Notes under the pieces: model-generated | Told to the model about the DNA's origin: nothing | Databases searched by the model: none | What the model saw: the letters and a program-made list of their open reading frames with translations, nothing else | Source of the DNA: a virus | Virus record (IMG/VR): IMGVR_UViG_3300029848_000008 | Reading direction: 5' to 3' (one strand) | Length of the DNA stretch: 59,375 nt | Shown here: in pieces, positions 1 to 59,375 of the stretch | Position numbering within the stretch: position 1 is the stretch's first letter | Layout: each line of letters begins with the position of its first letter | Made by a program: the position numbers and the translations under genes

Positions 1-99
1 ACGGACATCACCGAGAAGGTCTACACCCGCCGCGATCCCACCTGGCTGATGGACGAAATCTGCAAAATAAGATAAATGGTAAAACAAAAACTCCCTCGC
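1..99. repeat. Terminal direct repeat copy 1 (= 59277..59375). Assembly overlap of a circular genome; 1..75 duplicates the integrase 3' end
   Basis: 1..99 is base-for-base identical to 59277..59375. The int reading frame ends at TAA 73..75 in this copy. Confidence 0.97.
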
Positions 100-118
100 A
101 GCCGAGGCAACGAGGGAG
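91..118 (-). terminator. Hairpin terminator 3' of ORF 169..930 (also lies 3' of int on the plus strand)
   Basis: Stem ctccctcg/cgagggag (91-98/111-118). On the minus strand it is followed by TTTTTGTTTT. The loop is long (12 nt). Confidence 0.5.
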
Positions 119-168
119 TCGTTACATCTGTAATCATAAAAATAAGAGGGGCTTTAAGAAATGGAAAG

Positions 169-930
169 CTAATAACCGATTACTTCATGTTCAACTGTAT
201 CAATTATTTCATCAGGTATGTCAGAAGTTTGGATTGTATAACTGGTGTTTAATCTGGGATTAAAGATGCCGAGCATTGAAATAGAACGAAATTCTGGCTT
301 TTGAGAATGGAGCCCCATAATCCAATATACAAGTATTTGCAAAGTATGTTTGCTGGTAAGCTTGGAAGAAAGGACTTTAATATCCCAAAGACCATTTTGG
401 GTTAAATAATCTCCATCGCCGGAATCAATAATTTTTGTGTAACCTGTTGGTTCAAAAGTAAAGCCTGATTTTATTATTGGGCCATTTTGTGTAAAAAAAT
501 TGTGGCAACGTTGAACCATTATTTGGATATTTGAGACTGTTTGTTTATCAATTACTAGTTCAGAAGGTGGAGTTGCATGTATTGCACTAATTGGATTTCG
601 TACCCAGCAATCAAAGGCAGAAAGCTTACATGTATTTATGACTGATGATTCATCCATTCCTTTTATCTCTGACAAATATCCAAGAGCTTCCTCTGTTTTG
701 CCCGCTCGAATTGCCCCCTCGATTGATAAAGAAAAAATCTCGTGTACGGATATTCCTATAGAAAGTCTGGACAAATAATCCACAGCCATTCCGATTATGG
801 TAGATGCCACACTTTCCTGTTCGTTAAGCTGGAAATTATCGTGATAGACATCAATATGAAGGGAAGAAGGTTTTATAAAGCCGCCATATGGTTGTTTTAC
901 TTCTCGAACACGTTTAGTAACAGAACTCAT
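169..930 (-). CDS. AT-rich moron: hypothetical protein with a PD-(D/E)XK-like nuclease core
   Basis: 253-aa ORF with an AGGAGA RBS. It is clearly AT-rich versus its GC-rich neighbours. Core motif DSGDGDYLTQNGLWDIKVLS...HTLQILVYW (D...D-I-K). Bracketed by hairpin terminators. Confidence 0.5.
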   Translation of the reverse strand: MSSVTKRVREVKQPYGGFIKPSSLHIDVYHDNFQLNEQESVASTIIGMAVDYLSRLSIGISVHEIFSLSIEGAIRAGKTEEALGYLSEIKGMDESSVINTCKLSAFDCWVRNPISAIHATPPSELVIDKQTVSNIQIMVQRCHNFFTQNGPIIKSGFTFEPTGYTKIIDSGDGDYLTQNGLWDIKVLSSKLTSKHTLQILVYWIMGLHSQKPEFRSISMLGIFNPRLNTSYTIQTSDIPDEIIDTVEHEVIGY

Positions 931-954
931 TTTTTTCTCCTATGTCTATCAATT

Positions 955-991
955 TCAAAAAAACCTCTCGTTTAAAACGAGAGGTTTTTTT
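955..991. terminator. Bidirectional rho-independent terminator closing the tail-fibre operon
   Basis: A-run, stem cctctcgt/acgagagg (964-971/977-984), loop ttaaa, then a T-run. Confidence 0.8.
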
Positions 992-1124
992 GAAAAAATT
1001 ACTTCTGTGCTTCCTCTACAAAAGCAGCCCCATTCGTCCAAAGGCCGTGCTTTCCGGCGTACTGTACGAGTAATGCAGGAGTAACCGGCGCTTTAGCCGT
1101 ACTTTCTCCGGCTTAGGGCTGCGA

Positions 1125-2138
1125 TCAGCCTGCCTCGACTTCCGCCAGAGCGGCGTCGATTTCCTCGTTGGTCAAATACTCCATTGTGAAAATCGCGCCC
1201 AGCGGATCCCAGGTTCCGGCCTCGGTCCAGCCGTAGTTCATGTCGTCCTCCTCGACGTTGTACACGTCGCCCGCCGTCAGGTTGGTGGAGGGCAGATCGG
1301 CGAAGGCGGCCACGCTGCCCTTGTAGCGGTACACGTTGGTCAGGTCGCTCTTGAGGGCGTAGGAGGACGCGCTGCCGAAGCCGTCCAGCTTGGCCTTGTC
1401 CGTCTTGGACATCAGGCCATCCGCGGCGGAAGTGGCGGCATTGTATTCCGTGTTCGTGTCCTTGTAGTAGGGCACGCCGCCGATGATCGGCACAGGCGTG
1501 TAGCCGCTGGCGCTGGAAACCGTGCTGGTGGTTTTCACGCCGCCGAGGGCGCTTCCCGCCGTGGGCAGGGTGTAATTGTTGGCGTTTTCGGCGATGCCGT
1601 TCAGCTTCGCCTTGTCGGCGGCGGACATCAGACCGTCCGCGGCGGCGGTGGCCGGGTCGTACTCCGTGTTGGAGGCGGGAATGCCCAACGCGGTAATGTC
1701 GCCCTTTTCCACAGCCGAGGCCGCGGAAACGTGCCCCTCCGCATCCACCGTTACCTTGTACAAGCCGCTGGCCTTGGCGGTGTGGGTGGGGTGAACATAC
1801 TTGTTGGCCCCCTCCGCGATTCCATCCAGCTTGTTCTTCTCGGCGGTGGTGTAGTCGTTGGTGGAAAGCCCCTTGCCGGTTACCTTGTCCACCTTGGTGG
1901 TGTCGCTGGGGTGCCGGTGGTCTCCGCGGGCAAAGGCCATTTCAGTGCCAACCGCCGCGGTGCCGTCCATCTTCGGGGTGGTGGTGCTGGCGGCAGCGCC
2001 CTCGGGAATATCATTGGAAGTGATGAAGCCGCTGTCGTTCGTCAGCTGGCTGGTTTTCTTCGGCAGCTTGTTCAGCATCAGCTGCCACAGGTATTTCAGA
2101 CCCGCCCGGTTCAGGGCTTTTTCGTTCGTCTGGCTCAT
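1125..2138 (-). CDS. Tail fibre protein with three fibre repeats
   Basis: Start moved to MSQTNEK (GGGAGGA RBS; the upstream ORF stops at 2140). Repeats: GLSTNDYTTAEKNKLDGIAEGAN / GLMSAADKAKLNGIAENAN / GLMSKTDKAKLDGF. Confidence 0.8.
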   Translation of the reverse strand: MSQTNEKALNRAGLKYLWQLMLNKLPKKTSQLTNDSGFITSNDIPEGAAASTTTPKMDGTAAVGTEMAFARGDHRHPSDTTKVDKVTGKGLSTNDYTTAEKNKLDGIAEGANKYVHPTHTAKASGLYKVTVDAEGHVSAASAVEKGDITALGIPASNTEYDPATAAADGLMSAADKAKLNGIAENANNYTLPTAGSALGGVKTTSTVSSASGYTPVPIIGGVPYYKDTNTEYNAATSAADGLMSKTDKAKLDGFGSASSYALKSDLTNVYRYKGSVAAFADLPSTNLTAGDVYNVEEDDMNYGWTEAGTWDPLGAIFTMEYLTNEEIDAALAEVEAG

Positions 2139-2139
2139 G

Positions 2140-2400
2140 CTATATTCCTCCCTGCGCCTTTTCGGCTTCTTTGAGAATTTCGTCAATTTCCTCGTTGGTC
2201 AGGGCGGCTACCTCCGTGGAAATATCCACGTCCTGGCTGCCGTCAAACTGGGTCTGCCCGCTGACCCCACCCGTCAGGCGGATGACGCGGGCCGTCTCCA
2301 GCTTTTTGGCGATGCCGCTGCTGCCGCCGCTTTCCGTCAGTTCTTTCAGCAGCTCCTCGGCCCGGTCAATCCAGTCCTGCACCGGGCTAGGGAGGGTCAC
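2140..2400 (-). CDS. Hypothetical fibre-module protein
   Basis: 86-aa ORF with a GTG start and a weak RBS. Its C-terminus ALTNEEIDEILKEAE echoes the fibre C-terminus YLTNEEIDAALAEVE. Confidence 0.4.
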   Translation of the reverse strand: MTLPSPVQDWIDRAEELLKELTESGGSSGIAKKLETARVIRLTGGVSGQTQFDGSQDVDISTEVAALTNEEIDEILKEAEKAQGGI

Positions 2401-2740
2401 CGTCCTTGTCCACGATGGAACGGTTGACCACCGTCGTCACCACCGCGGATTTTTCTTTTTCTCCCTCAGCCCGGATGATGATCTGCGCCTCGCCCCGGCC
2501 CCTGGCGGCGGTGTCCGACTCATGCACTGGCCAGACCAGCGTGGTGCCCTCCAGCCGGGTTTCCGGGGAGTAGGTGACCCCGGCAGCGGATGTGGCCTTG
2601 ATGGTTACCGATGCATTGGGGCGATGCTCCAGCTCCTCCGACAGGTCAAAGCGGACCGTGGTGACACCGTGCTCGCCCTCCATGCCCAGAGGAATCACGG
2701 AGCGTCCCATGCGGGAAAAGATCAGGTTGACAGTTTTCAT
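2387..2740 (-). CDS. Hypothetical structural (tail/baseplate module) protein
   Basis: 117-aa ORF with an AGGAGG-type RBS. Called by position only. Confidence 0.5.
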   Translation of the reverse strand: MKTVNLIFSRMGRSVIPLGMEGEHGVTTVRFDLSEELEHRPNASVTIKATSAAGVTYSPETRLEGTTLVWPVHESDTAARGRGEAQIIIRAEGEKEKSAVVTTVVNRSIVDKDGDPP

Positions 2741-2823
2741 GTGTTCACCTCCTTAAAAAAAAGAGGGGCGGATGAATGACTCCGCCCCTGCATTGGGTGT
2801 CTGCACGGTGTGCAGACCTTACC

Positions 2824-2982
2824 TTACTCCACGTCAGCCGTGCCGCCGTACTCGGTCGGCACCAGCTCCGGCAGGCCGCTGTCGATCAGCACTTCCGCCA
2901 CGCCCTTTTTCAGGGCCTTTGGCACCTGCTCAAACGTGGTCTTCCCCAGAATTACCCTCTGCGCAAAGAACATAGCCATCAT
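2824..2982 (-). CDS. Small XkdX/CD1375-like tail-module protein
   Basis: Start taken at MMAMFFAQRVILGKTTFEQVPKALKKGVAEVLIDSGLPELV. The pattern matches small proteins that follow fibre genes in Firmicutes phages. Confidence 0.5.
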   Translation of the reverse strand: MMAMFFAQRVILGKTTFEQVPKALKKGVAEVLIDSGLPELVPTEYGGTADVE

Positions 2983-3043
2983 GATACACCATTCCTTTCC
3001 AAAGATGATTTTTATTGCGAACAGCTTGGTAGCTGTTATCGCC

Positions 3044-3379
3044 TTATGCAGTCGGTTCATCCGCATACACCACCGTCGCCATTTCGGCAATGCAGTCCTC
3101 TACAAAATCGTTTCGATCGCTGATAGCCTTGATCTGGGCTTTCAGCATGGGGATGTCCTCTTTCAGGGTCTGGGCCTCCTGCCGCGCCAACGCAAGGGGA
3201 CTGTCCAGCTTGTCGCCGCCTCGGTAAAAATGCTCCCCGTCGTAGGTGTCGCCGACAGCCACAGGCAAGTCCCCGCAGGGAACCGCCCCCTCAAATTCCG
3301 CCGCGTTGGGCGGGTAGAGCACCATCACATTCACCACCACGCCGTTTTCCACCAGTGCGTAAAACGTCTCGTTTGCCAT
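3044..3379 (-). CDS. Hypothetical protein in the XkdW-like position (possible fibre assembly factor)
   Basis: ATG at 3379 lies behind a GAGGAGGAG RBS that overlaps the upstream TGA. No recognisable motif. Confidence 0.5.
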   Translation of the reverse strand: MANETFYALVENGVVVNVMVLYPPNAAEFEGAVPCGDLPVAVGDTYDGEHFYRGGDKLDSPLALARQEAQTLKEDIPMLKAQIKAISDRNDFVEDCIAEMATVVYADEPTA

Positions 3380-3381
3380 TG

Positions 3382-3708
3382 TCACTCCTCCTCGTAAAGG
3401 ACTTCCAGTCCATATGCCTTCGCCGCTTCATGCTCGATGCGGCAACCACGGGCATTTTCCCAGCCAGCGCAGAAGTAGGCAGCATGGCATAGGCTCATGT
3501 TTTCAAGGCTTTTCGCCAGAAAGCAAAGCGGAATCTGCACAACGCCGCGTTCTTTCATGGCTTCGTCGCTGTACCATTCATCCGTAAACAGAGTGTTGAC
3601 GATCTCATAGCCACGCTCTTTCAGCGCTGCAATAGCGCGTTCGCGGGTTTCTACGATTTCCTTTTCGGTTTTGCCCGCCATGGGCTGAGACAACATAGCC
3701 TTTTTCAT
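3382..3708 (-). CDS. DUF4406-like protein (nucleoside 2-deoxyribosyltransferase-fold)
   Basis: N-terminal MLSQPMAGKTEKEI and C-terminal CHAAYFCAGWENARGCRIEHEAAKAYGLEV fit the DUF4406 pattern. AAGGAGGAAG RBS. Confidence 0.55.
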   Translation of the reverse strand: MKKAMLSQPMAGKTEKEIVETRERAIAALKERGYEIVNTLFTDEWYSDEAMKERGVVQIPLCFLAKSLENMSLCHAAYFCAGWENARGCRIEHEAAKAYGLEVLYEEE

Positions 3709-3723
3709 TTCGTTTCTTCCTCC

Positions 3724-4770
3724 TTATCTGTGGTTTCGGATAACGGCAATACCGCTACCGCCCTTGCCGACGTTCGTCAGGTTGTAGTACATGCCGCCGC
3801 CACCGCCGCCGGTATTCTCTCCGCCGCTGGTGGGCTGGTGTCCATTCCACGCTCCGTTTCCGCCGCCCCCGCTGCCGCCCATGGCCTGTGCGGAACCGTT
3901 GCCGCCTGCACCGCCGCCGCCCGCGTACAGCGTGCCGGTGGATTCGCCGAACTCGCGGGTCGTGGTTCCCTGCCCCTTGCCGGGGGAACCCCAATGATCG
4001 ATGCCGATGTTGGCGGCGTCCTGCGGTTCGCCATTGCCGCCGTCTGAGCCGCCGTTATAGACCTGCCCGTTGCCATAAGCCCCGCCGCCACTGCCGCCGC
4101 CCAGCTTCGTACCGCCGCCCGCCGTCACGCCCAATGCGCTGGTGCTTCCGCCCGATGCAAAGGCGCTTTGTCCGCCCGCGCCGATCACGATGCTGTAAGC
4201 GGTATTCACCGCCGCCTGAACGCTCTTCTGGGTCGTGGTGTAGCCGCCGCTGCCCGCTTTACCGTAGCCGTTGCCCGCGTCCCAGTAGCCACTACCACCT
4301 GCGCAGCCCCCGCCCACTAAGAATACATCCAGCTTGCCATCCCACTTGCCCAGATTGGTGAACACCAGCGTGCCGCTGCTCTTGAATTTGAGGCGCCAGT
4401 TGCCGCTTCCGTCGTCGATCTTCTCATGGTCGCCGGTGTAGGTGTAAGTCATGTTGGGGTTCTTCACCGTCAGCGTTGCCACCCGGCTGGTCACTTCCCC
4501 GGCTTTGTTTTTGACCACACAATAAATGGTATAAGTTCCTGGAGCCTGCAAATTTACATACGTATATGTAGGCCCGTTCCCCCCTGGGAGTTCTCCCGAA
4601 TCTTGGTACCATTTATAAGTGTATTCCGCTGGTACGCCGTCCGTGGCGATCTGCACCTGAAACGTGGCGTTTTCTCCAGCCCATACGGTCAGATCAGCCG
4701 GGTAGCTGGCGTTCAGCACCGGCAGCTTCTTGATCTCTCCGCCGCGCCGTAGTAATAGACATTCTCCCAT
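3724..4770 (-). CDS. Tail fibre/adhesin: N-terminal Ig-like domain plus a glycine-rich domain
   Basis: Ig-like signature ATFQVQ...YKWY...GTYTIYCVVKNKAGEVTSRVATLTV, followed by long GGxGG tracts. Confidence 0.7.
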   Translation of the reverse strand: MGECLLLRRGGEIKKLPVLNASYPADLTVWAGENATFQVQIATDGVPAEYTYKWYQDSGELPGGNGPTYTYVNLQAPGTYTIYCVVKNKAGEVTSRVATLTVKNPNMTYTYTGDHEKIDDGSGNWRLKFKSSGTLVFTNLGKWDGKLDVFLVGGGCAGGSGYWDAGNGYGKAGSGGYTTTQKSVQAAVNTAYSIVIGAGGQSAFASGGSTSALGVTAGGGTKLGGGSGGGAYGNGQVYNGGSDGGNGEPQDAANIGIDHWGSPGKGQGTTTREFGESTGTLYAGGGGAGGNGSAQAMGGSGGGGNGAWNGHQPTSGGENTGGGGGGMYYNLTNVGKGGSGIAVIRNHR

Positions 4771-4777
4771 TTTGAGT

Positions 4778-5125
4778 TCACCTCACAACTTTCACGTGGA
4801 CGGTCAGGTCCACCGTCGGTTTTTCACCATAGCAATAGGCCGTCAGGGCGCCGTTGCCTGTGGTCAGCCGCCCTACGGCAAACCAGCTTCCAAGCAGACT
4901 GGAAAAATTGTCGGCCGTCGCCCCGGACATGTCCACATCCGCCGGGCAGTTCTCGTCCGTTGCCAGCAGTCCTGGGGCCGCAGCCGTCTGAGTGTAGGGG
5001 GCCGTACCGCTCCAGCCGGAGGCCGGAAAGGTAACGGTCACATCGAAGGCCGTGGCTGTGCCAAAGGTTGCAATGGCCCGGGCCCAGAGCCGCTTCAGCC
5101 CGTCCCGGTTCATAGCCTTGTCCAT
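4778..5125 (-). CDS. Stand-alone paralogue of the C-terminal domain of fibre 5126..6559
   Basis: FDVTVTFPASGWSGTAPYTQT...ALTAYCYGEKPTVDLTV aligns with LDFTVTLPASGWSDTAPYTQT...SLTAYCYAEKPTVDLSV. Confidence 0.65.
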   Translation of the reverse strand: MDKAMNRDGLKRLWARAIATFGTATAFDVTVTFPASGWSGTAPYTQTAAAPGLLATDENCPADVDMSGATADNFSSLLGSWFAVGRLTTGNGALTAYCYGEKPTVDLTVHVKVVR

Positions 5126-6559
5126 TTACAGCACCGCCTTCAGGAACACGCTCAGGTCTACCGTGGGCTTTTCAGCATAGCAGTAGGCCGTCAGGCTTCC
5201 AGCAGCCGTAACCAGCCGGGTAATGCAGGCAAAGCCTTCCGCCAGCGCCTCGTAGTTATCCAGCGTCGCGCCGGAAAAGTCCCAGTCAGCGGTAGGCCGT
5301 TCCACCTCCGGCAGCCCCTCCACTGTCACCGTCTGGGTGTAGGGAGCCGTGTCGCTCCAGCCGGAAGCAGGCAGTGTAACGGTAAAGTCCAGCGCCCGCA
5401 GCAGCTCCCGGTCGCAGGCCACGGGCACGCCGCCCGCGAAATACACCGGCTTCACCGAGGAGCCCGCCGCCTGCGTGTCCTTCATGGCTCCCAGTCCGGA
5501 GCGAATCTGGCTTTGCTGCTCAGCCGTGTAGGTGGCTGCGGCCATGGCGGCGGCAAGGCCGGTTTTGTCCAGCTTCTTGTCCTCCAGCGCCTTGCCCTGG
5601 CTGGCGGCCAGCACCTTGCCTGCTGTATTGGTGGTCAGGTTGCTGACGACGTCCACCGCCTTCAGTGCACCCAGTGCCACATTGCCGTTTTCATCGGGGT
5701 ATAGACTGTCCACTGCAGATACACTGCCCGCGCCAGGAATACCCCGGGGAATTCGAAGGGTGATATACTTGTCCTCGGCAGTGCCGCTGACGTCGATGCC
5801 TACTTCCGTTCCTGGGTCGCCGGTTTCGGCAGAGAAGTGCAGATTGGGCGTAGCACCCGTGTCTCCTTTAGGAATGCCGAAAGCAATGTGATATGCACCA
5901 TTTTGATTGGTAATCTCCGCCGAAGCGTCGACAGTCGGCAGCTTGGTAACTGCTTCCACCGTCATGCCGGTAATAGCCGCTGCGGCCGTATTGGCAGCGC
6001 TGGCAGCAGTGTTGGCCGACTTTGCCGCCGTGTTGGCTGCGGTTGCTTTTTGGTCAGCCAGCGTGGCTTTGGTATTTGCGCTATCGGCGGCGGTCGTGGC
6101 ACTGTCCGCTGCCGTGTTGGCTGCGCTGGCAGCGTTGGTCGCACTTTCAGCTGCGCTTTGGGCGGCGGATGCTTTGCTCTCCGCCAGTGCCGCTTTTTCA
6201 TTCGCAAGGTCGGCCGCAGTGCTAGCCGCCTGCGCCGCCGTAGTGGCAGCAGCTGCTTTCTGATTGGCTGCGGTCGCGGCATCGTTGGCAGCGCTGGCCT
6301 TCTGATTGGCTGTCGCAGCGGCGTCATTGGCTGCGGTTGCCGCTGTGCTGGCCGTCTGAGCCGCCGTGTTTGCCGCTGCAGCCTTCTGGTCCGCTAACGC
6401 GGCTTTTTCCGTGGCGGCAGCCGCGGCGCTGTCGGCAAGGGTCTTGCTGGCGGATACATCCTCGTAGCACTGACGGATGCTGTCATGGATAGCCCCGCGC
6501 ACCTCCTCGCCGTATACGGCTTCCTTAATCGCCTGCAGGTTTTCGGCAATGGTCGCCAT
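5126..6559 (-). CDS. Alanine-rich coiled-coil tail fibre
   Basis: AGGAGG RBS. N-terminus IKEAVYGEEVRGAIHDSI is typical of fibre/RBP proteins. About 170 aa of A/T/N/K-rich repeats. Confidence 0.8.
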   Translation of the reverse strand: MATIAENLQAIKEAVYGEEVRGAIHDSIRQCYEDVSASKTLADSAAAAATEKAALADQKAAAANTAAQTASTAATAANDAAATANQKASAANDAATAANQKAAAATTAAQAASTAADLANEKAALAESKASAAQSAAESATNAASAANTAADSATTAADSANTKATLADQKATAANTAAKSANTAASAANTAAAAITGMTVEAVTKLPTVDASAEITNQNGAYHIAFGIPKGDTGATPNLHFSAETGDPGTEVGIDVSGTAEDKYITLRIPRGIPGAGSVSAVDSLYPDENGNVALGALKAVDVVSNLTTNTAGKVLAASQGKALEDKKLDKTGLAAAMAAATYTAEQQSQIRSGLGAMKDTQAAGSSVKPVYFAGGVPVACDRELLRALDFTVTLPASGWSDTAPYTQTVTVEGLPEVERPTADWDFSGATLDNYEALAEGFACITRLVTAAGSLTAYCYAEKPTVDLSVFLKAVL

Positions 6560-6794
6560 GGTCCTTCACCTCCTGTTGGGTTTGCTCCTCCGGAACGATC
6601 TCGATCTCGCCCGGCTGGGCCGTTTTACATGCTTCGTTCAGGGCCTCAATGATCTCGTTGGCCCGTTTGTTGCAGAAAATCACAATTTCGCAGTTGTGCT
6701 GAAGACTGTTCGGGTCGCCAAGCCACAGCATGTTCACCGCTTCCCGCATTTCAATCACGGCCTGCCCAAGTTCATGTAGGGTTGTCATGGTCAT
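6525..6794 (-). CDS. Hypothetical protein
   Basis: 89-aa ORF with an AAGGAGGA RBS. Its 3' end overlaps the next gene by 35 nt. Confidence 0.5.
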   Translation of the reverse strand: MTMTTLHELGQAVIEMREAVNMLWLGDPNSLQHNCEIVIFCNKRANEIIEALNEACKTAQPGEIEIVPEEQTQQEVKDHGDHCRKPAGD

Positions 6795-6800
6795 TCCTCC

Positions 6801-8675
6801 TTAGCTTCCGGCGTAGCTGGTGTAGTAGGTCGTCGAACCAACCTTGACCGAGTGCCGATGACTGGGCAGAGCCTTCAGGAAACCCTGCTGTTTCACCCAA
6901 CTCTGGGTAGCCACCACATTGTTTCCCATCGTGATCTTCAGGGCGTTGAGCGTATGGCACTTGATTATCTGACTCTGAAGCCAACTGACGTCTCCCTTCA
7001 GCGAGCTAATCTCATCCGCGATCAGCTTTCGCACCTGGGTGATCTGGGAGTTGATCCGGGTAATGCTGCTGTTGATGGTGACGATGTTCTCCTGAACCCC
7101 GTAAATATTGGTGGTGTTGACCTCGACATTCTTGCCGATGGCCGTGATGTTGTCCGCCTGCAGCTTGATCTCGCTCTCCAGCCCTTTCGTGCTGACGGTG
7201 ATTTCTGCACGAATGTTGTTAACTTCCTCTGTAATTTTGTTGCTGGTCAGCTTAATTTCGTTCGTATTGACAGCGATCTGTGATTCGTGCTTTTCCAGCA
7301 GGTTATGGTCTGCATCCTGAACGGTTTTAAGTGCCTGAATGTTGATGTTCCCGGTTTCGCCATCCAGATTGATGCCGACTGTGTTCAGGATCTTGTTGGT
7401 GTTGTTTACCGTCTCCCACAGGGCCCCGATGCTTACCTTGGGGTCTTCCGGTTTGTAATTGACCCAGCTTTTTACCTTGTCAAGTTCTTTTTCGTTCTTC
7501 TTCCCAGCGCCGCCGCCCCCGGAGGACGCCGCCTGCTTCACCTGCTCGGTTTCCTTCTGCTTGTCCCTGCGGTAACGCTCGGTCAGGCTCTGGGTAGGGT
7601 CGCCGAAGGTGTAGGTGGTATTACCCAGGTTGCTGAAGTCGTACTCGATCTTCGTGCAGGTCAGGTAGTCCTTGATGCCATGGGGCGCGGACCGCACCAG
7701 TACCTGGTCGCCAACGTAAATTTCCTGAATGTCCGGGTTGGCAAAGTGCAGGTCAACCGCCTTGATCTCGATGGTGACCGGCACGTTCGCATAGCTTTCC
7801 AAATAGCGCTTTCCGTTCTCCAGCAGAGTTTCTGGCTGGTTGACGCTGTCAAAGACATGGGTGCGCACAATCCGCCCATACTCGTTCACCAGCGCTTCAT
7901 CCTGAAGCTCCACATTGCCGTTGTTCGCGTCGGCAATGGTCAGGTTTTCGTCACCCAGAGGAATCAGCACTGTAAACAAATTCTCAGCAGAAATGCTTTC
8001 GGAAAAGTCCAGAAGGTTGGTCCCAAGCTCGATTTTCTGGGGAGCCCTGCTCTCGTAGTCCTGCAGGTAGTCGATGTACAGCCCGTCCTCGCCATGCCGG
8101 GCCCGAAGATATCCGCCCGCATAGGCGATCATGTAGCTGGAAATAAATTCCCAGCTGCTTTTCCACTCCCCGGTCATGGCGTTGATGGCGATCTGCTTGT
8201 AGTCGAAGCTATCATCGTCGCCGTCCTCCGTCTCATCCGACGTGCCGGTAATAATGATGTCGCGGTTTTCCGCCGTGATCTTTCCCATTTTGAATTGCTT
8301 GGCGGGTTCTACCATTTTATTGTGCCCTTCAATGATTTGGGCGAAAAGGTCATGGGTCTTTCCAGTAAATTTTTCCGAAGGTTGCACACTGTCGTTCAGG
8401 TAGGCCAGTACGCCCTCACAGTAAATCTGCTTAACATTATTAAAGGACCGGTCCATTGTCAGGATCCTGCCCCGGAAAATTTCCGTATCATCCAGTGTTA
8501 CGGTGATGATGGTTTTCAGCTTGGTCAGGGTGTTGTACTGGCTGTTGGATGGGGGAAGGCTGAACTGAAACGATCCCGCCTTTCCCATCTCCAGCGTCAG
8601 CCGCGGGTTCAGAATTACCCGCTTGTCATCCAGCGGAAACCAGAGCGATTCTCCGTCTGCGTATACGTAAAACAT
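6801..8675 (-). CDS. Tal-type tail tip/baseplate hub (phage minor structural protein, prophage-tail family N-terminus)
   Basis: N-terminus MFYVYADGESLWFPLDDKRVILNPRLTLEMGKAGSFQFSLP. Sits directly after Dit. The C-terminus is coiled-coil. Confidence 0.75.
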   Translation of the reverse strand: MFYVYADGESLWFPLDDKRVILNPRLTLEMGKAGSFQFSLPPSNSQYNTLTKLKTIITVTLDDTEIFRGRILTMDRSFNNVKQIYCEGVLAYLNDSVQPSEKFTGKTHDLFAQIIEGHNKMVEPAKQFKMGKITAENRDIIITGTSDETEDGDDDSFDYKQIAINAMTGEWKSSWEFISSYMIAYAGGYLRARHGEDGLYIDYLQDYESRAPQKIELGTNLLDFSESISAENLFTVLIPLGDENLTIADANNGNVELQDEALVNEYGRIVRTHVFDSVNQPETLLENGKRYLESYANVPVTIEIKAVDLHFANPDIQEIYVGDQVLVRSAPHGIKDYLTCTKIEYDFSNLGNTTYTFGDPTQSLTERYRRDKQKETEQVKQAASSGGGGAGKKNEKELDKVKSWVNYKPEDPKVSIGALWETVNNTNKILNTVGINLDGETGNINIQALKTVQDADHNLLEKHESQIAVNTNEIKLTSNKITEEVNNIRAEITVSTKGLESEIKLQADNITAIGKNVEVNTTNIYGVQENIVTINSSITRINSQITQVRKLIADEISSLKGDVSWLQSQIIKCHTLNALKITMGNNVVATQSWVKQQGFLKALPSHRHSVKVGSTTYYTSYAGS

Positions 8676-9379
8676 TACAGCTTGCCTCCAGCCAGATCAA
8701 TGCTGATGATTCCGCTGCCGGTAAAGGTCAGCTCGTTGATACCGTCTACAATCACGATGTCCTGATCCATGAAGGAGCCCTTGGGAAGCTCGTAGGTCAC
8801 GCCCTGGAAGGTTACGGTCATTCCCGTGGCCGACGCGGTAATGGTGATGTTGGTCGGCATGGTGGAGCCTACCACCCGCACCACCTTGGTGCCGTCCACC
8901 TGAATGTTTTTGTACACCCGGATGATGCCCGTCTTGAAGTTGAACGGGTCCCACAGCCACTGGTCCAGCGCCGCGCCGGTTTCCTTCTTGTAGGGGAATA
9001 CGTCGTAGTCGATGGTAATTTTGGAATACAGCTTATCGCTGTTCCACTGGTTCACCGTAAATCGGCCCTGATAGTAGTAGCCAGGGTCGTCCTCAAGCAC
9101 CGCCTTCAGGCTGCGGCCATGCAGGTAGTTGAGTATTTCGCTGTACAGCTCTTCCCACCGCATAAAGTCGTTGTCCGCAATAAATTCGAAGGATCCCGTC
9201 CGGTTGTTGTACAATGGCCTTCCGGCAATGAATTCCGTCAGGTCCAGCACACCGTCCCCGCCGGGCAGGTCAATGGTGCTGGCCTTTATGGTCGGCGGGT
9301 TGAACACCGGCCGCGTTGTGGGAATCAAATGCCAGTCGTCCCATGTGTTTTTGGTTCCGAAGGTAATAGAGTGGTACAT
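8675..9379 (-). CDS. Distal tail protein (Dit)
   Basis: N-terminus MYHSITFGTKNTWDDWHLIPTTRPVFNPP is typical of siphovirus tail-family proteins. Overlaps the Tal start. Confidence 0.8.
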   Translation of the reverse strand: MYHSITFGTKNTWDDWHLIPTTRPVFNPPTIKASTIDLPGGDGVLDLTEFIAGRPLYNNRTGSFEFIADNDFMRWEELYSEILNYLHGRSLKAVLEDDPGYYYQGRFTVNQWNSDKLYSKITIDYDVFPYKKETGAALDQWLWDPFNFKTGIIRVYKNIQVDGTKVVRVVGSTMPTNITITASATGMTVTFQGVTYELPKGSFMDQDIVIVDGINELTFTGSGIISIDLAGGKL

Positions 9380-9433
9380 TTCATTCCCCCTTTCATAAGA
9401 AATAAGAAAAAGCTCCCGCGGTGAAGCGGGAGC
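9371..9433. repeat. 63-nt junction repeat copy 1 (terminator + Dit RBS + ATGTACCAC)
   Basis: Matches 10416..10478 at 62 of 63 positions. Confidence 0.95.
9412..9433 (-). terminator. Rho-independent terminator immediately upstream of Dit
   Basis: Stem gctcccgc/gcgggagc with a 6-nt loop. On the minus strand it is followed by TTTTTCTTATTTC. Confidence 0.8.
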
Positions 9434-9453
9434 CTGTAGGTTATAGGAAAGAA

Positions 9454-9897
9454 TTACGGAGCATACTCAGCCGTAGGCAGAAGCTCAACCTGCGCCTGCC
9501 CCTGAACAATTTTCAGAAACATTCCTTCTTCCAGTAAAACGCTTAAGGAACGGCCAAAGCAGACGGCGTCGGAGGCCATACGATTAGAGTTTTCATACGC
9601 TGCTTTGTCGGCATATAGCCAATAGGCAAAATCCTCATCGTACTGAGCGTCAATGTCCTTATTGCAGGTGAACAGATACCGTCCGGGGGCGATGTCTTTT
9701 CCAACCAGATATTCTCCTTGATAGATTTCAGAAACGCTGACCGATGTCTTAAGCAGCTCGTCAATTTTGGCATCGACCTTGCTGCGCAGCTCCAGTAAGT
9801 CCGTAAGAGCCATGCTGTCTATGTCAATGCTTTCAGCGATAGCCCCCGGGATCCCTATAGTCGCCAAGACCAATAATACACATAAAAACCGTTTCAT
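9454..9897 (-). CDS. Secreted small protein, paralogue A
   Basis: Signal peptide MKRFLCVLLVLATIGIPGAIA. Shared core IYQGEYLVGKDIAPGRYLFTC. AGGAGG RBS 9 nt upstream. Confidence 0.75.
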   Translation of the reverse strand: MKRFLCVLLVLATIGIPGAIAESIDIDSMALTDLLELRSKVDAKIDELLKTSVSVSEIYQGEYLVGKDIAPGRYLFTCNKDIDAQYDEDFAYWLYADKAAYENSNRMASDAVCFGRSLSVLLEEGMFLKIVQGQAQVELLPTAEYAP

Positions 9898-9924
9898 CCC
9901 CATTAACCTCCTGTAAAGACAGAA

Positions 9925-10329
9925 TTACGGAGCCCAGTCAGCGGAAGCAGTCTTGATATAGCAGGAACCAGCATCGAGAGTGAGAATCATGCCCTCCGTC
10001 AAGTTCACATAAACGCTGGAACCGGTGACAAGATCATAGCTCTCCAGCCGTTCATCGGGATTATCGGCAGCGTATAGCCTTACATGCATAGCTGCCAATA
10101 TGCTCAGAAACTGATAGCAGGTTAGCTTGTACCGTCCAGGTTTGATGTCCGTTCCAACAACATATTTGCCTTCGTAAATCTTGCTGCTGTCGTCATCCAG
10201 AATTTCATCAATCTGCGCCCGCAGCTCTACCAGTTCAGCATCGGTCATAGTGGTCAGGTCAATTTCCGCGGCCAAAGCTGGGGTTACAGCCATAGTCAAC
10301 ACCAGTATGAGAAGAAGCAGACGTTTCAT
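9925..10329 (-). CDS. Secreted small protein, paralogue B
   Basis: Signal peptide MKRLLLLILVLTMAVTPALA. Shared core IYEGKYVVGTDIKPGRYKLTC. Confidence 0.75.
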   Translation of the reverse strand: MKRLLLLILVLTMAVTPALAAEIDLTTMTDAELVELRAQIDEILDDDSSKIYEGKYVVGTDIKPGRYKLTCYQFLSILAAMHVRLYAADNPDERLESYDLVTGSSVYVNLTEGMILTLDAGSCYIKTASADWAP

Positions 10330-10424
10330 GCAGTTTTCCTCCTAATTAAGTTCCCTTTGATTATACCATTTTGATTGTTTCCGTCAATGGTCAGTTTCCC
10401 CGTTCCCGCATTGCGGTGGTACAT
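10326..10424 (-). other. Chimeric 32-codon remnant ORF (Dit start fused to a tape-measure 3'-end-like sequence)
   Basis: ATGTACCAC (= Dit start) is followed by CGCAATGCGGGAACGGGGAAACTGA (compare the TMP end GCCGCGATGCGGGAACGGGGAAATTGA). It ends in an ATGA overlap with the paralogue B start. Confidence 0.6.
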
Positions 10425-10478
10425 TTCATTCCCCCTTTCATAAGAGATAAGAAAAAGCTCCCGCGGTGAAGCGGGAGC
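10416..10478. repeat. 63-nt junction repeat copy 2
   Basis: Matches 9371..9433 at 62 of 63 positions. Confidence 0.95.
10457..10478 (-). terminator. Rho-independent terminator (duplicate of 9412..9433)
   Basis: Same stem-loop and T-run. Confidence 0.8.
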
Positions 10479-10495
10479 TTATAAGTGAAAAGAAC

Positions 10496-10927
10496 TTATA
10501 GTGCCCAGTTGGGTGAAACGTTTTTAATAACTGCCGTTCCGTGGGAAATTTCCACGGCGACTCCTTCCGGAAGATTCAAGTATAATTCTTCACCGAGGCT
10601 AATATCGTACCTTTCGAAATCACCGGATGTTTCGTTTCCGGTGTATACCAGCATGGTCATGTACCGGTAGTCTTCAATTAACGAATTACAGGTAAACGTA
10701 TACTTACCGCTTGCAATATCTTTCCCGGTTACATATACACCGCTGTAAATTGTGTTACCTTCGTCCAGCAACTCATCAAGCTGCTGACGCTGCTCGTTTA
10801 ATAGTTCATCAATTTGCTGACGCAAAGAAATCAGCTCTTCAGTGCTCATACCACTCAGGTCGATTTCTGCCACAGACGGAGTTGCAGCCAAAAGAAGAAT
10901 TGTTACAAGTACCAAGAAACGTTTCAT
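10496..10927 (-). CDS. Secreted small protein, paralogue C
   Basis: Signal peptide MKRFLVLVTILLLAATPSVA. Shared core IYSGVYVTGKDIASGKYTFTC. The 28-nt leader and start are identical to paralogue A. Confidence 0.75.
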   Translation of the reverse strand: MKRFLVLVTILLLAATPSVAEIDLSGMSTEELISLRQQIDELLNEQRQQLDELLDEGNTIYSGVYVTGKDIASGKYTFTCNSLIEDYRYMTMLVYTGNETSGDFERYDISLGEELYLNLPEGVAVEISHGTAVIKNVSPNWAL

Positions 10928-10968
10928 CCCCATTAACCTCCTGTAAAGTTCCATTTTGATTCGTTTTG

Positions 10969-13900
10969 TCAATTTCCCCGTTCCCGCATCGCGGCGGTAA
11001 AGCCCAGCTGCTGGTCCATCTGGGCGCGGGTTTCGCCTACCAGCGTCCCGCTGTCCAGCACGATCTGCATGTGACTGACGGCCTCGCTCAGGTTGTTGAA
11101 CCGGCTTTCCAGCCGGGTAATGGCGTCTACCACGTTCTGGTTATCCGTTCCCCGGGACATGCGTCCGTCGTCCAGCCGCAGCTCGCCTACATTCTGCAGG
11201 GCGATGGAGCCGCCGAAGCTGCTCATGCTCGGGTTCATGGCAAACAAGCTGTTCAGGGCGGCTGCTCCGCTGGCAGCGCTGCTCAGGTCCACCACGGGCC
11301 GGATGGTCGGCGTGGTGTCGATGCTGCCGTCCAGCATGGCGCTGATTTTTCCAATGGCGTTGTTCAGGCCCGCCGCAGCGCCTTCTGCCATTCCGTCGGC
11401 GGCGTGTACCGCGCCGGAGGCATAGGCGGAAATGCCGTTGGCAAAGCCCTCGCTGAAGTATTGGCCAATCCCATACGTTACCCGGGAAGGAGAATGCTCG
11501 TCCAGCGCTCGCATGGCGGCGTTGGCGGCAAGCTGCGCCATATTGGAGGCCTGACGTTCCGCGTACCATGTGTACTCGGCAATGGCGTTGGCAAAGCCCA
11601 TCACTGCATTAAAGCCAGCCGTGTGGAAGCTCTGGTATTTGCCGCTCATAGCGTTGGCCGCTGTCACAGCCAGATTCCCAGCAATGATCTGCAGCCGAAC
11701 CTGCTGGTTGTTCATCCCCGTTGTCAGCGCGTCCATCAGCAGAATTCCGGCATTCCCGAAAGCCTGCTGGTGTTCTTCCGCGGTCAGCGCGGCGGTCATT
11801 CCGTCCAGAATACCGCTCAGCCGGGTCTGTACCGCTTTGCCGTCGCCGATCTCTTCGCCTACGCTGCTGAAGGATGTCAATGTGTCAATCAGCGCCTGCA
11901 GGTTGGTCTGCGCCGTTTCCGCCTCGTTGATCCCGGCTGCGAATTTGCCGAAGTTGTCGCCTACGGTGGCCATGTTGCCGGTCAGGGTCAGAAGCCCCTC
12001 CGTCTTGCTGCCGTTAAAGAATTCTCCAATGGAGTTCCACAATCCTCCTGTAGTGTTCAATCCGTCAGTAAATTTTTGTAACACGTCAAGTACGCCAATA
12101 GCGGATTCCGATTTCGTCGCGTCTACCGTTCCCGCGCCTTCTGCAAAAGCGGCCAGTGCGCCGCCAAGGGCTGAAATATCATCGCTGAATTCGCCAAGGT
12201 CCTTTGCTCCAGCCAGACCTTGCCATAATCCACCAGTATCCGGAATAGCCTGAGCCAGTTCAACCAATCCCTTGGCAGCAGCCGTCGAGTTTGTAACATC
12301 CGCTTTATTAACGGTAGTTGCGAAATCCTTCAGGTTGCTGGCATAGTCTTTTAGATTTTGAGCAAGGATTGGGAAACTCTCGCTAAAATCGCCAAGATCT
12401 TTTACCCCGACAAGTCCTTGCCATAATCCACCAGTATCCGGAATAGCCTGAGCTAATTCAGCCAGTCCCTTTGCAGCATTCGTAGAATTCGTAATGTCTG
12501 AATCTTTAATAGTCGAGGAAAAATTTGAAAGATGCTCAGCATAACTTTTCAGATTCTCAGCAAACGTTGGTAAGTCTTCGCTGAAAGTCCCCAGATCCTT
12601 CGTCCCGGCTAGTGCCTGCCATAAACCGCCGGTTCCGGAAAGCGAGTTGGTCAACTCAGCCAGTCCTGTGGCCGCCGCAATGGAATTCTCAACATCCGTC
12701 TGGCTGACCGCTGTGAATCCCTGAATCTTTTCAGCGTAGGAATTCAATCCTTCTGCCATGGCAGTAAGGTCATCTTTATACTTAGATATGGGGTCGCCGC
12801 CTGTGAACCAGCTCGTAAGCGCGGTTACCAGTTCGCCTTTGCAAATTTCCAGCAGCGCGCCCGTCAGGTTGGCTGCTCCGGTCTTGGCCGTTTCGTCAAT
12901 GCCGGACAATCCCTCAATAGCAGGCTGCACCGTGTCGATAAAGCCCTTGACGTCGTTCCCGATGGTGGTTAATACGCCGCCGTCGTCCAGCCCCAGCAGA
13001 CCGCTGATGAATTTTCCAATGCCTTCGCCGATCAGTCCCAGCACGTCTCCGCCGGAAACCAGAAAATCGTTCAAATCGGGCCATGCCTTTTGCAGTGCGC
13101 CTAACGCAACCATAATCGCGCCGAGACCTGCAATCACAATCGCCAGGTTCGCTACACCGATTCCGGCCTGCGCGGGGCTCAGTTTTCCAAGGATGCTCAT
13201 GGCTCCCGCCAGCGAGAGCAGAATGGCGGAAATGGATCCGGCAAAGCCGATCATGGACCGGGTATCCACTCCGCTGATGGATTCAAATACATCGGCAAAT
13301 AAATACAGGCTTCCCACCAGTGCGCCAAGCAGAATAATGCTTTTAACGTCCACTCGCATGCTGCCCAGCACTTTCATGCAGATAGTCAGGGCAGCCATCA
13401 TCGCTCCCAGTGCGACGCTTCCCTGTATCAGCTTGGATTTTTCCATCCCGCCCAGCCTTCCAAGGGTCGCGGCCAGCAGGGCGATGGCAATGGCAAAGGG
13501 CATCATGCCTTGGGCCTTCCCGGATTGCCGTTTGGCAATATTCAGGCATGCCGCCAGAGCAAACATAACCCCCGTCAGTACGCCGACGGCGGGCAGCATG
13601 GTGCTCATATCCATCCCCTCCAGCAGCTTCAGCGTCAGCACCAGAATGGCGGTAGCCGCGGCAAATCCGATAGCTCCCTTCATGTCGCCGGTCTGCTTTC
13701 CGGCAATTCGGAAGGCCAGCCCCAGTGCGGCCACTACTCCTGTCAGAACAATCACTCGTTCCAGCAATCCATTCGGGTTAATCCACTCTAATAGCTTCAG
13801 GGCGGCGGCCATAGCCAGAATACCAATTCCCAGCATCATCATGCTTTTGGCCCCGCCGCCAATATCTCCAATTCTGGTTTTGCTCAGCCCGCTCACGATT

Positions 13901-16900
13901 GCCGGAAGAAGAACCATGATAGCGCCCATTGCGGCAAGCGCTTCCACGGCAGGCCAAAGCTTGTCCGGATCAATCGTTGCTACCAAATATAACGCCCCGG
14001 CCACCATCAGCAGCGCCCCGGCGATCTGCAGTACCGTTTTCCCGATCGGCGTTTTGGATTCATTCAGATGGGCCAGGTCCTCCGCAAAGGCGCCTTTCAG
14101 GATGGTCATGATGTTGCCCAGCAGCTTTACAATCCCTGCCACCGCCAGCCCGGCGGGAATATACCAGTATTTGCCGATCAGGGCCCAGATGTCGATGCTG
14201 GCAAACCAGCTTTGGACCGATTCCAGAATTCCGTTAAGCTTATCCTTCGCTGTGTCCCATGCCCACTCCATGGCCTCCCCGACGGAGTCGAAGGAGGAAA
14301 GCTTCTCCTTGAATTTGCTGATAAAATCGCTGATGGGCTGGAAGGCCTTTCCCAGCCAGCCGCCCACGGTGCTGAATACCGTCTTGATCTTGGCCCAGAC
14401 GCTCTGCAGCTTTTCACCCAGCGCCTCAAAGCTGGGCAGCTTCAGATTCATTCCGGTGATGAATTCAATAAACCGGTCCTTCAGCTGCACAAGTCCCGCT
14501 TTGGCCTTCTGGATGAATTCCGACTGCCCGATGGCTTCAAAACCACTGCGGATCGCTTCCCAGCCCTTGGCAAATATCCCGCCGAGGGTTTCAAAGCTGG
14601 GCAGCTTGACGCTGATGCGTGACACAAAGTCCAGAAAGGCCGTCTTCAGCTTGCCAAGCCCAGCCTGTACATTCCGAAGAAATTCAGACCCGACAATGCG
14701 ACTCCACACCTGCTGAATTTTGCCCCATACCTTGGTGAAGATGTTTCCCAATCCCGTAAAGCGGGGCAGCTTGCCGGTTATGCCGGTCACAAATCCCACA
14801 AAGCTGTTCTTCAGCCCAGTCAGGATTTTCTTTACCTTCTGCACAAAGGCGGAATTGATGACCTTGTCATAAACGGTTTTGATCTTGCCCCAGAGCTTTT
14901 CAAAAGTCGCTCCCAGCTTTTCAAAGCTGGGCAGTTGAATTCCAAGCCCAGACAGAAATTCCGTCATCCGGCCCCAGAGGACCGCCGTTCGGTTCCTGAT
15001 CCCATGCAAAAATTCGGAGCTGCCGATGCCGGAAAACCAGTTCAGCAGCCCTTTCCAAACGCTGCTGATTCCGCTCTTCAGACCGTCCAGCAATTTGCCT
15101 CCGCTGCCGGCGGAAAAGCCGTTCATGATGCCATCCCAGAGCCCCGCAAACCATTTGCCGATTCCGGAAAGGTCCGGCAGCCTACTTTTCAGGCTGTTCA
15201 GCCCGGCTGTGATCTGCTGCCACGCCCACTGGATGCCTGCCTTTAAGGACCCCATTTCCCGAACCTTGGCCGTAAAATCGCTGATGAAGTCTGCCAGCGG
15301 CTTCACCCAGCCGCTCAGGCGCTGCACTACACTGCTCAGCACATTGCCAAGCCCGGTAAAGAAATCGGTAAAGGCTTTGCTAGAGGTCAGTGCTTCCGCC
15401 GCTCGGCTGATGCCGCTGCCGATGGTGGCCAGCACATCCAACATGCGCCCACCGCCTGGTGCCAGCACACCGAGAGCTTGTCCAACAGCTTTTCCGATGT
15501 TTTTGAAAATTTCAATCCCGGTCTTTACCACCGAAAAAACGCCGCCAAATACCTCCCGAATTTTCCCGGCAGTTTCCTCGCTGACCTTGAACCGCTCCGT
15601 CAGTTCCCGCACCTTTACGGTAATTTCTTTCAATCGCTCACCTGTCAGTGGCGGAAAAATATCGCTGAAGGCTTCCTTTACCGAGTGCACAATGTCCATC
15701 AAGCTGTGGAAAGTGTTCTTTATTGCCTCGATCAAGTTCTCCCGGCCCGATAGCTCCCCGAAGGCCTTAGCATATTCCGCCACATCAATGGTGCCGTCCT
15801 TCAGCTTCTGCTGCAGCTCCCTGGCATGGTCGATCTGGGCCTGGGTAATGCCCATCTCTTCCTTTTCTTCCTTGGAAAGGCCGTCATATTTGCTTACCAG
15901 CTTGTCAACCGATGCGGCCAGCAAGTCGTTGGTAATCCATCCATTTTGAAAAGTCTTCTCCAGCGAACCGGCCTGCTCCACCATTTCGTCGATGGAAATG
16001 CCCTGCTCCCGGGCTGTTTCCATCATGGCGGTTTTGTACATCTCACCGTCGTCGATGCCTTCCTTCAGCCACTTTTTCCAGCCGGAGGCCATGCCCTCGT
16101 ACAGCACGCTGTTCCGCGCCTGGGATGAAGTCTCGATCAGGGCGCTCAGCTCGTTGCCCACATCGGTAAACAGCGCCTTCGCCTCGTTGAAGTCGCCGAT
16201 CAGAAGCTCCCATGTCTGGGCCCAGCCGGAGCCCAGCGCTTCCTTCAGCGTGTCTATCAGCATGCTGAAGGTCTTGATGTCCTGCGCAGCGGCATAGGCC
16301 TTTTTGCCAATGTCCGTGGTTTCGTCGGCATACTTGGCCAGCGTGCTGGTCAGTACGTCCGTGGTCATCCACTGGTACGCCAGCGAATCATTGAAGTTGC
16401 TCGTTGCATCAAAGGCCTGATAGGTCTTTCCCGCCGCGTTTGTCGTCACCGTGGCGTACTGGTCGCCATACTTCACGATGGTGCCCAGCTCAATGGCCGT
16501 GTCCAGCAGCTGCTGCTTGAATTCCTGGGTGGCCATGTTGGCATTTTCAATGCTTTTCCAGTCGATCAGCTTGACGTACCCTGCAGACAGAGCCTGACTG
16601 AAATTATACATTGCCCTGCTAGCTTCTTCAGCCGTAGCACCGGAAACTGCAGCCACGTTACTAACACCCTTGATGGCCAGCACAGCCTTGTCCAGCTTGA
16701 CGCCTGCATTGGTGAATTTGCCAATGTTATTCGTCATGTTGGAGAAGGAATAGATCGTCTGGTCAGAGTATTTGTTCAGCTCCTCCAGATACCTGTTCAC
16801 CGTTTCCAGGCTTTCGCCCGTGCCTGCCATAATGGTCTGCACTGAGCCCATCTTCAGTTCATACTCGGCAAAGCCGTCTTTGGAGGACTGAAAAGCCAGT

Positions 16901-17199
16901 GCATTCACCATTTTCCGCCCGGTGTCGATGGCCGCATCCGTCAGCCGCTGAAAAACCCGCGCCGCGGCTACATCCAGCGCCGAAAATTTAAGAGACACGG
17001 TTTCTATGGCACTGCTCAAGCCGTTCAGCTTCACTTTCCGGGAAGCCTGCTCAACCTCTTCCAGCCCCTTGGCGGCATCGTCCAGCTTCAGGGCTTTCTT
17101 AAGCTTTTCAAGCGTGCCCAGGCTGGTCTGCACATTGTCCTCAAATTTTTGATTGTCAAAGCGCATCTCTACTACGCGCTCGTCGATTGTCCTGCTCAC
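10969..17199 (-). CDS. Tail tape measure protein (2076 aa)
   Basis: N-terminal TP901-type core (...AMYNFSQALSAGYVKLIDWKSIENANMATQEF...). About 12 hydrophobic helices in the centre. Two internal repeat families. Confidence 0.9.
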   Translation of the reverse strand: MSRTIDERVVEMRFDNQKFEDNVQTSLGTLEKLKKALKLDDAAKGLEEVEQASRKVKLNGLSSAIETVSLKFSALDVAAARVFQRLTDAAIDTGRKMVNALAFQSSKDGFAEYELKMGSVQTIMAGTGESLETVNRYLEELNKYSDQTIYSFSNMTNNIGKFTNAGVKLDKAVLAIKGVSNVAAVSGATAEEASRAMYNFSQALSAGYVKLIDWKSIENANMATQEFKQQLLDTAIELGTIVKYGDQYATVTTNAAGKTYQAFDATSNFNDSLAYQWMTTDVLTSTLAKYADETTDIGKKAYAAAQDIKTFSMLIDTLKEALGSGWAQTWELLIGDFNEAKALFTDVGNELSALIETSSQARNSVLYEGMASGWKKWLKEGIDDGEMYKTAMMETAREQGISIDEMVEQAGSLEKTFQNGWITNDLLAASVDKLVSKYDGLSKEEKEEMGITQAQIDHARELQQKLKDGTIDVAEYAKAFGELSGRENLIEAIKNTFHSLMDIVHSVKEAFSDIFPPLTGERLKEITVKVRELTERFKVSEETAGKIREVFGGVFSVVKTGIEIFKNIGKAVGQALGVLAPGGGRMLDVLATIGSGISRAAEALTSSKAFTDFFTGLGNVLSSVVQRLSGWVKPLADFISDFTAKVREMGSLKAGIQWAWQQITAGLNSLKSRLPDLSGIGKWFAGLWDGIMNGFSAGSGGKLLDGLKSGISSVWKGLLNWFSGIGSSEFLHGIRNRTAVLWGRMTEFLSGLGIQLPSFEKLGATFEKLWGKIKTVYDKVINSAFVQKVKKILTGLKNSFVGFVTGITGKLPRFTGLGNIFTKVWGKIQQVWSRIVGSEFLRNVQAGLGKLKTAFLDFVSRISVKLPSFETLGGIFAKGWEAIRSGFEAIGQSEFIQKAKAGLVQLKDRFIEFITGMNLKLPSFEALGEKLQSVWAKIKTVFSTVGGWLGKAFQPISDFISKFKEKLSSFDSVGEAMEWAWDTAKDKLNGILESVQSWFASIDIWALIGKYWYIPAGLAVAGIVKLLGNIMTILKGAFAEDLAHLNESKTPIGKTVLQIAGALLMVAGALYLVATIDPDKLWPAVEALAAMGAIMVLLPAIVSGLSKTRIGDIGGGAKSMMMLGIGILAMAAALKLLEWINPNGLLERVIVLTGVVAALGLAFRIAGKQTGDMKGAIGFAAATAILVLTLKLLEGMDMSTMLPAVGVLTGVMFALAACLNIAKRQSGKAQGMMPFAIAIALLAATLGRLGGMEKSKLIQGSVALGAMMAALTICMKVLGSMRVDVKSIILLGALVGSLYLFADVFESISGVDTRSMIGFAGSISAILLSLAGAMSILGKLSPAQAGIGVANLAIVIAGLGAIMVALGALQKAWPDLNDFLVSGGDVLGLIGEGIGKFISGLLGLDDGGVLTTIGNDVKGFIDTVQPAIEGLSGIDETAKTGAANLTGALLEICKGELVTALTSWFTGGDPISKYKDDLTAMAEGLNSYAEKIQGFTAVSQTDVENSIAAATGLAELTNSLSGTGGLWQALAGTKDLGTFSEDLPTFAENLKSYAEHLSNFSSTIKDSDITNSTNAAKGLAELAQAIPDTGGLWQGLVGVKDLGDFSESFPILAQNLKDYASNLKDFATTVNKADVTNSTAAAKGLVELAQAIPDTGGLWQGLAGAKDLGEFSDDISALGGALAAFAEGAGTVDATKSESAIGVLDVLQKFTDGLNTTGGLWNSIGEFFNGSKTEGLLTLTGNMATVGDNFGKFAAGINEAETAQTNLQALIDTLTSFSSVGEEIGDGKAVQTRLSGILDGMTAALTAEEHQQAFGNAGILLMDALTTGMNNQQVRLQIIAGNLAVTAANAMSGKYQSFHTAGFNAVMGFANAIAEYTWYAERQASNMAQLAANAAMRALDEHSPSRVTYGIGQYFSEGFANGISAYASGAVHAADGMAEGAAAGLNNAIGKISAMLDGSIDTTPTIRPVVDLSSAASGAAALNSLFAMNPSMSSFGGSIALQNVGELRLDDGRMSRGTDNQNVVDAITRLESRFNNLSEAVSHMQIVLDSGTLVGETRAQMDQQLGFTAAMRERGN
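12030..12700. repeat. ~198-nt (66-aa) tandem repeats inside the tape measure gene (~3.5 copies)
   Basis: ccataatccaccagtatccggaatagcctgagc recurs 198 nt apart (12222 and 12420). Protein unit: GGLWQGL.G.KDLG.FS...AAKGL.ELAQAIPDT. Confidence 0.85.
14260..15010. repeat. ~165-nt (55-aa) tandem repeats inside the tape measure gene (~4.5 copies)
   Basis: LPSFE/LPRFT-encoding caaagctgggcag recurs near 14427, 14591, 14757 and 14921. Confidence 0.85.
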
Positions 17200-17573
17200 A
17201 GGCTGGTCACCTCCTTCCAGGCGTTTTGTGCGATTTTATCAAATACCGGCTGAATGGCAGGATTGATATAATCCCGTCCTTCCACCCAACCGCCGGTTCC
17301 GGTGCCGTGGCCATACTGCAGGATGATGGCAATTGGCACGCCGTCGTTTATGTTGGAGTTGAAAAAGGAGATCGATGTTGATCCCCTTTGATGCTCTATC
17401 CTGTAGTACCACGAATTGGCCGTGGTTCCAGAGTCCGCAGGAGTAGCAGACGCAAGGGCGGCTACTCCCTCCCGGCCAAATCTGTCCAGATCCGACAGCC
17501 GGATCTTTTCCTTTATCCGCTCCAGAAAGCGGTTCAGTTTGGAGAAGTCGCCCTTTTGTCTGAATGTTATCAT
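17196..17573 (-). CDS. HK97-gp10-like head-tail/tail-completion family protein
   Basis: ATPADSGTTANSWYYRIE...VPIAIILQYGHGTGTGGWVEGRDYINPAIQP fits the gp10-family pattern. The position directly before the TMP is atypical. Confidence 0.5.
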   Translation of the reverse strand: MITFRQKGDFSKLNRFLERIKEKIRLSDLDRFGREGVAALASATPADSGTTANSWYYRIEHQRGSTSISFFNSNINDGVPIAIILQYGHGTGTGGWVEGRDYINPAIQPVFDKIAQNAWKEVTSL

Positions 17574-17585
17574 GCCCGCCTCTTT

Positions 17586-17870
17586 CTAGCCGTTGGCACT
17601 TTCGTCGTCCCCGGGCTTTTCCTCTTCAGCAGGCGGCTTCGGTTCCGGAGTCGGTTTGGCTGCGTCAATCAGCGGAGAAAGGACGATGTTCCACACAGCA
17701 CTCAGCCCCGCCGCGATTGTTGACAAAAGCAGACTCAGCCACAACTTATCGCTCCGGTCTGGAGCGAACAAGTCTACACCCTTCATCTGCATCAAAAGAC
17801 AGGTGACCGCGGCCTGCACAAACGTCTTGGCGGACCGCTCCAGCACATCCTTCCAGTCGATGTTTTTCAT
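17586..17870 (-). CDS. Holin (r1t-like family)
   Basis: N-terminus DWKDVLERSAKTFVQAAVTCLL, then two hydrophobic helices and a charged Pro/Glu-rich tail. Confidence 0.55.
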   Translation of the reverse strand: MKNIDWKDVLERSAKTFVQAAVTCLLMQMKGVDLFAPDRSDKLWLSLLLSTIAAGLSAVWNIVLSPLIDAAKPTPEPKPPAEEEKPGDDESANG

Positions 17871-17880
17871 ATTACCCTCC

Positions 17881-18159
17881 TCAGGTATGTTTCACCCGGT
17901 CATGCTCCTCGGCGCGCTTGGCATTGTTCCAGCGGCTCAGGCTTCCCACCAGGTATCCTGTAATACGGCGCAGCCGGTTGAAGGGAATCGCTTCATCCGT
18001 GTCGTAGTGGATGCTCACATACTCCCCGTCAATTTCCAGCTCCATTTTGAGCAGATGGTGGCCGTACTTTTCTCTTCCTCTGGCCACATAGGCCAGCAGT
18101 TCTTCCTCCGGTATCTCCTCCGATACCTGAATCTGGATCCCGTCAATGGTTCTCTGCAT
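17881..18159 (-). CDS. Small protein ending in an NrdD-type glycyl-radical loop
   Basis: C-terminus FNRLRRITGYLVGSLSRWNNAKRAEEHDRVKH resembles the class III RNR C-terminal R-I-T/C-G-Y-L...W-N-x-G/A-K-x-x-E...R-V-K-H signature. No Zn-ribbon cysteines. GAGG RBS before the ATG at 18159. Confidence 0.4.
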   Translation of the reverse strand: MQRTIDGIQIQVSEEIPEEELLAYVARGREKYGHHLLKMELEIDGEYVSIHYDTDEAIPFNRLRRITGYLVGSLSRWNNAKRAEEHDRVKHT

Positions 18160-18169
18160 GGTTTTCGCC

Positions 18170-18511
18170 TCAGCGTTCAATCAGAAAATTGGTCAGCTCG
18201 TCCTGGGCCTTTCGCAGCTTGTCTACGCTGTTGCCGTTGATTTCGTGGCTTAGCAGCGCCAGCATGCCCCGGCACACCATGTGCTGTCCGCTTTCGATGT
18301 CGTTCAGGCGGTTGTTGTCCTCCTGCAGTTTGTCCTCGCAGCTTTTCAGCCGGGACTGGGTCTTGTCACGCTGTTGGTCCACTGGTTTTATCCATCCTTG
18401 TATGGTTTGTAGGGTCTTTCCCACCAGGTTGATAACCTCGAAGATTACAAGCACCACAATCAGCGCCGTCAGAAGGTCCGCACCCGTCAGCCCGGTTATT
18501 TGTCCAAGCAT
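18170..18511 (-). CDS. Membrane-anchored coiled-coil protein (lysis accessory / holin-like)
   Basis: GGAGGG RBS. N-terminal TM LLTALIVVLVIFEVINLV followed by a coiled coil. Sits between the endolysin and the holin. Confidence 0.45.
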   Translation of the reverse strand: MLGQITGLTGADLLTALIVVLVIFEVINLVGKTLQTIQGWIKPVDQQRDKTQSRLKSCEDKLQEDNNRLNDIESGQHMVCRGMLALLSHEINGNSVDKLRKAQDELTNFLIER

Positions 18512-18525
18512 GGCTCTTCCCTCCA

Positions 18526-19296
18526 TTACTGTGCCGCTTCGGTGTACTGCTTGCTGATCCAGCGGTATTTCCCCTGGAAGTAAATGCGGTAAAAGCCGTT
18601 CTTCTCGCCCTCTACCCGGTACTGCTCGCCGGGATAGGCGTAGAAGCCCTTCTTGTGTACGGCGTTCAGGGAGGCTCCCTCCCGTACCCGTACCGGCCCG
18701 CCGTTGGGCGATACCACCCGGATCGTCTGGGCGGTCTCCGCGGAAGGGGTCGGCTCCTCGCTGGAGGAAGGCTCGTCCAGAATGTCCTGGGCGTCCTGTC
18801 CCAGCTCCACGCCGCTATTTATGGTGCCATAGTCCACCTCCTGAAGGTACAGCACATGGGTCCAGCCGTTTTTCAGCGTGGAGCCCGCTACCTTTCCCTT
18901 CTTCTTGGAGGAATGGACCACCTCATAGCTGTGCCGGGTGCCCAGCAGCCCCTTCTCAGTAAAGCCCTTGTCGCCTACATAAATGCCGATGTGGTTAAAG
19001 TCGCCCAGCCCATCCCCGCGGTATTTGGCGGGCAGCTGGTCGCTTTCTTCCTTCCAGATCAGCAGAAATGCCCCGGGTACCAGCTTTCCGGCGGCCTTAG
19101 CATTGTCCAGAGTACCCAGCCATGCGCAGTGATTGCGCACCATATCATTGGTACCGGAGGTGCGAATGCTGCCTCCGCACAGGTTGATGCATTTTTCTAC
19201 AAAGCCCTTGCAGTCTTCCTCACTGTAGGGAATCGTGGAGCCGCTGGCCCGTATAATGGCCATGTCGGCTACGGTTCTGGCCGTTGGTCTTGTCAT
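18526..19296 (-). CDS. Endolysin: NlpC/P60 peptidase + C-terminal SH3b
   Basis: Start at MTRPTARTV. Cys/His motifs CKGFVEKC, FNHIGIYVGD, VVHSS. SH3b-like VRVREGASLNAV...YRVEGEKNGFYRIYFQGKYRWI. Confidence 0.8.
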   Translation of the reverse strand: MTRPTARTVADMAIIRASGSTIPYSEEDCKGFVEKCINLCGGSIRTSGTNDMVRNHCAWLGTLDNAKAAGKLVPGAFLLIWKEESDQLPAKYRGDGLGDFNHIGIYVGDKGFTEKGLLGTRHSYEVVHSSKKKGKVAGSTLKNGWTHVLYLQEVDYGTINSGVELGQDAQDILDEPSSSEEPTPSAETAQTIRVVSPNGGPVRVREGASLNAVHKKGFYAYPGEQYRVEGEKNGFYRIYFQGKYRWISKQYTEAAQ

Positions 19297-19301
19297 ACTT
19301 T

Positions 19302-19844
19302 TTACCCCCTTGTCCTCAGTCGTTGCCTCCTGGCAGCGTTCAGCGCCCGGTTTTCCTGCAGAATGGCCCGCTGGCTTTTTTTGCGCGCAGGCTGGTTCTT
19401 CAGGTTGCATACCCGGATAAGTGCAAGCAGACGGTTCAGGTGCCATTTTTCGCATTCAAAGGGAATACTCAGTGTCACCATCCAGTAGTAAATCAGCTCT
19501 GCCGTTGTTTTCTCGCCATTTCGGTTCCCGTGCTGCTCCGCCGAAAAGGTGGTGGCTGTCATCGGCCTGCTGATGTACTGTTCAATTTCCGCCATGTTGC
19601 CTGTCGTCAGCCGGCTGTAGGTTTCAGGGCTTACATTCTGGGTGATAGTCATGCAGCGCACGTAGTCCAGCATTTCATCGCCGGTCTTCGGCTTCTGGTC
19701 CAGAAAGGGCTTTTGCCATTTTGATTCCCATTTGGCGAGGGAAACCAGGGAGTGCTCCAACATCAGTTCCCGCTCGCCTGTCTGAACGAATTCCTGCTTG
19801 CGCTCGTCCCACATTTCTGTCGGCGCGATTTTCAGTCGAAGCAT
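19302..19844 (-). CDS. Gp15-family tail protein (second tail assembly chaperone position)
   Basis: LEHSLVSLAKWESKWQKPFL resembles the bacteriophage Gp15 family found between the major tail protein and the TMP. Confidence 0.5.
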   Translation of the reverse strand: MLRLKIAPTEMWDERKQEFVQTGERELMLEHSLVSLAKWESKWQKPFLDQKPKTGDEMLDYVRCMTITQNVSPETYSRLTTGNMAEIEQYISRPMTATTFSAEQHGNRNGEKTTAELIYYWMVTLSIPFECEKWHLNRLLALIRVCNLKNQPARKKSQRAILQENRALNAARRQRLRTRG

Positions 19845-19864
19845 GCTCCCATCCCTCTAGGCCG

Positions 19865-20260
19865 TCAGGCGGCAGGACCCTGCTCTGCCATCTTCTTCAC
19901 CAGATCGGCGGGGAAGATGCCGTTCACAAAGGCGGCGGCAGCCTCCGCGTCGGTCGCCAGCTCCATAAAAATTTCGCTGTACGCTTCCGTCTGGGAAAAC
20001 AGCGTCGCCTTTTCGGGGGACTTAACAAAATGCTTGCCGTCCGGGCTCTTTTCACCATACGCCTTCAGCACCAGATCCTTGAAAATCTTGATGATGTTGG
20101 GACCGTCTTGGCTCTGGGCCACTCGCTGGATCATCTCTGCCAGCCCTCCCGCGGTGCTCATTTCCATTTCAGCCACTTCGGCCATGGAAAGGTTGAAGTA
20201 GAAGTCCTCGGTCCGGGTCATGCCATTATAGTCGGTATAGGTAATAGTCTTTTTCAGCAT
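19865..20260 (-). CDS. Tail assembly chaperone
   Basis: N-terminus ITYTDYNGMTRTEDFYFNLSMAEVAEMEM is typical of siphovirus TAC proteins. Directly follows the major tail gene. Confidence 0.55.
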   Translation of the reverse strand: MLKKTITYTDYNGMTRTEDFYFNLSMAEVAEMEMSTAGGLAEMIQRVAQSQDGPNIIKIFKDLVLKAYGEKSPDGKHFVKSPEKATLFSQTEAYSEIFMELATDAEAAAAFVNGIFPADLVKKMAEQGPAA

Positions 20261-20342
20261 AAGGTTTCTCCTTTCATCTTCTCGAACAGAAAAAGGGGCG
20301 CCGCGCGTTCAAACGGCGCCCCGGTTAATGTTGGGTGAAATA

Positions 20343-21017
20343 TCAGTTCGCCAGCAGAGTTACCAGCTCACTGGGAAGAGGCAGCTTCGGGTCGCTGGCG
20401 GCGGGGGTTCCCTCCGCACCGGCGTCCGTACCGTACAGCAGGGCTTCCAACTTCGCCAGCTTTTCCGGGGTCAGCTTGTTGGAGTTGATCGCAATGTGGG
20501 CGGTGGGCTTGTGACCGGCCACGTCCACAGGCGTGCAGCTCAGCTCCCAACTAAGGGTGATGGCCTCGGGGCTGTCGTTGATGGTGGAGTAGCTGCGCTC
20601 GCTGGGCTTGGCCCGGCAGCCGTATACCAGATGGATGATATAGCCATGGTCGAAGCCATCGGTGTCATTGCCGATTTTGGTCTGGTAGCTAAGTCCAAAC
20701 ATCTGGCGGTTCTGCTGGCCGAAGGTTACACCAGGTTCCAGCTCGGCGGAGCCATCACAGGCCTCAAACTCCTCCGGATAGGTGTACGCCTCCACCGTCA
20801 GACCGAATTTCTCCAGGCTCATCATATTGGCATATTCCTGATCGTCCGCATACAGGGTGGTGATTTCGCCGCCGGAGGGGCTCTGGTTGATGGCGGTCAG
20901 TCCGTTCCACGCCACGCCCTTCTGGTAGGCATTTTCGGAGTAGGGGTACAGTACGCCCTTCTCTACACCGTTTTCATACAGCTTTTCGCCGGTTCCATCC
21001 CACTGCAGTTTACTCAT
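20343..21017 (-). CDS. Major tail (tube) protein
   Basis: N-terminus QWDGTGEKLYENGVEKGVLYP is typical of major tail proteins; position is consistent. Confidence 0.7.
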   Translation of the reverse strand: MSKLQWDGTGEKLYENGVEKGVLYPYSENAYQKGVAWNGLTAINQSPSGGEITTLYADDQEYANMMSLEKFGLTVEAYTYPEEFEACDGSAELEPGVTFGQQNRQMFGLSYQTKIGNDTDGFDHGYIIHLVYGCRAKPSERSYSTINDSPEAITLSWELSCTPVDVAGHKPTAHIAINSNKLTPEKLAKLEALLYGTDAGAEGTPAASDPKLPLPSELVTLLAN

Positions 21018-21032
21018 AGGGAAATCCTCCTT

Positions 21033-21338
21033 TTAATAGTAAAGTAAAAAAACATCGTGATTGAGCCGGTCCGCTGCATAGTGCCGGATGAACCGGCATT
21101 GGGGAAGCTGTGCCACAGCCTCCACTACCTTGCTATCGGGGTCCTCGTCTATCACGATGATTTCGTAGGCTGCTGTCAGCCCGTAGGGAAGATTGTCCGC
21201 CGGTGTCTTCATTATGTCTTCCCGGGCATAACGAATGGCGGGATACTTCATCCGGGTGGTTCCGGGCGGCTGGAAGTATACGTTCCGGCTGCCCAGAAGC
21301 CCGCACAGAAGTTCATGCAGTTCAAGCCGGGGCCGCAT
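21033..21338 (-). CDS. Head-tail connector/tail completion candidate
   Basis: 101-aa ORF (NVYFQPPGTTRMKYPAIRY) between the capsid and tube genes. Mostly positional. Confidence 0.4.
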   Translation of the reverse strand: MRPRLELHELLCGLLGSRNVYFQPPGTTRMKYPAIRYAREDIMKTPADNLPYGLTAAYEIIVIDEDPDSKVVEAVAQLPQCRFIRHYAADRLNHDVFLLYY

Positions 21339-21645
21339 TATACACCCCTCCCAATGTCAGCACCAGCCGGGGGTACTGCACCTCCACACTGGATACCTCC
21401 CATCTTGTTCCCATGAAGCACGCATAGCGAATCATGTGAAAGTTCTCTCTGGCATAGGGGTCGGCCACCAGACTGATTTCATTAGTCACAGTCAGGCTCT
21501 GGTTCACCTGGTCGGTGCTGGTCAGTCTGCGGGTATTCCGGTTCAACTCGCCGAAATACTCCCGCTCTTCCACATGCTCCTTCCAGTAGCCGGGCCGTTC
21601 CTCCACTTCCTGTCCGAAGCCGATCATCCCATGAAACTTTGCCAT
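21322..21645 (-). CDS. Head closure/adaptor candidate
   Basis: 107-aa ORF. HMIRYACFMGTRWEVSSVEV resembles the head-tail joining family. Mostly positional. Confidence 0.4.
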   Translation of the reverse strand: MAKFHGMIGFGQEVEERPGYWKEHVEEREYFGELNRNTRRLTSTDQVNQSLTVTNEISLVADPYARENFHMIRYACFMGTRWEVSSVEVQYPRLVLTLGGVYNAAPA

Positions 21646-21662
21646 TTTGAATCTCTCCGCGT

Positions 21663-21956
21663 TTAGTCCTTCACAGCGGTCAGCGCACCCATCACAGCCG
21701 TGGTGGCGGTGGCAGTGTCGGCTTTCACATAAGCCACCGAGCCGGCACCGGCGGAAGCCACCGTAAAGTTCAGCGGCTGGTACAGTGCCTCGCCGATACG
21801 GATCACGCCGCCCTTCAGGAAGATTTCCTTCATCTGACTGACGGTCATCTTCTGGGTGCAGTCAGCGTCCACATAGGCCGCGGTGTCGCTGGCCTTTCCG
21901 TAGATGTAAGTGGCACGAACATGCAGGTCTTTCGCCTGTTCAAAAATGCGATCCAT
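21663..21956 (-). CDS. Hypothetical head-associated protein
   Basis: 97-aa ORF directly after the capsid gene. Confidence 0.4.
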   Translation of the reverse strand: MDRIFEQAKDLHVRATYIYGKASDTAAYVDADCTQKMTVSQMKEIFLKGGVIRIGEALYQPLNFTVASAGAGSVAYVKADTATATTAVMGALTAVKD

Positions 21957-21975
21957 CTTTTTGTCCTCCTATTCC

Positions 21976-23748
21976 TCAGGCAGCGGTGCTCTCCACCACG
22001 ATGGCGGAGAAGGGCTTGGTCAGCGCGCCGGAGCAGCGGGTCTCAATCAGATACTTCATCTGGTTGTAGTCAATGTCGAAATCGTCGAAGGCATTGACAG
22101 CGCCGCCCTTGTCCGCACCGATGGTGTAGTCGGCCAGGTTCACCACGATGCCCTGCAGGGTCTTGGTGGTGCCATTGTCGTTCCGGGTCAGGTTCTCCAT
22201 CACGGGCACGGTCACAATTTTCTTCACCCGCAGCGCGGTGCGCAGCTGATCCTCGCCGGTGTAGATCAGGCGGCCGGTGGTGTCCTCCAGCAGCAGGCAG
22301 TTGGTCAGCATGTCCTCCGTGGTGAACAGGGTGGGATTGCCGGAACCCTTGTAATCCTTGCGGCTCTTGATGATTTCACGGATGAAGGCCTTGGCCTTGG
22401 TGTCATCCGTGGCACCAGCGGCAAAGCTGATGGTGCGCTTGACGGCGAATAGCTCGTTTTCCGTCCAGATAGGGCGGATGCAGTTCTCGTCGATCTTATC
22501 GTCGGAGCTGGAAAGACGGCCGTCGCCGATCAGCGCCGCGCGGGCGATTTCCTCGTTCAGCATCACGCGCATTTCAGCACGGATCCAGCCCACCACGTCA
22601 AAGTCGGTAATATCCACCACGTCGTCCCGGTCCAGCTTCTGCTTCTTGTAGATGGTGGTGGGGGCGGTGGTGCGCTTCAGTAGGCTGAAGACCTCTTCCT
22701 TCTTCAGGTTGCCCTTCATGTAGCCCAGCGCACGGGCTTCGTCCTCCCGCAGGTCGGCGAACACGGACTTGATCCGGGAGAAGGGGGAGCGATGCACGCC
22801 GTTCATCACGTCGTCCACCCAGCCGGCATCCCGCTTGATGAATTCGGGGGTGTTGGTCAGCGCCTTGGGTTCGGGGAACAGCGTGCCGATGTTCTCAATG
22901 CCGTAGTCCTGGGCATGGGCCAGCACGCTTTCCTTCAGGCTGCCCAGACGCTTGCCGTCCTTGAAAATAACCTCCATGTCGCTGTGGCTCAGCACCTGGC
23001 CACGGGCTTCTTCTTCCTGGTCAAACACGTTGTGCTTCACAATGGTGTCCTCCTCGTCGTCTTTATTGTTCTGGTCTTCCTCGTTCTGGTTGTCTTCGTC
23101 GCCGGCGCTTTCATCCAACGCCAGGGCAATCACGCTGTAGACGGCAGTTTTCTGCTCTTCATTCAGCGTGTCGAAAACCTCGCCGACGGTCTTGTCCTCG
23201 GACTTCTTTTCCTTTTCCTTGTCCTTGTCCTGATCGTCGGCCATCGGCTTGTCCTCCTGTTTCTTTTCCGGCTCGTCGGCATGGTACAGTTCGATTCCCT
23301 CGCCGGTATAAATAAACCCGGAGTCCTCCAGCACCGTTTCCGTGCCGTCGCTGTGACGGATGACGGAATCAATGGAGGCTCCGGGGTTTGCGCCGGCCAG
23401 CACCAGACTGACCTCACGAATCATGCCGTGCACCACGTCGCTGCCGTGCTGCTTCAGCTGGTTCGCGTAGATGGAAAGGCCGACGACGTCGCCGTTGTCC
23501 ACCAGATTCTTGGCCGTCATCCCGGCTTCCGTTTTGTTGAAAACGCCGTAGGCATACACGCCCTCCGGCTTATTCACCAGCAGGGCATGGCCCAGCACGT
23601 CTTCGGGGCTGTCATGCTGATGGTTCCAGATCAGGGGCACCGTTTTGCCGTCGTTCTCCTTGAAGGCGTCCCGCCGAATGGTCCGCCCATCGGAGCAGCG
23701 AAGGTCGTTTTTGGTCGCCCAACCGCTGAAGTCATATCTACCTTCCAT
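21976..23748 (-). CDS. Prohead protease (HK97/S78 type) fused to an HK97-fold major capsid protein
   Basis: N-terminus GWATKNDLRCSDGRTIRRDAF...PLIWNHQHD...REVSLVLAGANPGA (protease), an acidic D/E/K linker, then a ~330-aa capsid-like C-terminus. Confidence 0.8.
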   Translation of the reverse strand: MEGRYDFSGWATKNDLRCSDGRTIRRDAFKENDGKTVPLIWNHQHDSPEDVLGHALLVNKPEGVYAYGVFNKTEAGMTAKNLVDNGDVVGLSIYANQLKQHGSDVVHGMIREVSLVLAGANPGASIDSVIRHSDGTETVLEDSGFIYTGEGIELYHADEPEKKQEDKPMADDQDKDKEKEKKSEDKTVGEVFDTLNEEQKTAVYSVIALALDESAGDEDNQNEEDQNNKDDEEDTIVKHNVFDQEEEARGQVLSHSDMEVIFKDGKRLGSLKESVLAHAQDYGIENIGTLFPEPKALTNTPEFIKRDAGWVDDVMNGVHRSPFSRIKSVFADLREDEARALGYMKGNLKKEEVFSLLKRTTAPTTIYKKQKLDRDDVVDITDFDVVGWIRAEMRVMLNEEIARAALIGDGRLSSSDDKIDENCIRPIWTENELFAVKRTISFAAGATDDTKAKAFIREIIKSRKDYKGSGNPTLFTTEDMLTNCLLLEDTTGRLIYTGEDQLRTALRVKKIVTVPVMENLTRNDNGTTKTLQGIVVNLADYTIGADKGGAVNAFDDFDIDYNQMKYLIETRCSGALTKPFSAIVVESTAA

Positions 23749-25021
23749 TTTGAGTTTCCTCCTTCAGGTCTTCCACGAGTCCGACATCATCCTTTCCCGT
23801 TTCTTGTGGGAGCGCCGCCTGCGTATCTCCGCCTTCCGATACCTTCAGGTTGCTGTTGCGCAGCTCGTCGGCTTTCGGGTCGTCGGACGGCTTCATGCCG
23901 ATAATCTGGCGGATCTCATTGCTGGTTACAATTTCATTGCGGGTAAACTTGTCCGCAATTTCCGCCAGCTGGTTCACCGGCACCAGCTTGAATGGATCCC
24001 GGAAATACGAAATGGTCTGCAGCTGCGAGCGGGCCGTTTGGGTCAGAAACTTACGCTTGAACTCGTCCACGAAGGCCGAAAGCATCGGCTCAATCGTCCG
24101 GTCGTAATAGTTCAGCATGGTTTCCTCGTTGGCTGTTCCATCCAGCACGCTCTGACTGATTCCCAACTGGCTGTACAGCATGCTCGTCAGGTATTCAATC
24201 TGAGACATCAGGTTGTTGCCAACGGACCGGTTCAGCTGTGTAATCCGTTCCGTTCCGTCGGTATACGCAATACCGTACTTGGATCCGGAAAGCTGCTCCT
24301 CAATGTCCCGGCGGCGCTTTTCCGCCTGATCCCGCCGGGCGTCGGTTTTGATGATGTAGGGCAGCTGAATAATCAGATCCAGCTTGCCCGAACTCGATTG
24401 TTCATCCACCAGGTCCAGAAGGTTCAGCTTCCGGATCAGCCGCTGCATGGTGGAGTTGGGTTCGTTGATGATGGCGTACAGCGGGTTTTCGATAATCGCC
24501 ACCATGTTTTTGGGCCGAATGATTTCTTCCTTCCGGCCGGTCTGCTCATTGTAGAGCTGCACCCGCACGGCGTTGGGAAACCATTCGGTGATTTTGCCTG
24601 TCCGCAGGGAAGAGATGGAGTAGAAGTTCCCTTCCCTCAGGCTGGACGTATACATGGTCGGCACCACTGCCACCACGCCTTCATCCAGCACGGACATCAC
24701 CATGTCCTGGTAAAAGGCGCGGGAGGTCTGATCCAGGTTGGCCTCCACCGTCAGGCAGTGGTTAAGGCTCGATTCCATCTCGTACAGAAAGCGGCCATTC
24801 TGGTCCTGCCGCACATGCCGTACGCCGATGGCCGCTACGTCCATAGCGATCCGGTTGTACACGGAGGTAACCACGGATCGCTCATTGCCCCGGGAAAGCC
24901 GCACCCGGTCCGGCCGGGACGAGGAACCGCCGCCCAGCACCTGATAGCTCATTCCGGTGGGGTCCCGGTTCATAAAAACATTCCAGGCGTGTTTCAGCCT
25001 GGAACCAAGGGATTGATCCAT
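23738..25021 (-). CDS. Portal protein
   Basis: 427 aa. Start at MDQSLGS behind an AAGGAGA RBS. Lies between TerL and the protease. Called by size and position. Confidence 0.65.
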   Translation of the reverse strand: MDQSLGSRLKHAWNVFMNRDPTGMSYQVLGGGSSSRPDRVRLSRGNERSVVTSVYNRIAMDVAAIGVRHVRQDQNGRFLYEMESSLNHCLTVEANLDQTSRAFYQDMVMSVLDEGVVAVVPTMYTSSLREGNFYSISSLRTGKITEWFPNAVRVQLYNEQTGRKEEIIRPKNMVAIIENPLYAIINEPNSTMQRLIRKLNLLDLVDEQSSSGKLDLIIQLPYIIKTDARRDQAEKRRRDIEEQLSGSKYGIAYTDGTERITQLNRSVGNNLMSQIEYLTSMLYSQLGISQSVLDGTANEETMLNYYDRTIEPMLSAFVDEFKRKFLTQTARSQLQTISYFRDPFKLVPVNQLAEIADKFTRNEIVTSNEIRQIIGMKPSDDPKADELRNSNLKVSEGGDTQAALPQETGKDDVGLVEDLKEETQNGR

Positions 25022-25027
25022 ATGCAG

Positions 25028-25056
25028 TTGTCTCCTTGTCAAAAATGTGGTATCAT
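25028..25056 (+). promoter_or_regulatory. Sigma70-like promoter for the plus-strand moron
   Basis: TTGTCT (25028-33), 17-nt spacer, TG-n-TATCAT (25048-56). GGGAGGG RBS at 25070. Confidence 0.55.
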
Positions 25057-25083
25057 TTAGCTGCTGAAAGGGAGGGTATACAA

Positions 25084-25443
25084 ATGAAAAACGATGTCCA
25101 TCAAAAAATTACCGCCTTCATGAAAAACATCAAGAGTAAAAATGCTGCCGAAATCAGCCAGTTCTTTACTGAACTGGGCGACGGTGAAATGAAGGTTGGG
25201 GTTGAGAGATTGAAAGATTACGTCCCGAAACTGACCCAGTGGAAGAATTATGCAATAGGCGGAGCAGCAATGGGGGCTGTATGGTTCTTTTCCGATCTCA
25301 TTAAACAGATTCACCAACAAAATAAAGAAAGCGATGAGCAGGCACAGAAAATCCTGACTGCTCTGGAATCAGCTATGACCCCCGAAGAGATTGCCGCCGC
25401 TGAATCAGACGAAGCTCCTGATTCTACGGACGAAAATCTGTAA
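25084..25443 (+). CDS. Plus-strand moron: small single-TM membrane protein
   Basis: 119 aa from MKNDVHQ. TM segment NYAIGGAAMGAVWFFSDLI and an acidic tail. AT-rich, and opposite in strand to all neighbours. Confidence 0.6.
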   Translation: MKNDVHQKITAFMKNIKSKNAAEISQFFTELGDGEMKVGVERLKDYVPKLTQWKNYAIGGAAMGAVWFFSDLIKQIHQQNKESDEQAQKILTALESAMTPEEIAAAESDEAPDSTDENL

Positions 25444-25468
25444 CCCGTTTCGGTTCGTTTGACGCTCA

Positions 25469-27211
25469 TCATTCGAACGCCTCCCGGTTCAGCTTGTACG
25501 CCACATAAGCGTCCAGCATGGCTGCCACGGCGTCAATCTTCTGGTCATACCGTTTTTTCATCAGCTTCCGGTTGCCATTGGTGTCCTCCATGGCGATGCA
25601 GTTGCCCATGGCGTAGCTCATCAGTTCTTCGTCGAACAGGAGCTTCCGGTCTTCGGACAGCTTCTTCAGCTCTCCCAGCGGAACGGATTCTGTCTTGGCC
25701 CCCTGAATCACTTTCTCAATACCGAAGGGGCCGTTTTCGTTTTGCCACCGTTCCACAAACTCCCGGGCATTGTACGGATCATACCCCAGGGAACGCACGT
25801 CGTAGCCGCAGTCGGTAATGTGCTGATCCAGGTCGTCGTATACCTGCATCATGTCCAGAACGGAGCCGTCCATCACCACCAGGCTTCCTTCCTGCAGAAA
25901 GGTTTCGTATTTCACCCGCATGGCGGCGGGCAGCCGGTCTAAGGTTCGGGAGGTAATGTAGTCCCGGGTCTTTACCCCGAAAGCGCCGCGGGCCATGGGG
26001 AACAGAAACGTGAAGGCGCAGAAGTCGTCGCCCTGAGAAAGGTCGGCTCCCAGGCTGCACGGCATTTGCCAGTAATCGCGGCGGCGATGGGGGAGTGTCT
26101 CTTCGTAGGTGAAGTAATACGTATACCCCTCCATGGGAATGCCGAAGCGCTTGGCCAGAATGTCGTTGCGGTTCGCCGGAGCAATTTCCATCTTGTCCAC
26201 GTCCCGCTGGTAGGTTTCGTAGGTGACGGTCTTTCCCAGATTGGGGTTGGCCTTCAGCCACATTTCGGGCCGGGCCACCTCGTCGATGGAGTCCAGCTTG
26301 TACCACCAGATGGACACATAGGGCATGGGGGTTTCGCCCTTCAGGATGGAAGCCAGCTCCATTTTGATCGTGTCGCCCGGTCCATTGCGTACCGTGCCCT
26401 CGGAGCTGATGGCTACGATGATGTAGTCCTCCAGCTTGGACGCGCCCTGCTCCACCGCGCCGATGATGTCCTCCCGGATGTCGCCGGAAAGCCATTCGTC
26501 GATGGTGGCCACCTTGGCCTGAAGCCCCTGCAGCTTGCTCACGCTCCATGGCCGTATCTCCAGAATGGAACCGGTCATGAAGTTCTCGATGCCCTTTTTC
26601 GTGCTGGCCAGCTTGGTCCGGTTGGCCTTGGAGCCGGTGGTGTTCTGAAGGGAGCCTTCCGTCAGAAATTTGAACAGCGGCCCCCGCGCCCGGGTAATCG
26701 CCGTTCGGATGGGGGAAAGCACCTCTTCCGCCTGCTTCATCGTGGGGGCGGTCGTGATCTGGTGGGTGGTGCTGGTGTCTACGTTCAGGAAGTAGTTTTG
26801 CAGGCAGCTGGCATACATGGATTTGGCCGCCCCTCGGGCGACGATCAGAATCTGTTTGTTGGTCAGCCGCCGCTTGATACGCTTGCGAACGTAATGCCCG
26901 CCATGACCGTCCGGGTTTGGCTCATACACGGTTCGCTCAACGAAATAAAACCAGGCCAGCAGGTCTTCCGCCCACAGCTTGAAGCTGTCCAGCAGCTTCA
27001 GGTCCGCCCCGTCCGTCAGGGTCAGCTCGTTTTCACAGTAGGCAATAAACCCGGCAATGGCCTGGTCGTCATAATAAAAATTCGGATTGGCGATCTTCTC
27101 GTCAACCCGGTGCATCTGCATTTCGATTTCTTTGTTGATAGGGATTTCCCCACGAAGAACCGAATCTCGAAATTCGCCGTAATAAATCGGCGTGGCAGTG
27201 TTGGATAGCAT
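25469..27211 (-). CDS. terL: Terminase large subunit
   Basis: 580 aa. IVARGAAKSMY Walker-like motif. Overall Terminase_1-like layout (ATPase N-terminus, nuclease C-terminus). An HNH gene lies nearby. Confidence 0.9.
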   Translation of the reverse strand: MLSNTATPIYYGEFRDSVLRGEIPINKEIEMQMHRVDEKIANPNFYYDDQAIAGFIAYCENELTLTDGADLKLLDSFKLWAEDLLAWFYFVERTVYEPNPDGHGGHYVRKRIKRRLTNKQILIVARGAAKSMYASCLQNYFLNVDTSTTHQITTAPTMKQAEEVLSPIRTAITRARGPLFKFLTEGSLQNTTGSKANRTKLASTKKGIENFMTGSILEIRPWSVSKLQGLQAKVATIDEWLSGDIREDIIGAVEQGASKLEDYIIVAISSEGTVRNGPGDTIKMELASILKGETPMPYVSIWWYKLDSIDEVARPEMWLKANPNLGKTVTYETYQRDVDKMEIAPANRNDILAKRFGIPMEGYTYYFTYEETLPHRRRDYWQMPCSLGADLSQGDDFCAFTFLFPMARGAFGVKTRDYITSRTLDRLPAAMRVKYETFLQEGSLVVMDGSVLDMMQVYDDLDQHITDCGYDVRSLGYDPYNAREFVERWQNENGPFGIEKVIQGAKTESVPLGELKKLSEDRKLLFDEELMSYAMGNCIAMEDTNGNRKLMKKRYDQKIDAVAAMLDAYVAYKLNREAFE

Positions 27212-27215
27212 GGTA

Positions 27216-27995
27216 TCAGTCCTTTATGCTGCCGTATTTTTTTTCCCGTTCTTTACGTTCTTGTTTGCTCTCAAAAAGAACAACACGTTCTCGATCAAAC
27301 AGTGTGTTCAACCAGTTTTCAGCATCTTGCTTATTAGCTGCGGCCGACCGATAACTCTCTTGGTTAGGCGCCCATTGGTTTCTTACCACATTTTGGTATT
27401 CCATATCCTTTTTGGCTCGATTAAGAATCGCGTTCAGTTCGGCATTACTATATTCACCTGGATTTTTCTTGGGGTCGATTTTTATTTCGGAGTTTTGATT
27501 CTTTTTTTTAGTTTGTTTATCGGCTTCGGATTCTTTTTTATCGCCATTGGCAATCTTATTAGCGAGTTTTTCTAAGCGACCAGCGACAATGGTTTGAATA
27601 AATTTTTTGGATTGGCTTTTAACAAATGATTCGGCCTTTTCCTGATTATTTTTCTTTTGCTTCTTGTTCTGCTCATTTTGGTTATTATTGCCTTGACCAT
27701 TCTGTTCCCCAAGCTCGTACTTTTTTAATTCAGCTTGGATTTGAGCAATATCTCGTTCCATCCGAAGACGCTTAAGTACTTGGCTAAGTTCCTCGTCGTT
27801 CATCTCGGAAACTTTCTTACCCCCGCTTTTTCCTGCTGGGGGCTTTCCGCCCTTTCCAGAGGAATCCGCTTCACCGCCGCCGATGCCATAACGCTTTTTC
27901 CCGGCAGCCGTAAGCGATCCATCTTTGTTCTGGAAACGGCGCACGCCCCACTTCATTCCATGAATGCCATGATGGGCCAATTCTTCGCTTTGCAT
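27216..27995 (-). CDS. Lys/Asn-rich protein with an N-terminal HHGIHGMKWGVRRF motif (function unknown)
   Basis: Start at MQSEELAHHGIHGMKWGVRRFQNKDGSLT behind an AAGGAGGG RBS. The centre is low-complexity K/N/Q/E. Confidence 0.6.
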   Translation of the reverse strand: MQSEELAHHGIHGMKWGVRRFQNKDGSLTAAGKKRYGIGGGEADSSGKGGKPPAGKSGGKKVSEMNDEELSQVLKRLRMERDIAQIQAELKKYELGEQNGQGNNNQNEQNKKQKKNNQEKAESFVKSQSKKFIQTIVAGRLEKLANKIANGDKKESEADKQTKKKNQNSEIKIDPKKNPGEYSNAELNAILNRAKKDMEYQNVVRNQWAPNQESYRSAAANKQDAENWLNTLFDRERVVLFESKQERKEREKKYGSIKD

Positions 27996-27996
27996 A

Positions 27997-28350
27997 TCAT
28001 CCCTCCTTACTTTTCTCTTCATCCGCCAGTATGGAAATGCGCCACTCGTACTCGTCGGCCTGCTTTTTCATGCTGTCGGCAACCGTGCCGATGGTCGGCG
28101 GGTCAAAGACCAGCTTGGTTCGCAGGTACATCCACGTCTGCACAATCTGCCATTTGGGGTCGTCCCCCAGCAGGTCGCGCCATGCGGTGGAACCGTCCGC
28201 CACACTCATGCCTTCCGCCGGGCCAACGCCAAGCTGGGTCAGCACCGCAAGCAGGGCGTTGATGTGAATCAGCAGATCGGTTTCAAACGCCGGGTCGTCG
28301 GACATGCCGCCCAGCAGCTTCCGAATGGAAAATAGAATACTTGCGCCCAT
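27997..28350 (-). CDS. Conserved phage protein, unknown function
   Basis: 117 aa. Motifs LLIHINALLAVLTQLGVGPAEG...KLVFDPP...EYEWR. Confidence 0.55.
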   Translation of the reverse strand: MGASILFSIRKLLGGMSDDPAFETDLLIHINALLAVLTQLGVGPAEGMSVADGSTAWRDLLGDDPKWQIVQTWMYLRTKLVFDPPTIGTVADSMKKQADEYEWRISILADEEKSKEG

Positions 28351-28362
28351 GTGCTTCCTCCT

Positions 28363-28806
28363 TTAGTGCCTCCATGGGCACATGTCGTTTTGGCTGCGGA
28401 CGACTGGTCCCTTCGGCAGCAGGGATTCGTCTCCGTAATGAATGGCGTTGTGGGTGGTCATTCGGGTGCACACCACGTTTTCCGGGTCCAGGATGCAGCG
28501 CCGGTGCTCCAGAATATCTTCTTTGCTCAGCGGGTTCAGGTGGTGGATGAGAATCTTGCTCCACCGCCTGTCCTTGCAGCTGGCCGGGTAAATTTCGTGC
28601 CCCGGCATGGCGAGGTCGCAGCCTTCATCCCGCACGATGATCTCGTTCCGAAAATGCCGCCATTCCTCCGACTGGTAAAACATCTGGTTCAGGTATCGGT
28701 CATAGCCGAAGGTCGTGTCTCCGATTTTTCCGTCCAGCCGCAAATATCGGAATCGCTCTTCAAACGTCGGCAGCTGAATCAGCTCGGAATAGGTTCGGTA
28801 AATCAT
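28363..28806 (-). CDS. HNH endonuclease (packaging-associated)
   Basis: ILIHHLNPLSKEDI...THNAIHYGD (H-N-H). Classic position next to the terminase genes in cos phages. Confidence 0.8.
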   Translation of the reverse strand: MIYRTYSELIQLPTFEERFRYLRLDGKIGDTTFGYDRYLNQMFYQSEEWRHFRNEIIVRDEGCDLAMPGHEIYPASCKDRRWSKILIHHLNPLSKEDILEHRRCILDPENVVCTRMTTHNAIHYGDESLLPKGPVVRSQNDMCPWRH

Positions 28807-29141
28807 TCGCCCTCCTGCCTGCCGCTGCCGGTATAGGTGCGCATGGCCTGCAGCGCGTTCGCATACAGCTCCTTGATCTCCTGAACCGATTCCAGATTCT
28901 GCGTTTTGGCCTTGATGAGCTTCGCCTGCTCCCGGAGAATATCCCGTTCCATCTTTTCCCGGGTGGACGCCAGCTTCAGAAAGTGCGTAACCTCCTGCGA
29001 ACTGGCCGTGCCCTCCAGAAGCCGCTTCTCCACCAGGTCAACCGCCAGCCCGATCAGCTGCTGCTCCCGTGCTTCCGGCGTAAGCGCCGGTCTGATTCTT
29101 TTCCCGGAGCCAGAAGAGCTACCGGTTCGTACTTTTGGCAC
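28803..29141 (-). CDS. Small basic coiled-coil protein, possible small terminase/packaging DNA-binding protein
   Basis: GTG start behind a GAGGAGG RBS. It is the first gene after the large non-coding region. Positional call. Confidence 0.35.
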   Translation of the reverse strand: MPKVRTGSSSGSGKRIRPALTPEAREQQLIGLAVDLVEKRLLEGTASSQEVTHFLKLASTREKMERDILREQAKLIKAKTQNLESVQEIKELYANALQAMRTYTGSGRQEGE

Positions 29142-29205
29142 CTTTTCTGCCTCCTCTCAGTTTGTTTCAGTAAAGAATACAGCTGTATCCTTATTGTTTT
29201 TCTAG

Positions 29206-29330
29206 GGTACTTGAAGGAACCTACAGAGCTTTGTTGGCGGTAAGCGATCCGATGAAAGGAGAAACCAATATGGCAGGAGGTTTCATATGAAAGAAAGGAG
29301 AGAAACACTCTGTAGGCTCGTTCAAATACC
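29206..29330. repeat. 23-nt imperfect inverted repeat pair in the non-coding region upstream of the packaging genes
   Basis: GGTACTTGAAGGAACCTACAGAG (29206-28) versus the reverse complement of 29308-30, GGTATTTGAACGAGCCTACAGAG. 20 of 23 match. Confidence 0.8.
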
Positions 29331-29539
29331 CCGGCAAAAAGTAAAAACACCTCCAAAAACCTACCCCCGGAGAATTTTCAAGGAGGCGCGCGATGCAGGA
29401 GGGGGAGTGTTTTTGGCGGACCCCCCTCCTATATGGGAAGGGGAAAGCGCCGTGCATGCAGAAGAAACCCGCGCTGCAGGGCCGGAAAACACGCAGCCTT
29501 GCGGCGATGCAGCGCAAAAGAAAGCCAGAAAGACGAGCA

Positions 29540-29788
29540 TCAGTCGTCTGGGAGATCACGCTGGACCTTGATGTAGAGGCCAGTGGGATCGTGGGCTATG
29601 ATGTCGTCAATGGCTCGCTCAATTTCAGCCTCGTTTTCCTGATCTGTCAGGGAATCGGAAGTGTGAGCGAAGCGGTCGAGGCGCTCACAGGAGAAATAGT
29701 GATGCTCCTGATCGAACGCCCACCACGAATTGAATTGCAGAAAGGGATCAAAGGGATTGTCCCGAGTAGAAAGCGCACATTTTGCCAT
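29540..29788 (-). CDS. Small acidic conserved phage protein
   Basis: 82 aa. DNPFDPFLQFNSWWAFDQEHHYFSCERLDRFA. Confidence 0.55.
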   Translation of the reverse strand: MAKCALSTRDNPFDPFLQFNSWWAFDQEHHYFSCERLDRFAHTSDSLTDQENEAEIERAIDDIIAHDPTGLYIKVQRDLPDD

Positions 29789-29801
29789 ATATTCACCACC
29801 T

Positions 29802-32495
29802 TCATTCTACGCCGCGAGCGTAGTTGGAAACGGTAGAGGTAGAAAGATTCAGCGCGTCGGCGATCTGCGAATAGGTGTAGCCGGAGGCGAGCATGGAGTC
29901 GATGCGGGCCTGCTTGGCAGTCGTTACATTGGCCCGTGTCTTGGGCAAGGCACGCTGGATGACCTCATTATCCTTGCAGTAGCGCAGAATAGCGGTCAGC
30001 TTGGTAGGGCTGATGGCACGGGCCTGAATGGCCTCCCATTCCCGGTCGGTGATCGTGATGCGGGTGTCCTTGCCGTTGGCTCCAACCTGCGCCCTGGCGT
30101 CGTATATGGCCTGATCCCGCAGCTTTCGCAGGGCCTTCTTATCCATGCCGGGGTTGTCGTCCTGCTGGGCCTTGATACGGGAGTTTGCGATAGCCTGGGC
30201 CCGGCGCTCACGGGGCGCGTTCTTCATGGCGATCTGCAGCTTGGCCTCCAGGGTGTCCACTTCCGCCCGGTAGGTCTCCCTGGAGCTGGAAAGGGCGGGT
30301 GGCTCTTTGGTAGCCAGGTACTCCTTCCGCGCCCTGTTTGCCAGTGCCTTCATCCGGTTCGCATAATCTGCGTACAGCTCCTCCTGCGGGGTGCCAGACG
30401 ACAAGCTGTGCACGTCCTTGGTGACGGACATGAGAGAAACCTTATCCATGACAGGAACCCACTCGCCGGTCTTGTCGTCTTTGTACTTGCGGCCGGAGGT
30501 CTTGTAGACCATCTCGCCGGTGACGGGGTCGATTCGCCCACTGCCCTTCCGCTCAGCTACCTCAACGGTCTGCTTCTTACGGCTTAAAAGAGTGGAAGCC
30601 CCACCCTCCTTGATCTCGCCGGTCTCCGGGTCCACCCGGCGCTGGTACCGGCTGCGCAGCTCCTGAATACCGTTGTCCTTCTCAGACTGCTTATAGTCCA
30701 GATGATGCTTGGCCGCGTCGATGACCACCATGGAGTGGCGCACAGCCCGGGCGATGTCGTCCTCAGAGGCGCCCTGCAGGGTCATGTCCGTGATGAGGTT
30801 AGAGACCATACCCATCTGCTTCTGGGTCATGGCCTTAGTCATAACCTTCATACCCGGGCGCTCTGCGTATTGAGTCTTGGGGTCAAAGCCTTCCAGCCCC
30901 TTCAGGGGACGGGTGGACTTAATCTGCACCCGATCGCTCAGTGGAATGACGGTGACGGTATCGCCGTCGAAGTCCGCGCCACTTAGCCGCTCGGCCACCT
31001 TTGCATTGATTCCTACCGCATCGGCCACGTTACCCAACAGGCTTTTGCCCGAAGGATTCTTGTTATTGACCGTCAGCACGGGGATCTCAAAGGTGCCGCC
31101 GTGAGGATAGCGGACCAGTGCCACCTGCTCTCCGTTGCGGTAATTGGGGGCGTAGATCTCCGTGTCGCTGATGCCGTCCAGCGGCAGAATGACCTGCGTG
31201 GACTGCCTGGGCAGCGCCGCCGCTTTCAAATGGACGGTGGCTCCGTCGCACTGTTTGGCAAAGTCCATCAGCATCTTTTTTTTGATGGTAGGATTGGTGT
31301 AGGAGCAGATCTCGTCGAACTGCGCCACTGCGTCGTCATAGGTCAGGTCCAGCTGACTCTTGATGAGCTTCAGCGGCTGCTTGCCAAGAAACTGCGAGGA
31401 CAGGGTGCGGCCCATGGTATCCCAGTCACCCTCCTCCTTCAGCTTGTTGATGGCGGAGAGGTGCTGCTTGCCGTCCTTATCAGTGTAGTAACTTTGTCCC
31501 TCGGCCTTGATGTATGCGCCGAAGGGGTTAGTGGGATCGTCGTGTTTGATCTCCTTGAGCACGTCCATCTTGTCGGTGCCGGATTTCTTATTGGTATTGA
31601 AGACGATGTCCTTGCCCTCGGGGATGTTGTCAGAATACATAGCCATGCCCTTGAGGTAGTGGTCGCCGTCCACCAGAATGCGCACCTGCGCGTAGTGAGC
31701 ATTGCCCAAGTCCAGATCGGCCACGCCCCGGCGAATCTCAATCACACCGTCCTTGCTAATGCCGCCCTGATCGCCATAGCGGATGTCCACCCGGCTGGAG
31801 TCGATGCTGGCCGGGTACTGCCGCTCACGGTAGGTGAAGCCGCCGTCGTCGGAGTGATAATCCATGACGGACTGAATCTCGCCCACCTTCTGGTAAATAT
31901 CCTTCTCCGGGATCTCGGGGCGGGTGAGGACAATGGTGTTGGACTGCTTGCCCGGATTGGTCACCTGGGGAATGCCGCCGCCGTAAACGTTGTAACCCTC
32001 GTTTTCCAGGATCATCAGCGCTTCCCGCAGCTTTGACTTGGAAATGCCCAGCTCAGTTTCCACGCCAGCGCCCACGTCGATCATGCTCTTAGATTCCAAC
32101 TGGCGGCGTAGAATATCCGCAGTGGCCTGGGCCTGATTTTTCCGCTCAGCTACCGCGCTGTTCTCCAGCGCCCGAATGGAGGACTCGTTCCTGCCCATCT
32201 GCCGGGCGATTTCCGCAGTGGTCAGGCCGTCGGCCCGCAGGCTCTTAATACGGTCGATCTCCAGATTGCGCCGCTCATGCTTGGCGGCGGTGACGTAGCG
32301 GCGAAGCTCGGTAGTGGAAATATTCATCTCCCGAGCCACATCCTTTTCAGAATATCCATTACCCTGAAGGCTCTCCACCCGGCTTAGGAAGTCCCCGCTT
32401 CGCTGGAAGGGCTTGTCGCCCGAGCCCCAGGGATAGCGGCCGGAACGCCGCTTGATGCCGTAGTGCATTAGAATATCATCGTTCACGCGGCCCAT
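29802..32495 (-). CDS. Candidate single-subunit two-barrel RNA polymerase (YonO/RdRP/beta-prime-like DFDGD centre) with HTH modules
   Basis: VALVRYPHGG...VAERLSGADFDGDTVTVIPL (DFDGD encoded at 30960..30974). HTH-like segments GLTTAEIARQMGRNESSIRALE and GYTYSQIADALNLSTSTVSNYARG. ATG at 32495 behind a GGGAGG RBS. Confidence 0.5.
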   Translation of the reverse strand: MGRVNDDILMHYGIKRRSGRYPWGSGDKPFQRSGDFLSRVESLQGNGYSEKDVAREMNISTTELRRYVTAAKHERRNLEIDRIKSLRADGLTTAEIARQMGRNESSIRALENSAVAERKNQAQATADILRRQLESKSMIDVGAGVETELGISKSKLREALMILENEGYNVYGGGIPQVTNPGKQSNTIVLTRPEIPEKDIYQKVGEIQSVMDYHSDDGGFTYRERQYPASIDSSRVDIRYGDQGGISKDGVIEIRRGVADLDLGNAHYAQVRILVDGDHYLKGMAMYSDNIPEGKDIVFNTNKKSGTDKMDVLKEIKHDDPTNPFGAYIKAEGQSYYTDKDGKQHLSAINKLKEEGDWDTMGRTLSSQFLGKQPLKLIKSQLDLTYDDAVAQFDEICSYTNPTIKKKMLMDFAKQCDGATVHLKAAALPRQSTQVILPLDGISDTEIYAPNYRNGEQVALVRYPHGGTFEIPVLTVNNKNPSGKSLLGNVADAVGINAKVAERLSGADFDGDTVTVIPLSDRVQIKSTRPLKGLEGFDPKTQYAERPGMKVMTKAMTQKQMGMVSNLITDMTLQGASEDDIARAVRHSMVVIDAAKHHLDYKQSEKDNGIQELRSRYQRRVDPETGEIKEGGASTLLSRKKQTVEVAERKGSGRIDPVTGEMVYKTSGRKYKDDKTGEWVPVMDKVSLMSVTKDVHSLSSGTPQEELYADYANRMKALANRARKEYLATKEPPALSSSRETYRAEVDTLEAKLQIAMKNAPRERRAQAIANSRIKAQQDDNPGMDKKALRKLRDQAIYDARAQVGANGKDTRITITDREWEAIQARAISPTKLTAILRYCKDNEVIQRALPKTRANVTTAKQARIDSMLASGYTYSQIADALNLSTSTVSNYARGVE

Positions 32496-32496
32496 C

Positions 32497-33057
32497 TCAG
32501 GCAACCTCCCTTCGTTTCATGGCCCGGATAATCTCGTCCGCCCGGACGATCCGCTCCATAATGGCGGAAATATCATTTGGATCGGGCTTGTCGTAAAGCA
32601 CCTCGTCGTTCTGATAGATGCGCAGCTCCATGGGAATATCCACGGGCTTGCGACGGTATTCCAGGCAGAAGAGCGCGGCGTAGATGCGCAGCTGCTCCAT
32701 GTGCGCCGGGACTGTTCCAGTCTTCAGATCATGGATGCGGAGAAAATCATTGCGAAAGCTGATGGCGTCCGCGGTGCCGAAGCAGTTTTCGGAATAATAT
32801 AAAACCTGCTCCGGCGTCATCTTGAATCCGATGGCGTCATTGACGTACATGTTCAGTGTCTTGGCGCTTTTCTGCAGCTTGATGCCGTGGCGGATAGCCT
32901 GTGCAGCGAAGGCATGAAGCTCCGTGCCCCGCTGCACCGCCAGAAAGTTCTGATAGCTTTCCGCCAGCTTGTCGTCTGTGTAGTTGATCCAGTGGTATTT
33001 GCTGGCTCCCAGAAAGGCGTGCTGCCCTTCAAGGTCCAAATGTCTGTTGAAGTCCAT
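32497..33057 (-). CDS. PD-(D/E)XK nuclease superfamily protein
   Basis: GTADAISFRNDFLRIHDLKTG (D...D-L-K). GAGGAGGAGG RBS. Confidence 0.6.
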   Translation of the reverse strand: MDFNRHLDLEGQHAFLGASKYHWINYTDDKLAESYQNFLAVQRGTELHAFAAQAIRHGIKLQKSAKTLNMYVNDAIGFKMTPEQVLYYSENCFGTADAISFRNDFLRIHDLKTGTVPAHMEQLRIYAALFCLEYRRKPVDIPMELRIYQNDEVLYDKPDPNDISAIMERIVRADEIIRAMKRREVA

Positions 33058-33319
33058 GGAGTACCTCCTCCTCGTTTTCCGGATAGATGAATGCGGCGAA
33101 GGACATCTGGTTCATTTTCTCCACGTAATACTGCTGATTGGGGCGGTGCGGGCTGATGGGGGATTGCTTTCCCTCCAGCGCGGCCCAACGGTTCTGGTAC
33201 AGAACCACCAGATCGGGAATGCCCTGAGTTTCGTTGGGGTTGGGATGTAAAATCACGCAGCCCGGAAACAGGTCCCGCAGCTTCCGGCACAGCCGGGTCT
33301 TGAAGCGGTTTTCCAGCAT
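33029..33319 (-). CDS. VRR-NUC domain nuclease
   Basis: GIPDLVVLYQNRWAALEGK (P-D...E-x-K), ~96 aa. Confidence 0.65.
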   Translation of the reverse strand: MLENRFKTRLCRKLRDLFPGCVILHPNPNETQGIPDLVVLYQNRWAALEGKQSPISPHRPNQQYYVEKMNQMSFAAFIYPENEEEVLHGLQQTFGP

Positions 33320-33378
33320 TCGCAGCGCCTCCTTTCAGACCAAATAGAAAAGAGAAGGGGGACAAAGGTCTCCTTCTC

Positions 33379-33406
33379 TTCATAAAAGGGGCTGTTTTTT
33401 TCGCGG
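33379..33406 (-). promoter_or_regulatory. Early-region motif copy 1
   Basis: Minus strand reads CCGCGAAAAAAACAGCCCCTTTTATGAA. Lies ~60 nt upstream of the VRR-NUC start. Confidence 0.5.
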
Positions 33407-33459
33407 ATGAAAAAACAGGGGCTGAAAAATATCAGACCCTGTCGCCAGTTCAGTGGTTT

Positions 33460-33759
33460 TCAGTAAACGTCGTCGTAATCGTCGCCCCAGACGGAGCCGG
33501 TATTTTTGTAAGACGAAATGCCGGAAGCCCAGCTCAGATACTCGGTGGGGCCGAAGACGAAATGGCACTGGTGGCAGAAATAGCACACACCGTCGGAGTC
33601 AGTGACGGTGCCCTTGCCGCCGCAGCGGGGACAGTCGCCCTTCACAAAGGTCTTGGCAAATTCCGCCATGTGTTTCTCGTCAGCCTCTTCGGCTTCGTAG
33701 TCTGTATCGTCATCAGGATCGTAAATATCACTGTAGTCATCATCGTCATACCAGCTCAT
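33460..33759 (-). CDS. Highly acidic zinc-ribbon protein
   Basis: D/E/Y-rich termini (MSWYDDDDYSDIYDPDDDTDYEAEE...GDDYDDVY) flank CPRCGG...CYFCHQC. Confidence 0.6.
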   Translation of the reverse strand: MSWYDDDDYSDIYDPDDDTDYEAEEADEKHMAEFAKTFVKGDCPRCGGKGTVTDSDGVCYFCHQCHFVFGPTEYLSWASGISSYKNTGSVWGDDYDDVY

Positions 33760-33803
33760 AGGGAGACCTCCTGTTTTGGCAGATTTCGAATGCTCGGGTC
33801 TTT

Positions 33804-33832
33804 ATCATAGCACCAGTTCATTCGTTCCGCAA
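33804..33832 (-). promoter_or_regulatory. Sigma70-like promoter
   Basis: Minus strand reads TTGCGG, 17-nt spacer, TG-c-TATGAT. Lies upstream of 33759. Confidence 0.45.
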
Positions 33833-33852
33833 GACAGGACGGCGGCTCCGGC

Positions 33853-34065
33853 CTAATTCGAAGGCTTCTGCTTCGCCAGCGAGGTCAGAATGTTTTTCCA
33901 AAGCTCCCGCCGGTCCTTGCACTCCTTCTCCCGCTGCCCCCGCAGGGTGACGGCCCCGAAGGAAATACTGCCCGCAATGGCGAACAGTCCGGACGCAATC
34001 ATCAGGGTCATGTTCTGGCGAACAATGGCCACGATGAAGGCCGCTAACGAGAATATCCAGCCCAT
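33853..34065 (-). CDS. Small 2-TM membrane protein
   Basis: Start at MGWIFSLAAFIVAIV behind an AAAGGAGAG RBS. Second hydrophobic helix LMIASGLFAIAGSISFGAV. Confidence 0.55.
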   Translation of the reverse strand: MGWIFSLAAFIVAIVRQNMTLMIASGLFAIAGSISFGAVTLRGQREKECKDRRELWKNILTSLAKQKPSN

Positions 34066-34121
34066 CTTTTTTTTCTCTCCTTTGCTGCGATTTTCGGGGG
34101 TAAAAGGGCCTGTGGCCAAAA

Positions 34122-34383
34122 GCCCACTTTGGTGACGCTATTTCTCTATATTTCTTTATTTTTTTTCCACGCATAAATAAAGAAAAAAAGTGGGCAAAGT
34201 GGGCAGAGACCCACAAACCCTTATACATCAACGGTTTGCGGCTGCCCACTTTTGAAATAAAAGTGGGCGAAAACCCACTTTTTTTGGGCTTTTTTCGTCC
34301 GAAGCCGTTTTGGCCGGCTCTCAAATTTGCCCAAAACCCACAAAAAGTGGGCGCGCGGCCACTTTTCCAATACCAAAGTGGGC
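34122..34383. repeat. Iteron-like array of AAGTGGGC/GCCCACTT 8-mers around an AT-rich core (putative replication origin or operator array)
   Basis: Forward copies at 34188, 34197, 34261, 34345, 34376. Reverse copies at 34122, 34244 and (7/8) 34273. GTGGG-N5/6-CCCAC pairs. AT-rich stretch 34141..34190. Confidence 0.6.
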
Positions 34384-34445
34384 AGAAAAAGAAGAGGGAC
34401 TGACCAATGTCAGCCCTCCCTTTTCTACCGAAAATCCGTCTCTTT

Positions 34446-34679
34446 TCAGTCCAGATGTTCCACGGTTTCCTCCGTCAGATTCACCGCATTCTCCGTCAAT
34501 TCCGGGAGCGCCTCCGGGGTGGTGGAGCCGCAGAGCTTCTTCAGGCCGAACACCGCGCCGCCGATTCCAGCGCCGATGCCCAGGCCGATGACTGTCCTGC
34601 GGAACCATTTTTTCTCCTTCAGATTTTCCCATTTTTCCTTGATGGTGGTCTTGGTTTCCTTCATTTCATTGGTTTCCAT
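34446..34679 (-). CDS. Small single-TM protein
   Basis: 77 aa. AAGGAGGA RBS. TM segment TVIGLGIGAGIGGAVFGL. Confidence 0.6.
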   Translation of the reverse strand: METNEMKETKTTIKEKWENLKEKKWFRRTVIGLGIGAGIGGAVFGLKKLCGSTTPEALPELTENAVNLTEETVEHLD

Positions 34680-34717
34680 GATGAATATCCTCCTTCAAAA
34701 TGTGATCCTTTTTCGGA

Positions 34718-34745
34718 TTCATAATAGCGAGTGTTTTTTACGCGG
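34718..34745 (-). promoter_or_regulatory. Early-region motif copy 2
   Basis: Minus strand reads CCGCGTAAAAAACACTCGCTATTATGAA. Overlaps the stop of 34738..35217. Confidence 0.5.
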
Positions 34746-35217
34746 AAAAGTGGGCGTCGTCCCACAGCTGCAAAAGGTGCCTGGACAGGCCCTCTGTCAC
34801 ATGCAGAAGATCCGCTGCTTCTTCCAGCGACTTGCCCTCCTCGCAGAACAGCCGGTGCATAGCAGAGATCAGCTCGGCGCGCTCCTCATCCGGCAGGGCC
34901 TCGAAGCCCCGGGCCGTCAGCTGTACGCCGGACTGAGCCCACGCTTCCTTCAGGGCCAGCACCCGTTCCCTGGCTTCCTTCATGGTGATGCCCTGAGCCT
35001 TGTGGCTGTCGTAGTACAGGCGTACCGCATCATATAGAAGATCGTGGGCGGCCAGATACTTGACACTTGGTCGCTCCACGCAGTAGGCCACGCCTGGCAG
35101 GCCCAGTGCGAAAGCACGTACCGCCGCGTCATCCTTCAGGCGCATGCCAAGGGCCAGCGCCACCTTGCGCACCTCCCGGCTATCCATCAGGGAACCATTG
35201 CGAAGACTGAAATACAT
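34738..35217 (-). CDS. Hypothetical protein with a C-terminal HTH-like segment
   Basis: 159 aa. KSLEEAADLLHVTEGLSRHLLQ. Its 3' end carries another GTGGGCGTCGTCCCAC iteron pair (34750..34765). Confidence 0.5.
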   Translation of the reverse strand: MYFSLRNGSLMDSREVRKVALALGMRLKDDAAVRAFALGLPGVAYCVERPSVKYLAAHDLLYDAVRLYYDSHKAQGITMKEARERVLALKEAWAQSGVQLTARGFEALPDEERAELISAMHRLFCEEGKSLEEAADLLHVTEGLSRHLLQLWDDAHFSA

Positions 35218-35264
35218 GGGAATTCCTCCTTTTTACTGAGCTACAGATAGAATATCAATGAGGT

Positions 35265-35711
35265 TTAGTGCAGATAGTGCTCCTTTTTATAGCGGCAAGT
35301 GACCACCTTGCCGATGCGAGCGTTCCGAATCAGCCGTGCACACATGTCACAGGGAACAGGCCGTGGAATGATCTTTCCATTTTCCCAGCCCGCCAGATAT
35401 AAGGTTGCGCCGATCATGTCCGCCGGGTCAGCATTCAGAATAGCGTTCGCCTCCGCGTGGACGGCCTGACACAGCTCGTACCGCTCGCCGTGAGGAATGT
35501 TCTGCTCCTCTCGAAGACACAGGCCAACGTCCGTACAATTCTGCTCGCCCCTGGCTGAGCCATTATAGCCGGTAGAGATGATGTGGTCATCCTTCACAAT
35601 GACCGCACCGTATTTTCGCCGAAGACAGGTGCTGCGCATGGCTACAGCCAGAGCAATGTTGAAATAGTATTCCTCCTTGGAGGGGCGCTCCTGTGGCTTT
35701 GGGGTACTCAT
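35265..35711 (-). CDS. dCMP deaminase (ComEB-type)
   Basis: HAEANAI and PCDMCARLI zinc motifs, plus TGYNG. ATG at 35711 behind a GAGGTG RBS. Confidence 0.85.
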   Translation of the reverse strand: MSTPKPQERPSKEEYYFNIALAVAMRSTCLRRKYGAVIVKDDHIISTGYNGSARGEQNCTDVGLCLREEQNIPHGERYELCQAVHAEANAILNADPADMIGATLYLAGWENGKIIPRPVPCDMCARLIRNARIGKVVTCRYKKEHYLH

Positions 35712-35716
35712 GATTA

Positions 35717-35884
35717 TCACCTCATTTGAAGAATATCAAAGACATAGCGAACAGCCAGCAGGCTCCAGTACAGCCATACAGCCTTTTCCAGTCCGCCTCC
35801 GGTCTGCTTGAACCGCCTGCGGGCCAGCAGGGCGATCACAACCGTAATAACGAAGAGGATGACTGTCAGCATATTCCGCTCCAT
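35717..35884 (-). CDS. Small 2-TM membrane protein (below the ORF-track size cutoff)
   Basis: Hand translation: MERNMLTVILFVITVVIALLARRRFKQTGGGLEKAVWLYWSLLAVRYVFDILQMR. TGATG coupling with the upstream ORF. Confidence 0.5.
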   Translation of the reverse strand: MERNMLTVILFVITVVIALLARRRFKQTGGGLEKAVWLYWSLLAVRYVFDILQMR

Positions 35885-36135
35885 CAGTCGCCCGCCTTTC
35901 CTGGTCCCTTATAGGAAACCCGTGCAGTATTCAAAGCTGTACTAATATCCTGCATTCGCACCGGCCCTGAATTTTGAAAGCGCTCTTTTCCGTCATTTTC
36001 GTTCAGTCCGGGGGAAGAATCCGCAGGCCCCAGCTTTTGACGATAGAACCAGAGCGCCATAGCCATGCTGGCATCTCGCTTCAGGTTACGACGTTTTTTC
36101 AGAATATGGCCCCGGTAAAAGGTGTAGCCGAACAT
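35884..36135 (-). CDS. Hypothetical basic protein
   Basis: 83-aa ORF tightly packed between its neighbours. Confidence 0.45.
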   Translation of the reverse strand: MFGYTFYRGHILKKRRNLKRDASMAMALWFYRQKLGPADSSPGLNENDGKERFQNSGPVRMQDISTALNTARVSYKGPGKAGD

Positions 36136-36136
36136 A

Positions 36137-36295
36137 CTAATCTCTCGCTTTCTCGTAAGTTATAGGCTTCACCGAGCCGTCGTTCATTGGGGTGGACAGG
36201 CATTCGTCGCAGGGATCGTCCGCCTGATCGACATCCTTGTACTTACAGGTGCAGCAATACAGATCATACCGCACTTCCTTATCATGGGTTTCCAT
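36137..36295 (-). CDS. Small Cys-rich (zinc-ribbon-like) protein (below the ORF-track size cutoff)
   Basis: Hand translation: METHDKEVRYDLYCCTCKYKDVDQADDPCDECLSTPMNDGSVKPITYEKARD. Confidence 0.45.
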   Translation of the reverse strand: METHDKEVRYDLYCCTCKYKDVDQADDPCDECLSTPMNDGSVKPITYEKARD

Positions 36296-36357
36296 TCTGG
36301 TTCACCTCACTTTTCCACTTCTTTCCAGGAAATGTCTGATCGTCAAATGCATACTTT

Positions 36358-36558
36358 TTAGATATTTTCGTTCTCCGTGACGAGTTCAAGTTCATCCTCC
36401 GCATATACACCAAACAAAGCATTGTTGAACTCAACACAATACAGGCCTGGAGTTAAAAACCCAGACCCATATCTGCGAATATCAGTTACAGTTCCAATCT
36501 GCTGATAATTATACCGATCAGGATTAGCCACTAATACCTTGTCGCCAATACTAATCAT
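36358..36558 (-). CDS. Hypothetical small protein
   Basis: 66-aa AT-rich ORF. ATGA overlap with the upstream gene. Confidence 0.5.
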   Translation of the reverse strand: MISIGDKVLVANPDRYNYQQIGTVTDIRRYGSGFLTPGLYCVEFNNALFGVYAEDELELVTENENI

Positions 36559-37241
36559 GCTTTCTCCTTTTCAATAATTAGCTCCGAATAAGGCAAACTC
36601 TCAATCCAGTCGCAGAAGGTATGCCACTCATCCAGCTTGTGATTGCGGCGGGCGGGATAGATGTTGGCCAGCACCTCGTAATTGAGCATCAGCGTCCGGC
36701 GCTGGTTGTAGCTGCTGGGCAGGAGCTGGATCATCTGCCACCAATCGTTCTTTGAACTGGCAAACGAGCCTTCATTAAACCATTGCCGGTGGACGTTCAT
36801 GGTATGGATCACATCTTCCAGTACGCTAATGGCGTCGGGTTCCAGATGCTCGTGGCTGAAGTCCTCCAGCGTGAACTCTTTTTCCGCAATTTTGTGCATG
36901 GTGCTGCACGAGTTCGCCACCGTGCCCACCTTGTAGGTGTCGTACTCCTTCCACCAATATAGGGGCGCAGTCACGTCCAGATAGACGGTAATCATCCGCA
37001 TGAACTTCCGATGGTCGGTGCCGGCGCTGGCGAGGGTTTCCGCCAGATGCAGGTCGTTTTCGCCCAGAACATAGCTCGGATTCCAGCAGCCGGAGGTGCA
37101 TTCATGGCAAAAAAAAGTCCCCTCCTGCTCCGAATGGCATCCGAGGCCGCTGTCGCTCTTCGCCCAGCTGTTCTTTGGGTTCCGCATACCGCGGATGGCG
37201 GGCTCCCAGCCATGAATTTCGACATTTTCAATTTTCAGCAT
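36555..37241 (-). CDS. Divergent ThyX-fold protein lacking the canonical RHR / SxRY motifs
   Basis: AGTDHRKFMRMITVYLDVTAPLYWWKEYDTYKVGTVANSCSTMH aligns by eye with ThyX HGHxxxxEH...APxxxxRQxxRHRxxSxxxxSxRY, but the catalytic residues are replaced. Cys-rich insert CHSEQEGTFFCHECTSGC. Confidence 0.45.
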   Translation of the reverse strand: MLKIENVEIHGWEPAIRGMRNPKNSWAKSDSGLGCHSEQEGTFFCHECTSGCWNPSYVLGENDLHLAETLASAGTDHRKFMRMITVYLDVTAPLYWWKEYDTYKVGTVANSCSTMHKIAEKEFTLEDFSHEHLEPDAISVLEDVIHTMNVHRQWFNEGSFASSKNDWWQMIQLLPSSYNQRRTLMLNYEVLANIYPARRNHKLDEWHTFCDWIESLPYSELIIEKEKA

Positions 37242-37316
37242 CCTACAAACCCTCCTAAAATAGAAAAAGTATTCATAATCTTCTTTTCAAACTCGAAGCG
37301 CTCATTATTGGTCATT

Positions 37317-37583
37317 TCATTTCACGTCAACTATCACAGCCCTTTTTAGACGGCCAGGTTCCATATCAAGCACCGTTACCTCCAGAATATAAGTGGCAAC
37401 AGGAATGGGATAACCCACGTTGACTCCACGATCATAATAGTAGATCCATTTTTCAGGATGCTCCTTACCGTACTGAATGAGCTGCTTATAACAGTCATCG
37501 AAGTTAGTACCATCGATAAAGAAGCCATCATGTTTTTCGCCGAAATCGTACAAGTCTTTGCGGGGGCAAACCTTATTCAGCAT
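37317..37583 (-). CDS. Hypothetical protein
   Basis: 88-aa ORF. Confidence 0.5.
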   Translation of the reverse strand: MLNKVCPRKDLYDFGEKHDGFFIDGTNFDDCYKQLIQYGKEHPEKWIYYYDRGVNVGYPIPVATYILEVTVLDMEPGRLKRAVIVDVK

Positions 37584-37782
37584 GATGCATTTTTTCCTTT
37601 CTGATGTGCGTGCTGTCCTTTCTCCGCTTGTCTATCTGCACGCTCAGCCATTCGTCGCAGTCATTGCAAATATCCACGGTTTGAAATGTGAAGGCGATAG
37701 GGGTCTGCTGAATGCGTAGCTGAAGGGCTTCGCCCTCAGGACACTGCTTTCCACACAGGTCACAGATTTTAATGGTGGCCAT
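37573..37782 (-). CDS. Small zinc-ribbon protein
   Basis: Start at MATIKICDLCGK...CNDCDEW behind a GGGAGGG RBS. Confidence 0.5.
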   Translation of the reverse strand: MATIKICDLCGKQCPEGEALQLRIQQTPIAFTFQTVDICNDCDEWLSVQIDKRRKDSTHIRKEKMHHAE

Positions 37783-37895
37783 CGTCCGTACCCTCCCTTT
37801 CCCGCTGGCAGGCAATCTGTACCTCCCGATCAGCCCATTCAGACATACCGCTCATGTTGTTTCTCTCCTTTTTTCGTTTTTTTTTTTTCAGAATA

Positions 37896-38198
37896 TCAAT
37901 ATTCCCCGGGAAACAGTAGGGTGGTGCTGCTCCCGTAAGCTTCCGTTACGATCCACAGGCAGTCCTCGCCTCCCCAGTGGATGCCATCTGGAAAATTGTA
38001 GCTGGCTATGATGCGCTCATCACCGCTTTGCAGGGCCTGATCGTTCATCTTCCGGTCCTCCTGGCTGATCTCGCCCCAGTCATTGCTGAAATATCTCATC
38101 AGAGAGCTGGCGCAGAAGAGATTGAATGACCTGTTCCCGCGTTGCAGCTCCTCCACTGCAGCGGACGCCAGCAAGGGCCCCATTTGTTTCTGTGTCAT
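37896..38198 (-). CDS. Conserved phage/plasmid small protein, unknown function
   Basis: GGAGGA RBS. C-terminal LWIVTEAYGSSTTLLFPGEY motif. Confidence 0.55.
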   Translation of the reverse strand: MTQKQMGPLLASAAVEELQRGNRSFNLFCASSLMRYFSNDWGEISQEDRKMNDQALQSGDERIIASYNFPDGIHWGGEDCLWIVTEAYGSSTTLLFPGEY

Positions 38199-38355
38199 TT
38201 GACTTATCCTCCAATATCAAGCGTTCAATGGTCTTCCAGCGCCGTCCGCATTCGTGACAGACCCGGTACCGGCGGATGTTACCGTCGGCGTCCTCCCGGC
38301 TTTCGGTTACATAGGTGCGAGCCCCACAGTCGGGGCATTCCCGTAAGGACATCAT
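38080..38355 (-). CDS. NrdR-like zinc-ribbon protein without an ATP-cone
   Basis: MSLRECPDCGARTYVTESREDADGNIRRYRVCHECGRRWKTIER matches the NrdR N-terminal pattern CPxCG...V.DSR...RRRReCxxCGxRFTTxE. Its tail overlaps the next gene by 119 nt. Confidence 0.45.
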   Translation of the reverse strand: MMSLRECPDCGARTYVTESREDADGNIRRYRVCHECGRRWKTIERLILEDKSNDTETNGALAGVRCSGGAATREQVIQSLLRQLSDEIFQQ

Positions 38356-38375
38356 GTTTTCCTCCTATTTTTGGC

Positions 38376-38424
38376 CAATGAAAAAGAGCCCTCGATTTTT
38401 TTCGAGAGCTCCTTGCGTATTTTA
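38376..38424. repeat. ~49-nt direct repeat copy 1 (contains a terminator hairpin)
   Basis: caatgaaaaagagccctcgattttttt cgagagctcctt.. matches 38928..38975 with 2 mismatches and 1 indel. Confidence 0.9.
38380..38411 (-). terminator. Rho-independent terminator after gene 38467..38895
   Basis: Minus strand reads GAGCTCTCGA-A7-TCGAGGGCTC followed by TTTTT. Confidence 0.7.
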
Positions 38425-38466
38425 GGGATGCGCCAATGTTTTCATTCTGCTTCTTTTTACAGCCGG

Positions 38467-38895
38467 TCAATAACCCGGGTTACGTTGCTGCTGAAGGTTC
38501 AGCCGTTGGAGAACCTCGCAAACAATATCATCGCTGCGCCCATATACGGAAAGAGCATTATTAACCATGTGCTTCGCCATGTCTTTGACAATCGCTTCTT
38601 CCCCGGCCTTTCGCGCGGCTTCCACCATCTCACGGGCTTTTTTCTCCAGAATTTCGTCGGAAACAGGCTCTTCCAGAATTACATGGATCTTTTCATACAG
38701 CCTTTTCAGGATTTCTTCCTTAATGAAACGCTCAATCTCCGGCTCTCTTCGGCCTCCCCAGGAGTCCTCCCAACGATTCAGGTCTTTCCAGACCTCCCGC
38801 GCTTTTCTTTGGAGTTCTTCTTCGGAAATGGTCGCGGCAAACAATTTTGCCATTTCCTGGCCAAAGATTTTATTCATTTCGGCGTTGAGTTCCAT
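38467..38895 (-). CDS. Hypothetical helical protein, flanked by the 49-nt repeats
   Basis: Start at MELNAEMNKIF behind a GGGAGG RBS. Confidence 0.55.
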   Translation of the reverse strand: MELNAEMNKIFGQEMAKLFAATISEEELQRKAREVWKDLNRWEDSWGGRREPEIERFIKEEILKRLYEKIHVILEEPVSDEILEKKAREMVEAARKAGEEAIVKDMAKHMVNNALSVYGRSDDIVCEVLQRLNLQQQRNPGY

Positions 38896-38927
38896 CGTTT
38901 TTGCCTCCCGTTTCTTATTCATGCTCC

Positions 38928-38975
38928 CAATGAAAAAGAGCCCTCGATTTTTTCGAGAGCTCCTTCAGTATTTTA
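38928..38975. repeat. ~49-nt direct repeat copy 2 (contains a terminator hairpin)
   Basis: See 38376..38424. Confidence 0.9.
38932..38962 (-). terminator. Rho-independent terminator after hepT
   Basis: Same hairpin and T-run as 38380..38411. Confidence 0.7.
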
Positions 38976-38979
38976 ATGA

Positions 38980-39315
38980 TTACAGAAATTTTTCGCACCT
39001 TTTCTTCAGGTCCGGCACTTCCTCGGTCAGAGTTACCCAAATGCTGCTCAGGCTTAGGCTGCCGTAGCTGTGGGCGCAGATGTTTCGCAGGCCGCGAATC
39101 TGCTTCCAGGGAATATCCGCAGTTTCGGCCAGTGCTTCCGGACTCAGCTTGCCCGCCAGCTCACCAATCTGCAAGAGGCACATGCAACAGGCGTTCTGAT
39201 AGACCTGATTTGTCAGAAAGACGGCTTCATCGTCCCCAAACACATCAATGGCCTGTCGGACCTGATCGCAGTATTCCACGATGTGGGAGAATATCATCTG
39301 ATCTCTATTGTTCAT
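38980..39315 (-). CDS. hepT: HepT-type HEPN toxin (DUF86)
   Basis: RGLRNICAHSY (R-x4-H-x-Y). 111 aa. Overlaps the upstream MNT gene by 11 nt. Confidence 0.8.
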   Translation of the reverse strand: MNNRDQMIFSHIVEYCDQVRQAIDVFGDDEAVFLTNQVYQNACCMCLLQIGELAGKLSPEALAETADIPWKQIRGLRNICAHSYGSLSLSSIWVTLTEEVPDLKKRCEKFL

Positions 39316-39598
39316 ACAGAATTACCTCGTCCTTTCGGATGCCGTCCAGAAAGCGCTGGTCACTGCTGTCATTGGTGACCACGTCCACCGGCGTTTTAAG
39401 GGCTTCCTCAATGTCCTGCTGGAAGGCGATGAGCTGAAGCAGGCTCCGCAGGCTGCCCTTGTCGATGCACAGGTCCACGTCGCTGCGCTCGGTGGCCTCG
39501 CCCCGTCCGTAGGAGCCGAAGACCGTCACCCGGCGCACGCCGTGCTTCCGCGCCACGGGGGCCACAATGGTTTTCAGTTCGGGAATGGTGTAAAGCAT
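39305..39598 (-). CDS. mntA: MntA-type minimal nucleotidyltransferase antitoxin
   Basis: VFGSYGRGEATERSDVDLCI (G-S-x-x-R-G...S-D-x-D-L). Confidence 0.8.
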   Translation of the reverse strand: MLYTIPELKTIVAPVARKHGVRRVTVFGSYGRGEATERSDVDLCIDKGSLRSLLQLIAFQQDIEEALKTPVDVVTNDSSDQRFLDGIRKDEVILYEQ

Positions 39599-39633
39599 AG
39601 GCCTTCCTCCTTCTGGTTCACGGCTTTAGTATA

Positions 39634-40095
39634 TCAGAAATCCTCCGAGGGGGCAACATATTCCGCGGCTATATATCCCTTAGCCGTCCGTACCCAGCCA
39701 TCCAGCGTACCCAAAATCTCCACCTCCGCGCCGGGCTTCAGCCATCCCACCCGTTTGCCATCAGGCGTTTCCCGAAGGGCCACCCGTCCGTCAGCGTCGA
39801 TCACACCCTGCTGGGGCTCATCCGTGGGAGGGGTCAGGCTTAGGTAGTCCAGGCAGCACCACAGGCTGTCCCCGGCCCAGACATTGGCCCAGCCGCCGTC
39901 AATGGCCAGCACCTCCACGCTGTCGCCATAGGCCAGAATGGTTTCTACCCTCGCCTTCCGGTTGGGCTCCCACCGGCAGTTCAGGCCGCTGGGGGCGGTG
40001 CAGTAGTAGGTTTCCGCATAAGCGGGGATGGCAGTCAGGCAGACCAGCAGAGAAAATATCCATAGAATGATTCGAATGCTTTTACTCGTTTTCAT
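39634..40095 (-). CDS. Secreted protein with two SH3b-like domains
   Basis: Signal peptide IILWIFSLLVCLTAIPAYA. Two W/G-rich SH3b-like halves (...GGWANVW..., ...LDGWVRTAKGYIAAEYV). Confidence 0.65.
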   Translation of the reverse strand: MKTSKSIRIILWIFSLLVCLTAIPAYAETYYCTAPSGLNCRWEPNRKARVETILAYGDSVEVLAIDGGWANVWAGDSLWCCLDYLSLTPPTDEPQQGVIDADGRVALRETPDGKRVGWLKPGAEVEILGTLDGWVRTAKGYIAAEYVAPSEDF

Positions 40096-40130
40096 ACTTC
40101 ACGGGGCTCCTTTTGCACTTTTTTCGTAAA

Positions 40131-40160
40131 CGAAAAGAGCTACTGTTTTTCAGCAGCTCT
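40131..40160 (-). terminator. Rho-independent terminator after 40172..40399
   Basis: Minus strand reads AGAGCTGCTG-aaaaa-CAGTAGCTCT followed by TTTT. Confidence 0.6.
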
Positions 40161-40171
40161 TCGTCACGGAT

Positions 40172-40399
40172 TCATCTGAAATTCATCGCCGAGTAATACG
40201 AGTAGGTAATACTGGGGTGTCGTTCTTCCGCGGGCATTTCCTCTTCCATTCGGATGGCGTGATGGGGATGTTCGGCTGCATAGTCCCGCATGTGAATATC
40301 AAAGATTTGTTTCACACTGCGGCCTCCTACAGCCAGAAATCCCATCGCCAACAGAATCAGGCAGAGACGCGCCAGAAGCTTTTCCCGTTTTTCCGTCAT
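40172..40399 (-). CDS. Small single-TM protein
   Basis: 75 aa. TM segment LCLILLAMGFLAVGG. Confidence 0.55.
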   Translation of the reverse strand: MTEKREKLLARLCLILLAMGFLAVGGRSVKQIFDIHMRDYAAEHPHHAIRMEEEMPAEERHPSITYSYYSAMNFR

Positions 40400-40404
40400 G
40401 TTTG

Positions 40405-40764
40405 TCAGCCCTTTCTTTTTTCAGGTTTCTCCGAAAAAGGGGCTGCTGATTTCGCGGACGCGATACGGATGAAATATCCCGTGGGTCCGGTGGGGGAAAC
40501 CACGTACTCCGCCCGTACAACCTGCCGTGCCAAAATGAAGCGGTTCAGGCACCGGGCCGCGATAGGCTTCCCCTTGGGCAGACCATCCAGCTCAATCACC
40601 AGCGTATCAGGGTCAGTGATTTCCAGAAGGAAGCACGCTTTTTTCTCCCGGATGGGAAGCTGCTTCAGCAGCTCGCCAAGAGACAGAAACGCAGGCATGG
40701 AGAAGACCCAGCGGGCGTCTCCGTTAGCATATTTTTCCGCCAGATGGGCTCTGAGCATGGTCAT
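40405..40764 (-). CDS. Hypothetical protein
   Basis: Start at MTMLRAHL with an ATGA overlap onto the upstream stop. Confidence 0.5.
   Translation of the reverse strand: MTMLRAHLAEKYANGDARWVFSMPAFLSLGELLKQLPIREKKACFLLEITDPDTLVIELDGLPKGKPIAARCLNRFILARQVVRAEYVVSPTGPTGYFIRIASAKSAAPFSEKPEKRKG
40430..40457 (-). promoter_or_regulatory. Early-region motif, degenerate copy
   Basis: Minus strand reads CCGCGAAATCAGCAGCCCCTTTTTCGGA. Shares CAGCCCCTTT with copy 1. Lies inside the 3' end of 40405..40764. Confidence 0.3.
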
Positions 40765-40997
40765 CCCTTCTTTCCCAATTTCTGCCGCCGCCATTTTTTG
40801 CGGGAATACTGCAGGATGAGTGGGCTTGTCATCCAGCCGTCCCGGGCCGCCTGGGCCCGCCGGTAACGCTCCTGCTTTTCCGCCTCCCGATACTGCCACC
40901 CGGCACATCCAGTCCGGCAGCTGAGACTTCGTTCCCTGCAGCCCTGACAGGTTTGGAAGGAGATAGGCAGCTCATCCGTTGAGATGGTCCGGCTCAT
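40761..40997 (-). CDS. Small Cys-rich basic protein
   Basis: Start at MSRTIS with an ATGA overlap onto the helicase stop. CQGCRERSLSCRTGCAGW. Confidence 0.5.
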   Translation of the reverse strand: MSRTISTDELPISFQTCQGCRERSLSCRTGCAGWQYREAEKQERYRRAQAARDGWMTSPLILQYSRKKWRRQKLGKKG

Positions 40998-42217
40998 GTC
41001 GATGGCCATTTGACCCACTTCCTTTCATTGAATTGTTTCTTCTGGCTCAAGGCCCTGGCAATGGCCAGATCAATGCCCGCCCGGCTTTTGAAGTGGTAGT
41101 AATACAGATCCGTATAGGGGGTATTCAGCCGGTCAATACGTCCGGCAGCCTGTGCCATCACCTTGTAGGAGTAGTTCTGTGAATAGAACACCGTGGTATC
41201 GGTTGTGATGCAGTTCCAGCCCTCGCAGCCAGCGGTATACTGTACCAGATACACCCAGCTTTTGCCCTTTGGCACCGGCTGATGGGCGTGGCCATTCCAC
41301 TGGGCCACCTCCGTGCCTGGAGCGTAGGCAAGATTTCTTAAAATATCCAGCTCGTAGTCAAAGTTGTAGAAGATGATGGCTCGTGGGTGTTTCTCCAGCA
41401 GAGCAAGCAGACGAAGCTGACGGCTTTCATCCTCATTGACCACCCGTCGCAGGTTGTAGCACAGCTCACTGGCATTCTTCACTGGCTCTCCGGTCCAGGG
41501 GTTCCACCGGTCTCGGAAAAGGCCTTTGTAGCGCAGAATATCATAGTCCGCGTATATGTCCTCGTGGTGAGCTACCGTTTCCCGGTGGAAGTCCATGGTG
41601 ACCAGAATTTCATTCCGGAGCCGGAGCAGCTTGCCGGTGTTCAGATACCGGTCGATCTGGGGGAAGGGCGTGCGGGGATTATAGACCACGTGCTCCCGCA
41701 GGAAGGCTGTGCGGTTCTTATAGAAGCCGTTGGCTAGAAACACAGGAATATAATCGCTCCAGGTGTCCCCCGGAGTGGCAGACAGCAGGATCCACTGGTT
41801 GACCTTGGCGATTTTCAGAAAGGCCTTTACCCAGCTGCCGCTGCCCACCACCCGCTGCTCGTCAAAAAGAAAAAACGCGCCGGTAACGGCTGCGTATTTT
41901 GGAATATTGTTCCAGCTGTCCACCACCACCCGGACGCCGTAGGGGTTCTCGTCAGGTTTAATGGACAGGCCGAAGGGGGCCAGCTCCGCCTCCCATTCCA
42001 GCGTGTCACGCTTCCGGGCCGTGGTGATTATGTACAGGTCGCGGGGGTTTTGCATGCGCACGTAGTTTTCCGGCCCCAGCACGCCGCCCTGCTGGAGGTA
42101 GTAGTAGCCAAGGGCGGTACGGCTTTTGCCGCTGCCCACGCCGCCGCACAGGATGCACCCGTTGCGCATTTTCCGCACGGCCTCCATCTGGTACGGGTAC
42201 AGGGAGACGCCCGCCAT
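40994..42217 (-). CDS. SF2 (SNF2/DEAD-like) helicase
   Basis: LYPYQ, GGVGSGKS (Walker A), FLFDEQ (motif II), LLSATPG (motif III), QAAGRIDR (motif VI). Confidence 0.8.
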   Translation of the reverse strand: MAGVSLYPYQMEAVRKMRNGCILCGGVGSGKSRTALGYYYLQQGGVLGPENYVRMQNPRDLYIITTARKRDTLEWEAELAPFGLSIKPDENPYGVRVVVDSWNNIPKYAAVTGAFFLFDEQRVVGSGSWVKAFLKIAKVNQWILLSATPGDTWSDYIPVFLANGFYKNRTAFLREHVVYNPRTPFPQIDRYLNTGKLLRLRNEILVTMDFHRETVAHHEDIYADYDILRYKGLFRDRWNPWTGEPVKNASELCYNLRRVVNEDESRQLRLLALLEKHPRAIIFYNFDYELDILRNLAYAPGTEVAQWNGHAHQPVPKGKSWVYLVQYTAGCEGWNCITTDTTVFYSQNYSYKVMAQAAGRIDRLNTPYTDLYYYHFKSRAGIDLAIARALSQKKQFNERKWVKWPST

Positions 42218-42219
42218 GG

Positions 42220-42879
42220 TCAGTGCCCTTCCTCGTCCAGACGGCGATGGGCCTCCCGCTTTGCCTGCATTTCATCCATATGCAGGCGTACAAAACGTTC
42301 CCACTCCTGACGCTTGTACTCCTGCTCCAGGCGGCGCTTCTCCGCCCTTGCCTTCTTCTCTTCCTCCCGAAGCCGCCGGGCACGGGCGTTCTTCCGTTCC
42401 TCGTCCGCCTGGTCTACCGCGTGGGAGAGCGCCGTGGTGCTGCCGAAGCAGCGCTTGGCATAGGCAATGCAGAAGGCCGCGAAGGTGCCGCAGTCCTGCT
42501 TGCCCTCCTCCAGCACCACGTGGGTCTTGCTGCCGTCCGTCCACCACACCACGGTGGTGCGGCCCCGGCGGGCGATGTGCTTGGGAATGATGGTGTTGTC
42601 CACGATGAATCCGTCGCCGCTATCAGAAGTGTACTCCTTGGGGATGTATCCATGGGCACCCTTGATATGTGGCGCGTAGGCCCGACTGCCCGGCTGAAGA
42701 TCACCGGTGCTGGTGGTCGTAGCACACGAGCAGGTGAAAATATCGTTCAGGTTATTGGATGTGATCGTGTCACGGGTAGTGATGTCTGCATTCATAATGG
42801 TTTGGACTCCTTCCTTTTCGAGCTGTTCCTGTTGTCTTCTCATGAAATATCCATCCAGAGGGTTGCACCATTTAGACAT
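42220..42879 (-). CDS. Hypothetical protein with a basic coiled-coil tail
   Basis: 219-aa ORF. TTVVWWTDGSKTHVVLEEGKQDCGTFAAFCIAYAKRCFG. Confidence 0.5.
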   Translation of the reverse strand: MSKWCNPLDGYFMRRQQEQLEKEGVQTIMNADITTRDTITSNNLNDIFTCSCATTTSTGDLQPGSRAYAPHIKGAHGYIPKEYTSDSGDGFIVDNTIIPKHIARRGRTTVVWWTDGSKTHVVLEEGKQDCGTFAAFCIAYAKRCFGSTTALSHAVDQADEERKNARARRLREEEKKARAEKRRLEQEYKRQEWERFVRLHMDEMQAKREAHRRLDEEGH

Positions 42880-43426
42880 ATTTCCAACTCCAATACTCGT
42901 TTTCTCCGATGAATTTCAGCACGATGTTGTAAATGGCCTCCGGTGGGAAAATATCACTGAGTAATACAAGGTCCGGCTGCACCAGCGCCTTCATGGCGGG
43001 GGAGAAACGCTCCCGATCTTCCTGGATGCGGCGCAGGGCTTGTTGCTCATCGTCCCCCCGGGCCAACATCCGTCCCTTGGCGGCTCTTTCCGAAATATCC
43101 AGCCAAATGATGCGCAGCTTCTTTTTGCAGCGCTGCCGCAAGGTCAATAGTCCCGCCGGGTCGATGACATACAGGTCGCAGCGAGAAAGCTCCTCAAAGG
43201 TAACGCCATAGTGGTAACCATCGTATTTGGTGTAGGCTGCCAGATTATGCCGCTGATCCTGAAACCATTTTTCATCCGTAAAAATGTGCCCAGGCTCGTT
43301 TGGATACCGGGGCGGACGAGTGGTGCGGCTGACCACCGGGGTCATGCGGCGCTTCATGGTCAGCTGAGCGGCCAGTGTGCTCTTGCCGCTGCCGCTGGGG
43401 CCGACAATGCAATATAAACACCTCAT
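42872..43426 (-). CDS. Guanylate-kinase-like P-loop nucleotide kinase
   Basis: GPSGSGKSTL, then SRTTRPPRYPNEPGHIF. Confidence 0.7.
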   Translation of the reverse strand: MRCLYCIVGPSGSGKSTLAAQLTMKRRMTPVVSRTTRPPRYPNEPGHIFTDEKWFQDQRHNLAAYTKYDGYHYGVTFEELSRCDLYVIDPAGLLTLRQRCKKKLRIIWLDISERAAKGRMLARGDDEQQALRRIQEDRERFSPAMKALVQPDLVLLSDIFPPEAIYNIVLKFIGENEYWSWKYV

Positions 43427-43905
43427 CAGAAGGGCTCCTCTCCGGGGTACTCCATGGCTGCATACTTCTCCGCGAATTCGTCCTCTTCAAGGGTGGCATA
43501 CATCGTCTTCAGGTATGCCTTCACGCCGGTCTTTCCGTTGACCTCCCACTGATAGGGGCGGATGACTACGTCAACAATGCACAGCTCCGCGTAGTCCAGC
43601 GTGGAAATGGTGTCCTCGGTCAGCTCGGTCATGACTTTGCGGGTCACCATGTAAATTTTCGGAGGAATATGGTCAAAGCTGACGGCCACCTGCAGGTAAT
43701 GGCGGGGCGCTTCGTCCTCATCCCGAGGCGCCAGCACGCGGATGTTCCACCCGTCCTCAGACAGTTGCTGGGCCATAGCCGGGTCCTCGATGACCACGCA
43801 GAAGTTGCGGCAGCCCTTGCGGTTGTACTTGGTTTCATTGCCCGCAAAGTTGCGGAACAGGATCCGGGCGTCTGCGATGGAGATGTTGGGAATACGCTTT
43901 TCCAT
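43426..43905 (-). CDS. Putative ssDNA-binding protein
   Basis: 159 aa. The acidic C-terminus ends in Phe (EYPGEEPF), as in SSB/gp2.5-type tails. Replication-module position. The fold was not verified. Confidence 0.4.
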
Positions 43906-44007
43906 GAGATTCAGTCTCCTTTCTTATTCAGAAACACATTTTTTGCATAAAGAAAAGAGGGACCGCTTTTCAGCAGCTCCTCTTTTTTGACAGGGGAAAA
44001 TGGGTGT

Positions 44008-44277
44008 TCAGTTATGAACCGGCGTACTCTGATGATACAGCCAGTCCGGGTCCACGTCCAGCTGTTTGTTCCAGACCACGGTGTTGTAATCCACGTGGGC
44101 CGTCTCAAACAAAGCCGGATCGTTGGCCAGCTCCCGATAACATGGAAGGCCAAACAGCTCCTTCCTCGCGTTGAAATCCCGAATTTCTCCGTTCCGGAAG
44201 CGTACCCGCAGGGTTCCGTCTCTGGCGCTGAGCACTTCCGCCGCCCTCGGCGTCTTCAGCGGTATTGCGTTTCTCAT
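44008..44277 (-). CDS. DUF2442 domain protein
   Basis: LRVRFRNGEIRDFNARKELF...YNTVVWNKQLDVDPDWLY fits the DUF2442 pattern. Confidence 0.65.
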   Translation of the reverse strand: MRNAIPLKTPRAAEVLSARDGTLRVRFRNGEIRDFNARKELFGLPCYRELANDPALFETAHVDYNTVVWNKQLDVDPDWLYHQSTPVHN

Positions 44278-44298
44278 TCTGTCAGCCTCCCGTTTTTC

Positions 44299-44574
44299 TT
44301 ATTTCCTCTTTTTCAGAGGATCAATCTGAATCAGTTCCCGATGGATGAGGGTCAAATACCAGTTTGCAGCCAATTCATTGTAATGAATCAGCGCCCATTT
44401 GCGGACCAGGCGGGCCTGTCTTCCCGGAAGATAACCTTCCATGATTTCTCCGTTCAGTGTGACCACTGCCTCGTTGCTTCCATACAGCACATGAAAATGG
44501 GGCGTATGATGTCGCTCGCCTTTTTCGTAGTGCATCATGATTACAATCCCATTGAATTCCGATACCACAGGCAT
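44299..44574 (-). CDS. DUF4160 domain protein
   Basis: Start at MPVVSEFNGIVIMMHYEKGERHHTPHFHVLYG behind an AAGGAGGG RBS. Classic DUF4160 N-terminus. Confidence 0.7.
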   Translation of the reverse strand: MPVVSEFNGIVIMMHYEKGERHHTPHFHVLYGSNEAVVTLNGEIMEGYLPGRQARLVRKWALIHYNELAANWYLTLIHRELIQIDPLKKRK

Positions 44575-44590
44575 ATCCCGTGCCCTCCTT

Positions 44591-44619
44591 AGTATAGAAA
44601 ATCCCATTTTCCCTGTCAA
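44591..44619 (-). promoter_or_regulatory. Near-consensus sigma70 promoter driving DUF4160/DUF2442
   Basis: Minus strand reads TTGACA (44619-14), 17-nt spacer, TATACT (44596-91). Confidence 0.7.
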
Positions 44620-44622
44620 GTC

Positions 44623-44639
44623 GGTGCGCAAAGCGCACC
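44623..44639. promoter_or_regulatory. 17-bp perfect palindrome GGTGCGCAAAGCGCACC (operator-like), copy 1
   Basis: Abuts the -35 of the minus-strand promoter. Same element at 44738 and 48962. Confidence 0.6.
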
Positions 44640-44690
44640 CTCCGTAAAACGCATGGTTTTTCACGCGGCATTCGGCGGCTAAACGGGGCG

Positions 44691-44719
44691 TTGACGGTTC
44701 CTCCTTTCTTTGATAGAAT
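44691..44719 (+). promoter_or_regulatory. Near-consensus sigma70 promoter on the plus strand (divergent from 44591..44619)
   Basis: TTGACG (44691-96), 17-nt spacer, TG-a-TAGAAT (44711-19). Confidence 0.7.
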
Positions 44720-44737
44720 CTTGAGCACCATCCCATC

Positions 44738-44754
44738 GGTGCACAAAGCGCACC
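44738..44754. promoter_or_regulatory. Palindrome copy 2 (GGTGCACAAAGCGCACC)
   Basis: One mismatch. Lies ~15-20 nt downstream of the predicted plus-strand start site. Confidence 0.6.
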
Positions 44755-44804
44755 CTCCATAAAAGCGTCCGCCCCCCAGCAGCCGCTTTCTGAAATCAGG
44801 TGCA

Positions 44805-44993
44805 ATGAAAGGAAAAAGCGGAATGAACGAAACGCAACTTTCCAATGTTCAAGTAGGCAAGTCAACGCCCTGGTTAGCCGCCGGTGCCATGATCGCAATC
44901 ACCGGATTGCTGGGATTTGCAATCGCTAAGGATGATCGGTTCCGATTGCGTTACCAGGGTTTCGAATGCACAATAGAGCCTGCTACGCTGTAA
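44805..44993 (+). CDS. Small plus-strand single-TM ORF converging on the polymerase gene
   Basis: 56-62 aa (ATG at 44805 or 44823). TM segment PWLAAGAMIAITGLLGFAIA. Weak RBS. Overlaps the polymerase stop by 11 nt. Confidence 0.4.
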   Translation: MKGKSGMNETQLSNVQVGKSTPWLAAGAMIAITGLLGFAIAKDDRFRLRYQGFECTIEPATL

Positions 44994-47900
44994 ACCCTTC
45001 AAAGTCGCCGTACTGGCTGATGGTCTGCACGGCGTCGTCCGCCAGCTTGCGGTAGTAGCTGCAGTCGATGTCCGCCTCCTTGCCCAGGCCTCGCACCATT
45101 TCCGATTCCAGCCAGCGGTAGCCCTTGCTGCCCGTGGCGGCGGAATACTTGCCGTCCTTTTCCCGCAGCAGCAGGCCTCCGCCCTTGCCGGGAAGGATGG
45201 GACAGAACTGACCTACCTTGCCCACAAAGCGGTAATGGTGCTCATCCTCCGGCAGGTCCTCGTTCATATCCAGGTATAAGCTGCTGGTAACGGACTTGGT
45301 TTCGCACAGGTCTTCGAAGGCGATTTCTTCCCGGCTGAACAGAGTCTTGAATACGTAGGGCACGGCAAACTGGGCCCCGGTGGCCGTCCATTGGCCGCCA
45401 TGTTTGGCGCAGTCCTTGGGAGAATATCCATAGGCGTTCTGGCACCAGTCCGCGTCCGCATATTTGGCAATGTATACAGCATCGTTCACCAAGCACATGC
45501 GTCCATATGTGGCCTCATGCTCGAAATTGTAGCCATAGCGCTTGCCGTACTCCATCACAAGGGCAATGATCTCCGGCGTCGCATTGGGAATCTTGATAGA
45601 GTCTGTCTTGATGTGAGCCACGGTAAAGCCCTGCTCCTGTACAACGCGCTTTAAGTTAATCATGAACAACGCGCCCCGCTTGGCCACAATGTTGTCCTTG
45701 TTTCGGATGTCCCTAAAGGGATTGTCGAACTTGGCACTTGTCAGGCCGTACACCGAGTTGATGGCGATTTTCAGTGCACCCGCCAGATCGTCCGCCGCGT
45801 TTTCGTCCGTCAGGTACTTGGCCAGCGCACCGCCCAGCATTTTCCTGGCCCGGTCGAAGTCCCGGTGCTTGATGGCAATGCGCGCGTCCAGAATTTCCTT
45901 GAACCGGGCGGTGTACTCTGGGCCGAACAGTTCCTCTGCTACGATGCTAGATGGGTGCATGCTGGCAATATCCAGAAGAGCCACGTCCGTATACATGCCA
46001 GGCTCGGCGTATACGTAGCCGCCTTCGCCAACCTCTTCGCCACGGTAGGTACTTTTACCGTTTTCGTATCGGTAGCCGGGGAACACAGGGCGGTTGTGAA
46101 TATCAAAGCGGGTGTGATCGTCCACCTTGCCGGTGAAGAACACGCTGTCCACCAGCACGGTGCAGTCGTCGTTGTCGTGCACTTCGCCCATGTCCCGGTA
46201 GGAAAAGGCACTTTGGGGGGTGCGATTCTTGCCGAAGATGATGCGGGTGGTCAGGCTGTTGGTGGTATCATTCACGGTCATGCCCGCCACGTCCGCCAGA
46301 ATCTGACGAGCGGTGAAGTCCGCTCTCAGATGGTTGAAGACCTTCTCGGTAGCGATGACGTCATTATCACAGTATTCTGCTACCTTGCTCCACTGGTCCT
46401 CAGGCACAGGCTGATCCCAGGGAAGGCCCAGTTCCTGATGGTGAATACCCAGCTCGATCTCCCATTTTTTCAGGCTCTGCTTTTTCTTGCTGAAGTCGTA
46501 CACATCCGTATAGCTCACGTTATACGCCTCTCCGAAGAAGCAGTTGGCGCTGCCCGTGACGATGCGGTTGGACAGAGTGTACAGCCGGGCGTTATCATAG
46601 CCCATCAGGCAGGCGTAGAGCATGTGGTTGTCGTACCGGCGGCAGTTAAAGCCCACCAGCCGGAACTTCATCAGGGCCTCGATTTCCGCGGGCTTGGGGT
46701 TTATCATGCGCACCACGGGCTTGCTCTCGCCCTGTTTTTTCCAGTTGACCAGAAACAGGTTGGGGAAGACCTCCACATCGTAGAACACCAGCTCACTGCC
46801 GTCGTTCACGGATGGGTCGGAGATCTCGTCGCTTTTGAACTTCATTTTGTTTACCAGCTTCAGGCAGGCATCCGCCTGATGGGTGCTGCTGGCGGCGAAG
46901 GCCAGAATGCCGTTGCGCATGTCGGTCACATCGTAGTGCAGGCCGCTTGCGTAGGCGTCTTCCAGAATTTTGTAGATGAAGTCCACGCTGGGCTTGGTGG
47001 CGGGGTGAATTTCCTTGTTCAGGTTTCGGAGGATCAGCGTCCGAAGCCCTTTTTCACTTTTGACAGTATCAAAGTTGACCATTTTCTCTCCTTTCAGGGG
47101 CAGACCCGAGGAAATCGTGCTGACGGGCAGCTGGTTGCAACGGCTCAGCCTGCGCCGTAGGCTGCTGCTGCCGGTGAATACCTTCACCTCGATATGGTCC
47201 TCGTACACCCGGCTCAGCCGGGAGGGGTCGCCAGAATAAAGATAATGCAGGTGAATACCCGCCCCACCCTTGCTGACTTCCGCGTAGGTGGGCGGCCACT
47301 TGCTTGCCTCCTGCCGGTTTTTCTCAAAGCATTTGTTTCCGTTTTCGTCCGTCAGGTCGAAGTCAATCACAATATGATTTTCCGGCACTCGCACATAGTG
47401 CAGACGGCGGGTGTCCAGCTCCTTGAGGGTGGTGGTCACGTCCGTCCACTTCTTCTGGGGCGTTTCCCGCTCGCTGGCGTACTGGGCCGGGCAGTCCGCG
47501 CAAAGCTTGTCCAGAATGGACTCGCCCTCCTCCAGTTGAAGCCAGCTCTTCGTACTGGCAGGCGGCGGTTCCGACTCTGATTCCTCGAAAATATCCGTGC
47601 GGAAGCCCGTATACCGGCTGCGCACCCGGGCGCCGTCCTCCTGCTGCCACCGGTCCCGGTATTCCCGAAAGTAGTTCTTCAGCTCTTCCTTAAACACACG
47701 CTGGCTCATGGGATAACCCACCTTGGCCTCGTCGCAGTAGGTCTTATACATCTCCCATGCGGCCTTCAGGGTGGTGCCATCCTCCTTAAGGAACACTGGG
47801 TAGCTGTCCAGCATGTAGTTATAGAAGTCGTTGCTGGCCCCCATCATGGCCGTGGGAATATAATGATCGTATCGGCCCGGGTCGCTGCGATAGAAGGCTA

Positions 47901-48891
47901 GGCATCGGCTGGCAATGGCCCCCAGCTCAAAGCTGACCTGCTTCATCACTTGCTTGTACTCTGCAGCGGGCAGCTTGTCACCGGAGGGTGAAATATCAAT
48001 CAAACGGCGGATGAGGCCGCTCTTGCCGTCGGTGATGCGCACAGGCTTGTTGGTGCCCATGAACAGGAAGCACTTGAAGCGGTTGGCGTAGGTGGACTTG
48101 AACTTTTCGTTCACGGTCATCAGCTCGTGGCTGACCAGTGAGTTCAGGCGGGTGTTGTCCTCGATCCGGCTCAGGTCGCCGTCGTGCTGAATGGCTACCA
48201 GCGGGTTGGACTTGAAGGCCTCCAGCGCAAAGCTGTTACTGGAGGAGCCCAGCGCCTTGGCGTCAAACACCGATGTATACCCCTCGAACAGCTGGCCGAT
48301 CACATTCAGGATGGTGGATTTACCCGTTCCAGCCGCACCATAGAGCACCGCGAACTTCTGCAGCTTCCGACTATCGCCGCTGACCACGCTGCCAATGGCC
48401 CATTCGATCTTCGCCCGCTCCTCGGGAGAATATAACGTGCCCGTCAGCCGGTCCCAGGCGTCAGTGGGCCCCTCCTCAAGCGGATAGGGCAGCTTTTTGG
48501 AGGCGTAGTCCTTCTTTACGGTGACCGTGTTCTGGAAGATTAGCTTCTCGTCCAGCATGTGGAAGCTGTCACGCATGTCCTTCTGGCAATACTGGTGCCA
48601 GACGGAGATCATGCGGCTTTCCGCGTCCCACATGTGCATCACTTTCACGTGGCCCTCCAGCCGTTCCTGGTTTTCGTCCGCATAGCGGTCCAGCTCCCGG
48701 TCAATCAGCTGCAGCGCGTCCTGTTCGTCGGTGGACCACAGACCCCGTTCCTCCAGCCAGACGGCGTAAAAGTCGCCGCCACGAATCATCAGGTCGGCGC
48801 TTTTCTTAATGATGAATTTTGGATAGATTTCGATGACGCCCCTCTTCGTGGGGCGGGTCGCAATGGTGACAAAGTCGAGCATGGTGTTCAT
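44983..48891 (-). CDS. Helicase (P4/D5-type P-loop) - AEP primase - family B DNA polymerase fusion protein
   Basis: VLYGAAGTGKST. HIVIDFDLTD plus GGAGIHLHY. Exo motifs FYDVEV, GFNCRRYDNHML, YCDNDV. Pol motifs LLDIASMHPS, KIAINSVYG, HIKTDS. The ATG at 48882 has the better RBS spacing. Confidence 0.8.
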   Translation of the reverse strand: MNTMLDFVTIATRPTKRGVIEIYPKFIIKKSADLMIRGGDFYAVWLEERGLWSTDEQDALQLIDRELDRYADENQERLEGHVKVMHMWDAESRMISVWHQYCQKDMRDSFHMLDEKLIFQNTVTVKKDYASKKLPYPLEEGPTDAWDRLTGTLYSPEERAKIEWAIGSVVSGDSRKLQKFAVLYGAAGTGKSTILNVIGQLFEGYTSVFDAKALGSSSNSFALEAFKSNPLVAIQHDGDLSRIEDNTRLNSLVSHELMTVNEKFKSTYANRFKCFLFMGTNKPVRITDGKSGLIRRLIDISPSGDKLPAAEYKQVMKQVSFELGAIASRCLAFYRSDPGRYDHYIPTAMMGASNDFYNYMLDSYPVFLKEDGTTLKAAWEMYKTYCDEAKVGYPMSQRVFKEELKNYFREYRDRWQQEDGARVRSRYTGFRTDIFEESESEPPPASTKSWLQLEEGESILDKLCADCPAQYASERETPQKKWTDVTTTLKELDTRRLHYVRVPENHIVIDFDLTDENGNKCFEKNRQEASKWPPTYAEVSKGGAGIHLHYLYSGDPSRLSRVYEDHIEVKVFTGSSSLRRRLSRCNQLPVSTISSGLPLKGEKMVNFDTVKSEKGLRTLILRNLNKEIHPATKPSVDFIYKILEDAYASGLHYDVTDMRNGILAFAASSTHQADACLKLVNKMKFKSDEISDPSVNDGSELVFYDVEVFPNLFLVNWKKQGESKPVVRMINPKPAEIEALMKFRLVGFNCRRYDNHMLYACLMGYDNARLYTLSNRIVTGSANCFFGEAYNVSYTDVYDFSKKKQSLKKWEIELGIHHQELGLPWDQPVPEDQWSKVAEYCDNDVIATEKVFNHLRADFTARQILADVAGMTVNDTTNSLTTRIIFGKNRTPQSAFSYRDMGEVHDNDDCTVLVDSVFFTGKVDDHTRFDIHNRPVFPGYRYENGKSTYRGEEVGEGGYVYAEPGMYTDVALLDIASMHPSSIVAEELFGPEYTARFKEILDARIAIKHRDFDRARKMLGGALAKYLTDENAADDLAGALKIAINSVYGLTSAKFDNPFRDIRNKDNIVAKRGALFMINLKRVVQEQGFTVAHIKTDSIKIPNATPEIIALVMEYGKRYGYNFEHEATYGRMCLVNDAVYIAKYADADWCQNAYGYSPKDCAKHGGQWTATGAQFAVPYVFKTLFSREEIAFEDLCETKSVTSSLYLDMNEDLPEDEHHYRFVGKVGQFCPILPGKGGGLLLREKDGKYSAATGSKGYRWLESEMVRGLGKEADIDCSYYRKLADDAVQTISQYGDFEGFTA

Positions 48892-48899
48892 CCTTCATG

Positions 48900-48985
48900 T
48901 CGGCCCGCATTTCATTGCGGGCTTCGGACTGCGGTACCGTTTCACGGTGTCCTCGTCCTCGGTGCGCTTTGCGCACCCTCCGTTT
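48900..48985 (-). repeat. Structured leader repeat copy A (upstream of the polymerase gene); includes palindrome copy 3 at 48962..48978
   Basis: gcggtaccgtttcacggtgtcctcgtcctcggt + GGTGCGCTTTGCGCACC + ctccgt. Homologous to 49259..49310. Confidence 0.8.
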
Positions 48986-49005
48986 CGGCCCGCATTTCAT
49001 TGCAT

Positions 49006-49245
49006 TCATTCTTCATTGGTTGCAGAATTCGTTCCGCCTCCTTCGGGCTGAGTGGTGTCCGTCTGCCGCTCATTGAGCAGATGCACCACAGCGCAACTCA
49101 GGACGCCCACGCCGAAGCACAACAGGCGGTTTATCTTTTTCTGGCGACGGAGCCGTTTTTCCATATCCCGCATCAGGGTTTCGGAGCGCTCCAGCGCCCG
49201 GTAGACCCAGTTCATCATTTCATCCATATTTTTCTCTCCCTTCAT
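49006..49245 (-). CDS. Small single-TM protein
   Basis: AGGAAGG RBS. TM segment LLCFGVGVLSCAVVHLL. Confidence 0.6.
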   Translation of the reverse strand: MKGEKNMDEMMNWVYRALERSETLMRDMEKRLRRQKKINRLLCFGVGVLSCAVVHLLNERQTDTTQPEGGGTNSATNEE

Positions 49246-49258
49246 TGTCGACCTTCCT

Positions 49259-49310
49259 ATCGGCCCGCGGTACCGCTTCGCGGTGTCCTCGTCCTCGGTT
49301 CACCCTCCGT
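49259..49310 (-). repeat. Structured leader repeat copy B (palindrome half deleted)
   Basis: tcggcccgcggtaccgcttcgcggtgtcctcgtcctcggttcaccctccgt. Confidence 0.8.
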
Positions 49311-49854
49311 ATCTCCCGGAAAGGTAATGACAGAGTTGGTACCAGATCTCAATTTTTCTCAGGTCCAGCGGGCAGCCGGGAATCCAGAATAGGCCCCCAT
49401 GCCCGTCGGCGGAATAATGCCGGTGCAGAAACCGGCGGATGGTTTTTTCCGCCCTCCGCCGGTCAAAGTATTCGTCGGTCATGTCCGCCAGGCCCAGATT
49501 GACCACCATCTCCCAAAACCACTGGCCGGTGCGGTCGCCGTACTGGGGGTCGGTCATCAGGTGCTCCTCCACCCGCAGGGCGAGGGCCGCCATCATTTCC
49601 AGCACGGTGCAGGGCGCGCCGTCCAGAAAGGTCTCCACATAGCGGTAGTCATAGCCCATCTCGCAGCCAAAACGGTAGCGGAGCTCGATTCCGTCTCTGG
49701 CGCGGTTCTCGTCCATCTCCACGGTCCAGGTAAACTCCTGTTCCGCAAGGCAGCCGAGGAGCTCCTGATAGGATCGAAACCCCGTAAATTTCCCGTTCTG
49801 AACGAGCTGGCACAGCCAGCGGAAATACCGCTTCTTCAGCTCGTTCTTGCTCAT
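49300..49854 (-). CDS. Conserved hypothetical phage protein
   Basis: 184 aa. DENRARDGIELRYRF...TVLEMMAALALRVEEH...GGLFWIPG...IEIWYQL. Confidence 0.55.
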   Translation of the reverse strand: MSKNELKKRYFRWLCQLVQNGKFTGFRSYQELLGCLAEQEFTWTVEMDENRARDGIELRYRFGCEMGYDYRYVETFLDGAPCTVLEMMAALALRVEEHLMTDPQYGDRTGQWFWEMVVNLGLADMTDEYFDRRRAEKTIRRFLHRHYSADGHGGLFWIPGCPLDLRKIEIWYQLCHYLSGRYGG

Positions 49855-50445
49855 TTAGTCCACCTCGTGCGGCTTACGGGTACGGATGGAGGCGTAGGTG
49901 CGCTCGTCCCGTAGAATTTCGTAATCGTGGCACAGGCGGTCGTTGCGCACGTAAACGCTGTCGTCCTCATACTCGCCGAAGTGGTCCGCAAAATCCACGG
50001 GCACGATGTCGGAGATGTCATCCACCTCCTCGTTGTTGTCGTCCGTCAACACCCCGTCGGCGTAGTAGGTTAAGCTGACCGGGTCATAGTCGTATTGGCT
50101 GCCGAATTCCTCGGGGGTGATAATATAAGGCGTTTCACCGTGGTTCTTCATAGCTTCCTCCATGGGGACAGTTTCTTCCTCCGGCTTCTGAGCCGGGGGA
50201 TCAAAGTGCTTGGCATAGCCGGCCTTGACCACCGTTTTGGCGTACTCTTTCAGGGCCGGCTTGTTCTGGGCCAGGGTTCGGACGTCCTTCTTCCGCTCCT
50301 CCAGCATGGCCCGGAAGGCTTCCCGGGCTGAGGCAATTTCCTCTTCCTTTTCCCGCTGATAGCGGCTCTTGGCAACGGTCCATCCGGCAAAAGTGCCTGC
50401 CACCGCGCCAAGACCGAAAATGCCTAAACTCATCCAGATTTTCAT
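49855..50445 (-). CDS. N-terminally membrane-anchored acidic protein
   Basis: TM segment LGIFGLGAVAGTFAGWTV. 196 aa. Confidence 0.55.
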   Translation of the reverse strand: MKIWMSLGIFGLGAVAGTFAGWTVAKSRYQREKEEEIASAREAFRAMLEERKKDVRTLAQNKPALKEYAKTVVKAGYAKHFDPPAQKPEEETVPMEEAMKNHGETPYIITPEEFGSQYDYDPVSLTYYADGVLTDDNNEEVDDISDIVPVDFADHFGEYEDDSVYVRNDRLCHDYEILRDERTYASIRTRKPHEVD

Positions 50446-50466
50446 AAAAACATCACGCTCTCCTTG

Positions 50467-51402
50467 TCAGATTTTGTCATAAATCACGCCGTCTACGTTG
50501 AAGTCCAGCGCTGTGACCTCCTCCATTTCGCCGTAGGCATTGCGGCGCAGCACCTTTGTCATGCCGAAATCTACCACGCTGTCGCCATCGTGGGCAGGGT
50601 TGTTGGGGTCGTAGATCCAGCCGACCACTGCGCCTGCGGGGGTGTGGTCGTAGCCCAGGCTCTCATATACATCGTTCAGGAACAGGTGACCCTGGGCCTT
50701 CAGTCGATTGTTCGCCCAGGTCTGCTGGGACCGCAGAAAGAAGTCGTTCATATCCTGATCCTCATCCCAGGCTCGGCTGTCCTCCCGGCGAAACAGACGT
50801 CCGTATTCGTTGCGGAAGTCCTGCTCACTGACCGTCACAGTTTCCTTCACCTTTTTCGCATGGCCCTTCTCATCCACCACGGTCTTTTCCACCTTTTCGG
50901 TGCGGATGCCGTAGCGCAGCTCCTTGTCCACGTCTGCACCATAGCGCTCAGTCACCCGGCCGCGGTATTCCCGGAAGCCCTTGTCCACCGCCGCGTAGGC
51001 CGCCGTCAGGGCCACCGCCCGCCTCTGGAGGAGCGTGTTGCTGCCCACCATGCCTGCAATGGACAGTCCACCCAGCAACGCGGCGGGAGCGTACAGGCGG
51101 CATACCTTCAGTCCGGCCTGCAGGTAGAGGATCACCTTATCATGAGCCGCGTCCTTCTTGGTATAATCCTTGCCATGGACGTTCTTGCCCTCCTCCTGGC
51201 AGCGGCGCAGCGTAGCCAGATCGTTTCGGGTGCTTTCCAGGGTGTCATTCAGGCGCAGAGTAGCCCGGCAGGCAAGCACCGTGCTGCCAACGGCCCCGGC
51301 GATGCCACCTGCCATCAGGATCTGCGGAGCATGCTTCTTCAGGGGAGCAAAGAGTTTCGTTATCGCCATTCCGGCGTTTTTCGTCATCTTGGAAAGCTTC
51401 AT
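50467..51402 (-). CDS. 2-TM membrane protein, paralogue 1 of 3
   Basis: Shared motifs LLQRRAVALTAAYAAVDKGFREYRGRVTERYG and FLNDVYESLGYDHTPAGAVVGW. Confidence 0.65.
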   Translation of the reverse strand: MKLSKMTKNAGMAITKLFAPLKKHAPQILMAGGIAGAVGSTVLACRATLRLNDTLESTRNDLATLRRCQEEGKNVHGKDYTKKDAAHDKVILYLQAGLKVCRLYAPAALLGGLSIAGMVGSNTLLQRRAVALTAAYAAVDKGFREYRGRVTERYGADVDKELRYGIRTEKVEKTVVDEKGHAKKVKETVTVSEQDFRNEYGRLFRREDSRAWDEDQDMNDFFLRSQQTWANNRLKAQGHLFLNDVYESLGYDHTPAGAVVGWIYDPNNPAHDGDSVVDFGMTKVLRRNAYGEMEEVTALDFNVDGVIYDKI

Positions 51403-51421
51403 TTTTGTATCTCCTTTTTTC

Positions 51422-52021
51422 TCAGTCTAAAGGCATAACCTTGGGCAATTTAAGCATGTAGCCGGTGGGCACGCGGACCACCTTGGCACTGGCAATGTTC
51501 GTCCAGCCGTAGCGGTTGTCCGTATAGCTGCCGTTGATCCCCACCAGATCGTACAGGTCGGCCACGCTGACCAACCCATAATTGGCAATAAGATCGTCCA
51601 TCTGCTGGAGCACGGTTTCTGCCTCGCCCCGGCTGTCCACCACTATGTCATCAAAGGCGTAACCGGTGCGGGCGATGGTCTGGCACGGGCGGCTTCTGGT
51701 TTCCGGCTCGTAATAGGCCCGGTAGTTCACCCGGGACGCGCCACTGGTCGTGGAGCCTGCCGTCCGGCCCTTGCCGAATACCATGTCCGCCACGGAGGTA
51801 ATCATGTCATGCAGGCCCCGGCGGATGCTGGGCACCAGAATATCCCAGATGAGGTAATCCTTTACATCGCCCGCGTCCTCAGACACAAAAATATCAGCGA
51901 ACCGGCGCAGTTCGCTTTTCTTCTGCACGCTGGCCGACCCGCTGATGACCTTTTCCACTTTCTTTTCTTCCTGCATGGCCGCCTCCCGGCTTTTATGGGA
52001 GTTGGAACGGTAATTTTCCAT
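51422..52021 (-). CDS. Conserved hypothetical protein
   Basis: 199 aa. GGAGGAAA RBS. C-terminus VSVADLYDLVGINGSYTDNRYGW. Confidence 0.55.
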   Translation of the reverse strand: MENYRSNSHKSREAAMQEEKKVEKVISGSASVQKKSELRRFADIFVSEDAGDVKDYLIWDILVPSIRRGLHDMITSVADMVFGKGRTAGSTTSGASRVNYRAYYEPETRSRPCQTIARTGYAFDDIVVDSRGEAETVLQQMDDLIANYGLVSVADLYDLVGINGSYTDNRYGWTNIASAKVVRVPTGYMLKLPKVMPLD

Positions 52022-52033
52022 GGGTTTCCTCCG

Positions 52034-52228
52034 TTACTCCGCCACGGGCAGCACTTTGCCCGGCAGCGTGATTTTGCTTTGGGGGCTTAAGCCCATCCTG
52101 CGTTTGTACTGGTAGGCCAGATTGGCCTTGGCCTTCGTCTCGGTGACCGCCACGGTGGAGGCCTTCCACTTCGGGTTCAGGCACTGGTGAAAGGCCATCA
52201 CAGGGCCCTCGTAATCGTAGCGCTGCAT
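52034..52228 (-). CDS. Small hypothetical protein
   Basis: 64 aa. AAGGAGGA RBS. Confidence 0.55.
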   Translation of the reverse strand: MQRYDYEGPVMAFHQCLNPKWKASTVAVTETKAKANLAYQYKRRMGLSPQSKITLPGKVLPVAE

Positions 52229-52240
52229 GGGGTCCTCCTT

Positions 52241-52999
52241 TCAGCGCTGATAGCCGTACTTGGGGGCCACAGCGTAGTCCAGCACCAAACATGGTGTGCC
52301 GTCCGCCGTCAGCTGGGCGTCAAAGCATAGCTCGATCAGGCCTCGATCCGTACACCAGCCCAGACTGTCCCCGACCCCGATGGACGGCAGACCCAGCTCG
52401 TAGTAAAAGTCGTTGAGGGAAATATACATTTCGCTGAGCATGCGGCGGTTCAACTCATTGACCGTCTGCCGCATTTTCTCGATGTCGGATTTGAAATACC
52501 GTCCGGACAGCACGTCATAGCACAGGGTGGAACCCTTGTCCGTCAGAATGACCTCCCGGCTTTCCACTGGGTTTTTGCTCAGCTTATCCCTGGCGACGGC
52601 GTCGTCCACGGCTTCAGCCTTCTTCGGTCCCACCGTTTCCGTCACCTTCTCCCGGTAGTCCTTCAGGGCGGATTCAGACAGGGCGTAGGCTGTGGCCAAA
52701 GCCGCGTTGCGCCGCTGGTTCTCCCCGTGGGCGGCGATCAGGCACACAGTGGAGCCAACGCTCAGCGCCGCCGAGGGTAGGTAACACTTCCATACCGTTT
52801 TCACGGTCTCAAGCGGGGGCAGCTTCTCCACCTCCAGCTCATCCTTTCGCTGCTCCATCAGACGCAGGGCCTTAGGAGTCTTCCACACGGCCAGCCCCAT
52901 AGCGGCGAACATACCGCCGATGCCAAGCCCTGTCAGAATTTCCGGGCTATGCTTGGCAAGGCCCACTTTCAGATGTTTTCCCCATTGGGAAAAGTTCAT
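52241..52999 (-). CDS. 2-TM membrane protein, paralogue 2 of 3
   Basis: ENQRRNAALATAYALSESALKDYREKVTETVG and SLNDFYYELGLPSIGVGDSLGW. Confidence 0.65.
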   Translation of the reverse strand: MNFSQWGKHLKVGLAKHSPEILTGLGIGGMFAAMGLAVWKTPKALRLMEQRKDELEVEKLPPLETVKTVWKCYLPSAALSVGSTVCLIAAHGENQRRNAALATAYALSESALKDYREKVTETVGPKKAEAVDDAVARDKLSKNPVESREVILTDKGSTLCYDVLSGRYFKSDIEKMRQTVNELNRRMLSEMYISLNDFYYELGLPSIGVGDSLGWCTDRGLIELCFDAQLTADGTPCLVLDYAVAPKYGYQR

Positions 53000-53014
53000 G
53001 GTTTTACCCTCCTG

Positions 53015-53362
53015 TCAAATTCGTTCTGTGGCAACGGAAAACAACTCATTTTCGAGTTCCATTGCCACCTTGTACGCTTCCTTGAAAATGTAAATGGAGC
53101 GCTTGCCACGGGATTCGTGGCAGAAACGCTCCATCTTTTCCCGAAAGAGCATCGCCGTTTTCAGAGGCGAACTTTCGGGGTGGAGCATCAGCTCCCGGAA
53201 CATTTCCTCTGCGGCCCAGCGCCTGTCACTGCGGCGGCGGAACTCCCGCGGCCGGTTCCACCATTCGGGCTCTGAGAAGGCCTCCCGGATGTATTCTCCA
53301 GCGGCCTCCAGTGCGTCCTCATAGCTCAGCGTCCAGTGAGCCAAAATTCTTTCATCCATCAT
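53015..53362 (-). CDS. Hypothetical protein
   Basis: 115-aa ORF. GGAGG RBS (the second ATG at 53359 is better spaced). Confidence 0.5.
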   Translation of the reverse strand: MMDERILAHWTLSYEDALEAAGEYIREAFSEPEWWNRPREFRRRSDRRWAAEEMFRELMLHPESSPLKTAMLFREKMERFCHESRGKRSIYIFKEAYKVAMELENELFSVATERI

Positions 53363-53397
53363 TGGCCTCCAATACAGTAAAAAGAAAAGAGGGTTTG

Positions 53398-53556
53398 TTA
53401 TCCCTCTTTGCTCGTCAGTTTTGCGACTGCTTCCGCTACCTTCTTTTCAATTTTGTCATCCTCCTGCTTTCCGCTGACCCAGTTGGAGAGCAGTGTTGCT
53501 CCCATCCCGATTGCGGTTGCGCCGATTCCGAGCCATTTGACCAGTTTGTTATCCAT
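53398..53556 (-). CDS. Small single-TM protein
   Basis: Start at MDNKLVKWLGIGATAIGMGATLLSNWV behind an AAGGAGG RBS. Confidence 0.55.
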   Translation of the reverse strand: MDNKLVKWLGIGATAIGMGATLLSNWVSGKQEDDKIEKKVAEAVAKLTSKEG

Positions 53557-53571
53557 AGCAGTAACCTCCTT

Positions 53572-53599
53572 TTCATAATACTTGCTGCTTTTTTCGCGG
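53572..53599 (-). promoter_or_regulatory. Early-region motif copy 3
   Basis: Minus strand reads CCGCGAAAAAAGCAGCAAGTATTATGAA, immediately before the RBS of 53556. Confidence 0.5.
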
Positions 53600-53609
53600 T
53601 TTTTCTGTT

Positions 53610-54353
53610 TCAGTAATCCAGATAATCCGCCGTGGGGCCGAATGGCAGCTCGATAAAGCAGCACTCCAGCCCGTCGTCCGTATGGGTGACGAAGTGAGAA
53701 AAATCAATCCACTGGTAACCGTAGAAGGCCTCGCCAGCGCCCACGGACCAGCCGGACCGGTCGCCGCCATCCGGCTTGGGCAGCCCCAGCAGCTCCGCCA
53801 GGTCGTTCAGGCAGCAGATTCCGGTGAGGGCATACTGCCGATTCAGGCGGTACTCCGCGTCCAGCACCTCCAGCAGAGGACGGCGGAAATATCCGAAGTG
53901 CTTTTCGTAAAACAGTTCGGGCTCCGTTTCGCAGGCGGGCGGGTCTTCCCACGGGGGACGGACCTCTGCTCGAATGGCCTGCTCGGTCTTCACACCTACC
54001 TTGGCGGCAGTTTTAGCCCGATACTCCCGAAAGGTACGATCCATAAGCAGATAGGCGCTGGCAAGGGCCGCCTGCTGGCGCTTGTCCAGCATCCGAGCGC
54101 CGAAAATACAGCCGACGGTTCCCAACCCCATCAGCCCGGCGGGGAGATAAACCGCCGCCGTTTTGGAAGCTTTTCGCCAAAAATCCCACCGGGAATTTTC
54201 TGACTCTTCACCGCGGCGAATGATCTCGTCCGCCTGACGGGACGCCTTCACCGCCAGCACTGCCGTGCCGCCAACGCCTGCCGCCGCTAGCACAGATAGG
54301 GCTGTTGGAGCCCAGCGCCTGAGAGTTCGTTCAATGGTCTTCATCCAGGGCAT
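53610..54353 (-). CDS. 2-TM membrane protein, paralogue 3 of 3
   Basis: LDKRQQAALASAYLLMDRTFREYRAKTAAKVG and CLNDLAELLGLPKPDGGDRSGW. Confidence 0.65.
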   Translation of the reverse strand: MPWMKTIERTLRRWAPTALSVLAAAGVGGTAVLAVKASRQADEIIRRGEESENSRWDFWRKASKTAAVYLPAGLMGLGTVGCIFGARMLDKRQQAALASAYLLMDRTFREYRAKTAAKVGVKTEQAIRAEVRPPWEDPPACETEPELFYEKHFGYFRRPLLEVLDAEYRLNRQYALTGICCLNDLAELLGLPKPDGGDRSGWSVGAGEAFYGYQWIDFSHFVTHTDDGLECCFIELPFGPTADYLDY

Positions 54354-54558
54354 AGTGTATGATCGCCTCCCGCTGCTTCACTTTGATAACGATTTCCTGC
54401 TGGTTCTGCTCGTCCCGGCCGATATAGGCCTCCAGCTTGTAGCCCTCCGGGTTTTCCATCAGGGCACTTAGAATCGAGTCGTTAGCCTTCTCATTCTTTT
54501 TGCGGAATTTCAGCTCCAGCACGTCCATTTTTCCAAGTAATGCCTTGATAATGTTCAT
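54331..54558 (-). CDS. Small hypothetical protein
   Basis: Start at MNIIKALLGK behind an AGGAGG RBS. Confidence 0.5.
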   Translation of the reverse strand: MNIIKALLGKMDVLELKFRKKNEKANDSILSALMENPEGYKLEAYIGRDEQNQQEIVIKVKQREAIIHYALDEDH

Positions 54559-54582
54559 TTGACTGACCTCCTGATTTTTTGC

Positions 54583-54613
54583 CAAAAAGAGAAGAGAGCC
54601 TGCTTTCAGGCTC
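54583..54613 (-). terminator. Rho-independent terminator
   Basis: Minus strand reads GAGCCTG-aaag-CAGGCTC followed by TCTTCTCTTTTT. Confidence 0.65.
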
Positions 54614-54626
54614 CCGTCCCTTTGAA

Positions 54627-54758
54627 TTACGAAAATCTGTCGTCCACTTTATCGAATAGATGATTGATGATTCGGATCACTACTTTTCCGCTTCGGAAAA
54701 ATGCTACCGTTGCACACACTCCCAAAAAGCCGAAAAAGATTGTTCCCAAAAACGCCAT
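54627..54758 (-). CDS. 43-aa single-TM peptide (below the ORF-track size cutoff)
   Basis: Hand translation: MAFLGTIFFGFLGVCATVAFFRSGKVVIRIINHLFDKVDDRFS. AAAGGAGGAAAAG RBS, with a motif copy upstream and a terminator downstream. Confidence 0.55.
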   Translation of the reverse strand: MAFLGTIFFGFLGVCATVAFFRSGKVVIRIINHLFDKVDDRFS

Positions 54759-54783
54759 TGTCTTTTCCTCCTTTATGCCAGCA

Positions 54784-54811
54784 AGTTTTCGCCTTCATAA
54801 AGGAAACGGTT
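54784..54811 (-). promoter_or_regulatory. Early-region motif copy 4
   Basis: Minus strand reads CCGCGAAAAAAACCGTTTCCTTTATGAA. Confidence 0.5.
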
Positions 54812-54875
54812 TTTTTCGCGGATGAATTTGGTCCGAAGCCTTCAATGAATGACAGGGCAAAAAAAGAAAAGAGTC

Positions 54876-55091
54876 TTATTCAGACTCTTCCTCTTCCTCT
54901 GTTTGGACCAGCTTTCCCGTTTGAATCCACTTTTTCGTCATCTGCCATATCATACATGCATACTCGTTTATGTATTCATTCTCCTCGCCGCTTCTCTCGC
55001 TTACCAGCAAAATTGCCAATGCCGCCAGATTAAAGGGCAGCGTGAGCAGATTGGCCACAACCAGTACCAGAACTCTGAGCAGTTTTTTCAT
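54876..55091 (-). CDS. Small membrane protein with an acidic tail
   Basis: Start at MKKLLRVLVLVVANLLTLPFNLAALAILLV behind a GAAGGAGGAA RBS. Confidence 0.6.
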   Translation of the reverse strand: MKKLLRVLVLVVANLLTLPFNLAALAILLVSERSGEENEYINEYACMIWQMTKKWIQTGKLVQTEEEEESE

Positions 55092-55124
55092 ATTGTATTC
55101 CTCCTTCAAATTTCGGGTTTCCTG

Positions 55125-55152
55125 TCCATAATATCTGCTGTTTTTTTCGCGG
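55125..55152 (-). promoter_or_regulatory. Early-region motif copy 5
   Basis: Minus strand reads CCGCGAAAAAAACAGCAGATATTATGGA. Confidence 0.5.
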
Positions 55153-55198
55153 AAAAGAAAACAGCCCTTATTTTTTGGACTGTTTCCAGTGATTGGAG

Positions 55199-55585
55199 TT
55201 ATTTCAATACATTCATTTCTCTCAAGATGTTTCCGATTCTTTCACCGGCTTGCCGTCGTTGATCCAATTCAATTTTCTGATGATTGCTCAGCTTCTTGGA
55301 AAGCTCATAGTACGCACCCAATGATGGATCGTATACAAATCCGGTCTTGATGTGTTCTTGCCTGCGCAGATTTGCCCGCACGACGGTTCCCTTCCAAATC
55401 GGTTTGATTACCCATTTGCCGAGAAGCGCCGCGCTGCTTGTCGCCACAGGGACCAGCACGACAATCATTTCCTTATTCTGGTTGATCCACTGCATCGCAC
55501 TTTTTGCTTTTTCAGAAGTCTTGCGTTTCAGTTTTTCCCATTTGGTTTCCACCTTGCATCCGTTTACATAGAGAATCTTGCTCAT
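55199..55585 (-). CDS. Single-TM protein
   Basis: 128 aa. TM segment MIVVLVPVATSSAALLG. CAGGAGG RBS. Confidence 0.6.
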   Translation of the reverse strand: MSKILYVNGCKVETKWEKLKRKTSEKAKSAMQWINQNKEMIVVLVPVATSSAALLGKWVIKPIWKGTVVRANLRRQEHIKTGFVYDPSLGAYYELSKKLSNHQKIELDQRRQAGERIGNILREMNVLK

Positions 55586-55612
55586 TTTTGATACCTCCTG
55601 CAGTTGTTTCTC

Positions 55613-55640
55613 TCCATGATATAGCCAGCTTTTCTCGCGG
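55613..55640 (-). promoter_or_regulatory. Early-region motif copy 6 (variant)
   Basis: Minus strand reads CCGCGAGAAAAGCTGGCTATATCATGGA. Confidence 0.4.
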
Positions 55641-55642
55641 CT

Positions 55643-56002
55643 TCAGATCTCCCGGCGGTCGAAGACCGTTTCCCAGCGGGCCTTGGGTAAGGGTTTCATC
55701 TTCAGCGCCCACATCATCTGGCGGACGGTCACAGTGGGGTAAAGGCCATCCGACGCCGGAGCCGCCCGTTTGGCAAAATATCCGGGAAAGGCGGGATGGG
55801 TGTACAGCGGAACCGTCAGCCAGGGGTCAATTTCGCCCCACCAGGTATGGCGGGTGGCCGGGTCCCAGCGCTGCTGGATCACCGCCAGCCCCTTTTCTTC
55901 CGTCCGAAACAGGGTGCAGCGCCGGTAGACCGGGTGGGCACACTCGTAGGTTTCGCCGTACAGTGTGCCGTAAAAGGCCGGTTTTTTGTAATGATAGCGC
56001 AT
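55643..56002 (-). CDS. Conserved hypothetical protein
   Basis: 119 aa. YECAHPVYRRCTLF...VTVRQMMWALKMKPLPKARWETVFDR. No obvious SD sequence. Confidence 0.5.
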   Translation of the reverse strand: MRYHYKKPAFYGTLYGETYECAHPVYRRCTLFRTEEKGLAVIQQRWDPATRHTWWGEIDPWLTVPLYTHPAFPGYFAKRAAPASDGLYPTVTVRQMMWALKMKPLPKARWETVFDRREI

Positions 56003-56048
56003 TTCGAAAACGAAAAGGGATTGTTTTTCGCAATCCCCTTTGATTGGT

Positions 56049-56441
56049 TCACCCTTTCACCGTAGGCTTGAAGAATTTGGTCAATCCCTGAAAGGTTTTG
56101 GACGTGAACGAACCTGTCTCCTCGAACTGGAGGCCCCGCTTCATCCACACGGCATAGAAGCTGAGAGGCAGCACAATGCCCAGCGCCTGCAGGCCGTACC
56201 CCACCCAGCGGTCGATGCGGGCGGAACGAAGCTCCTTCTCCGCAATCTGTTCCTTGGCGAAATTATCGTCCTGAACCTTGCGAAGCTCGGTCTCGTTCTT
56301 ATCCTCGTCGATCCTGAGCCGGTACAGCTTGCAAAGGCTGTCCACCGCCGCTTCCCGGTCCTTGCCCTGGGGAAGGGAGTCCAGTTCCTTCAGAGTGGCT
56401 TCGATCTGTTCCGTCAATAGCTTTCTGGTTTGATCTTCCAT
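56049..56441 (-). CDS. Coiled-coil protein with a C-terminal TM
   Basis: Start at MEDQTRK behind an AAAGGAGGAGAAAG RBS. TM segment GYGLQALGIVLPLSFYAVWM. Confidence 0.6.
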   Translation of the reverse strand: MEDQTRKLLTEQIEATLKELDSLPQGKDREAAVDSLCKLYRLRIDEDKNETELRKVQDDNFAKEQIAEKELRSARIDRWVGYGLQALGIVLPLSFYAVWMKRGLQFEETGSFTSKTFQGLTKFFKPTVKG

Positions 56442-56467
56442 ATCTTTCTCCTCCTTTGGAATGGTTT

Positions 56468-56495
56468 TCCGTAAAAGGCGCGGATTTTTTCGCGC
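56468..56495 (-). promoter_or_regulatory. Early-region motif copy 7 (variant)
   Basis: Minus strand reads GCGCGAAAAAATCCGCGCCTTTTACGGA. Confidence 0.4.
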
Positions 56496-56545
56496 TATCA
56501 GGGTAGCAGGGTTTTTGCTCGGGTGCGTGCGGTTTTTTTTTGGAC

Positions 56546-56573
56546 AAATAAAAGAGGGGGCGATTATGCCCCC
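56546..56573 (-). terminator. Rho-independent terminator after 56564..56902
   Basis: Minus strand reads GGGGGC-ataatc-GCCCCC followed by TCTTTTATTTG. The stop codon lies in the loop. Confidence 0.65.
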
Positions 56574-56902
56574 AACAGTTTGGCCGCCAGTTCCTCCAGC
56601 CGCTTGGTCTGTTCGTCCAAAAGTAACCGTGCTGCCTGAAAATCCTCCAGCGCCGCCTTTAGCTCCGTCAGTAAAGCCGGGTCCGCCTGTCTCACCTTTG
56701 GCATGTTTCGGCCTGCGGCCCGCTGCTTCTGATACTCCATCACGTCCTGATAGAAGTATCCGTAGCCCGGATTGCCGCACCAGCCGCCGCTTTGCCGCGG
56801 GTGAGCCTTCAGCTTTCCCTTCTTTACTAATGCCGTCACATACGGCGCACTCAGATTCAGGATTTCCGCAACCTCTTTGGTACTCAGTTCCCGATGTTCC
56901 AT
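56564..56902 (-). CDS. HTH DNA-binding protein (excisionase/MerR-like HTH)
   Basis: LSTKEVAEILNLSAPYVTALVKKGKL. Confidence 0.6.
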   Translation of the reverse strand: MEHRELSTKEVAEILNLSAPYVTALVKKGKLKAHPRQSGGWCGNPGYGYFYQDVMEYQKQRAAGRNMPKVRQADPALLTELKAALEDFQAARLLLDEQTKRLEELAAKLLGA

Positions 56903-56958
56903 ACCTGCCGCTCCTTTCTATTGGCCTGCCATAAGAGGGGCTGCAGAATACGCGGGAT

Positions 56959-57393
56959 TTATTGTCGCTTCTCACTGAGCAACCAGAAGAACTTGCGGTA
57001 GCTTTCGTAGTAGGCTTCCCGGGAGCAGGGGAGTGCCAGCCGGGCCTTCAGGCAGTCGTAGGACAGGCCCTCCGTCACGCCCCGCAGCAGGTAGGGCCCA
57101 AGCAGCGGGTCCGCCTCGGCAGCGGATTCCTCCACCATGGCGATGCGCTCCGTGTACCACAGGCGCTGCTCGGCGCAGCGGGACGTGGGGCTTTGCACAA
57201 GGCCGGTGGGGGAGGGCAGCGTCAGGCGCAGGGCACGGCGGCTCAGCCCGTCCAGACTGGCCCGCGCCCGGATCCACAGAGGATACTGCAGGCAGAAGTG
57301 CTTCAACTCGTAATACCGGTGCCGGTCGATCCAGTACCGGCTTTTGGGACTTAGCTCGGGATGAATGGCCGTCACGCTCGTTCCCCCTTCCAT
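56959..57393 (-). CDS. Possible sigma-region-4/ArpU/RinA-like transcription regulator
   Basis: YYELKHFCLQYPLW... and C-terminal GLSYDCLKARLALPCSREAYYESYRKFFWLL. An alternative GTG start at 57376 is coupled (GTGA) to the upstream stop. Confidence 0.35.
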   Translation of the reverse strand: MEGGTSVTAIHPELSPKSRYWIDRHRYYELKHFCLQYPLWIRARASLDGLSRRALRLTLPSPTGLVQSPTSRCAEQRLWYTERIAMVEESAAEADPLLGPYLLRGVTEGLSYDCLKARLALPCSREAYYESYRKFFWLLSEKRQ

Positions 57394-57632
57394 ACGTAGC
57401 CTGTCTGCTCCCAGAGGAGCTTGGGCGAAATATAAAAGTTGATGCGTCCGTAGCGGCTGTTCATCTGTTCAATGCTGGTAATCAGCTCGCCCCTTCGGGT
57501 GGCCTTTCCGATAGGCAGCCAACCAGCGATGATTCCGGCCCGCACCCACGTGGGTTCCTTGCCATACACCCGGGCGGCCACGGCCACCGGCACCGATCCG
57601 GCGGCAAATTCCAGGTCTTCCATGCCGCTCAC
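57372..57632 (-). CDS. Small DNA-binding-like protein (Xis/regulator candidate)
   Basis: 86 aa. AARVYGKEPTWVRAGIIAGWLPIG. AAAGGAGGTGAG RBS directly after the palindrome. Confidence 0.45.
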   Translation of the reverse strand: MSGMEDLEFAAGSVPVAVAARVYGKEPTWVRAGIIAGWLPIGKATRRGELITSIEQMNSRYGRINFYISPKLLWEQTGYVWKGERA

Positions 57633-57645
57633 CTCCTTTCTGAGG

Positions 57646-57659
57646 CTATTCTAGAATAG
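57646..57659. promoter_or_regulatory. Perfect 14-bp palindrome CTATTCTAGAATAG (operator candidate; contains TAGAAT on both strands)
   Basis: Read directly. Lies between 57695 and the RBS of 57632. Confidence 0.5.
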
Positions 57660-57694
57660 AATGCCCGCCGAAAGGAATCAAAAGCGAGTGAAGC

Positions 57695-57997
57695 CTAACC
57701 GAACCGGTTAAGCCAGCGCCGCATGGTGGCCTCGCAGGGGTAGTCCTCATAGCCAAGGGTTTCCACGGTAATCAGCCCTTCCAGCACCCCGCGGATCAGC
57801 TCTGCCTCATACCGCTGGTAGGGAACCACGTTTTCCGGCAGCACCCGGTGGACGGTGCGGCATGCCGGGCAGCGGTAACGTGGAATGTAGACGATCTGCT
57901 TTTTCTGGTGCTTGGTCCACAGCTTTCGCTTCACCGTGTCGAAATAGGTAAGCCTGCTCGCACAGCAGGGGCACAGCAGATTACCGCTGGGGATCAT
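57695..57997 (-). CDS. Zinc-ribbon protein (DUF6431-like)
   Basis: CPCCASRL...RYRCPACRTVHRVLPENVVPYQRY. First minus-strand gene, divergent from int. Confidence 0.45.
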   Translation of the reverse strand: MIPSGNLLCPCCASRLTYFDTVKRKLWTKHQKKQIVYIPRYRCPACRTVHRVLPENVVPYQRYEAELIRGVLEGLITVETLGYEDYPCEATMRRWLNRFG

Positions 57998-58020
57998 GAA
58001 ATTCTTCCTTTCGGTTCACT

Positions 58021-58079
58021 TCCTATAGGGCTTCTATAGGAGTTGACATTTCGTACATCATCCTATAAGATGAACGGGA
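58021..58079. promoter_or_regulatory. TCCTATAG repeats around the int promoter (operator/arm-site candidates)
   Basis: TCCTATAG (58021-28), inverted CTATAGGA (58034-41), TCCTATAA (58061-68, overlapping the -10). Confidence 0.5.
58043..58071 (+). promoter_or_regulatory. Sigma70-like promoter of int
   Basis: TTGACA (58043-48), 17-nt spacer, TAAGAT (58066-71). GGAGGA RBS before the ATG at 58104. Confidence 0.6.
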
Positions 58080-58103
58080 AGAAAGCAATGGAGGAAATGG
58101 TGT

Positions 58104-59351
58104 ATGCTCCTAAAATGCCCGGAATGCGAACTTCAGGTCAGCGACAAAGCGGCAAACTGCCCCCATTGCGGTTACCCACTAAACCCTATAGCTGGCACAC
58201 TTAAACCCATTAAGAGCAACAAACGGAAACGAAAACGCCTTCCAAACGGGTTTGGGCAAATATCAGAAGTGAAGGATCAACGCCTGCGCAAACCCTTTCG
58301 GGCCATGATATGCACGGGTAAAACACCCACAGGGCGGTACATCGTTCGTCCGCTGAAGCCTGAATCCTACTTTGCGACCTATAATGATGCCTACGCCGCC
58401 CTGCTGGAATACAACCGTAATCCCTACGATCTGGAGGCGGACATCACGGTGGCAGAGCTGTACGAGCGCTGGACCAACGTCTATTTTGAAAATCTGAAGT
58501 CCGATTCCAGCTGCCGGACCATTACGAACGCCTGGAAATACTGCTCCACGCTGTACAACATGCGGGTCAAGGATCTGCGGGCCCGGCACATCAAGGGCTG
58601 CATGGAGGAAGGAACCGCCAGCGTAAGAGGCGAGCTCCGCCGCGCCAGCCCGGGCGTACAGGGACGCATCAAATCCTTATTCAATCTGATGCTGGACTAC
58701 GCGCTGGAATATGAGCTGGTGGATCGGAACTACGCCCGCACCTTTGACATCTCGGACGACATCATCGAGGAACAGGAAAAGGCCCGGCGTGGCCATCTTC
58801 CCTTCACGGAGGAAGAAATGGAGCAGCTCTGGGCCCATGCGGACGACCGAAAGGACTATGTGGACGTGGTGCTGATTCAGTGCTACTCCGGCTGGCGTCC
58901 GCAGGAGTTGGGGCTGATTGAGCTGAAAAACGTGGATCTGACGAACTGGACGTTTACCGGCGGCATGAAAACCGACGCCGGACGGGAACGGATGGTGCCT
59001 ATTCATCCGCGCATTCGGGAGCTGGTCGCCCGGCGGTACAAGGAGGCACAAAACGCGGGCAGTCCATATCTCATCAGCTGTCCGGACGGGCGGACCCACT
59101 GCAGCAGCAAGCTTTTCACCTACGACAAATATCAGACCCGCTTTACCAAAATCAGGGACAGTCTGAACCTGAATCCTCAGCACCGCCCTCATGACGGACG
59201 GATGCACTTCATCACCCTGGCCAAGAAGTACAAGGTGGACGAATACGCCATCAAGTACATGGTTGGCCACCAGATTACGGACATCACCGAGAAGGTCTAC
59301 ACCCGCCGCGATCCCACCTGGCTGATGGACGAAATCTGCAAAATAAGATAA
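58104..59351 (+). CDS. int: Tyrosine-type site-specific integrase with an N-terminal zinc ribbon
   Basis: CPECELQVSDKAANCPHCG. Catalytic-domain residues in YSGWRPQEL, HRPHDGRMHF, GHQITDITEKVYT (R...H-x-x-R...H...Y). Confidence 0.9.
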   Translation: MLLKCPECELQVSDKAANCPHCGYPLNPIAGTLKPIKSNKRKRKRLPNGFGQISEVKDQRLRKPFRAMICTGKTPTGRYIVRPLKPESYFATYNDAYAALLEYNRNPYDLEADITVAELYERWTNVYFENLKSDSSCRTITNAWKYCSTLYNMRVKDLRARHIKGCMEEGTASVRGELRRASPGVQGRIKSLFNLMLDYALEYELVDRNYARTFDISDDIIEEQEKARRGHLPFTEEEMEQLWAHADDRKDYVDVVLIQCYSGWRPQELGLIELKNVDLTNWTFTGGMKTDAGRERMVPIHPRIRELVARRYKEAQNAGSPYLISCPDGRTHCSSKLFTYDKYQTRFTKIRDSLNLNPQHRPHDGRMHFITLAKKYKVDEYAIKYMVGHQITDITEKVYTRRDPTWLMDEICKIR

Positions 59352-59375
59352 ATGGTAAAACAAAAACTCCCTCGC
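59277..59375. repeat. Terminal direct repeat copy 2 (= 1..99)
   Basis: Identical 99 nt read directly at both window ends. Confidence 0.97.

Follow-up and report, generated by a model that had tools for sequence, protein, structure and literature searches.

Exported lipoproteins that block a receptor or injection are encoded by phage T5 (Llp) and by phages phi80 and N15 (Cor). In Streptococcus thermophilus phage TP-J34, the gene for a superinfection-exclusion lipoprotein, Ltp, lies in the lysogeny module (PMC3952083). Gene 15 of phage HK97 is a moron (Juhala et al. 2000; Cumby et al. 2012; reviewed in PMC3594210), and its product, gp15, is expressed from the prophage and excludes superinfecting phages in a tail-dependent manner (PMC3594210). 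The locus that we describe here resembles HK97 gene 15 in being extra DNA in a tail operon, beside the tape measure gene and missing from close relatives, in its deviant GC content and, as predicted here from sequence, in having its own terminator, a candidate promoter and small envelope-targeted products. It differs in lying between the tape measure protein (TMP) and distal tail protein (Dit) genes, whereas gene 15 lies between the tail chaperone and TMP genes, and in being a stack rather than a single gene. HK97 gp15 is also an inner-membrane protein of the YebO family, from a phage with a Gram-negative host, and has no relation in sequence or fold to the proteins encoded here.

The locus lies on the minus strand of a 59,375-nt window, which is the whole stretch of viral DNA that was analysed. 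We consider the phage to be temperate because it carries a tyrosine integrase gene (58104..59351, plus strand; PF00589), host genes flank the phage in one related locus (L152) and circularised forms are present in two others (L153 and L155); it is a siphophage of gut bacteria, and its host is probably in the Oscillospiraceae or Ruminococcaceae. Along the minus strand, the order is TMP, paralogue A, a terminator (T1), a 32-codon chimeric open reading frame (ORF), paralogues B and C, a second terminator (T2) and Dit. The TMP gene (10969..17199) is an ORF of 2076 aa, and the gene calls of identical loci carry PF20155 (TMP_3). Dit (8675..9379) was identified both by a phrog_33 profile match (3.2e-16) and by its position between the TMP gene and the Tal gene (6801..8675), which matches PF06605. 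The 1589 nt that separate the TMP stop from the Dit start encode A (10496..10927, 143 aa), B (9925..10329, 134 aa) and C (9454..9897, 147 aa), in agreement with a preliminary description of this DNA, which had reported three small-protein paralogues in 1.6 kb between two genes that are usually adjacent. To put the second part of this claim in numbers, we used Dit as an anchor to gather 103 related loci, took survey counts over 100 of them and called the genes adjacent when the gap from TMP stop to Dit start was 60 nt or less. The genes were adjacent at 76 loci. An insert was present at the other 24; it belonged to the A/B/C family in 13, was a paralogue of the Dit N terminus in six and consisted of other cargo in five.

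We conclude that two moron units, stacked one behind the other, make up the 1.6 kb inserted in the tail operon. In the definition of Hendrix and Juhala (as given in PMC3594210), a moron is recognised by extra DNA between otherwise adjacent genes, deviant composition, a promoter and terminator of its own and expression from the repressed prophage. The extra DNA here amounts to 1589 nt, compared with 60 nt or less in 76 of the 100 relatives. Its GC content is 46.1%, compared with 55.5 ± 3.2%, making it the lowest 1589-nt window of the whole sequence; third-position GC is 44–53% in the insert genes and 67–77% in the flanking genes, and by paralogue GC is 43% in A and 48–49% in B and C. Two intrinsic terminators are recognisable by pattern, each with a 10-pair stem containing seven G-C pairs and followed by a T run: T1 (10455..10480, −19.0 kcal/mol), which closes the A unit, and T2 (9410..9435, about −19 kcal/mol), positioned about 30 nt upstream of the Dit start. 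As judged by consensus matching, B and C are preceded by a candidate sigma-70-type promoter (10360..10387; TTGACG, 16-nt spacer, TGgTATAAT) that matches 11 of 12 positions and has an extended −10, the best consensus match in 20 kb. Upstream of A, the promoter scan found a perfect −35 and no convincing −10, with only two of six positions matching. The first unit comprises A and T1, and the second the candidate promoter, B, C and T2. In their sequence features, the inserts appear to fit the classical definition, unit 1 incompletely since A lacks a convincing −10 element.

Comparison of relatives shows how the stack arose. The preliminary description had suggested that related phages would carry zero, one or two cassettes at this site, and all of these were found. 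In addition to the empty junctions, we found, within the clade of this phage, TMP-A-Dit in two loci (L143 and L145) with backbones 98–100% identical to the window, TMP-B-C-Dit in L018, TMP-B'-57aa-Dit in L001, L004–L007 and L017, and TMP-B''-Dit in L147. The stacked arrangement has a variant, A-junction-B'-Dit (L137), in which a C-type 3' flank directly follows B' and C is absent. Both predicted parental arrangements are therefore present in public assemblies, which supports the earlier proposal that two alternative cassettes were stacked by recombination.

The clearest trace of this event is a duplicated junction. A 63-nt block comprising a terminator, the Dit ribosome-binding site (RBS) and ATGTACCAC occurs upstream at 10416..10478 and downstream at 9371..9433, where the real Dit gene comes next; each copy runs from hairpin to T run to Dit RBS. 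We reproduced the reported identity of 62 out of 63 positions, far above chance for 59 kb, the one mismatch being C in the upstream copy ('ATCTC') and T in the downstream copy ('ATTTC'). Over 79 nt (9371-9449 and 10416-10494), the copies are 91% identical. Taken by itself, this identity does not show that the recombination was recent, as had been inferred earlier, because the terminator/RBS block varies by just 1–3 nt across all close lineages of the clade. At the upstream copy, a recombination scar (10390..10421) fuses Dit codons 1–3 to what is left of the 3'-terminal codons of a B-type TMP. The remnant repeats the last 25–32 nt of the TMP gene, with 29 of 32 positions matching between 10390-10421 and 10968-10999. 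The junction reads ATGTACC(A/G)CCGCAATG, and the join, ATGTACC(A/G)C|CGCAATG, falls where the Dit start and the TMP end share a 4–7-nt microhomology, TACC(A/G)C. As had been noted, the fusion yields a chimeric ORF of 32 codons (10326..10424; MYHRNAGTGKL...) that is under the control of the duplicated Dit RBS, contains the near-copy of the TMP end and overlaps the start of B by ATGA. It is annotated as a gene in L137 and is probably a by-product of the join.

These comparisons show that a TMP-A-T-Dit phage and a TMP-B-C-T-Dit phage underwent illegitimate recombination. The crossover occurred in the 4–7 nt of TACC(A/G)C, joining Dit codons 1–3 to codons about ten before the TMP stop; it duplicated the junction and left behind the 25-nt TMP remnant and the chimeric ORF. 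On the right side, homologous exchange in the terminator/RBS/Dit region may have finished the join or reshuffled it later. The Dit of the window is 98–99% identical to that of the A-only phages and 93.8% identical to that of L018, so a single crossover with an L018-like donor is insufficient, and one has to assume either a further exchange or a B-C donor of another kind. C appears to be a second layer, acquired separately behind B by way of the 13-nt gene ends GCTCCGTAATTCT, as suggested by L137 and by the repeat itself: the 3' end of B (9918..9947), with the conserved GCTCCGTAATTCT, is a direct repeat of the 3' end of C (9447-9476), and the 13-nt GCTCCGTAATTCT flanks the C cassette on each side.

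Two other origins were weighed against this recombination. The first is an assembly artefact, in which A-phage and B-C phage variants were wrongly concatenated at the terminator repeat; repeats of 63–79 nt can mislead assemblers, and both variants co-circulate in human-gut metagenomes. However, the join lies outside the repeat, and the Dit start and TMP end have only TACC in common, far below assembler k-mer sizes. The same junction also recurs in about 15 independent assemblies (L008, L009, L010, L019, L121 and L137–L146) from different projects and assemblers (SPAdes NODE, MEGAHIT k141 and k119, Logan and scaffolds), among them contigs of 956 kb and 203 kb with their own SNPs, and the assemblies are polymorphic for TACCAC and TACCGC, the A/G difference lying inside the microhomology. 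Because of this recurrence and the minimal shared sequence, we regard the junction as real and an artefact as next to impossible.

The second is an old tandem triplication in situ, in which two duplications were followed by divergence of the copies while gene conversion or constraint kept the flanks alike. Three homologous proteins do stand side by side, and the terminator/RBS block is functionally constrained and conserved in the clade, so that its identity alone gives no date. Yet A-only and B-C-only phages exist on backbones that are 94–100% identical, and the sole mismatch of the repeat fits the A-only lineage, in that 'ATCTC' of the upstream copy is the variant found in L143 and L145. C shares 54–72% identity with proteins located elsewhere in phage genomes and only 33–38% with A and B, the GC content of A (43%) departs from that of B and C, and the Dit-start/TMP-end scar is the signature of a crossover between junctions. 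The cargo alleles are also far older than the backbone, given that the dS of B against B' is 0.74 and that of B against B'' exceeds 3, whereas the Dit genes of the same pairs give 0.28 and 0.31, respectively; this counts against duplication in place. The preliminary description had likewise argued against an old tandem duplication, and the single-cassette relatives and the excess of cargo dS over Dit dS uphold it. Triplication is thus already largely refuted and, in our judgement, very improbable.

The locus documents moron accretion, as public data contain each parental arrangement, the recombinant and one more derivative. A crossover mapped to 4–7 nt of microhomology directly illustrates the Hendrix model, which derives phage mosaicism from illegitimate recombination and subsequent selection. 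The stack is a clear but ordinary case of phage gene acquisition.

The proteins encoded by the stack belong to an uncharacterised secreted family with fast turnover in prophages of Oscillospiraceae-type gut bacteria. Pairwise identities among A, B and C are 33–41%, and the invariant residues (I-D..M....L..LR...D and IY.G.Y..G.DI..G.Y..TC) agree with the helix and core motifs reported earlier. The signal peptide reported for each was likewise recovered by reading the sequence directly: all three begin with MKR, continue with 14–17 hydrophobic residues and end in SVA|E, ALA|A or AIA|E, and none has a cysteine that would make up a lipobox. In the AlphaFold models of A and B (pLDDT of about 90), two helices, the first of them N-terminal, precede a beta domain of eight strands. 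A and C also share a leader (33 of 35 positions matching between 9884-9918 and 10914-10948) containing an identical run of 29 nt, reported as 28 nt in the preliminary description, that spans the RBS and ATGAAACG; in A, AGGAGG lies 9 nt upstream of the ATG at 10927. The exact A protein occurs on 73 public contigs and the exact B protein on 191, and a profile search gathered 2,506 clusters of the family at 50% identity. A, B and C fall into separate subfamilies. A cargo dN/dS of about 0.2 suggests that they are under purifying but relaxed selection and are still functional.

Searches against known families returned little. Neither A, B or C nor any of 20 scanned relatives matched Pfam, no PHROG or PADLOC match was found for A, B and C, and the structures had no PDB fold match with E < 1e-3 and weak BFVD matches. 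Like Llp, Cor and Ltp, they are predicted to be small exported phage proteins that act at the cell surface; some members of that group are linked to tail-tip genes, and they too diversify. Unlike those lipoproteins, A, B and C lack a lipobox cysteine and have AxA-type cleavage sites. We rejected their assignment to the Llp, Cor and Ltp type on these grounds and because they matched no characterised member in sequence or fold; the Pfam, PHROG, PADLOC, PDB-fold and BFVD searches detected no homology to Llp, Cor or Ltp. A likeness of another kind is to NCBIfam NF053833, the domain of the secreted mycobacterial proteins Rv1352 and Rv1906c, in which a Sec signal peptide is likewise combined with a GxYxVGxDIxPGxY motif that opens a small beta domain. 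A relative of the A/B/C family with multiple repeats (P0037) is a strong member of this model (6.7e-157). B and C scored 19.0 and 17.3 bits against a curated cut-off of 25, with matches to model positions 4–25 of 76, A did not match the model, and hhalign aligned only 24 columns between the A/B/C family profile and NF053833. Membership of A, B and C was rejected because they fall below the 25-bit cut-off. Conserved cysteine pairs also set the actinobacterial domain apart, and neither the N-terminal IDLxxM helix nor the C-terminal WAP of the A/B/C family is present in it.

We suggest, with low confidence, that each of the three is exported by Sec and cleaved by signal peptidase I to give a protein of about 120 aa, built of a helix and a small beta-sandwich, that may act at the surface of the lysogen. 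The most likely role, again held with low confidence, would be superinfection exclusion or receptor masking against related phages, and three diverged versions in a stack would widen the range of phages excluded. Within the gut microbiome, the family may reasonably be considered for a part in phage exclusion by prophages or in remodelling of the cell surface. Genes of the A/B/C type also sit ahead of the terminase genes in related phages, so a specific functional tie to TMP or Dit is not required. In a bolder version, which we think rather unlikely, the family would consist of previously unrecognised, widespread secreted superinfection-exclusion factors, made by Gram-positive gut phages, that hit the entry apparatus (TMP, Dit, Tal) of competitors; recurrent placement at TMP/Dit would link each allele to a compatible tail tip, stacking by junction recombination would widen the exclusion range, and the promoter/terminator frame would be a plug-in slot that needs a terminator-blind phage RNA polymerase.

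The proteins could instead be surface or secreted binding modules (adhesin-like, or binding matrix or glycans) that aid the fitness of the lysogen in the gut, which we regard as possible, if doubtful. The beta domain of the family recurs 2–10 times in tandem within large extracellular proteins and is also present at the C terminus of a BspA-type LRR surface protein, the GxYxVGxDIxPGxY motif is common to the secreted mycobacterial Rv1352/Rv1906c domain, and the lack of a PADLOC match also favours such a role. Against it, we judged that alleles turning over rapidly, diverged copies stacked together and a location in tail modules are more typical of conflict between phages.

In the lysogen, host RNA polymerase may start at the candidate B promoter, transcribe B and C and end at T2, in which case the tail genes would stay silent. 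B and C are probably co-transcribed because C starts 27 nt past the B stop. A, with a perfect −35 and a poor −10, may be expressed weakly or solely from the late transcript. The candidate B-C promoter is kept in L001, L004, L018 and L019, lying directly past the TMP stop in single-cassette relatives, and consensus or near-consensus promoters also follow the TMP stop in L021, L023, L024 and L040. Taken as a whole, the account of two stacked moron units, formed by recombination between A-only and B-C phages and putatively expressed in the lysogen, seems to us likely.

A, B and C might alternatively be late accessories of infection that, for instance, coat debris or neighbouring cells at lysis, or are exported to alter the wall in aid of lysis or tail assembly. 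No convincing promoter was found for A, which lies directly in the late transcript, the duplicated Dit RBS and ATGA coupling would drive translation of B from late mRNA, and a location in the tail operon recurs across many lineages. There is also the precedent of T5 Llp, an exported receptor-blocking protein that is produced in lytic infection. On the other hand, a near-consensus host-type promoter and a terminator bracket the cargo in at least six diverged lineages, an arrangement that is meaningful only if expression does not depend on the late operon; 76% of relatives have no insert at all, so tails can be assembled without the genes; and the family also occupies the site ahead of the terminase genes. 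We consider a late accessory role improbable and favour expression from the lysogen.

The terminators raise the question of how the distal tail genes are transcribed. The preliminary description had attributed the terminators in front of Dit to stacking. This applies to T1, which is extra, and not to T2, since every scanned cargo-bearing relative has an equivalent about 30 nt ahead of Dit, with hairpins of unrelated sequence. It had also called for read-through, antitermination or an unseen promoter. A candidate promoter was found, but it would serve B and C and not Dit. During lytic growth, the late transcript would have to pass T1, T2 and other strong terminators of the operon (20322..20295 and 2789..2764), most likely by means of a YonO-like single-subunit, two-barrel RNA polymerase encoded by the phage at the head of the late operon (29802..32504, minus strand). 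YonO of SPbeta, which transcribes that phage's late genes as a single operon, has no flap domain, the part on which hairpin termination relies (PMC5467207). By analogy, with terminator insensitivity judged from this domain loss, the YonO-like enzyme may explain late passage of the terminators. Host-type promoter/terminator cassettes thus lie within a late operon whose transcription is probably the work of this polymerase, and this could explain why insertion at such sites is tolerated.

Assignment of the 900-aa polymerase rests on its catalytic motif, ADFDGD (in SGADFDGDTV), together with a match to the family profile phrog_4291 (E = 0 over residues 6–897). It scored 20.1 bits against PF05183, below the threshold of 23.8, and had no sequence match to any solved structure. 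It shares with SPbeta YonO the ADFDGD motif, the full-length match to this phage 'RdRP-like' family and the position at the head of the late operon, and differs in carrying extra sigma-region-4 and HTH segments at both ends.

All genes of the TMP-Tal region lie on the minus strand of the window and are described here in their 5' to 3' order on that strand. The gene for the tape measure protein (TMP; 2076 amino acids, 10969..17199) is followed by paralogue A (10496..10927), intrinsic terminator T1 (10480..10455), a 32-codon ORF (10424..10326), paralogue B (10329..9925), paralogue C (9897..9454), terminator T2 (9435..9410), the distal tail protein gene Dit (9379..8675; phrog_33 match) and the next gene, Tal (8675..6801; PF06605 match). 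A, B and C encode small secreted proteins that are 33-41% identical to one another, and all three carry the motifs by which the preliminary description had recognized them as diverged paralogues. The repeats claimed in that description were all recovered by a repeat finder: a block that comprises the terminator, the ribosome-binding site and ATGTACCAC (9371-9449 and 10416-10494; a single mismatch falls within its first 63 nt); a near-copy of the TMP end (10390-10421 versus 10968-10999, 29/32 positions); and a leader common to A and C (9884-9918 versus 10914-10948, 33/35 positions with an identical run of 29 nt). An extra, fourth repeat, absent from the preliminary description, links B and C at their 3' ends (9918-9947 versus 9447-9476). 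ORF analysis of the window confirmed that the 32-codon ORF is chimeric, starting with the first three Dit codons, running through the TMP remnant out of frame and ending in an ATGA overlap with B. The overall observation was thus confirmed, and its interpretation, recombination that stacked two cassettes at a TMP/Dit hot-spot, is supported by the comparisons below.

A blastn search with the TMP-Dit region against 50,697 GenBank phage records gave no match. The region is common in human-gut metagenome assemblies, and the exact A, B and C proteins were found on 73, 191 and 34 contigs, respectively. With Dit as the anchor, IMG/VR and GTDB genomes yielded 103 related loci; the genome matches were mostly Oscillospiraceae and Ruminococcus MAGs. 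The junction survey covered the 100 loci with a recognizable TMP end and counted TMP and Dit as adjacent when the gap was 60 nt or less. The genes were adjacent in 76 loci; the gap held one to three members of the A/B/C family in 13, a truncated Dit N-terminal paralogue in six and other cargo in five. At least six junction states occur in the window's own clade: TMP-A-Dit (loci L143 and L145), TMP-B-C-Dit (L018), TMP-B'-57aa-Dit (L001, L004-7 and L017), TMP-B''-Dit (L147), TMP-A-junction-B'-Dit (L137) and TMP-A-junction-B-C-Dit (the window, L019, L121/L141, L138-140, L142, L144 and L146), where B' and B'' are alleles of B in relatives. L139 matches the window at 100% identity throughout the compared region. 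When an A-only parent was sought in IMG/VR and in JGI metagenomes, each search gave just one stacked locus; exact-protein look-up then recovered the parent. Related phages therefore include the empty, A-only, B-C-only and stacked states, as the preliminary description had anticipated in proposing junctions with none, one or two cassettes.

The parental states made it possible to trace how the stack formed. In A-only phages, the A stop codon is followed by a terminator with an 'ATCTC' spacer and then by Dit, an exact match to the upstream copy of the block in the window. B-C genomes have 'ATTTC' or 'ATCCTTT' in place of 'ATCTC', so the one position at which the two copies differ reveals the parental lineage. 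The B leader directly follows the TMP stop in B-type genomes; the TMP remnant in the window ('GGAAACTGACCATTGACGG') is B-type and the window's real TMP end ('GGAAATTGACAAAACG') is A-type. The join reads ATGTACCAC followed directly by CGCAATG in most assemblies, and ATGTACCGC followed directly by CGCAATG in L019 and L142. Comparison with the Dit start (ATGTACCACTCT) and the TMP end (...TTTACCGCCGCAATGCGG) places the crossover inside TACC(A/G)C. Judging by these sequences, the stack join is the product of illegitimate recombination at microhomology. The preliminary description had named an assembly artefact as a possible refutation; this junction, at its TACC(A/G)C microhomology, is present in approximately 15 independent assemblies, and no assembler could have created it.

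The window carries a 1045-nt insertion relative to an A-only phage and a 578-nt insertion relative to the B-C genome L018. Its TMP and Dit share 98-100% identity with their counterparts in A-only phages and only 88-95% with those of L018. A single crossover with an L018-like donor does not fit, because the window's Dit is nearer to that of A-only phages; these identities indicate that the right-hand side of the join was settled by homologous exchange or reshuffled afterwards. Mosaicism is also evident elsewhere, as L019 and L142 share A-B-C at 98-99.8% identity and Dit at only 92.5%. A 13-nt direct repeat, GCTCCGTAATTCT, forms the ends of B and C and bounds C, and in L137 B' is followed by a C-type flank with C absent; C is thus a separate gain or loss. 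The case is well resolved and conceptually familiar, being one of morons stacked at a hot-spot through illegitimate recombination.

C is 72% and 54% identical to proteins at other phage sites and only 33-38% identical to A and B; one relative of C, P0019, sits in front of terminase genes. Synonymous divergence of the cargo also exceeds that of Dit: dS was 0.74 between B and B' and 0.28 between the Dit genes of the same two genomes, and more than 3 between B and B'' with 0.31 for Dit. dN/dS was approximately 0.2 for B alleles and 0.02-0.05 for Dit. Together, these values indicate that the cargo genes are functional, that their proteins evolve faster than Dit and that the genes far predate the backbones in which they are found, which points to cassette exchange rather than local duplication. 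We left TMP C-terminal dN/dS out of this argument as unreliable, since the repeat region misaligns. A unit of about 60 amino acids (…TGGLWQ(A/G)L(A/V)G(T/V/A)KDLG(T/D/E)FSE…) occurs at least three times in tandem in the C-terminal third of TMP (11900..12700, minus strand), and TMP length varies among close relatives (2010, 2076, 2078 and 2096 amino acids).

Several features of the insert match, at the sequence level, the published definition of a moron. Its GC content is 46.1%, versus 55.5 ± 3.2%, making it the most AT-rich 1.6 kb in the window. A candidate promoter directly upstream of B (TTGACG-16-TGgTATAAT) is the best sigma-70 match in 20 kb and is kept wherever B occurs; sequence matches to consensus or near-consensus promoters also follow the TMP stop in L021, L023, L024 and L040. 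The leaders of A and B are homologous as far as the -10 element, after which that of A changes to the leader it has in common with C, so that A has TTGACA and lacks a good -10. Every scanned cargo-bearing locus has a hairpin terminator ending approximately 30 nt before the Dit start, and these hairpins are unrelated in sequence across lineages. The prototype moron, HK97 gene 15, adjoins the tape measure gene, as the window insert does, and its product is a superinfection-exclusion protein (PMC3594210). Within 9000..11300, scanning against Rfam yielded only a match to suhB/mmgR below threshold (9396..9472, minus strand; 24.2 bits against a gathering score of 41), which overlaps T2 and most likely reflects chance similarity owing to the T2 hairpin.

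The presence of an integrase, together with host-flanked and circularized forms, indicates that the phage is temperate. In L152 (9433-17248) the integrase is followed by host genes (GGGtGRT protein, LexA-like repressor and ABC transporters), and in L153/L155 (9559 onward) the far end of the late operon comes after this same gene, so integrated and circular or excised forms are both present in metagenomes. T1 and T2 are accompanied by further strong coding-strand terminators in the late operon, one at 20322..20295 (minus strand; 10-pair stem, nine G-C), after the major tail protein gene (20343..21017), and one farther downstream at 2789..2764 (minus strand). At the head of the operon lies a gene for a 900-amino-acid protein (29802..32504, minus strand) with sigma-70 region-4 and HTH segments at both ends. 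Its ADFDGD motif and full-length phrog_4291 match ('RNA-dependent RNA polymerase') mark it as a probable YonO-like single-subunit RNA polymerase; searching the PDB by sequence gave no match. A counterpart of 1017 amino acids is present in the related phages L011 and L013. In SPbeta, the late genes are transcribed as a single operon by YonO, an enzyme without the flap domain that plays a part in hairpin-dependent termination (PMC5467207). In the lysogen, T1, T2 and the other terminators would halt the host polymerase, and in lytic growth the phage polymerase would be expected to pass them.

The stacked morons carry an uncharacterized secreted protein family. A, B and C each begin with MKR, continue through a run of hydrophobic residues to a cleavage site of the AxA type, and have no lipobox cysteine. 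The AlphaFold models, made for B and A, share one architecture, in which a signal helix is joined by another helix and a beta domain of eight strands (pLDDT ~90). A family profile matched 2,506 clusters at E ≤1e-3 among 1.84 billion representatives, most of them proteins of 130-160 amino acids with the same layout and some with 2-10 tandem beta domains. No Pfam, PHROGs, NCBIfam or PADLOC entry matched A, B or C above its cut-off, and a Pfam scan of 20 multi-domain relatives for informative fusion partners found only one BspA-type LRR protein. No PDB entry matched the B and A models at E <1e-3 in Foldseek searches, which turned up only generic cupin or jelly-roll sandwiches. Matches in BFVD were weak (best E 2.7e-4) and mostly to unnamed or uncharacterized phage proteins, the few named ones including phage lipoproteins and a restriction endonuclease. 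The sole named relative is the Rv1352/Rv1906c domain (NCBIfam NF053833), whose cut-off none of the three proteins reaches; Rv1352 is a culture-filtrate protein secreted through the Sec pathway. Full-domain homology was rejected, because only a 24-residue GxYxVGxDIxPGxY motif aligns. On these results, function has to be inferred: A, B and C are most likely exported, surface-acting proteins of the lysogen and probably act in exclusion of related phages, the main alternative being that they serve host ecology.

Other cargo and sites were seen among the relatives. In L021/L022, L046, L047, L068, L079/L109 and L094, the gap (TMP stop to ~4001) holds an ORF of 137-185 amino acids that copies the Dit N-terminal domain (MYHSITFG..NTWDDWHLIP...) directly upstream of full-length Dit, either through recurrent partial junction duplication or as a genuine two-Dit arrangement. 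A membrane protein of 57-71 amino acids (motif YxxSPID..PG..DD) follows a secreted family member in three diverged lineages (L001 6443-6616, L004 6449-6622, L024 3757-3933 and L048 3721-3936) and may be a functional partner; the 57-amino-acid form after B' matches DUF1232 below threshold (17 bits against 23). The window lacks this protein, and C holds its position. In L011-L016, L126-L132 and L136, the TMP-Dit junction is empty and a family member (~3501-3926 or 6001-6441) lies directly ahead of the two terminase genes (small and large), a position that forms the family's second preferred site of insertion. Within the window, the space between the major tail gene and TMP (17196..19455, minus strand), usually occupied by tail chaperone genes, has an unusual gene order, with genes for a 309-amino-acid protein with a weak amidase-like C terminus (phrog_1794, 7e-7) and a 125-amino-acid protein matching 'tail completion/Neck1' (phrog_5). 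The early region holds a second stacked paralogue set, three DUF6353 genes (50467..51402, 52241..52999 and 53610..54353, minus strand; E 4e-44 to 8e-76) that alternate with small ORFs.

Follow-up and report, generated by a model that had tools for sequence, protein, structure and literature searches.

Can a phage carry, within one polypeptide, both an RNA polymerase and the modules that would lead it to a promoter, and which genes would such an enzyme serve? The question is raised by an 897-residue protein encoded in the window, i.e. the whole 59,375-nucleotide stretch of viral DNA analysed here (IMG/VR record IMGVR_UViG_3300029848_000008), which is the complete genome of a temperate 1706-like phage. 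The 1706-like phages are a prevalent human-gut virotype. According to the ORF list, the coding sequence is located at 29802..32495 on the minus strand, as are all features of the protein, its operon, the repeated motif and the cos junction described below. It begins with ATG, and a TTG is present in frame at 32504, three codons 5' of this start. An initial annotation made from the sequence alone had recognised a single-chain two-barrel polymerase with helix-turn-helix (HTH) modules at both ends, and this assignment is now supported by fold searches, invariant catalytic residues and Pfam HTH matches. As judged from the invariance of the residues described below, the pattern is not due to chance. 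We consider the product to be a single-subunit DNA-dependent RNA polymerase of the two-barrel superfamily, belonging to the phage/RdRP branch with QDE-1 and the Thermus phage gp64, at a probability of about 0.55 when taken jointly with the promoter-reading and delivery steps proposed below.

Catalytic core and predicted fold

The peptide EQVALVRYPHGG...GADFDGDTVTVIPL, quoted in the initial annotation, is placed at residues 456–519 of the product, and direct translation confirms the DFDGD catalytic motif as residues 508–512, encoded at 30960..30974. The motif belongs to a beta-prime-like barrel (residues 430–520, 30936..31208) that also holds R462-Y-P464 and the metal-binding loop and is delineated by invariant columns, a sub-threshold Pfam RdRP match and an hhalign alignment onto YonO. 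An R-x-P strand end about 40 residues ahead of DFDGD had been noted, and 43 residues lead from P464 to D508. R462, P464, D508, D510 and D512 are invariant in 59 homologues which are 39–68% identical (DFDGD in 59/59 sequences). The Pfam RdRP family (PF05183) matches residues 499–603 only, with 20.1 bits (E=2.9e-4) against a cut-off of 23.8, and its threshold is not reached. With a family alignment, an HHpred probability of 95.7% for RdRP has been reported (Koert et al., bioRxiv 10.1101/842583).

The second, beta-like barrel had been predicted at about residues 230–330. Here D249, R255, R272, K282, D296, N300, K303 and K314 are invariant in the 59 homologues, and these eight residues define a beta-subunit-like region (residues 236–315, 31551..31790) in which the model forms strands between 236 and 300 with pLDDT values of 86–93. 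Known members carry D709, R738 and K743 (QDE-1) or D837, K979 and K987 (Rpb2) in this barrel; the corresponding pattern of an upstream conserved acidic residue and two basic residues is present in residues 236–315, matched as a region and not residue-to-residue with QDE-1. The stretch HYLKG...DIVFNTNK resembles RHGNKG...DIVLNP of bacterial beta. After the catalytic barrel, two conserved helices (region of residues 554–617, 30645..30836; model helices 554–573 and 578–597) contain the invariant residues M561, G562, S565, N566, L567, D570 and M571 as well as H587, S588, M589, V591, I592, D593, K596 and H597. They are located at the position of the bridge helix and trigger loop, which suggests a comparable function.

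The AlphaFold model has a mean pLDDT of 77 (80–93 in the core), and in the Foldseek check on this model all 15 of the 15 PDB matches at E<=0.001 are two-barrel RNA polymerases. The best structural matches, with probability 1.0, are QDE-1 and the eukaryotic RdRPs (PF05183; PDB 2J7N, 7Y7P, 5FSW; RDR2, 7EU1), with E values of 1.6e-9 to 1e-7 for QDE-1 and 6.5e-6 for RDR2. The non-virion RNA polymerase of Thermus phages (P23-45 gp64/P74-26 gp62; PDB 8F72, 8F5M; phage P32/P74 gp64/gp62 in the Foldseek output, E 1.6e-7) is the second-best match. Multisubunit beta-prime and crAss gp66 give weak matches only, below these leading polymerases, and TM-scores of the model against solved polymerases are low (0.26–0.32). 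A BFVD search returned a protein of Thermus phage P23-45 and proteins labelled 'RdRP'. In HMMER searches of the PDB sequences, the single sequence found only HTH noise and the core profile found no solved polymerase; therefore, the kinship to solved polymerases is visible only at the fold level.

Like QDE-1, the phage protein is a single chain with a beta-like barrel followed by a beta-prime-like barrel and a DxDGD loop. However, the two are 11–12% identical, and QDE-1 is a eukaryotic enzyme acting on RNA and single-stranded DNA in silencing. To our knowledge, fused HTH modules have not been described for QDE-1. The RefSeq name 'RNA-dependent RNA polymerase' would imply that transcripts of the phage or of the host are copied by the enzyme into double-stranded RNA, serving regulation or counter-defence, and the closeness of QDE-1 and RDR2 as well as the sub-threshold Pfam RdRP match are in line with this. 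However, this label was taken over from the Pfam family, QDE-1 uses DNA templates too (PDB titles), and YonO and the phage gp64, from the same superfamily, are DNA-dependent (PMC5467207, PMC10770324). Three fused DNA-binding HTH modules and the dsDNA phage context likewise point to DNA templates, and we regard RNA templating as highly improbable.

Among the other large ORFs of the window that were scanned, none matched an RNA polymerase family: the 2076-residue product is the tape measure protein, the 1302-residue product is a helicase-polymerase fusion, and those of 624, 590 and 580 residues are tail, capsid and terminase proteins. P23-45 has a second, virion polymerase fused to its tape measure; a polymerase hidden in this manner was checked for in the 2076-residue ORF and is absent, the tape measure protein of the window being an ordinary one.

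HTH modules, family and related polymerases

The HTH segments of the initial annotation, two N-terminal and one C-terminal, are real, with Pfam matches above gathering scores. Module 1 (residues ~46–79, 32259..32360) is covered by HTH_Tnp_1, HTH_7 and GerE stretches at residues 43–79, with model helices at 50–56 and 61–88. Module 2 (residues ~83–115, 32151..32249; model helices 93–100 and 104–111) is similar to sigma-70 region 4, and Sigma70_r4_2 matches residues 87–109 with 42.4 bits (33.9 with the N-terminal piece alone) against a cut-off of 25.7. The C-terminal module (residues 854–895, 29811..29936; model helices 859–893) is of the LuxR/GerE type and is matched by GerE, HTH_23, HTH_38 and HTH_7, GerE reaching 37.2 bits at residues 860–894 (28.7 with the C-terminal piece alone) against a cut-off of 23.5. 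Sigma-70 region 4 and the LuxR/GerE HTH, which module 2 and the C-terminal module match, read duplex promoter DNA in bacteria. Unlike in sigma-70 proteins, the modules are covalently fused to the polymerase and sigma region 2 is absent; such a role here is a predicted one. Weak HTH matches of the protein to terminase small-subunit families were also observed.

Ahead of module 1, a near-invariant motif, L-x-HYG-x-x-R-x-SGRYPWGSG (residues 9–26, 32418..32471), is predicted to be disordered (pLDDT <50 at residues 7–26), and H11, Y12, G13, S18, G19, R20, Y21 and P22 are kept in 56–59 of the 59 sequences. A tag common to the polymerase and the neighbouring DUF7211 protein (27216..28022) was considered and set aside, as the match reaches only E=0.005 and 16.6 bits against a cut-off of 27; the polymerase homologues of 1706, Bing and Circum have no DUF7211 match, and the tag is a weak lead.

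The initial annotation took this architecture to be undescribed, which is contradicted by a full-length match to PHROG 4291 ('RNA-dependent RNA polymerase'; residues 5–894 against profile positions 8–906 of 909, E=0, 1221 bits), by full-length homologues in about 250 phage records (tblastn coverage 98–99% in 249 records) and by an earlier description. A 2021 preprint already reported an RdRP-like core with DxDGD that is flanked by HTH domains on both sides, and counted this HTH-polymerase among the very few proteins conserved across the whole phage group (Koert et al., bioRxiv 10.1101/842583). The HTH-core-HTH architecture is thus not new, and the family is annotated in hundreds of phages. Homologues occur in Faecalibacterium phage FP_oengus, Lactococcus phage 1706 and phages of Arthrobacter, Gordonia, Streptomyces, Rhodococcus, Curtobacterium and Microbacterium. 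The family is very abundant: it comprises at least 1584 clusters at 50% identity, and its members keep to one length and layout. The nearest relatives are uncultured gut sequences (98% and ~68% identity), and members from cultured phages are 37–55% identical. FP_oengus gp55, 1706 ORF75 and the actinophage 'HTH DNA-binding domain protein', all members of PHROG 4291, share the HTH-core-HTH layout and DFDGD, and no architectural difference from PHROG 4291 members was found. Our literature search found neither an experimental study of this HTH-polymerase family nor an open-access paper joining the two-barrel fold, phage and HTH.

The SEA-PHAGES label 'helix-turn-helix DNA-binding domain protein' would suit a DNA-binding regulator or packaging protein with a vestigial polymerase core. 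This label is used in most records, the gene adjoins cos, and the terminase-like HTH matches fit a packaging function. However, the ~700-residue core is the best-conserved part of the protein and all of its catalytic residues are invariant across phyla, which makes a vestigial core hardly credible, since a vestigial active site would drift.

YonO of the Bacillus prophage SPbeta is, similarly, a ~100-kDa single-chain two-barrel polymerase of a temperate siphovirus, and hhalign places RYPH...DFDGD of the phage protein onto RSPH...DNDGD of YonO with equal spacing. The term 'YonO-type' used in the initial annotation is nevertheless not retained, because the core alignment matches YonO with only E=0.4 and probability 0.15, which is not significant, though the catalytic stretch is aligned. 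YonO also differs from the phage protein in having no Pfam-detectable HTH. It transcribes late genes from a single promoter, while its mode of recognition, promoter sequence and need for helper factors are open (Forrest et al. 2017, PMC5467207). The Thermus phage gp64 is a single-subunit enzyme with its own promoter motif, responsible for the transcription of genes of the early and middle classes (Chaban et al. 2024, PMC10770324). It differs in its length of ~590 residues, in having no reported HTH modules and in a GC-rich, unrelated promoter motif (PMC10770324). The gp66 protein of crAss-like phage phi14:2 (PDB 6VR4) is also a two-barrel enzyme, of 2166 residues, with a weak fold match (E 0.033).

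A promoter-like motif, the polymerase operon and the cos junction

A 31-nt motif with a fixed register is repeated in the window. It consists of an upstream half (CGC-R, an A/T run and ACA) and an A/T-rich downstream half (TWTWAT-G), and is present in six strict copies against 0.64 expected, or about ten by weight matrix. All copies are on the coding strand at 33–57 kb, each 11–56 nt 5' of a start codon; they are limited to the early/replication half, and the late genes have none. The best consensus match, CCGCGAAAAAAACAGCCCCTTTTATGAAGAG (33376..33406), is located 56 nt upstream of the endonuclease start, is found by a matrix derived from actinophages only, and has an orthologous copy in the relatives L007 and L008 and in FP_oengus. 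The copy at 34715..34745, ahead of the ORF starting at 34679, was found strictly, by the weight matrix and by the actinophage-only matrix. Further copies are present at 53569..53599, 54791..54821 and 55122..55152, and weaker ones at 40427..40457 and, by weight matrix, at 44638..44668, 55610..55640 (ahead of the ORF starting at 55585) and 56465..56495.

The motif recurs in the same register in FP_oengus (~14 copies), 1706 (~10), Circum (9) and Bing (10), and is confined to the early/replication half in five phages. The actinophage matrix, built from two phages only, finds sites in the window, FP_oengus, L007 and 1706 where 0.03–0.07 are expected. A search allowing 3 mismatches missed the motif in FP_oengus and L007, and it was recovered by a weight matrix and aligned orthologous upstream regions. 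What is newly seen here is the complete temperate genome, the position of the gene near the cos end and the presence of the motif in phages of very different bacteria.

Directly upstream of the polymerase gene are genes for an endonuclease (33029..33319) and a PD-(D/E)XK-type (RecB-like) exonuclease (32497..33057), assigned by PHROG 93 and 3953. Their synteny with the polymerase is kept in all relatives inspected, the three genes probably form one operon, and a copy of the motif precedes it in the window, L007/L008, FP_oengus and Circum. An ORF of 82 residues (29540..29788), matching phrog_4303, is always located 3' of the polymerase gene, its position being filled by gp56 in FP_oengus, orf76 in 1706, gp87 in Bing, gp99 in Circum and gp107 in ReqiPoco6. 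PHROG 4291 relatives thus share the order endonuclease, exonuclease, polymerase, small ORF and cos, along with the same promoter-like motif.

The non-coding element that follows the small ORF (29364..29430) reads GGAGGGGGG-TCCGCC-AAAAACAC-TCCCCCTCC-TGCATCGCGCGCCT, continued across the junction by CCTTGAAAATTCTCCGGGGG, and is conserved with L007 and FP_oengus. It was considered as a late promoter and discarded as such: in alignments it coincides with the physical right ends of the ReqiPoco6, Bing and 1706 genomes, and with the left end of Bing, and is therefore assigned as cos. The initial annotation had located the gene at a boundary between replication and packaging genes. It is indeed the last gene of the early/replication block and adjoins the late genes on the circular map; the boundary itself, however, is the cos junction, which places the polymerase gene at the extreme right end of the virion DNA, ~420 nt from the cos right end.

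These observations bear on the late-gene role suggested by the initial annotation, taken here as that of a non-virion polymerase. Following the logic of YonO or T7, host polymerase would read the 31-nt early promoters through a -10-like TATAAT, and the phage enzyme, as the last middle gene, would transcribe the packaging-head-tail-lysis operon next to it on the circularised genome, in the way that YonO serves the late operon of SPbeta from one promoter (PMC5467207). The gene is suitably placed: it closes the early/replication block, and on the circular map the late genes follow it directly. Its operon shares the motif with the remaining early and middle genes, and the downstream half of the Bing and Circum motif is a perfect TATAAT, usable by host sigma-A holoenzyme. 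The integrase at 58104..59351 makes the phage temperate, so prophage induction starts without a virion-borne enzyme and some host-dependent early expression is needed. However, the only repeated promoter-like motif occupies the early/replication half and precedes the polymerase operon. In the late region, no candidate promoter is seen that is repeated or conserved, and between the polymerase and the late genes cos is the sole non-coding element that is conserved. The upstream half of the motif is kept across hosts of two phyla at a spacing unlike that of a sigma-70/sigma-A -35 element, and the -10-like hexamer of FP_oengus is CTTTAT, without the key A; both features argue for a phage factor. 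A consensus sigma-70 promoter scan of 28900..35500 gave no coding-strand site. Considering also the structural-protein label of the 1706 homologue described below, we regard a late-gene role as unlikely.

Proposed role in the transcription programme

We tentatively favour a minimal, sigma-independent two-barrel polymerase that would read a 31-bp promoter through its HTH modules, conserved in phages ranging from those of Streptomyces and Arthrobacter to those of Lactococcus and human-gut Clostridia. The fuller reading, in which the enzyme is also packaged in the virion and launches the early programme, is less probable than not. Such an enzyme would need no sigma factor. Its HTH modules may read the duplex upstream half of the promoter (CGC-R, the A/T run and ACA), a correlative assignment suggested by the co-occurrence of motif and protein across phyla, and the downstream half TWTWAT-G would melt and fix the start site. 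The enzyme would use these promoters to transcribe its own operon along with the early and replication genes. The late morphogenesis operon, which is devoid of the motif, would be served by the host polymerase or by transcription that reads through the closed cos.

Because motif promoters head both the first-expressed genes and the polymerase operon itself, we propose, with less confidence, late synthesis of the enzyme, followed by its packaging and its entry into the cell together with the DNA, as is the case for N4, crAss-like phages and P23-45. Packaged crAss gp66 and N4 vRNAP transcribe early genes, which is the strategy proposed here; the N4 enzyme is T7-like. In the present case, the virion link comes from the annotation of a homologue: 1706 orf75 (37% identical) is named 'structural protein' in its authors' GenBank record, which makes virion delivery of the polymerase possible. 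The same record gives this name to small unknown ORFs outside the morphogenesis module, suggesting an experimental basis for the label. ReqiPepy6 and ReqiPoco6 carry the label by similarity.

The location of the gene at the end of a conserved replication block (helicase, HNH, endonuclease, exonuclease) raises the possibility of a replication primase or origin-activating polymerase, which would supply the helicase-polymerase fusion with RNA primers or an origin transcript and would be aimed at an origin by its HTH modules. No separate AEP or DnaG primase domain was found in the ORFs scanned, and the 1302-residue protein matches only the helicase-like part of 'primase' families, plus a polymerase domain. 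However, in Bing the annotation of the large protein reads DNA primase/polymerase, and some ten dispersed motif copies just 5' of ribosome-binding sites are promoter-like and not origin-like. We know of no two-barrel enzyme serving as a dedicated phage primase, which also counts against this role, and we consider it improbable.

Virion packaging of a promoter-reading two-barrel enzyme, if true, would be the third independent way in which transcription by a virion-borne enzyme has arisen, and would offer a tractable system for studying how promoter-specific initiation can be built onto an ancestral two-barrel core. Promoter recognition by single-subunit two-barrel polymerases is poorly understood, and this family offers a ~100 kDa enzyme with evident DNA-reading modules and a candidate 31-nt promoter, found in many phages that are in culture and grow easily, among them SEA-PHAGES actinophages, 1706 and FP_oengus. 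With an enzyme of this size and a defined candidate promoter, the question is directly testable in vitro. Relabelling of the family affects how the transcription programme of a large group of phages is seen, as well as their sensitivity to rifampicin and their host range; most records carry only the name 'HTH DNA-binding protein' or the misleading 'RNA-dependent RNA polymerase'.

Catalytic core and HTH modules of the polymerase

The polymerase ORF (29802..32495, minus strand) begins with an ATG, encodes 897 aa and has an in-frame TTG three codons 5' of the start. Translation and Pfam searches confirmed the ORF, the DFDGD position and the HTH segments reported in the initial annotation: the peptide quoted there corresponds to aa 456-519, DFDGD to aa 508-512 (nt 30960..30974), and the HTH modules to aa ~43-79, ~83-115 and ~854-895. 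The second HTH scores 42.4 bits against Sigma70_r4_2 (cut-off 25.7) and the C-terminal one 37.2 bits against GerE (cut-off 23.5), while the Pfam RdRP match of the single polymerase sequence (aa 499-603) is sub-threshold at 20.1 bits versus a cut-off of 23.8.

Homologues were gathered by three database searches, and an alignment was made of 59 that share 39-68% identity with the query. Residues R462, P464, D508, D510 and D512 are invariant in this alignment; the invariant active site contradicts the extremely improbable reading of the protein as a DNA-binding protein with a vestigial polymerase core. A second, beta-like barrel had also been predicted, and an invariant block was indeed found in that region, at aa 236-315 (D249, R255, Y268-AQVR272, H279-YLKG283, D296, F299-NTNK303 and K314). 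Its HYLKG...DIVFNTNK resembles RHGNKG...DIVLNP of the bacterial beta subunit.

Fold and family of the polymerase

An AlphaFold2 model built on the alignment of 59 homologues has a mean pLDDT of 77.4, with values of 80-93 over aa 230-620. All 15 Foldseek matches in the PDB with E<=0.001 are two-barrel RNA polymerases. QDE-1 (7Y7P, 5FSW, 2J7N) was matched at E values of 1.6e-9 to 1e-7, Thermus phage gp64/gp62 (8F72, 8F5M) at 1.6e-7 and Arabidopsis RDR2 at 6.5e-6, followed by multisubunit beta-prime chains and crAss-like gp66 at 0.01-0.1. In BFVD, the model matched a protein of Thermus phage P23-45 as well as phage proteins carrying the label 'RdRP'. TM-scores against the solved polymerases are low (0.26-0.32), probably because of differing domain orientations, and sequence profiles alone recovered no solved polymerase.

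In hhalign, RYPH...DFDGD of the polymerase was paired with RSPH...DNDGD of YonO at E=0.4, and membership of the YonO family proper was rejected on this value. YonO also has no Pfam-detectable HTH, whereas the polymerase carries HTH modules. From the Foldseek matches to its predicted structure and the insignificant YonO alignment, the polymerase is placed in the QDE-1/phage branch of the two-barrel superfamily, with the YonO family excluded. The enzyme class and domain layout, which had been called from sequence alone, were thus correct, but the designation 'YonO-type' was not borne out.

The architecture had further been considered undescribed, which does not hold. A match to PHROG 4291 ('RNA-dependent RNA polymerase') covers aa 5-894 with E=0, and tblastn identified about 250 phage records with full-length homologues: at 55% identity in the Faecalibacterium phage FP_oengus, at 41-49% in phages of Arthrobacter, Gordonia, Curtobacterium, Microbacterium, Rhodococcus and Streptomyces, and at 37-38% in Lactococcus 1706-like phages. 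Their labels vary between 'putative RNA polymerase', 'RNA-dependent RNA polymerase' and 'HTH DNA-binding domain protein'; that the enzyme is RNA-templated, as its RefSeq name would have it, we regard as very improbable. HTH domains at both ends of an RdRP-like core with DxDGD have been described for this family by Koert et al. (bioRxiv 10.1101/842583), who proposed RNA polymerase activity, listed the protein among the few common to the whole phage group and did not mention promoters. The phage-1706 group was already included among YonO-like proteins by Ruprich-Robert and Thuriaux (2010), and our literature search found no experimental study of the family. An exhaustive search with the core only gave 1584 clusters at 50% identity. 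Among the best 150 of these, members are mostly about 890-1090 aa long and the match begins near residue 135-250, so that an N-terminal extension is generally present. The closest relatives, 98% identical, are unannotated sequences from gut metagenomes. The polymerase is therefore a new, uncultured representative of a large family for which both annotations and a description already exist.

Gene neighbourhood and the cos junction

Bases 1-99 of the window are identical to 59277-59375, so the window is a circular assembly of the whole phage genome, about 59,276 bp long, in which the minus strand carries nearly all genes. The sole plus-strand ORF among those assigned (58104..59351) encodes a tyrosine integrase that has a zinc ribbon at its N-terminus and is located as in FP_oengus, and its presence indicates a temperate phage.

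Genes for an endonuclease (33029..33319) and a RecB-like exonuclease (32497..33057), both on the minus strand, lie 5' of the polymerase gene. Directly after it comes a conserved 82-aa ORF (29540..29788, minus; phrog_4303, no Pfam match), which follows the polymerase gene in each relative inspected and is a candidate accessory factor. After 400 nt of non-coding DNA there is a conserved ORF of unknown function (28803..29141, minus), and then, in order, HNH, connector, a DUF7211 protein, large terminase, portal and a protease-capsid ORF. The gene order around the polymerase is identical in FP_oengus, 1706, Bing, Circum, ReqiPoco6 and an uncultured relative.

The non-coding stretch contains GGAGGGGGG-TCCGCC-AAAAACAC-TCCCCCTCC-TGCATCGCGCGCCT, then CCTTGAAAATTCTCCGGGGG. 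Within it, an element at 29364-29430 (minus) is kept in FP_oengus and in L007, a related sequence. The element corresponds to the physical right ends of ReqiPoco6 (where a 3' cos overhang is annotated), Bing and 1706, as well as the left end of Bing, and a G-rich/C-rich inverted repeat lies just inside the right end. Because of this match to the physical termini of relatives, the element is assigned as the cos junction, which leaves about 420 nt between the polymerase gene and the right terminus of virion DNA. The gene does lie at the previously proposed boundary between replication and packaging genes, but that boundary is the genome end.

The DUF7211 protein (27216-28022, minus; 268 aa), between connector and large terminase, carries the DUF7211 motif (HHGIHGMKWGVRR) at its N-terminus, and its long low-complexity tail is rich in Lys, Asn and Glu. 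The N-terminus of the polymerase, HYGIKRRSGRYPWGSG, which is nearly invariant yet predicted to be disordered, is only weakly similar to this motif; the two proteins may share a docking or packaging peptide. The ORF at 21976-23748 (minus) is a single one of 590 aa with a weak N-terminal prohead-protease match and a C-terminal major-capsid match, and looks like a protease-capsid fusion (compare the annotation of FP_oengus gp71). Near-identical segment pairs occur at 9371-9449/10416-10494, 9884-9918/10914-10948 and 10390-10421/10968-10999, two of them spaced about 1,030-1,045 nt and the third 578 nt apart, and one holding a GC-rich hairpin with a T run behind it. Taken together, the pairs suggest that a small cassette of tail-region genes was recently duplicated in tandem. 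A 21-nt-periodic GC-rich repeat of eight copies (5981-6382), Ala-rich when translated, lies within the putative tail-fibre gene (5126..6559).

A promoter-like motif and the proposed function

A repeat search of the window revealed a 31-nt motif on the coding strand, TCCGCGAAAAAAACAG-N4/5-TWTTATGAA, with six copies within three mismatches versus 0.64 expected by chance. A weight matrix extended these to about ten, all on the minus strand: 33376..33406, 34715-34745, 40427-40457, 44638-44668, 53569-53599, 54791-54821, 55122-55152, 55610-55640, 56465-56495 and 56925-56955. Each lies 11-56 nt 5' of a start codon, usually with a ribosome-binding site in front of the start, and the copy with the highest score (33376..33406) stands in front of the endonuclease-exonuclease-polymerase operon. 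The copies are confined to the early/replication half (33-57 kb), and the matrix found none among the late genes, so the late-gene role suggested in the initial annotation is not supported.

Scanned with the window matrix, the coding strand of FP_oengus shows about 14 copies, which again lie in the early region and also precede gp53-gp55. Independent repeat searches recovered the same motif, in an unchanged register, in Lactococcus phage 1706 (about 10 copies; TCGCATGTTTTACATATACTATAGTAGAAAG), Arthrobacter phage Circum (9; TCGCGTAAATTACACGGGCTATAATGA) and Streptomyces phage Bing (10; TCGCATATTTTACACGCCCTATAATGAGACC); one of the Bing copies, TCGCAAAAAAAACAGCCCCTATAATGAGACC, closely resembles CCGCGAAAAAAACAGCCCCTTTTATGAAGAG of the window even though the two polymerases share only 41% identity. 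A matrix from the two actinophages only finds two sites in the window (33406 and 34745), two in FP_oengus, one in L007 and five in 1706, against 0.03-0.07 in shuffled controls. The layout that the sites have in common runs C-G-C-R, A/T over six or seven positions, A-C-A, four variable positions, C, T-W-T-W-A-T and G. The upstream half is not placed like a sigma-70 -35 element, the downstream hexamer of FP_oengus, CTTTAT, lacks the A that is crucial in a -10 element, and the motif is kept across phages of hosts from two phyla, namely actinophages and Firmicute phages encoding the polymerase. Together, these sequence features suggest recognition by a conserved phage protein. A candidate cognate promoter spanning two phyla is a useful addition, and makes the function of the family directly testable.

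We propose, with a probability of roughly 0.55, that the polymerase is a DNA-dependent enzyme requiring no sigma factor, whose HTH modules would bind the CGCR-W7-ACA half as duplex DNA while the A/T-rich half would melt and place the start site. Since the motif heads both the earliest genes and the polymerase operon, the enzyme would be needed before its own gene is read, and it may be delivered in the virion. The 1706 homologue, orf75, is named 'structural protein' in its authors' GenBank record. That record also applies the name to small unknown ORFs that are not part of the morphogenesis module, and this usage suggests that the label reflects proteins detected in virions and not gene position. 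However, a temperate phage must also start its programme from the prophage without packaged enzyme, and we put delivery at somewhat below even odds.

Against the proposed model, the perfect TATAAT of the actinophage motifs could serve host sigma-A, and the polymerase gene is the last of the early block, adjoining the late genes, which would also fit a YonO-like late polymerase. Given the motif-free late genes, we consider a late-gene polymerase unlikely. A replication primase is less probable still. In its favour, no separate primase domain was seen in the ORFs scanned, but the large protein of Bing is annotated as primase/polymerase.

In the early/replication half, 44983-48891 (minus) codes for a 1302-aa protein in which a D5/SF3-helicase-like N-terminal part (DUF5906) is fused to a DNA polymerase (PHROG 4210). 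Three paralogous early genes of phrog_2152 (50467-51402, 52241-52999 and 53610-54353, minus) include at least one with the promoter-like motif in front; 50467-51402, the only copy scanned against Pfam, matches DUF6353, and FP_oengus likewise has three genes annotated DUF6353. In 1706, a perfect 36-nt direct repeat, CTATCACGAAAAAACTTCGGGAAAACTTCGGGATTG (31637-31672 and 31776-31811), sits in the 450-nt gap 5' of orf75.

Follow-up and report, generated by a model that had tools for sequence, protein, structure and literature searches.

Among phage-encoded two-barrel RNA polymerases, the non-virion enzyme of phiKZ reads a late promoter of the form T(-3)ATG(+1), and that of AR9 a late promoter of the form A(-11)ACA-N6-T-A/G(+1) (PMC7598289). 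The temperate Bacillus (Firmicutes) phage SPbeta encodes YonO, a DNA-dependent RNA polymerase that consists of one chain, is QDE-1-like and transcribes late rather than early genes from a single late promoter whose sequence was left undefined (PMC5467207). A polymerase with HTH domains has also been described as the signature gene of exactly the phage group considered here (bioRxiv 10.1101/842583). We found no published description of the promoter-like motif reported below.

The window, that is, the whole 59,375-nt stretch of DNA analysed, represents a ~59.3 kb circular temperate gut phage related to Faecalibacterium phage FP_oengus. It carries ten copies of a 28-base motif with the consensus C(G/A)C(G/A)-W7-CA-N5-T(A/T)T(A/T)AT-G, which is probably a phage-specific promoter read directly by the phage's own polymerase. 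In the numbering used here, CGCG occupies positions -3 to 0, the A/T-rich run 1–7, CA 8–9, five variable bases 10–14, the AT-rich hexamer 15–20 and a conserved G position 21. A position weight matrix trained on 209 sites from other phages only, with the window and a near-identical contig left out, returned ten copies scoring over 5 bits (range 8.9–43.6), against a mean of 0.07 such matches in 200 first-order Markov random sequences, among which the highest motif score was 14.7; the simple pattern gave nine matches in the window against 2.7 expected. All ten copies lie on the minus (coding) strand, within 33.4–57.0 kb, and the scan of the whole window placed none in the structural half, as an earlier sequence-only reading had noted. 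The eight copies listed in that reading are all real, on the minus strand and with the CGCG-to-hexamer spacing fixed at 17 nt; copies 44668 and 56955 had been overlooked, and the one placed at 54811 starts at 54821. Copies do precede gene starts, with 18–69 nt between the conserved G and the downstream SD and start codon. The proposed overlap with preceding genes applies to 34745, which contains a stop codon, and to 40457, which overlaps an ORF end, whereas 56955, 55640 and 53599 follow the previous gene's stop codon by 2–12 nt; four further copies sit 3' of intrinsic-terminator-like hairpins. TATG is found at positions 18–21 in seven of the ten.

Read along the coding strand, copy 1 (56928..56955; CCGCGTATTCTGCAGCCCCTCTTATGGC; 8.9 bits) is degenerate, its A-tract replaced but its spacing retained, and lies 5 nt past the stop codon of 56959..57393 and upstream of an excisionase-like HTH_17 gene (56564..56902). 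Copy 2 (56468..56495; GCGCGAAAAAATCCGCGCCTTTTACGGA; 25.3 bits) precedes 56049..56441 (130 aa), its conserved G falling at 56470 with the ATG 29 nt further on and a terminator upstream (56556..56573). Copy 3 (55613..55640; CCGCGAGAAAAGCTGGCTATATCATGGA; 14.1 bits) starts 2 nt past the stop codon of 55643..56002 and heads 55199..55585 (128 aa), while copy 4 (55125..55152; CCGCGAAAAAAACAGCAGATATTATGGA; 30.5 bits), with a hairpin and T-run on its upstream side, heads the membrane-like 54876..55091 (71 aa). Copy 5 (54794..54821; CCGCGAAAAAAACCGTTTCCTTTATGAA; 30.1 bits) lies upstream of 54627..54758 (43 aa) and between terminators at 54867..54891 (upstream) and 54594..54615 (downstream), and the unit of copy 6 (53572..53599; CCGCGAAAAAAGCAGCAAGTATTATGAA; 31.6 bits), which precedes 53398..53556 (52 aa), is closed by a terminator at 53386..53409. 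Copy 7 (44641..44668; CCGCGTGAAAAACCATGCGTTTTACGGA; 14.4 bits) is followed by a perfect hairpin, then by a canonical sigma-A promoter (TTGACA-17-TATACT, 44619..44591) and a gene matching DUF4160. Copy 8 (40430..40457; CCGCGAAATCAGCAGCCCCTTTTTCGGA; 17.3 bits), with a degenerate A-tract, falls within the 3' end of ORF 40405..40908 and upstream of 40172..40399; copy 9 (34718..34745; CCGCGTAAAAAACACTCGCTATTATGAA; 21.2 bits) includes the TAA stop of ORF 34738..35217 and precedes 34446..34679. The best match, copy 10 (33379..33406; CCGCGAAAAAAACAGCCCCTTTTATGAA; 43.6 bits), heads an operon of an endonuclease-like gene (33029..33319), an exonuclease (32497..33057), the polymerase and a small conserved gene, which extends beyond a cos-like region to take in the terminase and structural genes. 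Directly after it, a minus-strand leader hairpin and T-run read from the sequence (33342..33377; AGAAGG...CCTTCT, then CTTTTCTATTT) is a possible attenuator of the polymerase/late transcript.

Other promoter-like elements are distinct from this set. The stretch at 37272..37299, before the ThyX gene, had been called a weak relative; it was rejected as a member, holding only ATTATGAA, with no CGCG or CA at the right spacing, and scoring below the matrix threshold. A host-type promoter, TTGATT-17-TATTCT (57646..57681, minus strand), stands upstream of the first operon (57372..57623 and 56959..57393) and overlaps a perfect palindrome, CTATTCTAGAATAG (57646..57659), also found in FP_oengus-type relatives. 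It is not a motif copy and is likely a repressor-controlled entry point. Among the temperate members, this phage included, host-type promoters are seen only at the integrase, the operator-controlled first operon and the two moron units.

The proposed reader is the 900-aa product of ORF 29802..32504 (minus strand), which matches phrog_4291 over its full length (1222 bits) and Pfam RdRP (E 2.9e-4). Its DFDGD loop (residues 511–515) is invariant in 52 homologues and nine lineages, and its AF2 model (pLDDT 75) has QDE-1 as the top Foldseek match (E 5.6e-10); this loop and the predicted fold identify it as a real QDE-1/YonO-like single-chain RNA polymerase. It also has three built-in HTH motifs. 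An N-terminal tandem (32160..32354, minus strand; HTH1 at residues ~51–72, HTH2 at ~94–115) matches Sigma70_r4_2, Sigma70_r4 and HTH_Tnp_1, and its modelled structure resembles Cbp1, Tfx and Pax paired domains. HTH3, at the C-terminus (residues ~877–898; 29811..29876, minus strand), is GerE/LuxR- and sigma-region-4-like (GerE 2.2e-9, also HTH_23 and HTH_38), and its xSTV/L helix is kept in all lineages. The HTH2 recognition helix, ES[ST]xR, is conserved in eight lineages having C(G/A)C(G/A), and in P118 the helix is PGSVT and TTTA takes the place of that element, a correlation based on a single evolutionary change. Among 20 other early ORFs, no sigma or regulator family match was found.

The motif and the polymerase are conserved together. 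The same architecture heads early transcription units in FP_oengus, at least 120 gut viral contigs and 79 Clostridia prophage loci, as well as in lytic phages of Arthrobacter, Gordonia, Streptomyces, Rhodococcus and Lactococcus, and every one of these groups encodes a homologue of ORF 29802..32504; a homologue was found in every lineage checked. The 300 relaxed matches in IMG/VR fall in at least 120 loci and, within each, on one strand only. Among 120 pattern-bearing loci of bacterial genomes, 79 are prophages of this family, and 40 loci without a family protein hold one isolated match each. The motif reads CGCGAAAAAtnCAnnnnnCTTTATGGA in FP_oengus (at least 12 copies), CGCGTAAATTACAnnnnnTATAATGA in Arthrobacter phage Circum, CGCAnnnATTACAnnnnnTATAATGA in Gordonia OhMyWard, Streptomyces OlympicHelado and oral phage D_HF5_2C, and TTTTACAnnnnnTATAAT/TATAGT in Lactococcus P118 and 1706; ReqiPepy6 has 15 copies. 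A copy ahead of the polymerase operon, already recognized from the sequence, is kept in all lineages checked: it lies immediately 5' of the endonuclease in FP_oengus (27684), Circum (44408), OhMyWard (44901) and ReqiPepy6 (45610), and upstream of the conserved nuclease-polymerase block by a few more genes in P118 and 1706. The hosts span two phyla and include both Lactococcus, with its low G+C, and the high-G+C Streptomyces, so a phage-encoded reader is to be expected.

The position of the start site is constrained by tRNA-like genes, which begin at motif position 22–23 in FP_oengus and in eight of nine loci confirmed with Infernal (46–52 bits; gathering score 29). Where loci were inspected directly (FP_oengus and several from IMG/VR), the gene has a terminator upstream and a T-run downstream. 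A sigma-70 -10 element at positions 15–20 would place the start at about position 27, within the acceptor stem; a gene beginning 2–3 nt past the hexamer thus excludes that geometry, including the earlier proposal of T(A/T)TTAT as a -10 element with a start 6–8 nt downstream, and points to the conserved G. From these boundaries and by analogy, we infer that transcription would start at G21. The A at -11 is essential in the sigma-70 -10 element, and 79% of 238 sites in the window's lineage have T at that second hexamer position; no -35 or TG element was found at the motif sites of this lineage. Actinophage motifs read GAGA at positions 21–24 and CCCC, which is a poor start region, at 25–28.

By analogy, the phiKZ and AR9 promoters look like this motif. 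With phiKZ it would share a phage two-barrel polymerase, a start at the G of TATG and the absence of -35/-10 architecture, but the enzyme of phiKZ has several subunits (split beta/beta') and no HTH fusions, and its promoter lacks a conserved upstream block and serves late genes of a jumbo phage (PMC7598289). AR9, also with a non-canonical phage two-barrel enzyme, offers an ACA block, a fixed spacer, a T and a purine start; its polymerase recognises template-strand uracil DNA by means of a separate promoter-specificity subunit (PMC7598289), and the ACA of the window motif is ~3 nt more upstream (-14..-12). Tape-measure-fused phage polymerases are likewise single-chain two-barrel enzymes with a conserved motif before pre-early/early units and with virion delivery, as proposed for the window enzyme. 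There is, however, no detectable sequence similarity, and the window polymerase is separate from the tape measure protein (the window TMP matches only TMP_3), has three HTH motifs and is accompanied by one promoter class instead of two. YonO, the only characterised relative, lacks HTH extensions (PMC5467207), and its sequence similarity to the window polymerase is below tblastn detection; the 191-nt SPbeta segment between its start-mapping primers contains TCATTTATGAGGG, so that the mapped start region resembles the 3' half of the motif. T7/T3/SP6-type promoters are similarly compact (~25 bp): a recognition block lies upstream, AT-rich DNA for melting extends to -1, the transcript begins with G in a purine-rich stretch, and multiple promoters are insulated by terminators. 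Their polymerases, however, have a right-hand Pol I-like fold unrelated to the two-barrel one and recognise the DNA by a specificity loop together with an AT-rich recognition loop, not through HTH domains. T4 middle promoters (MotA box plus sigma-70 -10) combine a phage block in the -35 place with a TATAAT-like hexamer; here a sigma-70 -10 is at odds with the constraint on the start site and with the lack of an -11 A in the window's lineage, and no counterpart of MotA or AsiA was found.

Host RNA polymerase with sigma-A could instead use the hexamer as a -10 element, the CGCG/A-tract/CA block being the site of a phage activator or sigma-appropriator that takes over the -35 contact, in the manner of T4 MotA, a role possibly filled by the polymerase-like protein through its HTH domains. 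Host enzymes transcribe early genes in many phages, the upstream block is positioned where a -35 substitute could work, and relatives in Arthrobacter, Gordonia, Streptomyces, Rhodococcus, Lactococcus (P118) and the oral phages have a perfect TATAAT followed by G-purine, the exact bacterial -10 and discriminator consensus. This reading is nevertheless unlikely in view of the prevailing T at the critical second position and the missing -35 and TG elements in the window's lineage, tRNA-like genes incompatible with a start ~7 nt downstream and the actinophage CCCC in the expected start region; moreover, the polymerase is the sole activator candidate conserved across the group. More doubtful still is that the 144-aa product of 56959..57393 (minus strand; phrog_11237; the candidate gp03) directs the host enzyme to the motif, sigma-like or as an activator, either generally or as a bootstrap factor in temperate members until phage polymerase accumulates. 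Such a role, for a protein made first from the operator-controlled host promoter, would explain how an induced prophage gets started; the protein is conserved in 24 temperate relatives, beside the integrase, and its gene stops 5 nt ahead of the window's first motif copy and, in FP_oengus, immediately ahead of the first copy as well. Described earlier as sigma/ArpU-like, it matches nothing in Pfam or NCBIfam, sigma, ArpU and HTH models included, and its homologues are confined to temperate relatives, with none in the complete genomes of the lytic, motif-bearing Circum, OhMyWard and P118 (jackhmmer, E up to 10); the start-site geometry also disfavours any sigma-holoenzyme.

It is very improbable that the motif is only a protein-binding site, for a repressor or for partition, replication or packaging, even though it is a bipartite, repeated and conserved DNA site in a phage that encodes several DNA-binding proteins. 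The site is non-palindromic and strictly on the coding strand, always has either an SD and start codon 18–69 nt downstream or a small RNA gene immediately 3' of it, is often the sole possible promoter between two terminators, and coexists with a distinct palindromic operator. Its strict strand and placement, and the existence of motif-RNA-terminator units that stand alone, make the plain regulator-site alternative, raised in the sequence-only reading, unlikely. The other proposals of that reading, promoter function with a non-sigma-70 architecture and the HTH-bearing phage polymerase as the best candidate reader, are supported.

In the favoured model of a polymerase-read promoter, the single-chain enzyme would bind the upstream half of the motif (CGCG, the A/T-rich run and then CA, at ~-24 to -12 from the start) as duplex DNA through its own HTH motifs, melt the AT-rich hexamer just 5' of the start, and initiate at the conserved G21 with a purine-rich initial transcribed stretch. 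Each copy would head a short transcription unit, many of them closing with a hairpin and T-run, and copy 33406 would drive the nuclease-polymerase operon, through the cos-like region, into the late genes. Because the polymerase gene lies behind its own motif, an induced prophage needs a host-dependent way to make the first polymerase; this start-up problem and the late role of YonO, together with its lack of HTH extensions, count against the model. The polymerase may be carried in the virion and injected, as suggested by the GenBank product name 'structural protein' that depositors gave to its homologue in 1706 (orf75), echoed in ReqiPepy6 gp106. An injected, virion-carried polymerase would make expression of the early genes independent of the host sigma factor.

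The window begins and ends with the same 99 bases (1..99 = 59277..59375), an exact terminal overlap that takes in the integrase gene's 3′ end and indicates a circular assembly with a genome of ~59,276 bp. Only the tyrosine integrase (58104..59351) is encoded on the plus strand; every other gene lies on the minus strand, and no tRNA gene is present. The nearest described phage is the syntenic Faecalibacterium phage FP_oengus, with which it shares, for example, 55% identity in the RNA-polymerase-like protein. A megablast query of known phages with the DNA polymerase gene gave no match, and relatives were reached only through protein searches.

The repeated 28-nt signal was numbered from CGCG (positions −3 to 0) through an A/T-rich run (1–7), CA (8–9), a variable block (10–14) and an AT-rich hexamer (15–20) to G21, R22 and A23. 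A weight matrix trained on 209 sites exclusively from other phages and then run over the window gave ten matches scoring more than 5 bits, which are confined to the minus strand of the 33.4–57.0 kb region, against a mean of 0.07 such matches in random sequences, which answers the control comparison proposed in the sequence-only reading. Every copy listed there was recovered with its fixed spacing, one of them at 54821 rather than the mistyped 54811, and two were added, at 44641..44668 and, in degenerate form, at 56928..56955. The supposed weak relative before the ThyX-like gene does not belong to the motif. Placement upstream of genes held, with the conserved G lying 18–69 nt from the Shine–Dalgarno sequence and start codon (15–60 nt had first been given for the copies themselves), and the late (left) arm is free of copies, as had been noted for the structural half. 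An exact-pattern scan of IMG/VR located at least 120 viral loci, in which a relaxed search found 300 sites; all ten window copies and all 300 of these matches occupy a single strand in any one genome and precede genes or small RNA genes. The IMG/VR sites share a T-rich upstream flank and an almost purely purine stretch at positions 21–30. An N4-type hairpin promoter is not indicated: no complementarity exists among the conserved blocks (CGCG, A/T run, CA, TTTATG), and N5 varies without pairing partners. Overall, the motif is almost certainly a promoter. Around it, the 53–57 kb region is divided into short units separated by hairpin/T-run terminators. The early region (window 53610..54353; gp15, gp18 and gp22 of FP_oengus) abounds in DUF6353 paralogues and very small proteins of membrane-like character, every one with a separate promoter, and comparable arrays of small membrane proteins are described in Arthrobacter phage clusters AM/AU and in ReqiPepy6 (PMC5513430).

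The motif recurs in each of the nine lineages with the polymerase that were examined, which span two phyla; the search of related phages advised earlier proved productive. FP_oengus carries at least 12 copies (CGCGAAAAAtnCAnnnnnCTTTATGGA) on the coding strand. In lytic relatives from other phyla, the architecture occupies corresponding genomic positions: Arthrobacter phage Circum has CGCGTAAATTACAnnnnnTATAATGA, and Gordonia phage OhMyWard, Streptomyces phage OlympicHelado and the oral phage D_HF5_2C share CGCAnnnATTACAnnnnnTATAATGA. There are 15 copies in Rhodococcus phage ReqiPepy6, eight in Lactococcus phage P118 (TTTTACAnnnnnTATAATGA) and at least 11 in Lactococcus phage 1706 (CRCAwGTTTTACAnnnnCTATAGTAGAAAG). 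Among the matches listed when a single genome was scanned for each bacterial species, 79 of 120 loci were Clostridia prophages of the polymerase-bearing phage family, in Lachnospiraceae, Oscillospiraceae, Faecalibacterium, Clostridium leptum and other hosts, and 40 of the at least 120 loci listed had no family proteins and one isolated match each. A copy lies upstream of the nuclease-polymerase block in each genome checked for it: in FP_oengus, Circum, OhMyWard and ReqiPepy6 it immediately precedes the endonuclease, and in P118 and 1706 it is more distant by a few genes. The polymerase gene was found in 66 of 120 viral loci located through the motif, where at least 120 loci exist and a short stretch around each was covered. 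Since these phages have other genes in common too, co-occurrence alone does not single out the polymerase. The group corresponds to the 'supercluster' of Koert et al., in which an HTH-bearing polymerase-like protein is the signature gene and a promoter is not mentioned (bioRxiv 10.1101/842583). No published description of this promoter was found in the literature searched, which did not extend to the original reports on 1706 (Garneau 2008) and ReqiPepy6 (Summer 2011).

Two main readers of the motif have to be weighed: the phage's own polymerase starting at G21, and its chief rival, host sigma-A with a phage factor using the AT-rich hexamer as a −10 element. The latter is kept alive by the perfect TATAAT of the non-Clostridial relatives; A at the second and T at the sixth hexamer position are both present in the actinophage and Lactococcus phages. 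The sixth position is T in 99% of related sites; the second is A in only four of the ten window copies and 21% of 238 related sites. A sigma-70 consensus scan reported none of the ten motif copies; upstream of CGCG the sequence is merely T-rich, and positions 12–13 are C/T and not TG. The earlier judgement that this is not a standard sigma70 architecture is thus upheld by the lack of a −35 or TG element and a second hexamer position mostly without A. In the actinophages, positions 21–24 read GAGA and 25–28 CCCC.

What tells the two models apart is the start site, on which small RNA units set a limit. One FP_oengus copy has a terminator on one side and a T-run on the other, and nothing else lies within this unit but a tRNA-like gene (Rfam tRNA, 47.9 bits), whose first base is position 23. 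The same arrangement occurs in many viral loci, nine of them confirmed by Infernal (46–52 bits; gathering score, 29); the tRNA begins at position 22–23 in eight of the nine and at position 26 in one, and the loci read directly have a terminator upstream of the unit and a T-run after the gene. A sigma-70 start from a −10 at 15–20 would fall at about position 27, inside the acceptor stem, which argues, indirectly, for a start at or before position 22; the suggested start 6–8 nt downstream of the hexamer is at odds with genes that begin 2–3 nt after it. The second-position A missing in 79% of related sites, the absence of −35 and TG elements, the GAGA–CCCC run and a P118 small RNA are all consistent with such a start; the terminator stem of that RNA forms only if G21–G25 are included, weakly favouring a 5′ end at G21 (z about −1.9). 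From the sequence, invariant G21 is the obvious candidate for the transcription start. Hosts of very wide G+C range in two phyla also make a host-specific reader unlikely, and overall we regard host sigma-A with a phage factor as an improbable reader.

Several of these units deserve description in their own right. Stand-alone tRNA-like genes that adjoin a motif copy directly and have a T-run after them lie at 2936..3005 in FP_oengus and, in further IMG/VR loci, at 5317..5386 (L009), 4211..4280 (L018), 11232..11302 (L021) and 154..222 (L084), among others. ARAGORN labels them 'tRNA-???' with a two-base anticodon, implying a 6-nt anticodon loop, and several sequence variants exist; they could be decoys for tRNA-targeting defences or unusual decoders. 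At P118 18642..18732 and 23168..23258 and FP_oengus 2490..2635, a motif copy is followed only by ~60–110 nt and a terminator, and such units look like promoter-driven small RNAs. The two P118 units show a compensatory change in an internal hairpin (TGCA...TGCA vs CGCA...TGCG).

Other candidate readers encoded by the phage fared poorly. The 144-aa product of 56959..57393, proposed earlier as sigma/ArpU-like, had phrog_11237 as its single match, with nothing in Pfam (E up to 0.01) or NCBIfam (E up to 0.1); among relatives it is confined to the temperate ones, and iterated profile searches of the complete Circum, OhMyWard and P118 genomes recovered no homologue. For the excisionase-like HTH protein (56564..56902), even close relatives lack a homologue, and sigma-like or regulator families were sought in 20 further early ORFs and none was found.

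The most likely reader, and in our judgement a probable one, is the two-barrel polymerase with HTH domains that the phage itself encodes, which would start at G21. Its ORF (29802..32504, minus; 900 aa) matches phrog_4291 over its full length (1222 bits) and Pfam RdRP weakly (20.1 bits, below the 23.8-bit cut-off), with HTH matches of sigma-70 region-4 type near the N terminus and of GerE type at the C terminus. The DxDGD metal-binding loop, LSGADFDGD, is invariant in its homologues, and the family comprises at least 8000 clusters at 90% identity. A search against PDB sequences gave no significant match; Foldseek with an AlphaFold model (pLDDT 75, pTM 0.62) placed QDE-1 (E 5.6e-10) and RDR2 at the top, followed by weak matches to bacterial RNAP beta′, and the modelled N-terminal region resembles the multi-HTH DNA binders Cbp1, Tfx and the Pax paired domain. 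On sequence and predicted structure, a YonO/QDE-1-like identity is credible. The recognition helix of the second N-terminal HTH is kept as ES[ST]xR in eight lineages with C(G/A)C(G/A) at −3..0 and is PGSVT in P118, which has TTTA there; being a single covarying change, this is only suggestive.

The arrangement resembles that of promoters for phage-encoded polymerases of the T7, N4, phiKZ, AR9 and P23-45 kind: the motif is repeated on the transcribed strand, the phages encode their own RNA polymerase and the two co-occur independently of the host. The non-canonical polymerases of phiKZ and AR9 use late promoters T(-3)ATG(+1) and AACA-N6-T-A/G(+1), respectively (PMC7598289), a geometry that matches a start at G21. 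For YonO of SPbeta, the published study left the promoter undefined and placed the start at 168 genome coordinate 2225998 (PMC5467207); we compared it through the 191-nt segment between the mapping primers. This segment contains TCATTTATGAGGG, and if its G were the YonO start, the extension product would be 108 nt. The minus strand of SPbeta (NC_001884) holds two copies of TAATnnTCATTTATGA(A/G)GGT, with G at 60595 and 60438, 157 nt apart, in the 1.7 kb without annotation that separates yonN from yonK; the second, within the primer-bracketed segment, is a candidate YonO core promoter.

Searches of the late arms of the window, Circum, OhMyWard and P118 found no motif copies, and no separate late promoter class was identified. 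The last copy (33379..33406) precedes the operon of endonuclease, exonuclease, polymerase and a small gene, which adjoins a conserved cos-like hairpin (~29350..29400) and then a small-terminase-like gene; together with the absence of late copies, this suggests that late genes may be reached by read-through, which would proceed from the last copy once the genome is circular. The hairpin, AAAATTCTCCGGGGGTAGGTTTTT on the minus strand within a 400-nt gap (29141..29540), is similar to the left-hand ends of the Circum (CCCCAAAAAATCCCCGGGGGAAT), OhMyWard and P118 genomes, and an upstream GGAGGGGGG...CCCCCTCC hairpin with ATCGCGC is common to the window and FP_oengus (31660..31720); the region is probably a cos/packaging site. 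The polymerase homologue of phage 1706, orf75, was named 'structural protein' by its depositors, a name repeated in the ReqiPepy6 record. If carried in the virion, the polymerase would transcribe the motif-headed early units on entry, as virion polymerases do in N4, crAss-like phages and P23-45. A second, virion-type polymerase domain as in P23-45 was sought in the 2076-aa tape measure protein, which gave only a TMP_3 match.

Convincing host-type promoters are few in the window, fitting a design in which the host enzyme is unable to read the lytic promoters and lytic genes stay silent in the lysogen. One precedes the integrase (58043..58071) and another, TTGATT-17-TATTCT, the first operon. A perfect 14-bp palindrome, CTATTCTAGAATAG (57646..57659), overlies the −10 of the latter and has no second copy in the window; it recurs in FP_oengus and several IMG/VR relatives, where it immediately follows the tRNA-like gene and precedes a motif copy, and it is likely a repressor operator. 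A moron-like island (44299..44993) has two divergent canonical sigma-A promoters, TTGACA-17-TATACT (44619..44591, minus) and TTGACG-17-TAGAAT with TG (44691..44719, plus). It contains a DUF4160 gene (44299..44574), after which comes an 89-aa ORF (44008..44277), and a 62-aa membrane-like ORF (44805..44993, plus) that is one of the rare plausible ORFs on the plus strand; the sequence TTTTAYGGAGGGTGCGCTTTGYGCACCGA occurs twice there (~44775 and ~44645). Speculatively, gp02 and gp03 (the 144-aa protein), found only in temperate phages, might take part in bootstrapping the first polymerase in an induced prophage.

Promoters for phage polymerases are a known kind; for single-chain two-barrel (YonO/QDE-1-like) enzymes, no defined consensus was found in the literature searched. 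With the motif, a polymerase family that is extremely frequent in gut viromes, and also common in the SEA-PHAGES actinophage collections, gains a concrete promoter that can be tested; FP_oengus-like phages have been reported from up to 40% of human virome samples. More tentatively, and at somewhat short of an even chance, these phages may share a self-contained, host-independent module in which a virion-delivered polymerase with HTH domains instead of a sigma factor reads a bipartite ~27-bp promoter and starts at the G after the hexamer, common to a very large group (at least 8000 protein clusters) whose hosts range from Lactococcus and Clostridia to Streptomyces. If true, this would be the first defined promoter for the YonO-like family and a minimal RNA polymerase recognizing promoters by fused HTH domains without a sigma factor, and it would provide a compact orthogonal polymerase/promoter pair for synthetic biology in Gram-positive bacteria and anaerobes. 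It would also explain the silence of temperate-phage lytic genes in lysogens, and the portability of the module could explain how one phage lineage crossed between, and operates in, two bacterial phyla.
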